DNA of 63,862 nt, counting the filler, from Sluysia triapertura (taxonomy: Eukaryota): NCBI GenBank assembly GCA_046118255.1. It is 4 parts of 4 records of this genome, joined end to end, with 100 filler letters (N's around TTAATTAATTAA, not from the genome) between each part and the next. Parts side by side here need not be neighbours in the genome. Positions count along the whole stretch, not along the records: positions 1 to 17,529 come from JBJNIA010187833.1; positions 17,630 to 37,932 come from JBJNIA010026616.1; positions 38,033 to 52,924 come from JBJNIA010245209.1; 1 more part is not named here. One strand, given 5' to 3'. Both the position numbers and the translations under genes were made by a program. The notes beneath the pieces are model-generated. The model had not been told where the DNA came from. It searched no databases and saw only the letters and a list, made by a program, of their open reading frames with translations. This document shows positions 1 to 63,862 of the stretch, in pieces (the first letter of the stretch is position 1; each line of letters opens with the position of its first letter).

Positions 1-15
1 GTAATTATAACTTAC

Positions 16-75
16 CTGTAAGCCATAAGGTAAATAACAAACATCCTTATAAACTTCATCACCATTATAAATCGT
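16..75 (-). CDS. Possible internal coding exon of an unidentified gene (TIYNGDEVYKDVCYLPYGLQ)
   Basis: 60-nt open frame on the minus strand bounded by AG and a strong CAG|GTAAGT donor. No recognisable family, and a second frame is also open. Confidence 0.3.
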
Positions 76-2129
76 CTTTGAATTACAGAACACGTGAGAA
101 AACATTAAATGTAATTAACACTAATAATAAAGAATATAGGAAAAGCAGTAAATCAAATAATGGTCAAAGGGTTGACAAAGACTTCTATAAAATTGACCCT
201 AATAATATCACAATAAATAAACTTCCTTCTAATCAAAATAAAGCACAGCCCTCTATAAAACAGTATTTAGATCTAACCACAACAATTGTGAATGATTTAC
301 CTTAAGCGCTTTTGAGTACTTTTGCGGTAGATATGAGCGCAATATAAATTAATTTATTATTATTTTTTTGACTTTCCTGTTTTTACATACTACTTTCGAT
401 ACATTTATTCTCTATTTTCACTTTGGCTTTTATTACTTTACTATATTCATTAAAATTTACTTTTATTTAATGTAAATATGTAGCATATAACTAAAATTAC
501 ATTATTTTATTAATTTTATAAAATTAAAAATTAAAAGTTAAAAATAATTTTTAATCGATTATATTATTAAAATGGCAGAAACTGAAGCTGCTTTGAATAT
601 ACCTTTAGGTTTGTAGTAACCATTTTATTTAATGAATTCTAAAACAAGTAATACATCAAATCAAAAACTACAAAAGACAATTTCTAATTTAATCTCAACA
701 TTTATTATGTTTTCATGTCAACAAATTGTTCAGTATGGGAATTCAATAAACATTTTTGGTGTTTTAATATAGACAAGGATATAGATATTAAAATTCGTAA
801 TGGTCCACCTTTTGTTTTTTTGTACGTGATCGTTATGGTTATGATTTAGATGGATTTTCTTTACGAGTTAAATTTCCTAGAGATTTTAAGCGAAGTATTT
901 CACGTTGTCATGAAAATAGAGATCTCAGATTTGATCACGATTTAGATAACAGCTCTAGTAGTAATATTAGTAATAGTGACCATTTAGATAGTGATCATTT
1001 AGATACTACCCATCCGTTGGTATTTCTTACAATGATTATCGTAATATGGCTCATTTTCATAATTATAATAACATTAATTCTAGCAATCAACATATTTATT
1101 ATTCATATTATTATTCATGTATTATCAACACCTTCAGCTTCACTTGGCACGTCAGACAATAAACAAAAATTCACCAAATTTTATAAATGTCATTAGTAAG
1201 CAATTTTATACTCTTGATTTTTATTCTGAAATTTTTATAATTAAATGTTTTTGTTGTATATAATAAATTAGATAAAATTTGTGGCGTTATTAATGAGTTT
1301 TATTTCGATAAAATAAAGGTACTTAAGGTCCATTTTTATATTAAACAATTGAGTAATTTTGTAATTAAATTACTAAAAAATTTTATTTTATTAACTTGTA
1401 AAGAAATTTACATGAATAAACATTGCTTTAATAGTAATAAACAATATCTTTATACCATAACAACGTCATCAGCGGCGAAATAAATTACAAATAGCTGAAC
1501 TTAAAAAGTAAAACGTGATCTTGTGAAGTTAAGTATTTCAAGTTTTCAGACTAAATGTAATTAAAATATTATTAAAATTAGTTAATTTAAAATAAACAGA
1601 AAATAAAAAACTAAAAAAATTACAAGAATTTTTTTTAATTATTTACGTAGTTTTTGGGATTCAGTTGGATATTTACTTTATATATCTTAAACATAATCAT
1701 GTATTTGACTAAATATTTTCTATTTCAAATTATTTGAAAATAATCCCAACTATGATTTACTATTACAACAGTTCAATTAATCTATAAATACATTATAATA
1801 AATCAAGAATTTGAGATAATGTCTTTACTAATGGATATTTAATAAAATCTTTAAAGCAATGCTGTTAAATGAAAATTCAATATTAAGCGTTTATTATTTA
1901 GAAAATTTATTGTTAAGTGTTCTAACGGACACAATTTGTCTATAAAATGATAAGTCATTCATCGATGAGCATATTCTGAATTGCTGCATTAAAACTGTGC
2001 GGGAAAAGTAGAAAATAAACAAGATTATTATAAGGATTAGTCAGTAGTGGCAAAAATTATAACAATATTAAATTAATAATAATAACAATAATAATAATAA
2101 TGCTATTTTTTTAATAAAGGAGCCTAATT

Positions 2130-2520
2130 TACAGCAAAAGAAATTATTAATATTCTGAGTCCGTTTACAGTATACGACTTACTAATGGCGTACCTGTAAA
2201 ACTTGATATTTTACGTGCAGAATTTAACTCAAAAACTGAGCATTCAAACTGTGTATAACTAACTTACTAATTTAATTAATAAAATTGTTAATCGGCCTCT
2301 AGCAATATTCAATTTTTTTAACTTGATAGATTCGAGTTGCTGATATTTTCAGAGATGCTATCCCTCTAATCGAATGTGGAGAATTTACACGATAACTTGG
2401 AAGATGAACTGGATATCTACGAGAACGCGTAATCTGCTAATGAATTTGATAATGTCGGTGATGATTTTTTGGAGTAACTTTGTTTTCCTTGCGATACCAA
2501 AATGGCGTATTCTAATTTCT
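2130..2520 (+). mobile_element. Partial (5') copy of the HSE-bearing dispersed repeat family
   Basis: TACAGCAAAA...GAGTCCGTTTACAGTATACGACTTA matches the 5' block of the copies at 33438 and 42655. CAAAATGGCG occurs near 2500. No clear HSE block. Confidence 0.55.
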
Positions 2521-2762
2521 TTATCTTTGTATGTCTTTATATACACACAAAGACATCTTTTAAAATTTAATTTAACTAAACAATTTTATTTCTCGAAGCT
2601 TCTTTTTTGTGATGTTTTTTAAAATAATTGAATAATTTTAATTTTAATATAATTTGAATAATAATTTCTTAAATGATAATAATTTTAATAATTTTTTATA
2701 ATATTTATATTTTTTACAATTTTTTACATAAGACATAAAACTAAAATTTTTTTCACCTTTAC

Positions 2763-2825
<63 letters not shown>
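2763..2825. repeat. (AAT)21 microsatellite
   Basis: Perfect trinucleotide run. Confidence 0.97.
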
Positions 2826-2826
<1 letters not shown>

Positions 2827-5800
2827 TGTAAAAGTTACAACAGTAATATTAAATTATAATAATTATTATAAAGAAATAATAATTATTATTATAATCAAAT
2901 AATAATAATAATAATTTGATTTAGGCTTATTAGCCTAGGTATGAGTACTTAAGTATTCTTTGTTATTTCATTTAATTGACCTTATAAGATCATATGTATA
3001 AGCGCAGTGACAATGAAAATTATTTTATAATCATTGTAGCGGGTACCAGGATATAACTTTAAGTGTTTCAAATAAATTGTCAGTCATTATGCCCATTATT
3101 GCTTATTTGGAAATTTTCGTGATGGTAACATTATCCATTTATAGTTGGATAAATTAAATAAAACTTTAAGCTACGAACTAAAAAGAAAAGCAAATCTATT
3201 GCTCCGTTTAAAAACAAATAAAATACTAGTCGTAACAATGATTTAAGTACGTATAATAATGATAGGACTTTAGAAAGACTCATATGTAAAGCGCATTTAA
3301 ATATTAATAAATATTCAAATATTTAAATATTCTAAAAGGTTTTTATGTATTTTGAATTATGTAATAATACACTTTGAGTGATGTTAATGGCATAAGTTCG
3401 TTAAAATAGAATTTAAATTATTTATTCTTATAATTAGGAGTTAATTGACAGTAGTGCTCATGACAATTTAAATTGTATTTAATATTATCTAATTTTATAT
3501 TTCTAGAAAACGAATCATTAGGAAGACTACTCCGAATATAACACAACATTGTATTATTAGGATGGAGAATTAAACATGAAAGACCATACTATACTATAAA
3601 CTATAATAGACTATATATATTATTTAGTACATACTTTGGAACTTCAGAGCATGATCCAACAATTATGTAATATCTTTTCTTTAGGTACAACTTCTTTTGG
3701 AAATTTTGTTCGGTTTGGTTATATAATACCAAATTTTTGCCTTTTATAATATTTTTTAGCATATTCTACAATACAAAATTTTCAAATCATTAAATTTTTA
3801 GTCATGCATCTAACATTATTTTATATTTTAGCTATATAGCGCATATTGAAATGCGTAATAAATGTAATGAAAAAATTATAATTATAATATGAAAGAATAA
3901 TAATAATTATTATTATTATATAAAAATAATAATATAAACTGCAATAAAACAATTTTTTGTCATAAGTGACATTAAAACAAAGTTTCACATCATTTATAAA
4001 TGAGAAATAATTATAAGAGTTATTAATTATGCACTTCTTGGAGCTACTATCATCTACTTTTCATAATATTATAAATTTTTATTAGTGACATTATGCATAC
4101 TTTCGTAATGCATTAATGTATTAACATAGTAATGATTATTTAATTAAATTACATTAAAACAAGATAACAAAAATCGAACAGATAATTATGAGGCCTGACT
4201 TGGAATAAATAATAATTCAATATTGAAAGGTTGCACTTTACAATCCCCTAGATTACATAGCTCTATAAGATATTTAAACTCGATTTAAGAAAAAAAATTA
4301 TAATGAAAATTTTGCTTCTGTAAGTAATAGTAATAAAACAAAGTTGACATTCATAAATGCTGTTATAATTCTAATATATTCTAAAGAAACAAAAGAATAT
4401 GATGATGAGTTTGAATGTCGAAAAATTCATTTATACGGATAATGAGATATTACAATCATAAAATATGATAAAAATGAAAAATTAAAGGAATGCACCATGT
4501 GGAATTGGAGTTAGATGGACTCAGTACGAAATTTCAAGATATGAAGTCTGTGATGAAATAAACAGTTTAAGAAAATGACTGTGAAAGTCCAAGAATACTC
4601 AAGCATGTATGTTAATTATTAGCAAGCTAGATAATGAAATCAGTTTTCTATATTATGCATATAGTTCCAATAATTATTTACCATCTGTTTCCCTTTTACT
4701 TGAAATTTTACATGCATTCGATGTATATATTGGTGACACTTGAAATACAAATAATTAGGATTGGGAAGATGATTAGTTTGTAACAGTTTTATGAAAATAC
4801 AGAACGAACGTTAGAATTGGTATTTAAAAAAGAAAAAATAAAAATAATAGCAGCCTGTGCTGATTTTTCTTATAAAAGCATTATATATTTAAAATTCTTT
4901 AAAGAAAAAAAATTCAGACCTAAATTCTAAAAAAAATGAAGCTAGTTAATAAATTATTTTTAAAATCTTTAATCATTATACAATAAGAGAAATCTTATTG
5001 CAACAATTTCTTTTATCCATTTAATATATTTTATTGTAATGTTTTTATTTATGTCCTTTGCTTAATATATCCAGATTATTTATCTTATTTCTTTTTGATA
5101 ATATGAGTATAATAATAAATTTATAACAGATCTGACAATGACGTTGTAGAGTTCATAATAATAATCATCCTTGAAGGAGTAAATTAATTTAAAAAAGATT
5201 ATAAAAAGAGTTGCAAATAGAACCTACGAAAACGCATATAGTATATCGTAGGCGAACTCAGGAAAAATTGAAATTTATTTTGCTTTGATTTCGCAGAATA
5301 ATAATTTACATTTTAACTATCGAAAAAAATTGGTCATGTAATAAAATTTAACACATTTGCTACCAGCGTCACATATATCAGTTCTTGATTTTCAGCCCGG
5401 CATCGCAAATATGTGGCACGTCGATAAAGTGCTGTGCATTTAAAGTCATTTCACGTGCTGTGATACAAGATTTTCTTCTCAAACAGGAAGAAATTAACTA
5501 TAGAAAAGTTATTATTGGCCAAGTGTAATAGTAGAAGAAAAGACACCACAATTAAAAACACTATATATAAAACACAAAAACACTATGTATAATTAAATCC
5601 CTAAGTATACGAAAAGAATAAATATTTGTATAAACAAAAGAAATTTCCTATATCCTGGGAATAATCTAACAAATTGCAAAAGAAAAGACAAATAGTATAA
5701 TTGTTTGGATATTTATACAAGTTTTTGAAGTTTCATAATTATAATTATACAATTATTTGTATTTGATCAACTGTATCAAAATTAAGCTACGATTAATATT

Positions 5801-7539
5801 ACGTCAATAAATAAAATCATGACTAACACATGTATATAATGTATTTATGTATTAATAACTTTTTGGTTTATTACTGTAACACTAAACGTATCACAACCGG
5901 TCAAATGACCATTTTTAGTTTTTACTTTAAAAAATACTGAAATACTATTGTTGATACCATTTCATAATATGAATTTTAATTTTATATATAAAGAAATAAA
6001 TTTACATTAATAAAAAAATTATATAATGCATCTGACGATCAGGGATAGGAATACATCAAGCCTTGGTATGTTTAGTGTTAAATTATTAGAAATTGTAATC
6101 AATAGTTTATAATCTACAAATATCCAAAACCTTGTTTAACTAATTTTATTTTTATTAGCTGAAAATTATCAAATGGTAATTACTTCACAAAGTGCAACTT
6201 TACCTTTACCTAGAAATTCAAGGTTAACTATTCGAAAGTTATCGAAACTTCACAAATTAACGTTTGTTAATGAATGTCTATTTTCAGAATTATCTGAAAA
6301 ATTTAATCAGTCAGGTTAAAAATATTTTTAATTTATCTAATTTATTGAATTTTTAATTTTTATTTTACATTTGTAAATCACAAACTGCAAGAGTGATGAG
6401 GATACTGCTTAAAATTCAGAATTTTGAACTTAAAATTAAAGTTCATTGGAACTTTTGTTCCAAAAATTATATACAAATTTAGTTCAGCGGAATTATCTAT
6501 AAATCTTTCTAAATTTTCAAATTGACCAAATAAGGTTTTGTCGGTAGGTTAAACACAAATAAAACATCTAAGCTTATCTTTTAAACTGGGAGTCGTAATC
6601 TGGCCGTTATGTACTTCCACAATGTAAATTCATGATGAGAAGTTTTTAATATCTTGGCTTATTTTCAAACAGCTAACATAGTTTATAGTTCTAAATAAGA
6701 TAAAACTATGTTTTACATCACTTTGCAGAACACGATGAGAACAACCACTTTGCGTTTCTCACGACACTCATGAAATATTCTTTGATTTGTGAGGCCTTCT
6801 CATATTACCATTTTTAATGCAGCATTGGTTATATTTTATTTTATTTCACATAACAGCTCACATAAGTGACAAAACAGCTAGTTTTATACAATTAGACAAA
6901 TAAGTTCAAGAAAAACCGTCGATTTTGAACCTGATACTTACCAATTATCGATTCTTAGAATTTTCATTGAATCGAAATATTTGTTGGTTTAGTTATTTGT
7001 AAGATCTATTTCAGGTAAAAATACACAAAAAATATGTAACTATTTAATATTACTAATTTAATATTACCTTAAAATATTTTGCAAATATGTTGTGTAATAT
7101 TAAATCAAAGACTTAATGTTGCGTTTTTTAAAATACTCTAATTCAACTCTGCATTAACTTTAAATCAAAGTAAACTTCAACTTCAATTATGCTTTCTACG
7201 ACACTAATGTTAGAATTTAACAATTACTGCAATGAATAGTAATAATAAATATCTGTTATCACGAATAAAAATTAAATATTCCAGCTAAATATTATAATTA
7301 AGAAAAATTAAAATACAAATCAAATATCAGTTAATTAAATTTATGTAAACAATAACATAAAAAATCCCAATAGTAACGCAATCCACAACATTTTAAAATA
7401 AGCGAAAGTGAAGTTTACACCAACTATAAGTATCAAATTCATTTAGACTTTAATCCACAAAACTAAGAATTTACATTAATATCAAATCAAATCAAATAGA
7501 ATTATAAAAAATTTAATTTAAAATAATAATAAAATAAAA

Positions 7540-7790
7540 TAACATCACAGTTGTCTTCGTTATTGTTTTAAAAATTTTACAACTACTTCTTTTTATACTT
7601 TCCTCTTATCTAATCACTATTGAGTTTTACAATCAAACATTATCTTATACAAATAATCTGAACATCCTTTGAGAGTCGAGCCGACAGTGAAATTTCTGTA
7701 AGTTACGCGGAACTATTTGTCAGACTTTATTAATTAATAAACACATAAACTTGATAATAATCAACCATTATTCTTTTCTGTCCTACTCGG
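7540..7790 (-). repeat. Decayed copy of the coding-like repeat also found at 11100-11380
   Basis: The reverse complement shares AATAATGGTTGAT...TCTGACA...CTCAAAGGA.GTTCA...ATTGTA.AACT.AA...TGATT.GAT with 11110-11285. Confidence 0.6.
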
Positions 7791-8624
7791 CTTATTTTCT
7801 CCTAAATTACTCCTAACATTAAAATAACAATCATTAGTATTAACAACATACATAAAAAATAATGAATATAACTTTAGTTTCAGAATTCTATTACTTTTCA
7901 GTTATTATATGGGAAAATGTTTATATTGAAAATGTTATTTTCATAATGGAAAATATTTAAGGTTCTTACTCTCAAACCATTCATTTTATAGACATTTTAA
8001 TTTAACTTCCTCTCTTTCACATCACTCATCCCATATTATCATTCTAATTATGAAAAATTTAACATTTTTGAAATACGAATTAATTAAAATTTAACTATGC
8101 TTATTATTAAGACTTTCCTTAAATGAATTCTTATATATTACTTTCGTGACATTATTTAAATTATTAACAATAATTAAATAATTATGTTAGTCTGTAAATA
8201 ATGAATACAAATTATTAAATATTCTTTAATAGTAGAAATAATAAATATTCTCAATTACAAATCAATGTCTTTACAAAATCAGTTAATAAAATACTCAAAA
8301 TTCAGGGCTGATATCACATACTAAATGTTACTACCTTTTATTAAAAAAATTAATATATGGGTCAACTAACTACACTAATAATTATCATTTTACAGTTTAA
8401 ACAAGTTGCTAAAGATGAAGCTTCAATCACAATGTTTACCACTATTGCGTTTAAGCAGTTTTTAATGGAGTTAAAGTTTTTTTCACTTATTTCTTCTGCA
8501 TTTTTTGATAAAAATGCAATCAATTATATTAGCACTTGGAAGTATAAATAAATAAATAAATAAAAATATAAATATAAATATAAAATTAAGTAAACACTAA
8601 ATTTCTTTTCCATAAAAATTTAAT

Positions 8625-8830
8625 ACCATGCATCGTACGTTATCCATACGTTTCAATAATTTGTCTGAATGGGTATTTTAATAAACATTCATTAGATATA
8701 TATACTTTGGTGATGCTTGAACATTACAACATATATAAATTTGACTTTACATGAAAATAGCTAATTTTTACGTTATCTACGTCAATGTGCTTCACCACAT
8801 CCCAATATAAGTAGTTTCAGTATTATACTT
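8625..8830 (-). repeat. Decayed copy of the 'MFAxD...IQICY' small-ORF repeat
   Basis: Shares AAATA.CTAATTTTTACGTTATCT.CGT...TGCTTC with the reverse complement of 12530-12575, with further similarity to 21690-21850. Confidence 0.55.
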
Positions 8831-9489
8831 TGTATTATTTTCTCAAAGAGATGTTTTTCACAAAATTATCAAATCAAACAATTTTTAATTAAATTAATGA
8901 ATTAATAAATTAATAAATGTACTGTTATATTTTAACGAGTAAGGCCTTATAGATGGTTCTCTCTTCATATCTTTCTGTTCGATTTTTTCTCAAAAAATCA
9001 ACAATTATAAAAATTATATTATGATAGGGTTCGTCTGTATATTACGGTTTATGTCTGGACGATGACGCAATTACAGATATGTTACTAAGACTAATTTAAA
9101 TCTTTCTTAAAAATCAAATGAAGGGTCGCTAATTTCCTTACAATCAATGTTATCTGAACTTTATAAAAATTAACTGAACTCTGGAATTGTTTAATTTTAA
9201 TTTACCTTAACTTCTTTGTCAACATAACTAATTTACCTAATAAATTTATCTTCGAAATTTTTATGTTATCAATATAATTTTTTCTCTAATCGGTTTCTCT
9301 TAAATTCCGTACGTTATCAATATAATTCTTCTAATTACTTTTCTTGAACTTAATAAATAATTAAAAATACACAAAAGACAAAATTTTATTCAGTAAATTG
9401 TAGTTTTAAAATAGGTATAATAAATGAATATAATAAGAATAAAAATATTCAATTTAAAAATAAAGAAATATATCTTTATTTATTTTGAT

Positions 9490-9780
9490 TTTAGAAAATA
9501 ATTAATCCAGGGATGATACTTGGCGTGATTAAAATGATTTTAAGTGTAAAATTGATGCTGAAAATATTTTAGCACTCCTTAATAATTACTAACTTATTGA
9601 ACAAATTAAATCCAAAAAATGTGTATTCAATTTAGTCTTCTGTCCAAATTAATATCCAAAATTTTACAGCGATCTTCGATTCCAAGTCATTGTGTAACAA
9701 CTAAATCGCTCTTCATCCAAATAATCAAATAGTCCTTAGTTCAAATCAAAATTATCCTACCACATATTCTAACGATATAT
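9490..9780. repeat. Decayed dispersed repeat, homologous to about 14650-14900
   Basis: TTAATCCAGG.GA...ATTTTAAGT...TTGA.GCT...ACTTATT.A blocks occur in the same order at both sites. Confidence 0.45.
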
Positions 9781-10203
9781 CTTATAAGATTTTAAAGTCT
9801 TTTGTGCGAATTTTTAATACATTCAGCATCTTTTTATAGTTTTCAGAAAGTGACTTTTGTTATTTTATAGCTGTAATTATAAAAATCACATAAACTAGAT
9901 ATGAAGAATTTTTTAATACTTTTTAATATTAAAAATTTTGATTTTGTTTTTTAAAAATAATTAATACATCTTAAATTAAATTTATTTAACATTTAACTCG
10001 TACCAATGTTGAACTCATTTAATAATAGACGTTTATATTTACACTATTCAACGGATGAATATCAGGCCTAAAGAGAATAAAATTAAAATACAAAATTGTA
10101 TCTAATCAAGGCGACTGGAAAAATTTATAATAATTAAATGATCATTGTAATAACTATATAATATAATGCAATTGATACTCTGTGGTTTTCGTAAATCTAA
10201 ACC

Positions 10204-11044
10204 TACGGCAAAATAAATAATTGAAAAGGGTCCAGTCACAGTAAACAAATTACAACGCATAGTTGGCGTTCTTGTAACTTAAAGTTAATAACCTTAATAT
10301 ATTTATTCAAAAAACACATCTAATACGTCTCTAACTTAGAAACTTATGTAATACAATAAAAAAATTCAACTAATAACGAGTTTATTCAATAATGATTTAT
10401 ACATAATAACTAAAAAGTATTCAAAAGTTAAAAGAAAAGAATCAAATCATTATTTTATGATTAAAATTCTTGTGAGGCCTTTAATCAAATTTTCTCAAAA
10501 TTTTCTCAAAATTTTCTCATTAAACCTGGTTCGTACAATAAAATAGTAAAAATGAAATTTAAGTATATTTTAATATTTTGATTATAAAAATCAAAATGGC
10601 CTTACAATAAAAAGATTTAATCTATCATAGACAGAGAGAAAACTGGAACAAGTAGAAAGCCAGAACGAAATGCCAAAATACCAAGTGAATTAAACCAAAA
10701 TAATTAGGAATTCCAAACTCCAAAATGACGGAATAAAGCGAATTATGTTGAAAGTTGTCTCAATGTATAACCGTAAAAATGACTAATGCGCTTCCTTATG
10801 ATTAACTGTGGGTACTTATACAAATCCACAACTAATCATAGGCGAGTAGAATTCTAGAATGTTCCAGAAAATTCTAGAACTTCTTTTCTAATTTAATAGT
10901 AAGGAATTTTCTTTTTAGAAAATAAGTTTATTTTTTGGAAAATAAACATTTCTAAAGTGATTTTAGAGGTTTTAAAAGACTTACAAATAATTTTTGAGTA
11001 TTTTACATGATTTTAGAGGGTTGTGATGACAACCTAACAATACG
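10204..11044 (+). mobile_element. Non-autonomous dispersed repeat carrying a heat-shock element array (most complete copy)
   Basis: 5' TACGGCAAAA...GGGTCC..T.ACAGTA.AC, internal CAAAATGGC, HSE at 10851-10880, 3' GATTTTAGAGGGTTGTGATGACAACCTAACAATACG. Homologous blocks at 2130, 33438, 38033, 42655 and 46525. Confidence 0.7.
10851..10880. promoter_or_regulatory. Heat-shock element: six perfect alternating pentamers
   Basis: aTTCt aGAAt gTTCc aGAAa aTTCt aGAAc matches the HSF consensus of inverted nGAAn repeats. Confidence 0.75.
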
Positions 11045-11109
11045 ATTCTGAAAGCTGTATTGTCATTAAAAAGGTGAATATTTCTTTATTGTAGAAATAG
11101 TAGAGTTTA

Positions 11110-11380
11110 TGAAAATAATGGTTGATCATTAATCAATGTTTGTGTTCTATGCCTACTAAAATCTGACAGGTCGTATTATGTAATTGTCAAAGATGTTGAT
11201 GTCGATATAATTCTCAAAGGAGGTTCAAGTGATTTATGTGAAAGAACTTTTCATTGTACAACTAAAGAATGATTGGATGATGATAAATTACAAAAGGAAA
11301 TGCTTAAAATTTTAGAACGCAATAGAAAATTTACAACCAGGAAAGAAATTAAGTATTATTCAGGTCCTAAAGTGCCATGA
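11110..11380 (+). pseudogene. Decayed ORF of a repeat family, ending just upstream of a tRNA-like sequence
   Basis: Frame ENNG*SLINVCVLCLLKSDRSYYVIVKDVDVDIILKGGSSDLCERTFHCTTKE*LDDDKLQKEMLKILERNRKFTTRKEIKYYSGPKVP* has two internal TGA. Homologous DNA at 7540-7790 (-). Confidence 0.45.
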
Positions 11381-11417
11381 TGGCATATTGACTATAATAA
11401 AATAAAATCGTTAAACG

Positions 11418-11489
11418 GGGCTGATAGCTCAGTGGTAGAGCATTCAAGCTGTGCACGAGAGGTCCTGGATTCAATCCCCGGTCAGTCCA
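11418..11489 (+). tRNA. tRNA-like sequence or pseudo-tRNA (tRNA-Cys-like body, ambiguous anticodon loop CTGTGCA)
   Basis: 7-bp acceptor stem GGGCTGA/TCAGTCC, D arm GCTC-AGTGGTA-GAGC, T loop TTCAATC with 4 of 5 stem pairs, discriminator A, then TTTT. The anticodon stem is poorly paired. Confidence 0.7.
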
Positions 11490-12452
11490 TTTTACGAAGT
11501 CTAACACAGGTCCATTTTATTTTATTAAATTATTGGAAAATTACGTAAGAATTTTTGGGAAATTTTGATATTTTTGGTTGCGTCACCCTTGGTTTATTGG
11601 TGATTAATGTTTATTAGTATTCTACTTGACAGTTTATAGTTGTTTTAGTTACTTTGAATATTAAGTTTCATTAGTGAGACTTGAAAATTGTGATGGTGGT
11701 TTAATTCATCTGTCATGCTTCTTTAATTGTAATAATAATATTGTAATATTAAATGGATTTAAAGTTAGTTTTAAAATAAATTAAATGATAATAGATAATT
11801 TTTAAAGAAGCAACAATTTATTAGAATAAAATGTGTTGTAAAAACTTAGTAAGTTTTTAATTTAGTAAGTTAAGTTTATTTTCGAAAGGAAGTAAAATTT
11901 TAAATAGAGGCAAATTTCTCTTAATTAATTTGTAACTCTTATTTACTGAGGGCAAAGTCTAGTTTAAAATATAAATAAGAAAAAATTACAGATTCGTAAG
12001 GCTTTAATTATAATATAAATAATTTTCTGCTTTTATCTAATAAATACAGAATTACAAAAGTTATAACTTACCACAAAAACAAAGTAATTTTATACTGAGA
12101 CCCTCTATTAAAGTAAATAGTTGAGTACATAAAGTAAATTAGAAAAATGCACTGTTAATTTCTACAATTGTTCACTTCTAGTTACATTTATGTTGGGACT
12201 GGTGAAGGATAAGGCTAGATATAAAGGTTCAAGACTCAGGATGACAGAATAAGGTGAACATTATTGAGGAATTGAGATTGGGACTATGCTAAATTGTAAT
12301 GATAAGGTAAGCATAAGAAATACTCGAATGAAGATAAAACGATGAGAAATACGAAAAAAAATACCCTTTTACATGTTTTATTTATTAAAATACTAAAGTA
12401 CATTTGTTAATTGATTTAATTAAAATTTATTTAATATGATAAATCAATAAAA

Positions 12453-12716
12453 ATGTTTGCTCATGATATAGTAATATTAAATTTATTGTATAATGTTGAG
12501 TTTTATTAATGGTTTTAATGATGAAGTATTGCGAAGCATGTCAACGGAGATAACGTAAAAATTAGTTATTTTAATTGATTTTTGTAATTTGAAATTAAAG
12601 TTAAATATGTCTCCATGTCTAATTATTAATGAAGTATATATCAAATTGATGCTTATAAAGATACTAATTCAAATATGTTATTAAACTTGACGTGCGACGT
12701 GCGGTTGACGCACTAG
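12453..12716 (+). repeat. Decayed copy of the 'MFAxD...IQICY' small-ORF repeat
   Basis: Translates, with a frameshift and stop, to MFAHDIVILNL...FNDEVLRSMST...FCNLKLKLNMSPCL...VYIKLMLIKILIQICY, matching ORF 21714..21908. Confidence 0.7.
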
Positions 12717-12914
12717 TATTAATGCATAATACTCCTGTGAGAAATAGATTTATTATTTCATAAATTTTATTTTTAAATTAAGTTGACAAATTACGTTATT
12801 GCTATAATATCAATGTAACAATGATTTTAAATTTTAATTAGATGATATTAAGAAGATAAAGGCATTGTTGACCACAAATCCTATTATTATTAGATAATTA
12901 AAATTAGATTGAAT

Positions 12915-13015
12915 TTGAACATAGACGGAAATTTCTGCCGAAATTCAATCAGTAAATTAGTCCGCTTATTACCGCCTAAAAGAGAATAGACAGCATTAAT
13001 TTCCGTCTTGTTCAA
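12915..13015. repeat. Small inverted-repeat (MITE-like) element
   Basis: TTGAACATAGACGGAAATT ... AATTTCCGTCTTGTTCAA, 18-19-bp arms with one bulge. Confidence 0.6.
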
Positions 13016-13255
13016 TTTCTGAATTTTAATTTCCTAAAAGCATCATAAACTGCTATATAAGCAGTTACACTTGTGCATAAAGTTAGAAAAAAGAAAAAGA
13101 TTGAACTAAGACTTAAGAGGATTAAGGGAGGCTTTCTGGCTGTAGGGACACTGCTTCAGTTCATCGGTGGATGGCGGTGTACTTGAAGTTTTTTCTTTGG
13201 CAATTAGCTGGAATCAAATAGTTTGGTATAAAGTAGGGTGTGAAGGTTAGTGAAT

Positions 13256-13301
13256 TATTTTGTATTGATTGTATTTTGTATTGATTGTATTTTGTATTGA
13301 T
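13256..13301. repeat. 16-bp tandem repeat (about 3 copies) in an LTR-like segment upstream of the Gypsy pol fragment
   Basis: TATTTTGTATTGATTG repeated about 2.9 times. Confidence 0.85.
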
Positions 13302-13474
13302 ACGGGTGCCAAGATTTGGATTGTGTCACCCCTGATTGTGATTTGTTTTTGGAGAGTAATTTACGTTATTATAAAGAATAATTTGTATTTTGTTTTGAGA
13401 GAGTACTTTGTATTTTCGTTGTTATAAATAGTAATTTGTATCATTTAGTTGTGATTTTGTGATAATTAAAAGAA

Positions 13475-14019
13475 TATATCGAGATTCTGAATTTGTTTAG
13501 TGATAATTCCCATAAACAACATCTCGACCAAGTTTTAAAACTGCTGGCAGATCACAATCTAATCATCAAATCAAAGAAATGCCAATTCTTTCAATCTAAA
13601 ATTGCATTTCTTGGCCACGAGATCTCTTCTGACGGCATCGAACCATTACCAAGCCGTACAGAAGCAATAAGGAATTTCCCGCAACCAGAAACAGTCACGC
13701 AAATGCGGAGTTTCCTTGGCCTAGTAAATTACTGCCGCAGATTCCTACCAAAACTGTCCGAGATCTTAGCACCACTAACTGCCTTATCATCCGGAAAAAA
13801 GACGCGAATAATAAATTGGAATGGAACTTCGTTAGCTGCATTTCAAGAAATCAAAGAACACATTACCAAAATGCAGAGTCTAGCGTTTCCATTACCAAAC
13901 AAAAAAAATTCATTTTAACAACCGATGCGTCAAACATAGCAGTTGGTGCAGTTTTAACCCAATATCACAACGAAGTGCTGCAACCAATCGAATTTTACTT
14001 GCATAAAATCGACTCTTAG
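13475..14019 (+). mobile_element. Ty3/Gypsy LTR retrotransposon pol fragment (RT C-terminal half + RNase H start), frameshifted
   Basis: KCQFFQSKIAFLGHEIS, MRSFLGLVNYCRRF, then after a frameshift in an A-run FILTTDASNIAVGAVLTQ...PIEFY. A degenerate YIDDILIFS-like stretch (YIEILNLFS) lies at the start. Confidence 0.93.
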
Positions 14020-17000
14020 AAGTAAGCATGTCTTGTTGACATGCACAATAATTAAGTCGAATTCCCGACTTTCCAGCAATTATCCAAACACTAAATAAAG
14101 AACCACATTTTTCTATCATTCATATAACTTTTGATGTAAGAAGGCTGATTTAATACAGTAGTGGCAAACACTGATTGAATCTTACAATTCTTTAAAAATC
14201 GGACTAAATTTTATTATTTGTGGTGAGTTTTTATTGTTTATTTATTGTATTCTTTTTTATTTATTGTTTTCTATTAACACTACAGCAACAATTATAATTT
14301 TAACTTTCGGGTTAGCCTGTGATATACGATTTGTATCTCAAAGAAGACGTATTTACACGATGTTAAATGTCAAGAAAATCCTTCGTCAAGCGGCTTTAAT
14401 TACTTTTTTTTGCACAAGTCTTAAATTTTTAATCTGAGTGTTTTCTATTCTAATCGTTTATATAAATTCTCAAGAATTATTAATATTTTTCAATTACGAT
14501 TTGCTCTGTTGTTAATTATTATTTTAATATGAAACAAATAGAATTCACAAAACTAAGTTATTTAAACTAAACGAAAACATTTAACAAAATGTATATAATA
14601 TAAATGATAAATAATTAACAGGATTTCTCTGTGTTTGAAACAATAATTATTTTAAACAAGATTTTAATCCAGGCGAATGCTCGGATGGATTATTTAATAT
14701 TTTAAGTTGATTTTGAAGCTATCAGAATTGAAGCTTAATAAACCTATAAACAACTAGCTTACTTATTCATATTCATGGAATATATATAAAAATATTTTCT
14801 TTCGAATAGTTCTTGTTCAATTAATACCAAAGAGATTTCTTGTTCACCTCATGTTAATTTTTTTTTCAGAAAAATGTTCCATCGATTCAACTTTGACCAA
14901 TATTATATCAAATAAAAACAATTAATCGATTATTCCAAATCATTTGAATTCCAAGTGAATTAATAAATCCTCGTCGTAATAAAATCATCAAGAATTTTTA
15001 AACAGTTTATTTTGAGTCTTTCGTTTCATTTATTGCCGATAAATTAATAAAATTATTCATTTGAAAGAAAATATTTTATTGAAAGATAAAATGTTTTTAA
15101 TAAAAGAAAATATTTTATAGATAAAAAATTCTAAAATCGGTATTCTTTTATAATTAATTATTTCATTATTCGAATATTTTATAAATGATTATTTATTCAT
15201 AATATAATTAATTAAAAATATATCAAAATTATTAAATTAAATACATTAAAACTATTTCATTAAATCATTTTTCCATTTACATTAAAAATTGGTTATTTAC
15301 AGTACTAACATTTATTTGTGTAGTGTAACCCCTGAGATTGAATATTATAATTGAATTTTATTTTATTAATTTTTATTGTGATGTATTTTTAATATACTGA
15401 GATTGAGACTTATTCAATAGTCTTTTAAAATTTAAAGAATATTAAAAAAAATAAAAACACAACATAAAGTTGTATCTACAATAACTTTAATAAATCACGT
15501 GTTTTGTTTTCTTATCCATTATTAGCAAATCGTTATGTTACTTTTTATGATTCACTTTGTATCTATAAGCAAAAGTAAAACTTTACATGCTCGTCATGAT
15601 CATATTTATAAAGTAGTAAAATTTATATAGTTAAAATTTGGTGAGAAGTTAATTAAACAAGAGAATTTTGACTATTTAACTAATTTATCACGATTGTGTA
15701 ATCTATATCATATAGGTGTTTAGAAATAACATTAAATTGTTAGAGCACATTTTGTTATGCATTATTGTCCTATTATAGAACGTTAATCACAACTCGAATC
15801 GAGCTTTGTTGACATAAATAAATAATTAAACTTTAATGTAAATGACAGACATAAACAAAGAGTACTTTGCTACGACAGAGCGACACAAAAATATTTACAT
15901 ATGAGTTTGTTCCAGAGAAATGGTGAAGAGTGGTAAGAGTAGAAGAAAAATGTCGTAAAGTACCAGATCAACCTGAGTCAGTATTGTTATCAAAGGTATT
16001 TACACCATAACTTTTAAGATTTGTTTCTATCTACTATCAATTTTTTCCTTGTATATAACTATTTTTATTCTTTGTTTAGAGTAACTCTGCTCTTTAAAAT
16101 AAAGTTTGTTTTTCACTCCAAACTGTGGACTAGGAGATAAGTGAGAAACATATAGAACTATAAAATGAAATAAAAATTGATACGAAGTGGCAAATTGTTG
16201 GAGTAAGAATCACGAAAATAAAAGCAATTACGATAATGTTAAGGTCTGAAGAATACCTTGGGTTTCCAAAGACTTTTATAAGGTGTTGAGACCTTGAGAA
16301 AGCCTGAGATGAGTTTGGAAAAATTTCGGATGTATTAAGATACCCAAGAACATCTGAATCTTGAGATCTTTTAAGACCTTACTGACCTTTCAGTAATTTC
16401 GAAACCTTGATTAGCATTTAGGATCTTTGACTAACCTTTTAAAGTACTTGAAATCTTTAAAATATTAGTGAAATAAAATCATTTTTACTAATATTAAAAA
16501 TAAATTTGATACAGTAGTAATGGAGAAAGGAATCATAGTGGTGAGGGTGAAAACATATAGATAAACCCATGCGTGCCTTATGAAGTATTAAACTATATTA
16601 AACAATAAAACATAAAATAAAAAGATTAATTAACTTTTTTAAATTAATTAATTGTTATTATTATTATTATCTTTGTTTTATCAAAAATACCTAAATGATT
16701 TAACTCTTTAGTTTATTTTTGAATATAGTTAATTAAAGCCTTAAATCATTACGAGTTTTTGCATTTCCATCTCTTCCCTCATGAAGGAGTTTAAAACTCA
16801 TCTCTATCATACATAAAGACTAATTATAATCAATTAGACTGATAAGATTTACATAAAGAAAAGATTATTTTAAAGCTAATATATTAACGCAAATATATTC
16901 CAACTAATATTTAAAGTAATAAATTTTTATTACAGTTTTGTAAGTTAGTTTATATTAAATAGAAACTTTATTAGTATGTATTGCAAAAATATAATATAAT

Positions 17001-17529
17001 ATTTTCCATATTGCGAATAACGTAAATAATATATAATTATTGTATAATAAAATTCGTGTTATAATTTGAAACAAATACAATGAAACAAATATTAGAGCTG
17101 TGCTAGTATGTGATTAAATTCACTTACTGGATGATTATTATTGTAACATTAAAGTAATTCTCGTACATTGAAATTATCTTCAGATTCATTGTCAAATAAT
17201 CATATCAATGTACGAAAGAATACTCAAACACGTAACAATAAAATAAAATTATTCACTAAATATTAGCTTCTTATTTGACACTTGAAAAGTCGAATACAAT
17301 TAAGAGACTAATCAAACAATATAAAACCTAATCTGATAATTAAGTATAAAGCTTATCAAAATTGATAACCATATTATCACTTAAATTACCAGATGAGATT
17401 ATGGTCAGTTTGATTTATTATAATAATTATATTGTTATTTGAAATGTTTTTCTTTCACGACTTACTTTACAATAATAATAGGTTGCTTAATCAAGCATAT
17501 ATCCATAAATGTAATGGATTTTTTTTTCT

Positions 17530-17629
17530 NNNNNNNNNNNNNNNNNNNNNNNNNNNNNNNNNNNNNNNNNNNNTTAATTAATTAANNNNNNNNNNNNNNN
17601 NNNNNNNNNNNNNNNNNNNNNNNNNNNNN
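17530..17629. other. Artificial contig spacer (44 N + TTAATTAATTAA + 44 N)
   Basis: Identical 100-bp structure at three sites. The 12-mer gives stops in all six frames. Confidence 0.97.
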
Positions 17630-19931
17630 TTACAGAGGTGCCAACTACTAGTTATAAGACGCTTACACTAAAATATAGTTTAGTAAATAATGCAGCAATA
17701 AAAAGAGTTTTTTTGAAAAAAAATTGAACGTTAAGGGGTTAAAATGGATCTAAAAAAGGAAATTAATTTTACACTTAATATATCCTAGGTTTTAAAACAA
17801 ATTAAAGCTATATAAATTAAATTCTGCCAAAAAAATGTCAACTAAATTAGTAAATGGATACACATAAAATTCAACATATATTAATATAAAATGTAATTCT
17901 TACAAAGTAATGTTCACAATAATAATTAATTTATACAAAATAAAAATATTTTACCAAATGATAATTATCTATTATAATTTGAATTCAAAGTTATAGAAAT
18001 TTACAAAATTATCAACTTAAAGTTATTAATTAGAACTTTTACTAATTTATGAAAACACGATTTTAACAACAATCGTTTTAAAGGATTGACCGATATTTTA
18101 ATTAGAATTTTCGTGGATTTTACTACTTGTAAAACCTTAAATGTAAATTAACTAAAATGATTATTAAGAATTCAGTAAAAATGAAATCAGTAAAATGATT
18201 ATGAAGAATTTCTAACAGGATTCCTTTCCAATAAACCACAATTAGTTGCCTAAAATAATTGACCAAAAATATATATCACCAAAAGAAATTAGATTCACCA
18301 ACAATTAACTCATCAAAGTTAAAAAAATTTTTAAAATGATTGCAGAAAACTTCTATTGAAAAAATAGTATTTTGTAAGCATATTTACATTTTAACTAATA
18401 GTTTAGATTGGTAGGAATTATTATTTTCAATTATTTTCATTTTCATTTGGTAAATTATAATTGGAATATGATAACTAATACGAAAATTATAAATGAAATA
18501 GTAACTAATATACAAAATTGGTAACTAGTACATAAATTAATAATATAATTTGATGATTAAACAATTATAGAAATAGAAATAATAAAAATTGTAATACAAT
18601 GATAAAATTATAATACAAAAAATATAATTATTAATTAAAAATTACCATTCCGTAAATAATGACATGTAACGTGTTATTAATTGACATGTTAACATAATTT
18701 TATTATCAACTTCAAGGTTATAAATCTCTAGGTATTAAAAATTAATACCAGGAGTGACTTAAATAAATCATTAGACGTTGACGTCAGTATTAACAGCTAC
18801 TAAAAACAATAAATAGAAAAGAAAATTATTAACCATTTTGTAGAACCCCTAATATTTATTTTGAGTCGTCCGCTGAAGAATAGGCCTCAATCTCATTGAG
18901 GCAGTGTCCTTAAAGCTAAGAAAGTCTTTAATTTCTACTTTTTTTCCATGTTTTTGTGTTCCGTTTTTTCTACAAAAATATCACCGATTATATAACAGTT
19001 TCCAAATCAAGACGGATAATAAACTATTCATTCTTTTTAATCGGTCCTAAGCCGACTAATTTTAATGATTAAATTCCAATAGTAATTTTGGCCTTTACCA
19101 AATTTTATTATCTTTTGTAATTATGCAAAGGTAGTAGGATTTGTGATAAACAATCTCCTTATCTTTTCAGCATAATTAAATTAAAATTTAATATCATTAT
19201 TATATAGCTATTTGTGAGAATATTAACTGGATTTTTGTGTTTCTACTAAATTTTGATTTTATTATTTATTTTCATTTTAAATTTTGTATAAATTTTGTAT
19301 ATTATTATATTTGAATTTCACATTAATTATTACATTAACATTTTTAATTGAATTAAATTTATTAAATTTTTAGATTAAATAAAAATAAATTAATTAATAA
19401 AATAAATCAAAGTATAAATATTTTTATATAGAGTTTAAAAAGTTTGTTTAATTGAATTAAATTTTTGTTTATACCAATCAAATGAAATTAAGAGAAGGAA
19501 AACAAATATGGCTGCTTTGAATTCAGTATATAGTGCTGAATTTTTAGCAGTTATATGAACAATTAATTATTGATCACCGACCAAATCCAAAATCCATTCC
19601 ATGAAAGTAAGAATATTTGTATTAAATTTTTCAATTCTCACCGTAACTGGGAAAATTTAAAATATACTCAAAATAACATTTTATTTTACGCTTAGACCAT
19701 AATATGGCTAATTCAAATTAATTTTAAAATATCTCCCATTAAAATTTTATTTTAAGTGGTAAATTGAATATTTATATTGTAAGACATATTAAAGACGTAT
19801 TTAAATCTGTGTAAATAATGTTTTATTTATTTTATTTTTAACTATATTATTTTATTTATTTTTGACTTTATTATTTTATTTTGACTATATTATTTGAATA
19901 CATAAATAGTATACTAAAATAAATTTAAATA

Positions 19932-20302
19932 GGGGCATTAGGAAAAAACTAACTTTTTTTTAAAAATTGGAAACACGAACTTCTAAATGCTTTGCAATCA
20001 ATGGCTCCAAACCGCTCAAGCTCAAACTGTATAAGGCAGATTGCTAAAATTTAAGATTGAAATTTAGAGATGCGAATGCCATGAATCATTTTTGGAGAGC
20101 TGCGAATGCATTTTCAGAAGCAGAATTTGACCAGATAATGTCAAATTTAAGGACAATTAATGAAAAATTTTACAGTTACTTTGTCAAAGAAAAGTTAGTA
20201 TTGTCCAATTTTGAAGAAAAAGTTTATGTGTTTTCCAAATTTTTAAAAACAGTTTGTGTTTTCCAATTGCGACCAACAAAGTTCGTATTTTCCAATTTTC
20301 CC
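19932..20302 (+). mobile_element. Internally deleted MULE/MuDR DNA transposon with a 9-bp TSD
   Basis: ATTTAAATA duplicated at 19923-19931 and 20303-20311. GGG...CCC ends with inverted TTGGAAAACAC.AACT subrepeats. Peptide CIRQIAK..KLKFRDANAMNHFWRAANAFSEAEFDQIMSNL resembles MULE transposase after the CxxH motif. Confidence 0.8.
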
Positions 20303-21031
20303 ATTTAAATATCAGCTTAGAAAATTATCAGTTTAAAAACAAATTAAAAACAATTTAGTAAAAATAAACAACTTTTTATTGGCTAATTTGTTTTATTGTT
20401 TCACCGAAAAAAATATTTTAATGGAATGCAAAGTGGCGATGGAAAATATAGTATAAATAGACAAGGAGTTAATCTAAAAAACCGAGTTTCGCACAATTCA
20501 ATTTGTGTTAGATCAAAGAAGACAAATTTCCAGTCGTGCATGATAGAAGTAATTTGCTTTTTCATAAGTTAACTTTACCATGTAAGGAAGGTTTAAAATA
20601 TAGATAAAATCGTTTTAATTTGTGCAAGACCTAATAAGGTTTGCCTAATTTGATTAATAAAATAGTTTAGAATCACTAAGATAATATTACTTATGTGATT
20701 ACTATAAAATTATTATTGATACTATATTAACAGTTGTTTAGTAAAGTTTTATATTTTGTAGGTAGATAAATAAACCTTTTGAATTATTATTTTGTTGATT
20801 GTTTCATCAGTTCTACTAGACTTAATAAGGCTAGTTCAAAGGTTAAAATCTATAAAATATTTTATTGTGCACGCTAGACCACAGCCGGCTAGCTTAATTG
20901 ATTTATAAAACTAGACCATAATCTGTTAGTTTAATTTAATTTAACATAAGTTTTGTTAGAGTAGACGTAGTGCAACGTATTAATTGTTAAGTTCATTTAA
21001 CATTCTTTTAAGTATATTAAAAACATAATAG

Positions 21032-21550
21032 ATCGCCTTCGGTCAGATATAAGTCGTCTCTATTAGGAGAACTCCACTCCAGAGTTTTAATGTAAAACCG
21101 CAGCATTATTATAATATATTGTGAGTAATTTTCAAATTTTCTTTTCAATTTGTATAATATACTTTAGGATATTATTATTTCAAAGAAATTAAAATTATCG
21201 TTTCCTTGCTAGACCATAATGAGACTAGCTTAACTTTTAAAATATAACATTATTTGCTGGTTTAACCTATAAAATACATATTTAATTGGTTAGACCGTAA
21301 AAAGCTAACTTAAAATATTACTTTAAATTGAATATATTTGTAATTAATATATCAAAAACGTTAATTTGAAGATAGTTGCACTACTTGACCGATTTTGAAA
21401 GTTTCTAAATTGAATATAATTAAAGATTACGTGACAGATTACTACTTGACTTTAAGTTTAATTATTACGAGACCAGTTTTAAAATCCTAATATATCGCCT
21501 TCATGCAGATTTAGGTCGTATCTATTAGGCGAAATCACCTCCAGAATTTT
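21032..21550 (+). repeat. Two diverged 57-bp direct repeats (21032-21088 and 21494-21550)
   Basis: ATCGCCTTCGGTCAGATATAAGTCGTCTCTATTAGGAGAACTCCACTCCAGAGTTTT versus ATCGCCTTCATGCAGATTTAGGTCGTATCTATTAGGCGAAATCACCTCCAGAATTTT. Confidence 0.8.
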
Positions 21551-21685
21551 CGCATTTTGCAAGTTAAGTTCCTTTTCAGATAAACCATTGCATAATCTAT
21601 CAATAACGCTAATTATTAACTTAAATTAAGGATAAAATCAATGAGATAGTAAATTTATTTTTCATATAAATCTTTTGTATAATGT

Positions 21686-21908
21686 GTTGTCAACCGTACG
21701 TCGCCCGTCAAGTTCAGTAACAGATTTGAATTGGTACATTTATGGGTATTAATTTAATATATACTTTACTTAAACTTAAACATTGTAACATATTTAACTT
21801 TAATTTTAAATTATAAAACGATGTGCTTCGTAACACTTTATCATTAAAAATACTAATAAAACTCATTGTTATACACATATCTAATATTATTTTATCATTA
21901 GCAAACAT
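21686..21908 (-). repeat. Copy of the small-ORF repeat with an open 64-aa frame (MFANDK...IQICY)
   Basis: ORF 21714..21908 is homologous to 12453-12716, including the downstream ACTTGACG.GCGACGT.CGGTTGAC. Confidence 0.7.
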
Positions 21909-22757
21909 TTTTATTGATTTATCAAATTAAACAAATTTTAATTAAATTAAATTTTAAATTAAATTAATTAAATTAACAAATACACTTTAATACATTAACA
22001 TATAAAACACTGTAAAGAGTTATTTCTTCGTATTTTTCATTATTTTGCCTTGACTCAAATATTTTATTGTTACAATTCATTATAATACTTTATCTTAATT
22101 CCTCAATGATGTTTATTTTATTTTATTATCATGAGTCATAACCCTTATGTTTCTTCTTATCATTCGTAAATCCCAACAACAGTAATAGTAATAATTCAGT
22201 ATAATAATTTATAGTTCATAATAATAATAAAATATTAATAATAATAATAAAAATAAAAATATTAATAATAAATAAGGCTAACGGTCTTAATTAATCATTA
22301 ATTAAAAGTACGTGCATTAAAGATAAAGACCTTTTCAGGTAAAGTTACTAAATAGAAAAGCACTATAAATAGTGCCATAAAAATTACAATCAACATTAAT
22401 TAACTCCAGATTACAATAATTATTTTTTCAAAAAGTACTTACTATTTGTTATCAATTTCGCTCAAAGACAATAACGTTATTATTATTTGGCAACTATTTT
22501 TCAGAAGCAAAATTGTGCTATTCAAACAAAAAATTTATTGCAAACACTAACTTTTTATTTATAAGTTTGGTATCCTTAAATATTCTTAAATAATTTATTA
22601 AATAATTTTCTCCGACCACTTTAAATAGGTTGTTAAAATCTTTTTCAAAATCAGCGGATTTCAGTTAAATTTAATTGAAAATTTATTATTTATTTGGATA
22701 TATAAAACGTATCATCCAAAATTTAATCATCAGCGCTCCTGTTAGACTTCACTAAAT

Positions 22758-22901
22758 TGACTGAAGCGATACGAACCCGGGCCCTCTTACTTCACAGTTG
22801 TGCGGTTCGATGTTCTGACCTCTAAGCTATCAGCCTCGTCTACAATTTTACTTTATTATAATCATTATACTATCATTCATCTAAATGGCACTTTAGGCCT
22901 G
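22758..22901 (-). repeat. Second tRNA-like copy with a conserved upstream flank
   Basis: The reverse complement CAGGCCTAAAGTGCCAT...TATAATAAAAGTAAAATTGTAGACGAGGCTGATAGCTTAGAGGTCAGAACATCG...CTGTGAA...GAGGGCCCGGGTTCGTATCGCTTCAGTC aligns to 11361-11489. Confidence 0.7.
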
Positions 22902-25185
22902 TACCTCAACATTCACTTCAAAAACCAATTTAAATAGTTTTTAAAATAATAAAATTATTTAAAAAGAATAGCAATATAAATTGCTTAGCTTTAATGTTGT
23001 AAAATGCGTCGCAATATTTACTTTTAGAGATTATTTTAAATAAACCCTTAAAATCCATTTTTAAAGTCCTACATACTTGAATCTTATCGTAGCTTTATAT
23101 TTCCTTGTAAATTAAATTTTATTTAATTATTTAAAAATATATTTATGAATTGTAATGTGATAATAACACCACATCTTGTTATTAAATATTATTCATAATT
23201 TCTTTAAATTCCTAAAGTAAAAAAGCATAATAGTGTCGCAGCTTGAATAAGAGCATGACTTTGTATAGAAAATTATTGAAATTCACAAATTTTTTAAATT
23301 ATATTGTTTAATTAAATCAATATTAGAAATGCTTATATTAATATCAATATTATTTGTGGAATTAAGTAACTGCGAAGGTAATTTATTCATTTTAACTTTT
23401 CATAACTTTACGTAAATTATTGTAAATATGAATTATCAGTTTAGTGTACAAATAAAATCACATAACCTATTATGATTGCTAATAAGTAAAAATATTTTAG
23501 AAAATGTAAAACTGCAGAATTTATTTTTTGACATGTATATGATAATACTTATTTCATCTCTTCTGGGTTATTATAGGTTAATTGTGATATTATTTAAGCA
23601 GTACTGAATCTCAAAATGATTGAGCAAAGTAATTTAAGCATTTTAATTTCATTGTTTACTTTAGTGGACATTTAAAACTAAAGTTTTACATCATGAAAAA
23701 TTCAGTATAAGTAGATGTTTATCTATAAAATAAAACTCTGATAACGCTTTGTATAAGAGTTGAAAAATATCTTTAGGAGTAATAGTAAGCAAAGTTCACC
23801 ATGATAGATGTGACACGTGATTGATTAATCAGGTATTATGATTCTGTAATAGTATTTTAATGTATGTGCAATAGTGGTGACGAATATAAAGTAGTCGTAA
23901 AGGGAAAAATGTTAATCGATATTGTAATATGAATAAAACTTGAAACTACGATTTTACAATATAGACTGAATTTACTAAACATTGTTAAACTTTGGAATAT
24001 TATAATATATAATATTCAATATATAATATGTGCATTAATGGCTCAAGTCATTTTACTTATAGCTGAAGAAAATGTTTAACGATCAATAATACAAACATTG
24101 TACTTAGCAATAAATGATGTTTAGTAAGTCTACCAAGATCATAAAACACCACTTCCACACAGATTATACTACATTTCTACATGGCATGATCATGTAAAAA
24201 AAGAATAAAGATGAGTAATCTTAAAAGTAATACATGCTGGCAACATTTTGCCTGATATAGTAGGTTATACATACAATATTTCCCAAAGTCACTTCCTAAT
24301 GATGATTTTGTAATCGTTAAATAATTGTATTAAATATGTAATGTAAACTCTAACTTTACTGCCACTTTTATTATAAAGTAATTTTATGACTCCGTTCTAT
24401 CGTATTATGAATTAGATTTACTTTAGACTTGATAAAGTGAAAGTCTAAAATTCATTGCCAAATCAATTAATTAAGATTGAAAACTTTATGAACAGACTTA
24501 AGATCTAGAATTAATAAAATTATACAATCATCAAAAACGTTCTTAAATTCGACATTAAAAATTGAATTAAATGGGAAATCAATTGTCCTGGAACGTTAAT
24601 CATGAAAGTTTATTATAATCAAAAATAAAAATGCTTGATAAATCGTATAAATAATTATTGTGATTATAATTTAGTTAAATTAAAAATTGGGACTCAGGAA
24701 GGAATAATATGTTTGTAAATGAATTATTTTAAAAGCAGAAAAGAAGAAGCTTTTAGTGTTACTTTTGCTAAAACTTGTTTTTATTTAACAAGTTTTAAAG
24801 CAGATGTGTCAGAAAGTGAAATTATTACTTTTCGTACCGTTTTATCACAAAAGCGTCAAATTATGTTCATGATTCCATTAGAAGACCAATTTCAAAACGT
24901 GAAGACAGAATGGTTAAAAAAGCAGATAAAGAAAATCAAATGACAAAACTTTAATGATCAATGATGTTGAAGAACAAGTGAAAAAGTTTTAGTAAAAAAC
25001 ATTTAGTAATAGAAGAAATTCGTATGTTAAAAGCATATAAGCAATTAATAACATCAATTAATTGTTAGATCAAACATTCGCACATGATATTCTAAGAATA
25101 TGTATGTGGCAGAGAATTTTTCACTTATTTGCGGAATAATATAAAAATCCGAAAATGAAATAACTGCAGCATTAGCGTACATGCA

Positions 25186-25591
25186 TACAACATTGTAATT
25201 CCGGGCCTATTTTTCAGTCACGACACATACTTTGCGTTTGGTCGTTTCGGTTTTAAAGCGTACAGTATGTAGAAAAAAATGAAAATAATAATGTACATCA
25301 ACATAATTTATTAAAACAATCAATAATACTTAAACAAATATACACAGATTGATTAGTTATATTGTCTTTTTTCTCACTTTTAATTCTGCAAACTCGTCAA
25401 TTAATTTGTCATAATTAATAGAGTTATTTATCAATCAACGATTCGACATAATTTGGATACGTTTCAGCAATAATTATGAACATCACGTTTTTCTGTTAAA
25501 TAAAAATTAATTATAAAAATTTAAAATTTAAAAACCTAATTTTCGGGCCCTAGGCCCGTGTCTAGGTTGCCTAGGCCTTAGTCCGCTCCTG
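25186..25591 (-). mobile_element. Non-autonomous hAT element retaining the transposase C-terminus
   Basis: Minus strand SINYDKLIDEFAELKVRKKTI* is a hAT C-terminal signature. End CCTTAGTCCGCTCCTG. Homologous to 27223-27557. Confidence 0.75.
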
Positions 25592-25689
25592 GACCTAATC
25601 CTAAAGTAAGACCTGGTTCATATCCGATTAGAATACCTAATAAAAGTCAATGAATGGCTTGAGACGGCATCCGATGCATTATTTAGCAT

Positions 25690-25930
25690 ATACTTCTGTA
25701 TTTAAAGCACACTTAGCTTTACATTACAATACATTCTGAGATACTTTCACTGGACTCACTGATTGTGATTCACTTTCAGACATTCATCCAAGTAAGACTT
25801 TATTAGCAATTATGAAAGCATTTCTCCTTTGTCGCACAATATCCATAAGAATGACTTAAAATAACGAAATTTAGTTAATTGGAATCCAGTGTGACTTGCA
25901 AGGCATTCCAGAGGACGAAGATATGGTCAT
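25690..25930 (+). mobile_element. Possible highly decayed retroelement RNase H fragment
   Basis: A DSL-like motif followed by a W.P...GIPEDE stretch resembling WIPSHxGIxGNE, with multiple frameshifts. Confidence 0.25.
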
Positions 25931-26379
25931 TTTGAATGATTTATAGTTAGTGGTGCTTAAACATAAAACATGTTTTTGTATATTTATAAATTTCATAATT
26001 CTCTACTTTGAAACTTTGTTATTCAGTAGATGAAATGAGAACACTTCCAAAAAATAATCCCTAATGTGTCACATTTTGGAGTGAAAATTAATATAAGCCC
26101 TGTCTTATTTTCTGGGACATACGTTAAAAGTACAAGCGGATATAAATATAGTTGTAGTGTATAATAAATAACAAATAAATAAAATGGATAAAAATATGAT
26201 TATAATTATATTATAGAATAAAACTGATTAAGAAGAAATTATGATAGCACAGAATTGAGAAAATATGTAGCTGCAGTGTAATGTCAGTAAAAAATACTAT
26301 ATAATTATAATATGTCGTATTAGAATAATTATTTTCTTTGAGACCTATATAAAAAAGTTAATTAACAACAAAATCCAAC

Positions 26380-26544
26380 CGAATAGCTAGTGACATTGCT
26401 TCAGCTGCAGCGGTACCTTCGTCAAGCAAACTTGCATTTGCTATTTTCATGCCTGTTAAATCTGTAATCATAGTTTGAAAGTTGAGTAAGCTTTCCAGAC
26501 GACCTTGTGAAAGTTCTGGTTGATATGGTGTATACGATGTGATC
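26380..26544 (-). CDS. GLDC: Glycine dehydrogenase (decarboxylating), exon 4
   Basis: (W)[54 protein letters not shown](R). AG/GT boundaries, 165 nt, phase-compatible with exon 3. Confidence 0.97.
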
Positions 26545-27222
26545 CTATGAAAATATTGAAAAATTATCTCATTGAATAAATTAGTTTAACCTTTTAACTG
26601 TGGCTGTCTTCAATAAGCGATCTGATGAATTTCTCCGGGAACGAGTGTCGCTTATCTATGTTATAAATACCTGATTTCATTTAGACACGCAGGACATAGA
26701 AACTTACATAATTTATAAAGAATTATAAAAAATTATTTCTATTTTAATTCTTATAAGTATTGAGAAAATTTCAAATTTGAAGAAGTTCAACTTATATTTT
26801 AGAGGCAAAAATATAAGTTATAGAAATATACATCTACATAAGTCGAATTTCCATTCTGCATCAAAAATAATCAATAGAGAAAATATTACATTTTAGGAGT
26901 TCGTTTAATGGAAGTTTTACTGTACAATTTTTACTAGGAGGTTAAAATGAAACATTTTGCGGGAAACTCCAATTGAAATTTTCATTTTACACCAAAAATA
27001 GACACAGAGATAGCTTCAACTTACAGAAGGATGTAAGAAGAATGTAATAAGTATTGTTCTTGATAAAGTATTGTTCTAAAACAAAATAAATAATTTTTAT
27101 TTTTTGCCTTTTTTTACGTATGGGCGGCTTGCCTATTAAATATACATCCGTAGTTAAATGGTTAAACAAATAAAATAATTTTAATGATATATTTATATAA
27201 AATAATAAACATATTCGCCACA

Positions 27223-27557
27223 CGGTGGCGGACTAAGGCTAAAGTGGACCCTAGGCAACATTGTAATTCCGAGCCTATTCTTCAGTCATGACTTTTTAAA
27301 CACGTACATAGTAAAGATTCGATCGTATTTACTCACATCAACACTCGCGGGCGTGGATGCATAAGCACGGGAATACTTGACCACATCATCAATCAACGTT
27401 TCAATAATAATTATAAATATCACATTTTTCTGTTAAATAAAAATAAAAATTAATAATAAAAATTAAAAATTTAAAAACCTAATTTTAAAAAATTAGAGCC
27501 CAAAAATTACAGGCTCTAGGCTAATGCCTATGTTGCATAGGCCTTAGTCCGCCCCTA
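27223..27557. mobile_element. hAT-type MITE with an 8-bp TSD, in GLDC intron 3
   Basis: TIRs CGGTGGCGGACTAAGG / CCTTAGTCCGCCCCTA. TCGCCACA duplicated at 27215-27222 and 27558-27565. Confidence 0.88.
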
Positions 27558-28548
27558 TCGCCACAAAACGAATCCTTTTTAGGTTGAAAAAAAAAATTAC
27601 TTTATTGCAACACCAAAACAAAATTGGTGTTTTTCTAAAATAATTATTGTAGAAGATATGCTAATAGAAACGTCCGAAAAACGAATACTTTATACTTATT
27701 AATTGTTTGTATACATTCTAAAGATATTGTCACCATTACTTGTTCACGAGAATTTGTTTTCTGTATGACAAATAAGAGTTATAAGTTTATAACTATTAAT
27801 TAATTATAAATTTATAAGTACTCAAAACTGCTTAAAATAAATCATTCATTGTAATATTTCTCTTTTTCTTAAATATTTCAGTAATTTAACATTCTTTAGA
27901 TAATTAAAGTTAATAAATGTTAATAAATGGTACGACTTCAATCATTATAAGGTTTAATTTTATATTACGTTTCTTATTAGAAAAATATGAGATTAAAAGA
28001 ATTTAATTCAAATTTATCGTTTATAAACAAAAGTAAATGATGACAATATGACATAATTTATTTAAAATGAACACAAATATCATATCTAAATTTATAACAA
28101 GACATTGTTTATTGTATTTATGATTCAAATTCAATTGAGGACATGTTACCAATTGCATAAGATTGCGAATCCTAAAATAAGAATAGTTAATATAAATTAA
28201 TTCGATTAGGAATTGTCAACAAGTAAACATTGTCAACAAGATTGTTTGGTCTAATAACATTAGGTAATTTGCTTTTAACTTTGAGTTCGAATTTGTCAAA
28301 TAAAATTGTGACAATATCCAAGAGTAAATTCTACTCCTTCCATATACGATGTTCTTGATACGTCTGTAGCTTGTTTATAGAATATAAAATTCAAATTGAT
28401 TTCGTTTAAATCAGAGTCTTTGATATATTATTTTATACTGATTAAAGTGATGTACATCATTTTAATTTGTTCAAAGTTGAATTTACACACTAAAGTTTTA
28501 TATAATTTCAAATAATTCAACACATTTTAAATTATAAAACATTTTTTA

Positions 28549-29235
28549 TTATTTTTGATGTTTATTGACATCAAATGACATAAGATGCTTTAGACTATTA
28601 AAGTCATTAGGTAATTCTGACTTAGACAGTGAGTAATAAGTGAGACTCTTGAAGGGTTTTACATACACATTCATTAAATTATTACCTGACTTTATTTCTT
28701 TCGATCGTTCTAAATTCTGACGACAGTTTTGTATTCTTCTATCCACTTTCTGCTTCATTCCATTATACATAGTTTTAGTTTTAATCATTTCAGATTTGGA
28801 TGTTTCATACTTTAAATAAGTTAAATAACCTTTTAATGGTATAGTATTTTCATCTTGTTCAATTTCAATATTAATTCGAATTAATATTTTCTTATTGTTA
28901 ACAACAAAATCTTTGTCAACGATTCCGGTGCCATAAGAATTACAATAGTAGCGAAATACTCCGTTCATAAGGATTGGAAATGATACCATATTAATAGATC
29001 TGCCTCTACAAATCATAGCAACGATCATGTTCAGAAAGTTTCTTATTGAAACTAACCACAGAACTGGATTACAATCTAAAAATTCTTCTGGTGTACTTTC
29101 ATCACTGATTTCATTAACATAAATTGACACATTGGATATAATTTGAATTTCAACTTTGTTAAGTTTAACGTAGTCTTGAAGTTCAAATAAAAAGAATTGA
29201 CTAAATTGTGATAAATTTCGCCTTATTATAGACAT
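28549..29235 (-). CDS. 228-aa intronless orphan ORF nested in GLDC intron 3, probably part of a longer disrupted gene (about 28120-29530)
   Basis: Long open frame in very AT-rich DNA, flanked by further protein-like frames broken by stops and frameshifts. No family recognised. Confidence 0.5.
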   Translation of the reverse strand: MSIIRRNLSQFSQFFLFELQDYVKLNKVEIQIISNVSIYVNEISDESTPEEFLDCNPVLWLVSIRNFLNMIVAMICRGRSINMVSFPILMNGVFRYYCNSYGTGIVDKDFVVNNKKILIRINIEIEQDENTIPLKGYLTYLKYETSKSEMIKTKTMYNGMKQKVDRRIQNCRQNLERSKEIKSGNNLMNVYVKPFKSLTYYSLSKSELPNDFNSLKHLMSFDVNKHQK

Positions 29236-30466
29236 CTCATGTAAAATGAATTTTCATTTACTAAATCTTTCCAACTGTATAAATTTGACAATCAATACTG
29301 GATAAAAAATTCTTCATAAAATCGGTTGTTAATTTTTCTATTTATGGTTTTTTAATAAATCAAAAATTGAATTATTCAAATAACTATTATTATTTTTGTT
29401 ATTAATGATGATTGGATGTCCAATCCGAACAAGCAAAATCTTAGTATAGAGGTAACATTGATTGGACGTCCAATAAATTGCTATATTTAGTGAGTAAGAA
29501 TTACGAGCATGTATGCATGCCAATTAAGATATAATATTGAGTACACTGAATGTAATTAATTATCATCAGTCGACAGTTCATAAGGTTTGTTAAATGTTGA
29601 CAGGGTATGATTAAAAAAACATATGTGCAATATAATTAATTTTGATACCGCATTAAAGTAGTGATAATAAAAATGATTATCATTATTGAATAAAATAATA
29701 ATTATAATTATACCAAATAAATTAAAATGCCATGAAAATTCCGCATAAATCTTTTGTTTTCTTATTACACAAACTTTATTCTTTTAAACCTTAATATTTC
29801 TAAACGTAAACTTAATAAAATTCTTTTAAAATCGTGTAGAAAATGTTAAAGGAATGTTATTTTGATTTCAATGTTTAAAATGGTTTCAAAGTGTTAATTT
29901 AATGTTTTTCGGTGATATTAGAGATTGAAGGTTAAAGATTGTAAACCGGAAATGTTTTGGATTGATTTTAAGATGTATATTTGATAGTTTAAGATGTAAA
30001 TTGTAATTCTGGTATTATGAAATTGTGGATTAAAATGATTTGAATAAAATTTAATGTGCGTTAATGGTTTTGAATGTAGGTGTGATTTTAGTGTTGTAAA
30101 GTTGTAAATTTAAAATGTTTTGAAATGTGAATGGTTTTAATGGATCTAAAAAATAAAATATAGAAAAGGTAATTGTACAATGTTAATGAATGTAATTGAG
30201 TTAAAAAGTTTTTAATGAATTTTTAAATGTACGTTATTAATTTGAAAGTAAATATAATTTTAATATTATAAAGTTATGAATTAAAATGTTTTGAAAAGAT
30301 TAAATAAGGTTTTAATGGTTGTACAAGGTAAAATGTAAGATGTTAGGAGAGATAATATTTTGTGTAAAATAATAATTTTAATTTTGAATGAGAGGTTTTG
30401 CCACCAAAATAATAATAATTATTATAATAATTATGATAATTATAAAAATGTAATTGTAATAATAAC

Positions 30467-30602
30467 CATCCAAGATTTTCAAACATGTTTCTAGCTATAG
30501 GAGCAGGTGTTATAGTATTATGATAACCCATTCCGATGTAGGATCTCCATATTTGATTTTTTCGTGCCACTTTATAAAGTTCATTCATTAATTCTCCTTC
30601 AC
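30467..30602 (-). CDS. GLDC: Glycine dehydrogenase, exon 3
   Basis: (S)[44 protein letters not shown](W). AG/GT boundaries, 136 nt. Confidence 0.96.
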
Positions 30603-30833
30603 CTTAACAAATATTGTGCTAGTAAATTTTAAATATCATTTTTTACTTTTTGCAATTTCTGGGTTTTTTTCCAAGTTATAAAATAAGGAAAAATAATGGT
30701 ATGATTAAGCAATTCAAGATTCATAAAGTATCAAATATTGATAAATCAGACTTATAAAATAAAATAAAGTAAAGATAATCTAATTCAATTATTTTAAATT
30801 GGAAAGATAAAGTTTTATATTGAATTACTTAAC

Positions 30834-31446
30834 AAAAGTAACCGCAAACTTGAATAAAATTTAGATATCAAAAACGACAAATGTAATTTCTTCTTTCATG
30901 TAATTTTATGTTACTATTCATTTCCTTCTGCGAATAGTAGCCTTTGGAATGATTTTTGTTACGTGATATTATTGACGTCATTGCTTGATTTTTTTCAGCG
31001 TGCCTTTCTGGATTCTCATTCTTAAAAATGCAGCAAATGACTTTTTATTCGTTATTATGCAAGGACTAGCTACAAGCATGTTGAAGAAAGATGGGAGTCA
31101 ACAATGTTCAATCTTGTATCCACATTTGAAGTAACTGGAAGTGTGTCAAATGCTCCTAAAGAAGGTCGTCCGAAAACAGTTCGTTCAACTGAAAACAAAA
31201 TCCTTCCACCAGGAATAAATTGAGATGAACATTTCTCGAATCTCACTCCACCGTATCTTGTATGACATTGGTCTAAAACCATGCAAACTTCATCTTCTTC
31301 TTGTCCTAAATGAGGATGACAATTTTTTTGCGAGAAAAAAAAATTTTTGCGACAATTTTGTGAAGAATCACCAGATTTTTTCAGATTGCATCTTATGGAG
31401 TGATGAAGCTTGCTTCTTCAAAAGTTGGAGAAAAGTACTACCATAA
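30834..31446 (+). mobile_element. 5' fragment of a Tc1/mariner transposon (rosa/DD41D-like), same family as 57491-58538
   Basis: Left end AAAAGTAACCGCAAACTT.AATAA. Peptides FEVTGSVSNAPKEGRPKTVRSTEN, LHRILYDIGLKPCKLHLL and ILWSDEACF. Confidence 0.85.
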
Positions 31447-32358
31447 TCCTATAATGAGATAAACTCGTATGCTACCACTCCGGCAAAATGCACTAAATAC
31501 ATTGAATACTTTTATTTAATAGGAATAATGAAAGCTTATGGAAAATTACCACGAAAGATATCAGAAAATTCAAAACTGTCTCCAGTACTTAATTAAAATG
31601 TCCGACCTAAGTACGTGCTTAATGAAGAAAAGATGAGGAAAGTTGTAATCCATATATTGCTGAAATTAATTCTAAATTTAACTAACTTTCAATACTAAAT
31701 TTATCTGAATTTTGATTATTATTCTTCGTATTATTAAGTGTATTTTTATTGCATTTAAATAGTTAAGTACTAAAACTAAAATACCAGAACTGCAGTACAC
31801 ACACATTTATAAATAATTGTAAAGTACTTAATTTATAGAAAAATATTTGGTAAGTTATTATTGGCCACTTTCAAATTATATTTCTTATCAATCATTAATT
31901 CGTATGACATTTTAGTATTAGAAATTAGAGATTTTCCAAATTCATAATGTTATATTAGTTTTCTGACAAAAATGACAATTGTAAAGCTTACAATATTCGT
32001 GGTTTAGTTAAACATTATTGTAAAATACCTTAATCCTAATGAAGCAACATGTCAAATTATTAATAAAGGTTAATAATATTGTTTTGATTATTAAAGTTTT
32101 ATATTTTGAATTTATTAAAGTTCACATTTCTAAGATAAACAAGTAGAAAATTTATCCAGATAATTTCGATATAAATGTTACAAAAACTCTTAGTACTAAG
32201 TAGATCACGCCTACTTTGATAAAACCATCTACAAAACTTTTTAATGATGTGAGTTAAATTGAGTTGGTGTGTTTATTAATGCATAATTAAAAATAAAAAC
32301 ATGGAATCATTAGTGAAATATTCCGCAATTGTAATTTACCTATATTTATGAAAACATC

Positions 32359-32404
32359 AATAATAATAATGACGATGATGATGATAATGATGATGATGAT
32401 GATG

Positions 32405-32444
<40 letters not shown>
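32359..32444. repeat. Compound (GAT)n/(AAT)n microsatellite
   Basis: Directly visible. Confidence 0.95.
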
Positions 32445-32446
<2 letters not shown>

Positions 32447-33027
32447 GCCACTAAGTTAGAAGGTCATAAGTTAATTGATGTTTAAAATCAAATTAATTTT
32501 GTACTTTTACATGACTAGAAAAAGTACTTTTATCATTTAAATAATAACTTATTTGAATGAGATTTATTATTTAATTATGTATGATTATAATTAATATTCG
32601 AATAAATTCCAAAACGTATATTTCACGTAATTTTTTAGGTATTTTATTTGCAGAAGAGCTTAGAAATATAATTGGGTCTTACTTTGTCAGATGATTTATC
32701 ACAAAAACTTTTTATAATATTAACATTGATTTAAAGAATTAAATTAAAATAGAAACATGGAAAAGTTTTAATTTATCATAGTATTGATAAAACAGATAAT
32801 AATGATATATCATGGCATAATTTTGTGAATAAATAATGGATTTATTATGATAAGATTTGCTGACAATTGCTAATTTGACTTTGAAGTTAGTTTAATGTAT
32901 AATAATAAGTACATTATTATACAATATATTTTCATTTGCGATTATAATATATGTGAAAACATTCCCTTCTGCGGATTATTATTGTTATTATCATTATTCG
33001 ATTAAGATTTTTAGTATCACAACTAAC

Positions 33028-33106
33028 TCAATGGTTCGTTCAATTTCATATTGCCTTTAAAACGAATATTTTCTGGCATTGCCTTGGTAATTAATTCATC
33101 AAAAGT
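33028..33106 (-). CDS. GLDC: Glycine dehydrogenase, exon 2
   Basis: TFDELITKAMPENIRFKGNMKLNEPL(S). TTTAG acceptor, GTTAGT donor, 79 nt, phases fit exons 1 and 3. Confidence 0.92.
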
Positions 33107-33437
33107 CTAAATTATAATTAATAATTATTTAATTTTTTTCAAAGTTCGATATTATTTTTAATGTTTCAATATTAGATATGTCTCCAAACTAAATTCTTTG
33201 TTCTGTTTATGTATACACACATGTGAATTTAGTATGAAGGTTAGATTTAACATATATAATGAAGTTAATGCATTACTAGGTAAAATGGTATTTAGGGCTC
33301 TTAATGCCTTTAAAATTTGAAATAAAATTCTTAAATAAATCGACTTAAGATGGTTTAATTCGACAATAAATTTAAAATTAGACTGAACACCTTTTAAATT
33401 ATTTTGACATTACCGGATACCCAACTAACACTTAGTT

Positions 33438-34150
33438 TACGGCAAATTATTTTTGAGCAGAGTCCGGTTATTGTAAACGTCTTACGTCGTGAAAAGGGTA
33501 TGTCATAATAACAATATTCCTTAATGTTAAAAACTCAATTGTTTCAAAAAAAAACTTCTTAATTTAACTAAAAAATTCTAATTCTAATGAAATAATGAAA
33601 CGATAAACTATCACATAAGTTTATTCAAAAAATCACAAAACGATTTAAAAATTTACAATTTACGTATAATATAAAGAATAGAGACAAAGATTAAATTTTA
33701 CAATTAAAACTTCTAGGGTCTTTAATTGTTTTTGTTATAAATTAAATTTAAGTGGATTTTGGCCCTCGTTATATCGGTGAAACTTTAAAAATAAAGTTAG
33801 GTTGATTTTTAAATACTAATTTACGCAATTAGTGTCACTTTAATAACTTACGATAAACATAGAATGGAAAGTGGGTTCTGTTCGAATAATATTGACTGTC
33901 AATTGTTTGATTTTCGATCGATAAACCAAAATTGTATAATTCAAAATGGCGATTTTGAATTATAAACTGATGCTAGTTTATATTCTACTCATCAGCCAAT
34001 AGGAATCGATGAAATGTTCTAGAATATTCCTGAAGCTTCTATTCTATTTTTTTAGTATCTGATTTTCTTTTTTAGAAATTTTATTTTCTTTTTTGGAAAA
34101 TAAATATTTTTAAAGTGATTCTAAAAGATTTTTAAAGCATTTTAGATGAT
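33438..34150 (+). mobile_element. HSE-bearing repeat copy in GLDC intron 1
   Basis: 5' TACGGCAAA...GAGTCCGGTTATTGTAAACGTCTTACG, CAAAATGGCG, AGCCAAT, HSE, TTTTTTGGAAAATAAA.ATTT.TAAAGTGATT. Confidence 0.7.
33996..34040 (+). promoter_or_regulatory. CCAAT box + heat-shock element (five perfect pentamers)
   Basis: CCAAT at 33996-34000; gTTCt aGAAt aTTCc tGAAg cTTCt at 34016-34040. Confidence 0.7.
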
Positions 34151-34363
34151 TTAATGAAATCAACATTTTAAAATCGTTTGAATCTAATTGTTGTTTTAAG
34201 TGTTCAGCAATCATCGCCAGCATCTGTATAATAATATGGCGGCTTATTGAAATTGATGATTTGTATAGAAGCTTAAAACAATCATACCTAAAACAATAAT
34301 GGCTAGAATATATGAATTATTTCAATATGATGGTGCCACGATATTTTATTACTTATATGTATA

Positions 34364-34800
34364 CAGTGGTGGCCAAATTATTAGACTAAAGACTATTTTT
34401 GTGATAAAATTCAACATTTTTCAAGGATACTGTGAAAATATTAATCAAATGTTTTTATGACAATCAGGGTGCAACTCCTCATGAGGTCTTCTTCTTACTA
34501 ATACTTGAAAGGAAGACTTGTCACTAAAACACACTTCACTCCAGTCATCCTCAGTTAAATGTTGGGGTTGCGTAGCCTATGCCAACTTTTTACTGATCAT
34601 CCCTGGGTCAAATAACTCGCAAATCATTGTATCTGCAAGTCTCATTCTGACTGTTCCGGCACTAACGTGAACTCCTGCAAAGTCATACTGGTTCATCTTA
34701 GAAAGTTTCACCAAATATCTATCATTTCTCACTGATGTTTTCTTATTTCTGTCTCATTTTCCAAAACAGCTACTTTTTGATGGACCACTAAAGAGAAACA
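34364..34800 (-). mobile_element. Decayed Tc1-like transposon
   Basis: TA|CAGTGGTGGCCAAA terminus. Minus strand RKTSVRNDRYLVKLS, GVHVSAGTVRMRL, WSEVCFSDKSSF..VRRRPHEELHPDC. Confidence 0.85.
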
Positions 34801-35436
34801 TATTTTTTCTGTTTTAGTCTCAACAATATAACACACACTTATCATCTAGATTCTTTAATAAATGATCTTAGGATCGTAATTATTCGTTAATATTCGCATA
34901 AATTTTGCATGATGGTCATCGCCCTATAAGGATATTTGTTAATTTGATCGGTTTGGTAAGTGATCACATCGAATAAACAAAAGCTTTATGACAGTGAGAA
35001 TAAGCGATCAGTTGCTGATGAGGTATTAAACATCCCAGTTATTTCACCGACAAGACAGAACGAATTGATAAAAAATGAGGTATTTTTATTTCTGACTCAA
35101 ACTAATTATCCGAAACGTTTTAGTGAATCAAAATGAATTAATCTTGTTATAAATCTTTTTCCTGTTGTTTTGAATATAAGTACAATACAAAAACTGAAAC
35201 CATGAATAAAAATGAAGCTAGAAGCACAAATAAGACTCGAGAGAATAATAAAATTAAGATTAAAGTAAGGAATAGATGTTAAAGATAAAAATAAAAACAA
35301 AGGCATACGTAAATGTAACACACGCCTTAAATATCGAATGATACACCCTTAAATCTATAATGTAATACATAAACCCTTAAAACAAGTACTAAACATTATT
35401 ATATTAGTGTCAAAATTACTTGTACATGTATATGTA

Positions 35437-36155
35437 TTGGGTGATTGAAAAGTAACTCCCTATTTAAAATACCTACAATTTAATTCAAATGCCGTAATAT
35501 GTTTCTCAACTTTTTTTGTATATCATACTTAATGTATAGCAATTTAATCTATGCTCTCTGTGTTTTCTTTTTAGATCTGTTTTGTGAATTTGTTTTAATT
35601 AATTTGTTTGAAATTTCAAAACACTACAAAAATGGTTGGACGTCTTACATCACAGATAGCTGCACGTTACGAAGTTTGGAGATCCATTGTTCAAGTGCAA
35701 AGATAGTGGAGAACCATTAAGGGAAAACATGCTCAAATTGAGCCAAAGACGATCAATAATTGTCATGGAAAACTCATGACCGCTGATACCCGAAGAAGCA
35801 GTTGCCCTTCCAAATCCAGAGAACCTGAGGTAGTGCAAGTTGTTCAAGAAATCTTTACCCGTAGCCCGTAAAAGTCAATTCGACAAGCAAAAGAAAGTGG
35901 GTTCTCCTTTCACTGTGTAGTGCTAAAAATAAGCCTAAATGGTGTACTTGGAAGCCGCACTACTGTCAAGCATTCTCTGTCGGCTTGATCTCTTGAGTGA
36001 TGCGATTCCTTGTCGACTTGAGAAACTGATAGCGAATGAATTTTAAATAAAATCCGTGCAATATACTTTATTTTCGTATTTATTGAACGTATAAATTATA
36101 TTTCAATTATAAACTACAGTTATTTAAAATAGGAAGTTACTTTACAATCACCCTG
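35437..36155 (+). mobile_element. Internally deleted Tc1/mariner element (rosa/DD41D-like) with both TIRs
   Basis: TIRs GGGTGATTGAAAAGTAACTCCCTATTT / AAATAGGAAGTTACTTTACAATCACCCTG. HTH remnants SIVQVQR*WR, FTRSP*KSIRQA, WKPHYCQA. Confidence 0.85.
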
Positions 36156-36851
36156 CATATCTACACCAATTTCAAATGGTAATTTTTATAGTTAGTACTT
36201 TACATATTTTTTCAAAACTGTATTTTATTTATTTCAGATTGTAAGAGTCAAAATAATATAATTTTATAAGATATTCCTGTGTTTTATGTAATGAAAAAAG
36301 AAAAAATTCATTTTCAATTTTCAAATGCAAATTTAATATAATATTTAATATAATGCACAGCAATCAACAAATCAGATCTCTCAAAACTGGTGTCCATGCT
36401 AAACCATGCAATGAGAATCCAAACAAAATGCAAATAAACCACTAATTGGAAGCTCTTATAACTTGTATTAGTTCATAAACTGGATAAAATGTCTTATCTT
36501 TTCTTTAAAAAAAGCATTAATTTATATGAATTGTCACAGTGATTTGTGTTACTTGAAATTTTGAGACGAATTCGAATTCAAATTCGAATATAACCTATTA
36601 TAAACCTTAAGCCTTCATAAGAAAATAAATCATCCAACATTTCTTCAAGTTAATTTTGCTTTCAAAACAATTTATTATCAATTACTAGAGTTAATACAAT
36701 CAAAGCATTTAATGCAATCTAAAATTTGTGATTCTTATTAACTGCTTAATTACCATGTTATATTTCTAATCTTATTCCTAACACCGATTGAAATATAAAT
36801 ATCATTAAATATAAATGTAATTATAGCTTAAGAATTAAAAAAATTCTATAC

Positions 36852-37010
36852 TTTAAAACCAATTTTTTCCAGCATCATTTGTTTTTCTGAATCATTAGGT
36901 CCAATATGTCGTTTTTGGAAGTCATTTTTTTGATTACGAAAATAATCCAAATTACTGAAACGTACAGATAAAGCATTTAATCCTTTATAATTCTGAAACA
37001 ATTTATTCAT
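36852..37010 (-). CDS. GLDC: Glycine dehydrogenase, exon 1 (with probable mitochondrial transit peptide)
   Basis: MNKLFQNYKGLNALSVRFSNLDYFRNQKNDFQKRHIGPNDSEKQMMLEKIGFK|GT, with the diagnostic F..RHIGP motif. 159 nt. Confidence 0.93.
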
Positions 37011-37720
37011 TATTTGAAATTTGATATATTTTTTATATGAACGTAATAATCAAGAGACAATTTTTATCAAATAATAAAAAAATTTATATAAAATTTCAAA
37101 TCTATAACAACCAATCAGAAATTATTTATAAAGTACTTTCTCATTTGATATTATTTCTTCTATTTTTAGAACTATATTTTATAGTTGATAAAATTTCGAT
37201 TGGTTTGATAGTTTTTACTGTATTAATTTGGATTGAGATATACAAGTTGCATTGTTGAATCCAAGTTTGAATATTATTTTAGTCTATCACTTATTTATTG
37301 AATAATCTATAACTATAGTAGAAATGTTTTCTGCATCATAATTAACTGATGCTATTTTCAAAGTGCTACATTTAGTTTAGAATGTGCTCTCATTTAATGC
37401 AATAAAAGGTATAATTAAAAGAAAAAAACAATACATTTTATTGAATAATGTGATGTTAAATGGAGTATGCATAAAGTTCATTAGAGTTCTTCAAAAAACA
37501 GAACTAAAAACTGAGTATTGATAAATAAATAATTGAAAATCAAAAAAGAAGTCAAAATTTGAAGCTGTTAGAGCAAGTACATCATCACTTCAATTGAGAA
37601 ATAATAATAATTAATAAATAAAGATTTCTAAACTATAATACAAATAATAATTATTATTTAAGTTTTTATTTTGTGTAAAATTTACTTTAAATATTTAAAT
37701 TAATTTTAAATAATATTAAT

Positions 37721-37774
37721 TAGGGCTGGGCCTTTGAAGGATTTTCTTGCACCAATGTACCGGGAACAGCCCTA
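37721..37774. mobile_element. Tiny TIR-bounded remnant (hAT-like ends)
   Basis: TAGGGCTG...CAGCCCTA, 54 bp, no TSD seen. Confidence 0.35.
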
Positions 37775-37932
37775 CTCAATAATTAAACTCCCACTACATG
37801 ATTTAATAATAATGTATTATTAAGTTACACATAATACAATAAAAACAAGACTGAAATTACAACGTAACGTTATGAATTTCGATGCCTTTTTAATAAAATC
37901 AAGGTAGAACCAGATGTATATATTATACTATA

Positions 37933-38032
37933 NNNNNNNNNNNNNNNNNNNNNNNNNNNNNNNNNNNNNNNNNNNNTTAATTAATTAANNNNNNNNNNNN
38001 NNNNNNNNNNNNNNNNNNNNNNNNNNNNNNNN
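37933..38032. other. Artificial contig spacer
   Basis: 44 N + TTAATTAATTAA + 44 N. Confidence 0.97.
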
Positions 38033-38108
38033 ATTTTTTAAGTGATTTAAATTAAATTTTAATAATATATTTTTGATAATTTTATGGGTTGTGATGGCAA
38101 CCTAACAA
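38033..38108 (+). mobile_element. 3' end of the HSE-bearing repeat, truncated by the gap
   Basis: TTTTTAAAGTGATTT...GGGTTGTGATGGCAACCTAACAA. Confidence 0.65.
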
Positions 38109-38141
38109 AGGTAAAGTAATAGAATAAAGCAGAAATTTAAC

Positions 38142-38191
38142 GTGAGTTCACTAATGTACTGGGCTTACCAGTTAGGGCCAGCCGTTGGATT
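38142..38191 (+). repeat. About 50-bp GC-richer dispersed repeat; inverted copy near 53240-53292
   Basis: GTGAGTTCACTAATGTACTGGGCTTACCAGTTAGGGCCAGCCGTTGGATTT versus reverse complement GTGAGTCCACCAACGTATTGGGCTTACAGACTAAACGGCCAACCGTTGGATTT. Confidence 0.75.
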
Positions 38192-41100
38192 TGTGAATAA
38201 AAGGATTCTTCTTAAATAAGGTTAAAAGAAATGCTCAAAGGACTTTATTAGTGATGCTAATTTATTTCTTTAAAAATGTCTGGAGGTAAGTTTTGATACA
38301 ACGAAATTTTATCAAAGATTAATAATGTTATTTGAGTTATTTTACATAGATTCCTTGAAATGGAATTTTAAAAAGATTTTACGTAATTGTAAATCCAAGT
38401 GTAATTCCAATTGTTGAAAACACTTTCATTTTATAATTACAGCTATATAAATTGAACAATAAAACTCGCTTTTAATAATTTATTATGAAATAAGGGCTGA
38501 AGGATATCCCAGAATTTATCTTAATTTCGTAAGAATCTAGAATCTTTTGAAATCAACAAAAGGATTCATCAAAGGTTCGAAATCGGAAATTTATTATTAG
38601 TTTAAAAAATATGAACTAATTTGTTATTCATTTGGTTTTAGCAACTTTTATTGCATATTCAGGATTTTCATAATGTAAGCATTTATAAGTGACCTTATTG
38701 ATTTTAAATTTTAAGTTTGCTTTTATAATAATAATAATGTAACCATTATCATCATATGAAAACTTTATTTTGCCTAAACTTTGAATGTGCACTATTTGTG
38801 TAGTAGTCGTCCCCATCATTTAAATTGTATACCCTACACTCCCACAAAACACAAATATAAACAAGTTAAAACATCACAGCAAATTTTATCATTTGTCAAA
38901 TAAATAATCTATTCCAATCATATCAGTAACCCGAAATAACATTTTCCTTTCTCAACTTCTTCAGTTTTTCTTTAACCTTATGTAAAACATTCTTTTCAAA
39001 ACTCTCGGTACATAATTGTCATAATAATAATGGTAATACGGTTTTTATTGTTTTATTCTAGCCATCATTTTTTATTGTACTTATTCGTTCTTTATTATAT
39101 TTTGATATCGTTATATTTCCTATTCATTTTTATATAGATTCAAAACACCGAAACTTCTGTCGATTCTAATAACAATTGTACTAGATCATATTTGTGACAA
39201 ACCAATTCGGATGTATTTTGAATATTTTGACAATTCAGAAGATGCGCGAAGTATTATTGCACCATCGAACTGAATGTTCGTGCTATTAGACTAACACTTG
39301 CAGCCCAGAGCCAGGTGTCTTTGAAGAGAACTGGGCTACATACAGTGTACGAACAACATCATGGTTTGCAACAATCAAGTTCCACTGTATTGTGTACAGC
39401 TACAAACCCTAAACGACTAAGGAAGTCATGAACCACTAATTTAATATAATTGTGATAAATTTATTGATAAAACATTGTTTTACCCGATTATTCACAGTAT
39501 TTCCTTGAATACATTGTATCTTTATATGTTAAAAATGTTAATGTTATAATAAAATAATAATTTTTCAATCAATATTTGAAAGATTAAAATAAAATTACAA
39601 GATGGCGCTTACCTTAATTTTACAATCAGATGTATTACATAGTGGTTTATGCCGAGAACATTTGTAGACAATTAATTACAGCTTCTGCTAAACAATTACC
39701 ATCCATACAATACAAAAGACATAATGTCTGCTAAGTATAATGCTTATGAAACTAACCACCCATGATTGATCGACCATTTTCGTAAAATTACAAACCTTAT
39801 AATTGGATGATTTGTTAGAATCATTGAGTATGATAGAGGTAATTTAGATATAACAAGGCCATATAAATCCGATTAGCTAAGGATTACATATGCTAAAATT
39901 TTCTTAATAATATTTAATAACATCCCTAATGAAATATATCACTGGATAAAACTTAATACTCATGAATTAGTTGATGTAAATTTACAATATTCTGAAAGTA
40001 ATGTTGCGACAATTTTTTCAGGCTTTGGTGTGTTATGGCGGACAAAAAACTGCCTTTTCAAATACATTTCTTATGTCGTCGTTTGACCTTTTACTAAAAA
40101 AAGGCATTTATGTTTTGAATTTTATACTTTCGATTAAGTAATAATAGCGAATAAATTAGTTATTATTTATTTTATTTTTATAACAGCCCTTAAGTGTAAC
40201 TAATCTATGTCTAATAAAATTTCTAAAACAAAATTATTTTATTTTTATGGAAGATATAAATGCAATTTTTACAAATTATATTTCTTGTACCATTTTCTTT
40301 ACTATAGTAGCAACTTACACGCATCTTTGACTATATTAAATATCGCTTTTTACAGTACTTTTGTAGCATATCTCTAAATCACCCGTTTTATTACAATTAT
40401 GTTGCTCTCACTGAACATCGATCCTCCATCTCTTCAATTCCGTTCTTAACTAATAATCATGTCAATGTTCTTAACCTTCTAACACTCACAACAAACAAAA
40501 TCATCTTTAAATGTACGTATGTAATAATTTAAACCTACAAAATCCTCGACCAAATAAATCGAATAAAACTAAAAATAACCTTGTAACTAAAAAAAGTAAA
40601 AGCATATATTACAAATTTACAAAAATTTATACTTTCTATTTACGAAGATACATTTTGCATTAATATTAATATTAATGTCGATTTTTTAATGCAAATTTCC
40701 GAAAAAATTAATCTAATAACATTAATAATTAAAATTTTCAAATTCAATTTGTAAATATTTATAAATATTTAATCCTTTTTTATGCTATAAAATGTTTGTT
40801 TAGTTTATTGATTTAAATTAATAATTAATATCTAATATCTCAAAACTAGTTTTAAAATTATTAGATGATGAGATTTTTAAAAAAATGAAATATTCAATCA
40901 TGTGCATTAATGATGACTAGCCTGAAAAATATTTCAAATTTCTTTTCATTAAAGAAAATGGCATTTTTCCAATTTGTTTTAAATATTATAATAAATACAC
41001 AAATTTAGTTATTGAATCATTAAAAATTTAAACGTTTTTTTTAAAAATACTTGTTGCTAATTAAAGTAAATTTTTCTTATTGTATAAAGACTCTTATAAT

Positions 41101-42654
41101 TATATTTTACTTATAAAATCATCTGCTCTTAGTTTTTCTAAATAAATCAATGTCAAATTAATTATAGTGTAATTTGTGTGTATGTCTGTGTTTACTGATA
41201 TATCACAAATCAATATTTAAATCCTTCATGTTTTGTTTATTTTACTAATAAATATGTCATTTTGAACTGTCAATTTATTTATTTTATGTATAACTTATTA
41301 ACGCGCCCTTGATAACAAATGACCTTGACTTCATATGTGCCATTAATTCTTTTTCTTAATTTATTTCATTTACTGTCTTTCTCTACCCCATCTCTTTTTA
41401 TTACTTGTGTTTGTGTGTGCACACAATTCGTTTCATAGAATCAATCATTTAATTAATAAACATACGATGATGTCTATGCTCATTTGGTATTTCGATTATT
41501 TATGATGATAAATTTGTATTAAAAAATCATATTTAGACACATATACACAATAAATGAGTAATTATAAATGTAATATGTAATATGAAAATAAAATAAATCG
41601 AAGTAGGCAATGCAGTACAGTAGTCATATGTACAAGTGTTACTAATAATAAAAAAGTGGCTACACACAATATAAGTAACTCTTGCATCTGTTTACTATAT
41701 GTATATGTAGTAATTAATTTGTTATTGCCAATTAATTTTCTGAAATGTCGACTATGTGATGTAAATGAATTTGGTGCATTATTTAGTGAAACATCAATAA
41801 CACATGTGTATTCGGTATATTTGATGCTATCATCAAGAAAAGAATGTTTTTATTGCAAAATTATAATTGTATTATTCTTGAATCATTCAAGTGATAATAA
41901 AGAATTACTTAAATAATTTAATTTATATATTTAAGTAAATATAGTAATGTAATATAATTAATCTCAACTTAGAATTAGTTTTACTGAAAAGAATATTAAT
42001 TAAAAGTTTTTTTTGTACTTGTTCAGATATTTGTGACAGATGAAATCAATCGTAGAATGATATTACAGTGTCTATTTTAGATGCATGTTAATAAATTGGT
42101 GTCGCTTTTGCTTATTTAATTACAGTTGACTCTTAAATTATTTAGAATGAAAATCATGTGGTAAATAAATTAAATTAAACTCTAAAAGCAGATGACAAAA
42201 AATGATATGAGATAAAGATTCAAAATATTATTTACAATTGGTCTTACTTATTTATCCACTTGATTTCTGTTTGATAATAAATAGAAAACAATGTCCGAAT
42301 ATTTATGTTATTATATAAAATTCTTTTGCAATAATACTCTTAATTTAGCCAATTAAAATTCAACATAACCAAAATAAAATTAATGCAGATATAAATAAAT
42401 AATCAAATTTATATTATTTCTATAACATCACAAATAGATTATTTTCTAATAAAATTAAGAAAAATCAAGAAAAAATAATGATGTTTTGCATTGTCATAAA
42501 TTTTTATGAATATTTTATTGGATTACGTTTTTCTAATGACTGATTTAACAAGTTTTACGATTGATTCATTTTCAGTTATTATTCAACGTTCATTTAAAGA
42601 TTTGTGTAATTATCTAACCGTGTAATTTTGGTGTGACTTTCTTAACTTTTAATC

Positions 42655-43296
42655 TACGCCAAAATATTATTTAGCAGGGTCCGCTTACAGTATACGACTT
42701 ATGACGTGAAGTGCGCGTATATGTAATTAATCACTAATCAGTAAAATTCTATAATTTTCCTTTTTACAAGGTCCTATTCTAGCTTGTAAAAATTCAATCG
42801 ACAACAATAACAAAGATAAATTTCGTAATTAAAACATTGTCAGGATCTTTAATTTTTTTAATAAAAGAATCTTTTAAAAATGATTTAACCATCAATAAAT
42901 CGGAGATCAAAATTAGTTTAAAAAAGTTATTTTAAATTGATTTTGAATTTTAACTCCGAAAGTTAAAAATATTTTAATAATTCATGAATAATTTATGAAT
43001 TATCATGGAATAGAATAATTGAAAATTTCCAAAAAATTTATCTTCGAATAATAAATTTGGTCATCCTTCTGAATGTGAATGATGGATTAGGAATTGTAAG
43101 TCGTCGGATTTTGCGATCTCTGTCTAACAATCGGTAAAAACCATAATAAATAAAAATGTGTGCGCAGCTCTATGATTCAGCTGCACCAGTAGCCAATCAA
43201 AAACAAATAGAAATTTGGAATTTTCTAGAATATTCTACAACATTCTTGTTCTTTTTTTATTTATTAGGATTTTGAAGAGTTGTCCTAGCAACCTAA
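42655..43296 (+). mobile_element. HSE-bearing repeat copy
   Basis: 5' TACGCCAAAA...GGGTCCGCTTACAGTATACGACTTA; AGCCAAT at 43191; gGAAt tTTCt aGAAt aTTCt aCAAc aTTCt at 43217-43246; 3' GAGTTGTCCTAGCAACCTAA. Confidence 0.7.
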
Positions 43297-43824
43297 ATAA
43301 TTTTAAGAATCTGATTTTATTGTTGCATCAAAAAAAACGTAAAAATAATGTCAATGAGCTATGTCCATTTATAATTATTATTTTATTTTCTTATTTTAGT
43401 TACTAGAGAAATTTTTCCAAACATCTCAATAGTTATATTGAAATATTACTAAATTATAAGAGAAATCACGTATCCATTGTAATTTATATAAACCCATTTT
43501 AAATGAAAATTCTTAATTGTTTTAATACTTTATTGGCAAAATTAAACTGAATTGTTTAAATAAATATATAGAAATATTTTTATTTTTGACAAGTATATTT
43601 CAAATCACTGGTGCACACGGTTCTGCAAGTGCATAAGTATCAAAATGATATTAATTTTGGGGCTAATTTATGTAAATTTCCGAAATATTTTGGAAATTTT
43701 AAAAAAGGTGAAAATTTATGATCCTACCATCACCAAGAGTGCACAAAATTGTTCAGAGCTATTTTAATTTTTTACAATTATTAAACATATTATAATTTAA
43801 TAAATATCACATTCAATTTAAAAT

Positions 43825-44177
43825 CATTTGCGTTTCATAAAACGTGAATTTTTAATTATTATTTCCGATTTTAATTTTATGTTTGTTAAATCTCACGTAG
43901 AAAAAAGAAACAAAGAATTGCACACTGATGTTTTGAGTAGAATTAAAGCCATTTGTGCAGATAAAAATTTAAACACAGTAACAACAAGAAAAACAACATT
44001 TATTTGTTTATAAATCTTCAGCAACATGCGAAGAAACCAAAAAGCTAAAAGAATATCTAATATGTGTGGTAAATGCAACAATTATGTTTGTCCTTTACAT
44101 CCAAAGACATTTTATTAAAAATAAAGAAATTTGTATTGTGGAAAATTTTATTTTCTTAGTGCAAAGAAAAGGTTAAA
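43825..44177 (+). mobile_element. piggyBac 3' relic
   Basis: KREFL...SHVEKR, then the Cys-rich tail NMCGKCNNYVCPLH. Ends ...AAAGG|TTAA. Confidence 0.65.
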
Positions 44178-45599
44178 TATTAAATATTAAATATTAAACC
44201 AAACTAATTGTCCAAGTAATAATATCTCATATAATACCATATTTTAATAAAAACAAGAGTAGAATTCAAAATTATGACAGTAAATTATAAATGATTATAT
44301 TATCTTTTGGAAATAATAAAACTTTGTAAACAAAAATGAATTTGTCATTAAGATATTATAATTTATACAAAATCCACAGTGATAATAAGCTAGATAATCG
44401 GTTGTAGACCATTTATGTTTCAAAAATATAAAATGAACTACCAAAGAATTTTAAATTACTGGAAGATTACGAAATATTTAAGAAATAGCAAGGTTATTTC
44501 CATTTTAAGCGTTTTTGAATTCTTGAAACTTATAATTGAAATAATTGATAAAAGTTTCCACCAAAATTCAGTCTAAAAATAACATTTTAATTTCACCACC
44601 AAATTTTCTATAAATAATACTTAAACATCAAAAAATATTTAATATTCAATATTATTAAGTAAAACATAACATGATTCACACATTTTAAAGCCAATAAAAA
44701 TCTAACTTCCTTCTATTTATAGTACTAAAAAAGTTATTGATTCTGAACATGAATTTTAATGTGTAAATGATTAAGGAAAACTAAGGAAGCTACTATTTTG
44801 AATAAGTTACAATAAAAACTTGTAAATTATAATGATTTTACATTTCAATTTTGTATTAATTTAATTAGAAAATATTTGTTTGTTCATCTATTCGAAAAGA
44901 TTATGCATATGAATGTGTAATTACTGAATAAAAATTGAACTTTACTAATTAATAATTATTCAGAATTAATTTATAAGAAATAATTCTTATTTTTGATAAC
45001 AAACATACTCTTAATTTTAAATAAATTTGACTTACAATTTATGCAAATAGAAATATATTTATTTTTTATTACATTAAATGAATCAGAGAAAAATAAAAAC
45101 TTAAATAACCAATTAAATTTATTAATCAATTAAGTAAGAAATAATAAATCAGTAGAAATATTGATATATTATTTTAAAACTAGATCATATCAAAAATCAT
45201 CAATGTCGTTCTTATAATTAATTATATTTGTAATAAACTCAGTGTCGTCGAATTTAATTTTTCATTATCATTTTTAGTTTTTGTGGAATTGTTTGTCCAG
45301 TTAAAAAAAGGTTTTTAATTTGAAAATGCTTACTTTATATTTTAGAATAGATTATTTAATTGATTTCATCTTAAGTTGGATTGTTAGATAATAGAAGAAA
45401 ATATGAAAAAATCAAATTAAATCTAATATAATAGTAATTTTAGATGAGTCACATGCAATGTGCCGCGATAAAATAATGATTTCATATGCAAGCATTTATT
45501 CAAAAACAAATATTAGTTAAAATAAAAAGATCATTGAAAAATTATTGACAGGCTTTTTCAATAATAATAATAATACATCCCTAAAATAATGGAATTAGA

Positions 45600-45960
45600 G
45601 TATTTCAGTTACGTTTTTCTTGGTACCATTACTCGATGGTCTGTTTACAAATTTATATTACACAATTATACTTTGAAACTTCGTTATAAAGTCTTCTTTT
45701 TCTGAAGAATTCTGCCAAATTGTTGATTATTTCATTAATCATTATTTCAGCTATTATTTCTGAAATAATAGCAAATAAAATTTTGTTCGTTAAATAATAA
45801 AATGTCTAATTGTAGGCAATACAGATATTAATTATAATCTTTTCTTTTCAGCATCTCTCAGAAGCTTCGTTGAAATTCCATATTATTCGGATAATACTAC
45901 AGTGATACACAAACAAATATTTTTGCGTTCAGTGAATATTTCCAAATGTCTTTCTTTAAC
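45600..45960 (-). mobile_element. Possible decayed hAT transposase N-terminus (BED finger-like)
   Basis: Minus strand DIWKYS..C..C...GISTKLLR with frameshifts. Confidence 0.3.
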
Positions 45961-46524
45961 GATTGATTCTCATTGTGTTAAATTTATATGGCATTTCGTT
46001 TTTGGTTTCTGTTGGATCTTTATTTTCAATTTATTGTTAACTTTATCATCTTTATGATTTACTTTTTAGGTGCACACAAAGTGACCATAGAATTAATTCT
46101 ACTAATTTGGTTTAAAACTGAATAAAGATATCAAAATGATTGTTATTGGGTCTTTTATTATGCAGTACTATCACTCTTTGTAGATATTATAGTACTTTTT
46201 TAAACTTTTCAATGTTTAAACATTGCAATAAAATTGTTGGAAATAATGAATTTCTAATACTTCCGATAAATTATACGATATTATCATAAATTTCGATACC
46301 ACATACTTCATTTATGATATTCATACAAATAACAAGCTCTAAAACATAGCTAAGTCCATTTAACATAATAATTATTATATCAGCTTTCTTTTTAGTATAG
46401 CTTTAGCGTCATTTTGGTAAATCATTTTAAAAACCATTATGATATCGATTGATATACAATCATTTAGAGATTCTCAGACTCATTCAATATCATAACACTC
46501 CTTACTTTATGATACTGTACCATA

Positions 46525-46950
46525 CGTATTGTCCTCACAACCCTCTAAAATCATATAAATCTTTAAAATCACTTAAAAAATAATTATTTTCCAAAAAGAA
46601 AATTATTTTTCGAAAAAAGAAAAATCGCTTCTAAAAATAGAATAGAAGCTTCTAGAATGTTATAGAATATTCCATCGATTTTCATTGGCTGATAACTAGT
46701 AAATGAGAATTGCCATTTTGAAATCCGCCATTTGCAAAATGTATTATTTGGAAATTTTAATTAGATGTTTTATTCGATTCGCAATGGATTTGGAGAAATT
46801 TTTATTTAATCCACGTTAATAGTAAGTTATTTTTTTAAGGTGATATTAATTTTAATTAATAAAATTAATATCCTAAAATACACTTAAATTTAAATTTCTA
46901 AAGAAAAAATTAGGTTACCTCGATATATTGAGAGTCAAAATACAGAGTAA
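46525..46950 (-). mobile_element. HSE-bearing repeat copy, reverse orientation
   Basis: CGTATTGTCCTCACAACCCTCTAAAATC is the reverse complement of the 3' end. aGAAg cTTCt aGAAt gTTAt aGAAt aTTCc at 46644-46673, ATTGG at 46684, then GCCATTTTG. Confidence 0.75.
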
Positions 46951-48244
46951 AGTGAATATCAACAAATTATTTTGTAAATTATTAAAATTTTTTAAATAAT
47001 AAAGTTTTTCGAATTTTTGGTTTCGTTCATCGTGTTAAAATAGTATTTATAAAGTATCATTGCATAAAGACCCTTAAGTATTGTATAAAGTCTTAAATTT
47101 GATTAGTAGTTTTATGGCTGTAAGATTAGAATTAAGGTAGTTATGAACTTATCAAGTTGCAGAAACACCAACTATATGTAAATTGATTGTTAGAAAACCA
47201 CAACATTATTTGAGATTTTGAAATACTCAAGGAAATATCTCCTACCAAATTCAATATTGAATGAGACGTAAAATGGCGTAAGCAGTTGAATTTCCGCAAT
47301 ATAATTTTCATTTAAAATTAATAAATTTAATTTACTTAATTATATATTTTTATTTTTAAAAAATTAGCACAAATAATAAAATATATTGTATCAATATCAT
47401 AAAGAGTGCACTCATTAAAACAACGGAAAAATTTTAGACCTTTTTACCAACACATTTTAATGTTTAAAAAATATGAAATTATTTTGAAACACTACGTTTG
47501 AATTTTCCGAACTTTTTACCGAATTATAAATGACCCTATAATTAATCCGTAACCCCTTTTCTGCTTTTCTATTTGTTGTTTTAATTGTCTTGCAAATTTC
47601 TGGTGATCTTATTGTTTAATGCTAGTGAAACATATTTTTTCCTGGTTATTATACTTTGAGAATAATTTTGAGAATAGTCATTGATATCATAAAACAAAAA
47701 ATACTCATTCTAGACATTAGTCTAGAAAAATATTAAAACTTAAATTACAAAGAATAAAACATTACAATAATTAACTAGAAAAAGAAAATAAAACAAAATA
47801 TTTATGCATTTAATGCATATTTATTGTATAAATTTGGAATCAAAAAAAAGAAACAAAATGATTTTTGTGGACTTTTTCATTGAATATTATTCAAATAATA
47901 AGTTATTTTAAAACTTAACTAGAAATAATGTTCACACTTTGTTTTTGTAATTTATTGTTATGTTATTAAACAATTTTTAAATTATTTGGCAAATTTATTG
48001 TATGTTTTAATAAATTATATTTTTTAGAAAAATCTGACGAAGAAAAATGGAAATGTATTAAGAAAATATTTGGATTCAACAATTTCTTCTACCTAAAGTT
48101 TCTTTTATTAATAATGTTATATCAATATTTCTTAAATTATAAAATATTAATTCAAATAATAAAATATAATCGAAACCTTTCATTGGTTCTGTATTTGCTT
48201 TAATTTATTAAACACAATTTTAGATCATGGATATAATTTCATTT

Positions 48245-48745
48245 AACTCTACCGCAGCCATTCACATTCAGAAAATCAATGATCTTGGTAATAAATAGAA
48301 TAAATGCTCCCTTCCTATGTCAGAGTTTCCGACTTAAGTATCATAATGTATGCAGGAGGCGTACAGAAAAACAATGACTACAAACTATTGTACAAAGTGT
48401 TGTAAATACGTTTGCCGAAACTGCTTCCACAGATATCATACACACTCAGATATCAAGTGAATAGTGTGTATTATAGCAGTTAAATTTTTGTGGCTGTTTT
48501 ACTGTATATTTGTCTCTAATTTGACTGAACAAATATTTTGCATAATTGTTAAAATGTTGAAAAATAATTTTGTTTTTGTGTCGTTTATGACTGAATTGTG
48601 TTTTTTGCACGGCTTTGTGTATGTTCTGCTCGAAGAGATGAACAAATTGGTGTATCACATGTCAGGTACAGCTTAATATGTTAGCCATTAGTAATCTATA
48701 AACTGGTTCACCCGAATTTGGCAAAAACAATCTGGCTGCCATACA
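48245..48745 (+). mobile_element. piggyBac-derived non-autonomous relic
   Basis: Cys-rich tail TTNYCTKCCKYVCRNCFHRYHT. TTAA at the left end and a partial inverted GCAGCCA/TGGCTGC. Confidence 0.65.
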
Positions 48746-50263
48746 ATCTCTGATGTGTAATCAATTATTGATTATTCATCACATTAGATTGTATAATTAT
48801 AAAATTTGTAAATTTTATGTGCTCCAAAATGTTTATTGATTAAAAATCTGTGTTTCATAATATTGTATTTTGTCAATATTATTCTAAAACCATTTAATAT
48901 CTTAATTCCTATATTGAGTTTCTTATTAATTATGTTACAAAGGCCATATCATTTCATGGTTAATTGTATACATGTATTCTATAGTGTAATTTAAGCAATT
49001 TATTTATTTATTTTTATCCGCTCTGTATTAGCTCATATTTGTTTATCATCTGATCTGTAATCGTTAATTAAGTAGGAATAATTCCCATCTATATTCATTA
49101 GATACTTCTTTATTGAAACATTTTTGAAGTATTTTTAAGATCCCTTGTTTTGGTGTGTAATTATAAATTATTATATTATAATTATAAATAATATTATAAA
49201 CTATTTTATAAATATTATAAAATATTTTTAAATTATTTTTGAATTTAGTTTGTTTTAAATTTTAAATTATAGGCTTCATATTAATATTGTCCAGTTTTAA
49301 GAGTTAGGCCATACAAAAATAATTTAAAACTTTTATTTAGAGTTACGTATGGATGAAATCATCGAATAACAATTGTAATAAAATCCATAATAATTAATAA
49401 TGTGTTCATTAATAATAATAATTAATAATATTAGTGGTAATAATGATGAATCGAATACGACAAGATATTTTCGTTTATGTATAACATTTTTTAAGTAGGA
49501 TTGATAGAAGTTTTAAGGTACAAAATCGTCAAAAATGCATTTGTTAATTAAAAAAGTTTTACATTGAATGGAAAGTAGTGTCATAATCTATCATTTATGA
49601 AAATATCAAAGTTTTGTGATACAAATTAACAAATATAACGCAATAAATTATCATTTTAATTAATTCAAAAAAGAATTATCCGTCATGAAATAATCGAATA
49701 AATTAGAAATATGTAATGAATGCTGAAGAATGCTGACATGAATTCGTTTTATAAGTTATAAATAGAGAAAATTATATCTAGTGTTATGTTGATGGCAATA
49801 TGAAGAAATACAGAACTATTAAAATGCAAATTGTTTGCTAAAGTTATTTATATTTATTTATCAAAGAGTTTTCGGTGACTGCAGCTTCTTGACATCGAAT
49901 TAATGATATACGTGCAATTAAACAACTTCTAAAGCGCAAGCTGATTTCATTAATGATTTTAATATTTACAAATGTTATTCGAGTTAATCTGCATACCTTT
50001 TTAATCTTACAACATTGTGCGTTAGATTTTATTTGATTTTGAGACTATTACTGCTTTGATTGTTGCCTTACATTTGATCTTTCTGATTATTCGTTCTTTT
50101 AAATAAACGTTAATTTGGTTGATTTAATTTCTAAGTACAAAAAGCTAAAAAAAATTAAAAAGCGTTTGCTATTAAAATTCGCAATTCTGTGTTTAAGAAC
50201 TAATTTCCACAATAATGATACAAACTAATTTGACTAATAAGAGAAATTAACTCCTAAAACGAA

Positions 50264-50331
50264 ATTATTATTATTATTACTATTATTATTATTACTATTA
50301 TTATTATTATCATTATTATTATTATTATTAT
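50264..50331. repeat. Imperfect (ATT)n microsatellite
   Basis: Directly visible. Confidence 0.93.
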
Positions 50332-50994
50332 ATTGTTATTTCAAAAAGAATATTTTAAAAATTAACAATCAATTATAAGCTTTAAAAAATATTTGGAATT
50401 TAGTTATATTTATTTTTATACATCTAAAGTATTTATGAAAATTAAGTAATAAACGGAAGTTAAACGATGTTTTAATATTTTGATTTATTCATTGAATTTT
50501 TAACATGAAACAAAATTGTCTTTGAAGAAGAAAATATGATTTACATTGATATCATCATCGTCATCATCATTATCATCATCATTTTCTTCTTCTTCATCTT
50601 CATCATTACCATCATACTTAAAAGATATTTGTTTACATGCATATATCTAGTATTTATCAAAATAAAATAAATTGTGAATATTAAATTATTGATATTGGGA
50701 TTATTTACTTTTGATATTGCTTCATTTCAAATATTGGACCTCAAAGTAGTTAAGGCAGTACCTATTAAAACTGCAGAGAAGTAAAAGAATATGTTATGGC
50801 AAAAAATACCACCGTATGTAAGTTTAAAAAAATGTCCTACCTAAAAACATTCAGCAGCATAAGAAAATAGATACATAAATGAAGATTTGAGTCGATATTT
50901 GATTGTTGTAAAGATATAAATAATGAATTTCTAAGAGGATACTAGTATTACACGAATTTTGTTGCCGCTGTGTGCCAACTAAAACAAAAGACAG

Positions 50995-51250
50995 AACGAC
51001 CAACTTCAAATTATAAATGTAATTTGCAGTAGACCACTTAAAGAAGAAATGCGAAAAGACGAAATGATTGAATGTTTTCTATGGAAACAGAAAATGGTTG
51101 ATTTAGAAATTATTTGAAAATGGATTCAAAAATCGTGAGATACAGATGGCGAAGCTATTATTATCAAAGAGTTCGAGAAATGGATGGATCATAATATAAT
51201 ATATCTGATGTAGGGAGAATTTGATAGAAAATAATCGTCTTTGGGATGAA
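50995..51250 (+). mobile_element. Decayed pogo/Tigger-type (DDE_1) transposase C-terminus
   Basis: QLQIINVICSRPLKEEMRK resembles LQPLDVxxNRPFK. WIQKS*D...IIKEFEK resembles WIxxSWxxI...IxxxFxK. Confidence 0.55.
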
Positions 51251-51887
51251 AAAAGTTTCTTTGAATAAAAATAAACATTTTGTAACAATTTATTATTTTT
51301 TTAATTTCTAATTTCCTAAACACTACAATTATCATTAGAAAATTGAATTTTTGAATTTATAATAATATATTATGTCATCACTGATGTTAAATCAAATATT
51401 CAATATAGAAGACAGTTTTCTACAATTCAGAAGATGAATTATCGAATAATTCTAATAGAGAACTGTTTATGATAATATTGTACATCTATTCCTTCTTTTA
51501 CAGGGTTCAAAAAATTTAAAATTAAATATCGAAAATAAACTGCTCATGATTAAAAGAAAAATGTGTAAAAAAGTACCATGTCTATCTTTTATGTTACTAA
51601 TATTTTTTAATAATTTTATAAATGTAAAAGAAACTTTACAATAAAATGTTTGTTATATAAAAAAGTTAACGCTACTCAGAAAAATGATAATCGGAAAGTT
51701 CACTTTTGAAATATAAATTGAATTTAAAAAGACAATACAAAAAAATCAATTAATAAATTTTGTTTGTTGAAGAATTTAATCTAATGTTACTGTTATAATA
51801 ATCGAATTGTGAAAATAATATAAATAAATTTGAGCTTAATATTAATAATTAAGAAATAAATAATGAACCAATAGAAAAATAACTTAC

Positions 51888-52718
51888 TTTGTAAATAGTG
51901 GTACCAATTTTTGTTGTCTCTGGAATTGGAATAAAATATTCCGACTGACTATATCTAGGCTCATTGTCATTAATATCCGCTACTAGTAATTTAATATTTA
52001 ACTGTGCCACATCTTTGTTAGGAAAATTACTATTCCAACATTTCAAAATCATATCATATTTGTCTATTGTTTCACTGTCTAATGTTTTTTTCAATTTCAA
52101 AACCGGTTGTAAAGTATTTTTTTCAATATTTAATTCAAAATCACCACTATTATCAATTAATAAATAAGTCAAATTATTGTTAAAACTTGAAACATCTTTA
52201 TCGATTGCCTTTGGCAATTTAATTGTTCTGCCTACTTGATATAATACTTCTTTTACTGTTATAACAATAGAATCTGACTTAAAATATGGCACATTATCAT
52301 TTACATCATGAATTATTATTGAAATTTGACTAACTCCTTGCAGTTTGTCGTCAGACCAAATGTTAACCGATAAATTCATATAACCGAATTCATTTTTACA
52401 AAATTTAGGACACAATGTTTCTAAATCTATCAAAGTTTTGGTTTTAATAAATCCAGTTGATTCTTCTAACAAAAACCAATAATTTTTATCATCACTCAAA
52501 CTAAATTTCAATTTGTCAGACGATGTCATAAACCAAATCGGATTAGATATCTTTTTTATACTTTCAAATATATTACCAACTAATAAACCAGCAGGTTCGT
52601 TTTCTTTAATATTATAAGTGATAAAATTGTTATCGAAATTAGATTGTTTTACTAAACTTTCTATAATATGTGGTAATCCGAAAATAATCACAATTAAAAA
52701 TCCGTCAATTAAATACAT
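51888..52718 (-). CDS. Protocadherin-like gene, first coding exon (signal peptide, EC1, EC2, start of EC3)
   Basis: Hydrophobic N-terminus; IKENEPAG, IDLETLCPKFC, DVNDNVPYF, AIDKD, LDSE, DINDNEPRY. GTAAGT donor after ...TTIYK. Later exons not found. Confidence 0.92.
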
Positions 52719-52924
52719 TTGGAATAATTAAGTTTCATTATTTTTTCATTAATTTAAAAGTATAAATTTCATTAATAAATAGATCTTATTACACATTTTG
52801 ATTATTTATACTCTTTGTTTTGATTGGATTAAATTTAGCCAATAAATTTTGTATCAAATTTTATTTTGAGCTTTATTAAATACATAAATATATAATAATG
52901 TTATATTTGTATTGCAATTATTCA

Positions 52925-53024
52925 NNNNNNNNNNNNNNNNNNNNNNNNNNNNNNNNNNNNNNNNNNNNTTAATTAATTAANNNNNNNNNNNNNNNNNNNN
53001 NNNNNNNNNNNNNNNNNNNNNNNN
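52925..53024. other. Artificial contig spacer
   Basis: 44 N + TTAATTAATTAA + 44 N. Confidence 0.97.
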
Positions 53025-54110
53025 TTTTTTAAAATTATAATTAAAATCAAGATAAAATTCATTTGCCCCTAAAATCTTACTTATTATTGTTAAATTTGTT
53101 TGATAGTTTATATTCTCATCATTGTTAAACTTGTTTGATATTTTAAATTGTTTTTTGATATATTAAATTGATCCAGAGAATTCTTTTAGCATATTAATCT
53201 TGAATAAATTATTGACCTCCATTTTACTTTGTACGAAAAAATCCAACGGTTGGCCGTTTAGTCTGTAAGCCCAATACGTTGGTGGACTCACTTGTATTCT
53301 TAAGCTTTATTCTGTCTAATCTTTATATTACACACCTTTCTTGCATTATTATTATTATATTATAATTAAAAATTTTTAAAATACATTTTATTTACAAAAC
53401 TTAATTTTTAATACATATTATTTTCATTCTTAATCTCTATTATTTATAATTAATATATTATTTAAAATATTATTTACAACTTAAATATTATTAACACAAT
53501 TATTATTTACAGTAGATATTAATATCTTATAAATTAATATTAATTTACTATAAAATTTATTTGTTAGAATTATGGACTGGAAATTAGCTGAAATTAAAGT
53601 AAATTAAAATGCACCGAAGGATATCGAAAGTAATGTTTAAAATTGTAAATGATTTAAATTGAATCAATTTGAATCATTTTGTCAACTTATATTAGCAAAA
53701 TTATGAGTTCTACTTTGAGCCACTACATACACTACTTTTTGGAAATTGTTTCATTATAAAGTAAAATGAGCAGAACAATTTAAGAGTCTATTTTAAACAT
53801 TGATGTCATTCTTAAATTTGATAAATACTGTTAAAAATATGAGGTAAGTGCTACATGAAATCAATAATTTTCGTTCCGATATCCGTATTGGAATACGTAC
53901 TCTTGTTCAATAATGATGTAAAACGAATATGAATAATTTTACATTACATTTAAAACCGACTTAGAATATTTTATAAATATTAGAATTTAAAAACGAAGTC
54001 TCCAAGATTATTTTTAATGTCAATTGAATAGTGAAACAATTTTAGAAATATTAAATAGATTTAAATATATACCTGAATTATAAACAAAAATATAAATCAT
54101 AGCTTTAAAT

Positions 54111-56945
54111 TTAGTAGTGATATTTTTTGTCATTTAGATACTTTTTAATATCAGCCTCGTTATCAAAAATCCATTGATTGTTTTGTTTCAAATAAGACAC
54201 AATAAGATAACCAAAATCATTTTGAATAACCCATGATCGTTTAACCCAATTTAAATGTGAAAATGTTGAAATAAAATGCTCCATTAATGCTTCTGATATT
54301 GGAAAACGAGACGAATATACATATGAGTAATACAATATTCTTAACGCATTGTTAACATCAATTCTCATAAAATATCCCAAACTATTAGGATTGTTTAAAA
54401 TGATCGATAAAAACATTATTCGTATAGGTCCAGTAATACCTAATTGATTATCTCGAATACCATTAATATTATCAGCAGTTAATAAATTTTCTGGATCATC
54501 ACTACGTATGCGCATCATGCTATCTACTATCCATGGTACTTCAGAACAACCTAATGCATAATATTTAATATTTATACCATCCCATGTATCAAAGTATGTA
54601 TTATTTTTTATTTCAAGCCAATCGAACCCAGTTAAATCCGCCTTAACTATATTACACAGTATAATATGCATAAAATCGTAATCCGTTTCCAGCAATGTAT
54701 TGCTCTGAAATCGTTTATATACGACATCACTTATCTCATAACATATTTTTGTTTTTAATTTGCAAGCCAGATATATCAATTGTATTCTAGTTTCAATAGA
54801 TAATGAATTTATCAATGCAAAATTATTTTTAAATTCATAAATCAATCTAGTAAATGATGGTTGCAGTATATAGTTCAAATAATCATACCAATCCAAATAA
54901 AAACTACGAAATTGAAATAAACCATATAATTTATCGATTAATTTATATATTAAAAATAATATTTTTGAATCACGTTCGTTTTTTAATAAATTAAACAAAC
55001 TTAATATTTGAATTAAATTTTGTTTTTTAAATTTTATTGACATTTCATAAGTATCTTGAAGAATTTGATAACGATTTAATAACGGTATTAAACTAATATT
55101 TCTTTTTAATGTGTCAATTATATTTTGTAATGTGATATTATCATATTCTATTGCCACAAATAAAGTTGCATTTGGATTAAAAATTACAAGATCATTCGAT
55201 TGTTCTAAATTGATTTTATATTCTTTAAAACTATTTATATTTAATGACGATTGTTGATAATTAATTTTATTTTTAGTATAAATTAAATAATTCAATTTCA
55301 TTTTCCAAAACAATTTTTTACTATCATTTTGATTAGTAATATTTAAAAGATAATTTATTTCATATCGTTGTTGCTTAACAATTAATGTATTATTTATTTG
55401 TTGAATTGATAAAGTTGGATAGTTGTTTTGATTCAACCAATCACTGACCAAATTTTCTATCTCATTGTTATATAATTTAAGGACACCCCATAATTCATTT
55501 GTAGAAAATGATTTGTAACTGTACTTTTTGAGTAGATGAATCATTGATTCACGAAATTTAATCGTTCCTAAAATATTTTCAATCATGCTTACTACTAACG
55601 ATCCTTTTTTATATGATAAATAATCGAATTTATGAGACGGATTTGTACTAACTGGTGATCGAACATAATTATAAGTGCTGCTAAAGTAATCATCAACATT
55701 ACGAACAAATGAAGTAATTCGTAAATAATTGTTGCTGATATAATCGTTTTCTCCAATGATTTTCTGGGCAATTTTGTACGAATAGAATGTAGTGAAACCT
55801 TCATTCAACCATAAATCGTCCCACCAATAATTGGTTATCAAATTACCAAACCATTGATGAGCAATTTCATGACATATTATTAGCACACAAAATTGTTTCG
55901 AATAACTAAGAGGAACATCGTTAGACCATACTAATACCGGTTCGTGATAAGTAATCATACCATAATGCTCCATACCGAGAAATTTCTTTAAATTTGGTAT
56001 TGCAACACTGTCTAATTTTTTCAGCGGAAAATCAATACCAAATTCCTGTTCGAATAAATGCAATGCTTCAATTGTTACATTAAGTGCGTAATGAGTTTTA
56101 TCGATTTCAGAATTACGTGCCCAAATTCGAAAAGTTCGGCCTTTGTTGTCAATTTTTTCTATATATCCGTAAGGTAACATGGCAAATGCTAAGTTATATG
56201 TTGGCATTAATATAGATTGTTTAAAGTAAGATGTTTTCAATGATTTATCGTCTATGTATTCTTTATTAAGCTCCATATTACTTATAATATTGAATTTCGA
56301 ACTCGATCTAATAGTCAGTGTAAAACGAGACTTAAATTTCGGTTCATCAAAACATGGAAACACAAATCGTGTAGATTCGGGTTGCATTTGAGTAACAAGT
56401 AAATAATTGTTTTCCATAAATAAATTATTAGAATTCAAAACAGAAAATTGTCTCAATACCCAACCTGATTGGCCATTCAACGTAAAAGATGTACTAAAAC
56501 TGTTAATTTGAATCAAATATTTTTTGATTTTCAATTTTTGTTTTGTTTTTAATAAAATAACATCATTGGAAATAATCGATAAATAAAATTCAATGTTTTT
56601 ATTTGTAGTAAGATCAAACAATTTTATATTTTCTTTACTTAATTTGATTAATTCATTGGAATGAAAGAATATTCTATTTGTTTCATTCAATACTTCTACA
56701 GTAATGTTTACGTGACCCGTGACAAATGATTGATGCTGTAATTTGTCGTTATTTAACTCAATATCCAAGAAAACAACATAATCCAATGGATATACTGAAT
56801 CTGGTAATCGAAACATCGGTTTTAAAGATTGATTATAATAATAATCATCATAAAGTTCACTGAGATTAACATAATAATCCTTAAATAAAGAATGAATTAT
56901 GTAGAAATAATTAAAACAAATAAAAACAACGAATATTTTTCTCAT
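54111..56945 (-). CDS. M1 family zinc aminopeptidase (aminopeptidase N-like), single exon, 944 aa
   Basis: N-terminal signal/anchor, RLPDSVYPLDY, TQMQPESTRFVFPCFDEP, LGMEHYG, HEIAHQWFGNL..WWDDLWLNEGF (HEXXH-x18-E), SYKKG with the catalytic Tyr. Confidence 0.95.
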   Translation of the reverse strand: MRKIFVVFICFNYFYIIHSLFKDYYVNLSELYDDYYYNQSLKPMFRLPDSVYPLDYVVFLDIELNNDKLQHQSFVTGHVNITVEVLNETNRIFFHSNELIKLSKENIKLFDLTTNKNIEFYLSIISNDVILLKTKQKLKIKKYLIQINSFSTSFTLNGQSGWVLRQFSVLNSNNLFMENNYLLVTQMQPESTRFVFPCFDEPKFKSRFTLTIRSSSKFNIISNMELNKEYIDDKSLKTSYFKQSILMPTYNLAFAMLPYGYIEKIDNKGRTFRIWARNSEIDKTHYALNVTIEALHLFEQEFGIDFPLKKLDSVAIPNLKKFLGMEHYGMITYHEPVLVWSNDVPLSYSKQFCVLIICHEIAHQWFGNLITNYWWDDLWLNEGFTTFYSYKIAQKIIGENDYISNNYLRITSFVRNVDDYFSSTYNYVRSPVSTNPSHKFDYLSYKKGSLVVSMIENILGTIKFRESMIHLLKKYSYKSFSTNELWGVLKLYNNEIENLVSDWLNQNNYPTLSIQQINNTLIVKQQRYEINYLLNITNQNDSKKLFWKMKLNYLIYTKNKINYQQSSLNINSFKEYKINLEQSNDLVIFNPNATLFVAIEYDNITLQNIIDTLKRNISLIPLLNRYQILQDTYEMSIKFKKQNLIQILSLFNLLKNERDSKILFLIYKLIDKLYGLFQFRSFYLDWYDYLNYILQPSFTRLIYEFKNNFALINSLSIETRIQLIYLACKLKTKICYEISDVVYKRFQSNTLLETDYDFMHIILCNIVKADLTGFDWLEIKNNTYFDTWDGINIKYYALGCSEVPWIVDSMMRIRSDDPENLLTADNINGIRDNQLGITGPIRIMFLSIILNNPNSLGYFMRIDVNNALRILYYSYVYSSRFPISEALMEHFISTFSHLNWVKRSWVIQNDFGYLIVSYLKQNNQWIFDNEADIKKYLNDKKYHY

Positions 56946-57490
56946 AATAGTAGAAAAAATAGAATAGAAATGTACACGATTGTGTATTTATTTTATTGAA
57001 ACCACGGATAAACATCCGGTCAGACTTTTAATCATATTATCAACTGAAAGGAAGTAAACAGTAACATATCATGAATGTAGTGTATTTCATTGATTTAGAA
57101 AAACATTTGCGATAATTAACAAGTAATTGATTTATTAAACAAACTTTGATCTGATTTGAGATTTTTTGGTATTATTTTAATTTTTCTTATTACATTTTCA
57201 CATTGTAATGCTTTAAGCGAGGTATTCATTGTTGGTACTGAAAAAAAACGATTAAAATCTTGAAATAATAGGTTTATTTAAATAATGCATACATAAAAAT
57301 TAGGTTCTAAATCATAAAATACTCTATTAAAAGAGAAAATAATAAAAATAATGAATATCTTTATTTAAATATATAACTTGTTCAAATTTGCAAATGTAAG
57401 GCATTGTATTATTGATTAATTTTTATTGCTTATTCTTCTAGTCCAATATTCATTGGTGTGTATTTTATAAATAAAAATAGCATTCGTCTA

Positions 57491-58538
57491 TAATTGTGAC
57501 CCAAAAGTAACCAAACCACAAACTTAAATAAGAAGACATGTAATTTACTATTCATTTATTTCTGCGAATAGTAGTCTTTTGTTCTGTGATATTATTGATT
57601 TTGTTCTGACGTTATTGCTTGATTTTTGTTCAGCGTACGCTTTTGGATCCTCATTCTTAAAGATTCAGTGAAGGACTTTAGATTTCGTTATTAAGAATTA
57701 CTATGCAAGGACTAGCTACAAGCATGTTGAAGAAAGAAGGGAAGCAAACTTCAGAATACTGAGTAATTCGACAATGTTCAATCTCGTATCAAAATTTGAA
57801 GTAACTTCGTTCATCTGAAAACAGGGACATAGTGGCAGCTGCATTTGTTCATTCTCCTAAAAAATCTATTCGTCAGGCATCGAAAGAGCTGAACATTTCT
57901 TGAACCTTACTCCGCTGTTACTTGGTCTAAAACCATAAAAACATCATCTTCTTCATGCTTTAAATGAGAATGACCCGGATAAACGATTAGAATGTTGTAC
58001 AATTTTGTGAAGAATCACCAGATTTTCCATATTGAATCGTATGGAGTGATGAAGCTTGCTTCAAACTGAATGGGTGTGTTAACAATCACAATTGTCATTG
58101 TCTGGGTCCATTCTTCTTTGAAGGAACTGTTATTGGTGAATGTTACCTTGATATGATGAAGACTAAAGTGTTTTCTGTTGTTAATGAGTTCGGTGATCTT
58201 CATTTTCAACAAGATGGAGCATCTGCACACAACACCAAAGATGTTCGCCAATGGCTTGATGAAAAATTTCGTGGACATTGGATTGGGCGCGAATAACACC
58301 ACCATATGCGGAATTCTAAAGAACGCAGATTATGCTAAAAATCCTAGGACATTTGATCAACTAAATCAAAGTATTATGCATGAATGGAACCAAATTTCAG
58401 AGGAAACTTGCCATAAAGTATGTCGTGCTTGTTCAAGATGGACATTTTGAACACATTTGTAAATACTAAATATACCTATTAAATTTGTCGTTTTTGATAT
58501 CTAATTTTTATTTAAGTTTGCGGTTCGGTTACTTTCGG
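57491..58538 (+). mobile_element. Decayed Tc1/mariner transposon (rosa/DD41D-like) with both TIRs
   Basis: TIRs AAAGTAACCAAACCACAAACTTAAATAA / TTATTTAAGTTTGCGGTTCGGTTACTTT. Peptides SPKKSIRQASKELNIS, IVWSDEACFKLNGCVNNHNC, GPFFFEGTV, FQQDGASAH, WIGR. The segment with the third catalytic Asp is deleted. Confidence 0.92.
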
Positions 58539-59537
58539 TAGAATTAAGTAAAAATCAAAATCAAATCATGGGGATATCATGTAACACATTTGAATCAAGT
58601 TTATAAGAAAATATAAGGTCACGGTCTTAAAAAGTGTAATTTCTTGGGAGATAAACATCCACTTAATTAAATAAATACTAGTAAATAGAAATTATTCTGC
58701 TTTTTCGTCGTGAAAATACTAAACCATACATATTTCAAAGTAACTGACAGAAAAATTTACCTTATCAGTTCTTATTAACGAATTTTACAATTTAATTAAA
58801 TGTCTTAATGATCTATAATTATCAAACGATTCCTATATTCTAATGTAAACATTATTTCTATAAAATTAATTATTTCCTGAAAAGATTTACTTTGGAATGT
58901 CAATATTTATCTAATTTGTTAATTAAGGTATTATAAATCTGTACTATGATTTTTGGTATGTAAATCTCAAAAACACTTTGATCAGATAGCTTATAAATGA
59001 AAATACAATGGAAATGTTTTTCTATTCAATGTGTATGTGACTGAAAAAATTACATAAAAGCTGTAGATAAATAGATAAAATAGAAATACTTATATTTCTT
59101 AGATTGGAAAATTAAAAAAAATTTTGTACTAAAAAATAAATTGTTGGAAAATATTTCATAAAACTTAGAAAAATTATTAAGAGAAAAAATAAAAGTACAC
59201 AAAATATATTCATTTATGTTTATTTTGTTTTCATTTTTATAAGTGAAATAAAATAAAATTTTGTTTTTTATTACTTTAATTTATATATAGTATTTGGAAC
59301 TTCAATGGGGTGCATAAAGTTATTTATTTTCGACTATCTTTTTATTACAACTATAAATATTGGGAATGTTTAGATTCAAACATGTCGGATAACTTTTATT
59401 TCGGATAAATTCTATTATAAATTATATAGTTAGTACTTTTGTGTTGATTGTATTATCATGCGTTTATTTTATTCATTTTTCATTTCTATTTTAAGAAAAT
59501 TCGATCGTCCAATGAATGACCTCAAATTTCTAAATAT

Positions 59538-60119
59538 ATTATTTTGGTGCATAAATTCGTGTATTTGTTGCAAACACACCAACTTCTTGCTTTAACTGAT
59601 TTGAGTTATATTCAATCAACTGATTATCTATTTAAATCATTTTAAACTAACTTTCATTTTCATTACTCTCATTAAAATGAACACTTCCGAACTTTATAGT
59701 AAACAACTCAAGCGAGTAAACGCTGCAATCAAAACGAAGAGGACCAATAAGAAGCAGATAATTTTACAGCATGACAATGCTCTGATTGGAAGTTCTTCTC
59801 CAACCCCATATTTTCATCTTTTACGATCAGTTTCGAACCATCTTTCTGGTCTCACATTTGAAAACGAAGAAGCAATCACAACGTGGAATGAAGAATTTTT
59901 AGACCAAAACTCACGAAGCTTCTTAAACGTGGGATTGACAAACTACCAGAACAGTGGAAGAAAGTGGAGAATATCTTACCGATTCAGACTGAGATATTTG
60001 TTTATTTAATGATTTAATGAATTCATTTTTTTATCTGGAATTTTTTGCATGGTTTTTATTCTTGATCATTATGCATTTTTCATAATTGTAAAAAACCGCA
60101 CAACTTATGCGCATAATGT
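59538..60119 (+). mobile_element. Decayed mariner (DD34D) element
   Basis: YSKQLKRV...IILQHDNA...YFHLLRSVSNHLSGLTF, RGIDKLPEQWKKV. Imperfect TIRs G.GCATAA.TT / AACTTATGCGC. Confidence 0.85.
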
Positions 60120-60654
60120 AGTTTATTAATAAACATGTGAAGAAATTTTCAATATTATAAACTAGCCCGCACAGAATGTGGTAAGCAAACACGATAGAGT
60201 TTTCTAAAATTTTCATGTTTTATCTCTTTCTTAATTTTAATTTAATTGTTTTCCACAAATCTGTAAGAAAATTTACAGAGCAAAAGACCTACAAATTTTT
60301 TAAACTGCAAAATGTTTAGAAAAAATCCTCCAAATTTGCCAAATGCTTTGTAACTTGCATGACAGAATAAAGCGTATAAAAAAATAAGTAACTAAATCGA
60401 CTGAATTTCCTGGAAAATGATTTGGAAAAAATGGACCACTATTTTTGGTTGCCAGATTACCTGATGTCTCAATTCCTGATTTTGATCACTTGAAGACAAA
60501 AGTAATTTCTATAATCACGAAAATACACATCACCAGAAATGCATGAAAATATGACCTGTTAATTAATAATTTTACAAATCTTTAACGGGCAAACATCACT
60601 GCACAAAAATAATGTGCAGTAAAATTATAGATGCAGTATATTTTACAAATGATA

Positions 60655-60934
60655 GCCCGATCCATTTTTCAAAATTTGAAATTTTCGGCGAGCCGCAATT
60701 AAATATGTATTAAAAAAGTATGCAAAAAAAGTATTGAAACAATCTTTTCGATGAGAAATATCATTCTTAACTTGGACGGAAATGAAATTTGTTGTCAGTA
60801 ATTTAAAAGACATTTTGAAACACATAATTTTTTAAAATATAATAACACAAAAAATGAAAATGGAACTCGGGTACATTTATCGAGATCCTGCAAAGAGGCT
60901 CATTTGGCTCGCGAGTTACAGTTTGGCCAACCCG
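60655..60934. mobile_element. Probable hAT-type MITE remnant
   Basis: GGCGAGCCGCA near the left end and GGCTCGCGAGTTACAGTTTGGCCAACCC at the right end, resembling Charlie/Buster-like subtermini. Confidence 0.4.
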
Positions 60935-61484
60935 GGTATGTAGGTCATAAATATTTTAATAAAAATATATTAAACTTGAATTTTTTAAAAAAATTTGTAC
61001 TTTCATTTAAGAACTTAAAGTTATCGTAAATAATGTATAACACATGTGTGATTATCGATTAATTCGTTCGTAAAAAATCAACCATAAATACTTTAAAAAT
61101 AACATTTATTTACTACAATTTTTATTGTTATCAACTTTTAATAAAGTATAAAATAAAGTATACACTAAAATTTTTTATACTTTAATATTTAAAATCAATT
61201 TCACATTGACTACTTTAATCTATTTTTAGTACACAAATACTTAATAAATGATGCTTAAATTGTTGTCGGTTTTTAATAGTATAGCGTAAGAATTTTTTAC
61301 ATTATTTTCAAAAAAGGGCAGTAAATCAATAACAATTAAAACTAACCCGTGAGCTGCAAATGGTTTACAAATATCTACTCCAAATGCTAAGTGATTTAAG
61401 CTACGGAAACGAAGTATGTATTCAACATAAAAGAATAATAAACATATTGCTATTGTTGGCATACAAATACCACGTTCTGAATAC

Positions 61485-61497
61485 AATAATAGTAGTA

Positions 61498-61550
<53 letters not shown>
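61485..61550. repeat. (AAT)n microsatellite with some AGT units
   Basis: Directly visible. It produces the spurious poly-Leu and poly-Ile ORFs. Confidence 0.95.
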
Positions 61551-61551
<1 letters not shown>

Positions 61552-61721
61552 CAATAAATATTTTATTAATCAATTTTAAAGTGCAAAACTATTTATGAAT
61601 CGATAATGTAATATGATAAAGAAAACTTATTTTAATAATCATGAAAATAAATAGTTCGAAAATCGAGATCATTTAAACATAGATTGATTTGATAATTATT
61701 TTCATAATAAATAAAACTAAA

Positions 61722-62772
61722 GTCAGTTTGACAAGGATGAAATTTGTAGTTTAACATATCATTTGCCAACTTTAACATATCATTATCTGACAATGGATTA
61801 ATATTTTCTCGTCTGTTTCTTTGTTGTCAAGTTTTATATATCTCGTCTGTTTAAATGAATCATTGTAAAAACTAAAAATATTAAAACTTTTTTAAAAAGT
61901 AATTTCATTAAAAATGGGACAGTCAGAAATTCGCATTATTATGAAGTAAGAGTTCTTACGAGGAACTGCGACATCACAAGCCATGCGAAACATTAATAAC
62001 GTATTGAGGTGTACTGTTCTACACATTCGGTACAAGTAAATTGCCAATTTCGCCCAGAATCAAAGGTCAACAATAACGAACTAAAGGTCACCATCGTGTC
62101 TGGCCAATCTCAGACTGCCTTTAGTTTTAGCAAATAAATTTATATTAATTCATTAAATCGATAAATTGAAAATGTTCCACGTGAACAGAAACAAAAGCGT
62201 TTGGGAGCTTTCTTGATATTGCTTTCTCGTCACTAATCTGATTCATTTTTTTATCGAATGAGAAATTGATTCAATGTGACAATCGCATATGTTGATTTGA
62301 TAAGGACGAATCGCCAAAACACATCCCAAAATGCTGATAGTGAGTGTGTTAGGTGGTCCAGTGCATGAAACTTGCCTCGACGATTCCAGCAGAAACAGTG
62401 CAATCAACTGGAGGAAAAGGTGCAAACCCTTAAAGAAAAACAACCTAAATTGGTCAAGAGATGACACTAGACCACACAATGCAAAAACGACTGTAGCGTA
62501 ACTATAATAATTGAAATGGGAACTTCTTCTTTATCCTCTATACTCACCTCACTGACTACCACTTATTTCGCAATTTAGACAACTTTTTAATGGGAAAATC
62601 ACTTAATTTCGACAATGCTTTAAAACAGACCTTCCAAAAATTTATTAACTCTCGTCCGCCAACTTACTGCTTAAATATGGGTACATAATTTGATGAATAA
62701 TACAATTCCTTATATTTGTGTGTTATCAAGAAACTCTACTTTTTCTATAAATTTCATCTTTGACCACCTGAT
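61722..62772 (+). mobile_element. Near-full-span decayed mariner (DD34D) element
   Basis: TIRs GTCAGTTTGACAAGGATGAAATTT / AAATTTCATCTTTGACCACCTGAT. MGQSEIRIIMK*EFLRG...AMRNINNV, DDTRPH, WELLLYPLYSP, TDYHLFRNLDNFL. Confidence 0.9.
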
Positions 62773-63035
62773 AATATATTATTAATGCTTTAATGTTGCG
62801 ATGTTTGTAATTTTATTTCAACATAGAAAGACAACCCTTACATTAAAGTTTCTGGATTTCAATTTTTTAATGTTTTATACAATTAACGTTATGCTTAGAA
62901 ATAATGTAATTTGTCAAGATACAAGTACGAACCACAAACAATTATCTATTCTTCAAAATATTAAAACCTAGTATTGTCAATAATAAGTTCCAATAAAAAA
63001 TTGTACAACTGCCTAATAAAAATAAATTATTACTC

Positions 63036-63109
63036 AACAGTGGTAGCTCAGTGGTTGGACCATTGAAATGAGGATCGAGACGTCCTAAGTTCGAATCCCA
63101 GAAAGTCCA
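63036..63109 (+). repeat. Third, more decayed tRNA-like copy
   Basis: A box TAGCTCAGTGG, CGAGA.GTCCT, B box GTTCGAATCC and 3' AGTCCA, as at 11418. Confidence 0.6.
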
Positions 63110-63862
63110 GTATCTCAAATCGAATTGTACAATAAATTTTAATAAGAAAGGAAGTCTATTCCTGTGGCATTATCAATATAAATGTTCCACTAGTGGTAAA
63201 TCATTCAAAATAATATTTGAATAAAACTTAGAAGTAATGATAATGAATTAAAATTAAAGAAAATATTTACATTGTGAATTGAAAAGTAAATAGGTGTTCA
63301 AATTAGTTTTGAAAAATCCAGACAGTAAAGTCATTTATATCCCGAAAGACAGTAAAGTCATTTATTAGTTTGCTCACATAATTGGAATTCATTCCAATTT
63401 TATTTAAAATTAATTTAATTTAACTCGATTTAATTCCGAATATAAATTTATATCAATTTAATATATATAAAATATATATTTCATAGTTGTTATATTTATA
63501 TTGTATTTATTAAATTCTGTAAATATATTCAATATAAAACTGGATACTGCAATTTTTCGAATATAAATTGGATATCTGGATTAATCTTTCATTTTAACCT
63601 ATTCGTAAAGGTAAATTAGACTAAAGCATTGTAAGGTTTTACAAGATTGAACATTGTATTTTATTTATTAGCCTAAATTTACTCTGATGGTTTCCTATGT
63701 ACAATAATATTGATATTACCATTATTCTATACATAATTAACCAATTAAATTGAAACTGTGTTAAACTCGACAACAATAGTCGAATAGAGCCAAAAGTCGA
63801 GTAACTACTTATTTAACATGCTGTAATAATGATTACATGTTTTGGTTTCATAATATCAACTT

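Follow-up and report, generated by a model that had tools for sequence, protein, structure and literature searches.

Sequence features of the repeat family

Does a repeat that scatters arrays of heat shock elements (HSEs) through a genome place host genes under the control of heat shock factor (HSF), or do the arrays serve the repeat itself? The question arises from a 63,862-nt stretch of DNA of Sluysia triapertura (the window), for which the initial annotation had proposed a dispersed family with at least six members, whole or fragmentary, on three contigs. Leave-one-out nhmmer searches bore this out. The three contigs carry six copies or fragments, which share two anchors, a left box of about 55 bp (4 copies) and a right module of about 200 bp (4 copies and 1 fragment). 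The left box was recovered in 4/4 copies (2130, 10204, 33438, 42655; E-values of 7e-4 to 2e-11), as was the right module in 4/4 (10204, 33438, 42655 and the reversed 46525r; 5e-4 to 4e-21), so that homology of the family does not depend solely on the arrays. The features are as follows.

2128-2603, plus strand, degenerate copy (2130): left box 2128-2182, exact AAAATGGCG 2499-2507, 3-pentamer HSE 2589-2603
10181-11039, plus strand, complete copy (10204) with its left edge at 10181 or at 10204: left box at 10203-10257, HSE, T-rich block and hairpin, the CCAAT having decayed
10851-10880, HSE array of copy 10204, 6/6 perfect alternating pentamers
11019-11034, plus strand, hairpin at the right end of copy 10204: 6-bp stem, 4-nt loop, then TAACA
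33437-34151, plus strand, copy in an intron of GLDC and antisense to it (33438): left box 33437-33491, AAAATGGCG 33943-33951, CCAAT 33996-34000, HSE 34016-34040 (5 perfect pentamers)
38033-38107, plus strand, right-end fragment truncated at the contig start: hairpin 38087-38102, then TAACA
42632-43298, plus strand, complete short copy (42655) with its left edge at 42632 or at 42655: left box at 42652-42708, CCAAT 43193-43197, HSE 43217-43246 (5/6), hairpin 43278-43293 with a loop unlike that of other copies
46527-47172, minus strand, reversed copy (46525r): middle 47172-46810 weakly aligned, AAATGGC twice, CCAAT 46688-46684, HSE 46673-46644 (5/6), damaged hairpin 46542-46527

Copy 46525r reaches to about 47170, beyond its earlier bounds, and no left box was detectable in it by profile search. 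The proposed copy 2130 belongs to the family by its left box only (leave-one-out E-value of 6.7e-6), while its right part was not recovered by the right-module profile. The fragment at 38033-38107 gave an E-value of 0.01-0.1 against a profile trained without its own sequence. Weak profile matches at 5240-5285, 17633-17671, 51011-51034 and 60583-60623 (E>0.09) were left uncounted. The middle of about 500 bp exceeded real-sequence nulls clearly in 2 of 10 copy pairs and marginally in 2 more; the ends and the promoter module are therefore the parts that were kept. Overall, the copies are scattered, old, non-coding repeat units of 0.65-0.85 kb in an AT-rich genome (25% GC). No match to the family was found in 50,697 phage records and the GTDB genomes, as expected for an animal repeat. 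The family may already be named in Repbase or Dfam.

Heat shock element arrays and neighbouring motifs

Using at least three contiguous inverted nGAAn pentamers as the definition, a canonical HSE was found in all five copies containing the region. The proposed arrays in 5-bp register were confirmed (6/6 at 10851-10880, 5 pentamers at 34016-34040, 5/6 at 43217-43246 and at 46644-46673), and a further perfect 3-pentamer HSE, overlooked before, was detected at 2589-2603; the chance of such an element within 600 bp is about 0.008. Perfect runs of at least three pentamers were counted five times and of at least four three times in the window, and four loci had at least 5/6 pentamers, versus means of 0.83, 0.03 and 0 in 30 order-3 Markov simulations. 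The initial annotation had asked what share of all HSEs lies in the family; at window scale it was 5/5 of the canonical HSEs, with 0.83 expected in the window by chance. A 4/6 array at 45860-45889 was set aside as lying outside the family. Judged by their sequence, the arrays are strong predicted HSF binding sites.

The other blocks, claimed to be common to the copies, follow a shared order, but no copy holds every one of them and the term "cassette" was an overstatement. CCAAT is present in 3/5 array-bearing copies, with NF-Y-type flanks in three copies, and is missing from 2130 and from 10204, the copy with the 6/6 array. An exact AAAATGGCG was found in 2/5 and AAATGGC in 4/5 of the array-bearing copies. 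The hairpin, with its conserved stem and variable loop, occurs in 4/6 copies or fragments (absent from 2130 and 33438); at 11019-11034 its DNA fold reached a z of -3.19, equalled by 1 of 200 shuffles. Motif scanning of copy 2130 revealed neither CCAAT nor hairpin, and a TATA box sought 3' of the array was not found. A combined CCAAT and HSE pattern, composed after inspection of the data, gave 3 matches versus 0.01 expected. The sequence thus supports a repeat family that bears canonical HSE arrays, in three copies beside a CCAAT box.

Conservation of the pentamer cores

Among three to five related copies, and for an array chosen by its own motif, between-copy differences affected 3/72 core versus 10/47 spacer positions (Fisher p=0.0055). 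Any copy pair differed at 1-2 of 18 core versus 4-5 of 12 spacer positions, and a composition-matched expectation of 9.6 core mismatches compares with 3 observed (P(≤3)=0.014). The suggested comparison of cores with neighbouring columns hence came out in two ways: the cores beat the spacers, but they showed no significant gap to the T-rich block 3' of the array (2/54 versus 28/234 mismatches, p=0.085). Neutral retention of at least 5/6 pentamers in four copies had a P of 0.012, or 0.085 at milder divergence. At least three consecutive perfect pentamers were kept in 5/5 copies containing the region (neutral P 0.06, range 0.008-0.23). The three core substitutions are each private to one copy and each at the G of GAA, and therefore look like decay after insertion.

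Origin and class of the element

Most likely, the repeat is what remains of the stress promoter of a mobile element. The copies are probably relics of an old mobile element family with an HSE promoter module, which was kept by selection on the source elements and is now decaying. These non-coding relics of 0.65-0.85 kb, from a family that would have been diverse, would carry near one end, in this order, an AAATGGC-type motif, CCAAT, a six-pentamer HSE, a T-rich tract and a terminal hairpin. Bound to the CCAAT box 15-24 bp away, NF-Y would prime the HSE, as in vertebrate hsp70 promoters. Two HSF trimers fit on six pentamers. For the source elements, stress-induced transcription would offer a window to multiply, and selection would thereby keep the module. 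Inserted copies would now be decaying, although the HSE remains intact in most, and some may be bound by HSF and yield stray stress-induced transcripts. The initial annotation had considered HSF control of host genes or of the element, and the latter appears to be the better half of that proposal.

As to class, a solo LTR of a Ty3/BEL-type element is our tentative choice, slightly ahead of a non-autonomous Helitron, which is possible but doubtful, and an element of some other kind has about the same limited chance. A solo LTR would account best for a conserved promoter in a unit that lacks ORFs, because an RNA-replicating element must be transcribed. TG...CA termini are a feature of LTRs. Both edges were seen in copy 10204, TG in 2/4 left ends and CA in 2/4 right ends, and sharp four-copy conservation begins 23 bp inside the TG edge. 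No primer binding site or polypurine tract (TGG or purine tract, either orientation) was found at the ends tested, and no paired LTRs around gag-pol in the window; solo LTRs need none of these. Searches of the copies for terminal direct repeats and for terminal inverted repeats (TIRs) gave nothing significant, and the combination of TIR and target site duplication (TSD) of MITE/TIR transposons was not seen. For the 4-6 bp TSD of LTR elements, the best in-register match was 4/6 in 10204, with none in 42655, and old copies may have lost theirs; free searches gave p=0.95 and 0.11. Within the unit there was no tRNA, 5S or Rfam match indicative of a SINE or structured RNA. The sole Rfam and ARAGORN match, a tRNA at 11418-11489, lies outside the copies.

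A non-autonomous Helitron-like element would owe its HSEs to the promoter of an autonomous relative encoding RepHel. Conserved end boxes around a variable middle, a 3' hairpin, and the failure to find a significant TIR or TSD fit such an origin, and non-autonomous Helitrons of oyster with 42-53 bp end boxes flanking a variable middle (reported in PMC8268682) as well as the C. elegans case (described in PMC6927752) might serve as precedents. The termini agree less well. The 5' TC after A that defines HLE1 Helitrons (PMC11417382) occurs in 1/4 left ends. At the 3' end, where a hairpin with a CTRR suffix followed by T is expected, the last base of the stem opens a CTAA in 3/4 hairpin copies, but the next base is T in 0/3. 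Asymmetric inverted repeats as defined for HLE2/Helentrons (PMC3627910) were not found in the two complete copies (best match p=0.98 in 10204 and 0.04, AT-only, in 42655), and the left box was unfolded in 4/4 copies (z of 0.3-1.7). No RepHel transposase was detected among 147 scanned of the 251 ORFs of at least 45 aa in the window. Moreover, promoter upkeep would be of little gain to an ORF-less Helitron. The Helitron link drawn earlier thus shrinks to a resemblance.

No coding partner linked to the copies was found in the window. Given this, and as no significant TSD, primer binding site or polypurine tract was found, we infer mobility from dispersal. A Ty3/Gypsy RT-RNaseH fragment at 13466-14016, 2.4 kb behind copy 10204, was rejected as partner, as other repeats intervene and there is no second copy behind. 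The stretch 10991-11548 was likewise rejected as an element-tied gene with TGA read as Trp: under table 4, 44 frames of at least 95 aa lack a stop, and the same length is reached by two other frames that contain TGA. It had no Pfam match and no Atlas match above 0.78 (48-aa part), and its single phmmer match was a summed FG-GAP repeat artefact. Elsewhere in the window, an aminopeptidase had a best protein match of 39% (best-ranked named matches 25-29%), and a cadherin exon had three protein matches at 25-30%, so that neither search gave a close named relative; a triclad flatworm as host is a guess from the 25% GC and the style of the genes.

Host genes and the nature of the array

The copy at 33438 was claimed to lie in intron 1 of GLDC (glycine cleavage P-protein), and the exon bounds flanking it agree.

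33107-36851, minus strand, GLDC intron 1, GT-AG, host of the copy starting at 33437

Exon 1 ends at 36852 and exon 2 starts at 33106, with the ATG at about 37010; exons 1 and 2 were placed by translation and splice sites, exons 3 and 4 by Pfam GDC-P. This copy, the sole one placed in a gene, is antisense, intronic and about 3 kb past the ATG. For this reason, and because the core substitutions look like decay, the proposed control of host genes by HSF is unsupported. It is improbable that the family was domesticated as heat- or injury-responsive enhancers, for example of GLDC, with the arrays under present host selection. The retention of consecutive perfect pentamers in 5/5 copies and the position of one copy within a gene would suit this idea, as might the Helitron HSEs of C. 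elegans, reported to render neighbouring genes heat-inducible (PMC6927752). Nevertheless, no copy lies at any recognisable promoter in the window, and the private substitutions hit the key G of GAA. Other systems also speak against host use: the available part of the Macrostomum report places only two solo LTRs within 2 kb of mildly induced genes (PMC12801592), and transposable elements of Schmidtea, a planarian to which the present host may or may not be close, are reported to show little accessible chromatin in normal conditions (PMC10558129).

It is similarly unlikely that the GAA/TTC array is a passively inherited palindromic 10-bp repeat, or a site for the element's replication protein or a STAT/TEAD-type factor. 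The array is indeed a near-tandem 10-mer, the element holds other repeated dyads (TTTC-T6/7-GAAAA and TGATTTTARAG, two each), and the difference between cores and flank is not significant; however, cores that hold while spacers vary are an HSF signature. The array of 10204 folds (z -2.87), that of 33438 does not (z -0.09). The two-base spacing in GAAnnTTC and TTCnnGAA is HSF geometry, whereas STAT sites favour a spacing of three or four bases.

That the units are non-mobile, duplicated promoters of a stress-gene family is very improbable: the CCAAT and HSE layout is that reported for hsp70 promoters (PMC3468683) and a coding-like stretch lies 3' of copy 10204, but the DNA past the right end is different from copy to copy and gave no Pfam match, the stretch 3' of 10204 is found again at 7561-7772, where the module is lacking, no credible relative of that stretch was detected, and one copy is antisense in an intron.

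Comparison with known systems and implications

HSE-carrying mobile elements are already known in worms, flatworms and plants, and the validated cases listed in the available part of one report are few (ONSEN, Helitron1_CE and the Macrostomum LTRs; PMC12801592). In C. elegans, Helitron1_CE and its derivatives are reported to hold almost two-thirds of the canonical HSEs, and a selfish origin was proposed by the authors; among UCSC genomes, that paper found HSE-Helitron enrichment only in Caenorhabditis (PMC6927752). Our family resembles these Helitrons in holding most canonical HSEs (5/5 in the window). They are described with dense HSE clusters (>10 per kb), Helitron identity and HSF-1 ChIP (PMC6927752), whereas the family here has one compact six-pentamer array with CCAAT, and its ends do not conform to Helitron termini.

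As in the Macrostomum lignano LTRs and plant ONSEN, canonical HSEs lie within a terminal non-coding unit. LTR families of M. lignano (Mag, CsRN1, Gmr1/Osvaldo, Copia) are reported to show about 250-fold, HSE-dependent induction, with 1-4 canonical HSEs per LTR upstream of the start site, and to be low-copy (4-20 copies) with RT and paired LTRs (PMC12801592). In contrast, the 64 kb here contain 6 diverged copies, and none of them could be linked to an internal region, primer binding site, polypurine tract or TSD. End boxes of about 50 bp, a variable middle, a terminal stem-loop and frequent truncation on one side are shared with oyster Helitron-N_Cgi and Drosophila DINE-1 as described in PMC8268682, the available part of which does not mention HSEs; unlike in those elements, searches here revealed neither a microsatellite or satellite core nor subterminal inverted repeats. 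In the vertebrate HSPA1A (hsp70) promoter, CCAAT also adjoins the HSE, and CCAAT factor and HSF are reported to cooperate (PMC3468683). That promoter serves a single gene and has TATA and GC boxes, while here neither TATA behind the array nor a gene was found.

With its unusual density and compact CCAAT/six-pentamer layout, the family would be an independent case of an HSE-carrying element. There is some small chance that one unclassified family supplies most strong HSF sites genome-wide, tens of thousands per gigabase and each with an NF-Y priming site to make up a ready hsp70-type promoter, which presumes that the density of the window (6 copies in 64 kb, 5/5 HSEs) holds. If true, HSEs would have been dispersed en masse beyond Caenorhabditis for the first time, as far as the literature searched shows, possibly by an element type outside both LTR and Helitron end rules, and on a scale large enough to titrate HSF and to subject many host genes to control by stress or injury. 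If the copies are inert relics, they would be a repeat-annotation result and call for caution when this genome is scanned for HSE motifs. Should the host be a regenerating flatworm, the family would offer a direct way to ask whether transposons are woken via HSF by stress or injury, as well as a natural heat-inducible promoter for reporters.

Heat-Shock-Element Arrays in a Dispersed Repeat Family

The whole window was scanned for alternating GAA/TTC pentamers, with 30 order-3 Markov simulations as null. Five perfect runs of at least 3 pentamers were found versus a simulated mean of 0.83, and 4 loci carried at least 5 of 6 pentamers, compared to none in the 30 simulations. The arrays of heat-shock-element (HSE) type that the initial annotation had described in the repeat were recovered above Markov expectation. 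All 5 perfect runs of the window were located in copies of the family; that at 2589-2603 was absent from the earlier list.

HSE arrays in the family copies (r, reversed)
2589-2603, 3 perfect pentamers, copy 2130
10851-10880, 6 perfect pentamers, copy 10204
34016-34040, 5 perfect pentamers, copy 33438
43217-43236, 4 perfect pentamers, 5/6 up to 43246, copy 42655
46644-46658, 3 perfect pentamers, 5/6 up to 46673, copy 46525r

A lone HSE-like array (4/6) was observed outside the family at 45860-45889, 640 bp past the right end of 46525r.

Using leave-one-out profiles, the left box (~55 bp) and the right module (~200 bp) were each recovered in 4 of 4 copies, which confirmed the claimed dispersed family; the best matches outside the copies had E > 0.1, except for the 38033 fragment. 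Pairwise identity of both blocks between copies was 71-82%. The middle (~500 bp) was scarcely alignable when 10 copy pairs were compared with 150 real-sequence nulls: 33438/42655 and 33438/46525r scored better than all 150, two pairs were marginal (0.013, 0.033) and six at chance. From profile recovery, block identity and the barely alignable middle we infer that the copies are one old, diverse family with units of about 0.65-0.85 kb.

A "cassette" of all blocks together was an overstatement, as no copy carried every block. Of the 5 copies with an array, 3 have a CCAAT box 15-24 bp ahead of it (33996, 43193, 46688); the box was lost in 10204 and 2130. The AAAATGGCG motif was exact in 2 of 5, with AAATGGC in 4 of 5, the hairpin was found in 4 of 6 copies, and the left box was undetected in 46525r. 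CCAAT followed by an HSE-like stretch occurred 3 times versus 0.01 expected, for a pattern written after seeing the data. Three tandem AAAATTTTCTC-type units at 10487-10520, in the middle of copy 10204, were not common to the other copies.

Conservation of the Arrays

Columns were counted over the four copies whose arrays share a homologous register of six pentamers; 2130 was left out because its array has just three. The GAA/TTC cores were better conserved than the spacer bases (mismatches 3/72 versus 10/47, Fisher p = 0.0055), but not clearly better than the T-rich block directly behind (2/54 versus 28/234 in three copies, p = 0.085). Matching the composition of the right module, 9.6 core mismatches were expected (probability of 3 or fewer, 0.014). 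The neutral probability of keeping at least 5/6 pentamers in four copies was 0.012 with the measured rates, rising to 0.085 with milder ones and falling to 0.0006 with harsher ones. As samples were small and related and the array was picked by its own motif, we regard the sequence evidence for constraint as moderate. The three core changes, each in a single copy and each at the G of GAA, would fit selection on source elements followed by post-insertion decay.

Element Class

Terminal inverted repeats, asymmetric repeats and target-site duplications were searched for in the family, and none was significant versus null. We file it under neither the LTR nor the Helitron class. A solo LTR is a tentative reading, somewhat short of probable. 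Copy 10204 can be read as TG...CA (10181-11039), with the TG edge common to 10204 and 42655 (16/23 matches upstream of the box versus 5-9/23 farther out) and the CA end common to 10204 and 38033; the best target-site duplication reached 4/6 bases, and neither PBS nor PPT was found next to the tested ends. A Helitron is a slightly less likely reading. HLE1 elements are described with a TC start, a hairpin plus CTRR and A|T insertion (PMC11417382). The right-end stem of the family is conserved with a variable loop and continues as CTAA in 3 of the 4 hairpin copies, but T comes next in 0 of 3, and TC is at the left end in 1 of 4. HLE2 features (PMC3627910) were not found in the copies; the end-box anatomy resembles that of oyster non-autonomous Helitrons (PMC8268682). 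The solo LTR is slightly favoured because RNA-copying elements must be transcribed, which would explain a conserved promoter in an ORF-less unit.

The isolated, frameshifted Ty3/Gypsy-type RT-RNaseH fragment at 13466-14016 (+) was ruled out as the coding part; next to it, 13010-13460 (-) looks by eye like an unrelated sequence of LTR type. The coding-like stretch behind 10204 (11114-11324, +) was rejected as a partner: it recurs without the module at 7561-7772 (-; 66% identity, TGA stops at matching places), and neither a credible relative nor a family was found for this repeat. A tRNA-His(GTG)-like gene lies 380 bp behind 10204 (11418-11489, +); its 5' part and upstream flank recur at 22810-22876 (-; 81%), possibly as a tRNA-derived SINE. 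Two further dispersed non-coding families (60-72% identity) were observed, one at 12138-12815, 21586-22228 (-) and 8557-8992, the other at 12806-13010 and 19008-19212 (-). Degraded Tc1/mariner transposase-like frames, below the Pfam threshold, were seen by eye at 30911-31416, 57545-58329, 59605-60006 and about 34500-34800.

Gene Content and the Copy in GLDC

The window (four contigs, ~25% GC, CpG depletion absent; N spacers at 17530-17629, 37933-38032 and 52925-53024) contained numerous repeat remnants and spliced animal genes, namely GLDC exons, a cadherin exon and an M1 aminopeptidase. The host may be a triclad flatworm, a guess on which none of the conclusions draws.

GLDC exons (minus strand)
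36852-37010
33027-33106
about 30466-30604
within 26361-26585

These positions place the copy at 33437-34151 in GLDC intron 1, as annotated. It is antisense to GLDC, with its array about 3 kb beyond the start codon. The suggested HSF control of host genes went too far, finding no support in the window; host use of the HSEs is possible. A 234-codon open frame without Pfam match lies within a GLDC intron (28552-29253, -). The aminopeptidase (54111-56987, -) is intronless, with 958 codons, and of a divergent subfamily; a protein search gave two unnamed matches at 37-39% and best-ranked named ones at 25-29%. Named relatives were likewise distant in a search with the cadherin exon. Broken frames at about 700-950 (+) resemble an SR splicing-factor RRM, with no Pfam match.

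Proposed Mechanism and Known Systems

One HSF trimer occupies three inverted nGAAn units, so that six can seat two; CCAAT with purines ahead binds NF-Y. Motif order, register, relative conservation and dispersal were directly observed, and the tract behind the arrays contained 46-61% T. At hsp70 promoters, CCAAT factors and HSF are described to cooperate (PMC3468683), and T-rich tracts are described ahead of start sites in planarian promoters (PMC10558129). The source element would have been transcribed under the control of stress-activated HSF, starting near the right end, and present-day copies would mostly be passengers.

In the flatworm Macrostomum, four HSE-bearing LTR families are reported as strongly heat-induced, HSE mutation abolishing the induction, and ONSEN and Helitron1_CE are cited there as further validated cases (PMC12801592). 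HSF was not mentioned, by keyword, in the accessible text of two flatworm genomics papers (PMC11410931, PMC11398382). Within the article and abstract text covered, no description of the family or of a planarian CCAAT + HSE repeat was found. Overall, by its sequence the family is real, as are its HSE arrays. It adds to the known HSE-carrying elements rather than being a new kind, and its density is the reason for a genome-wide count.
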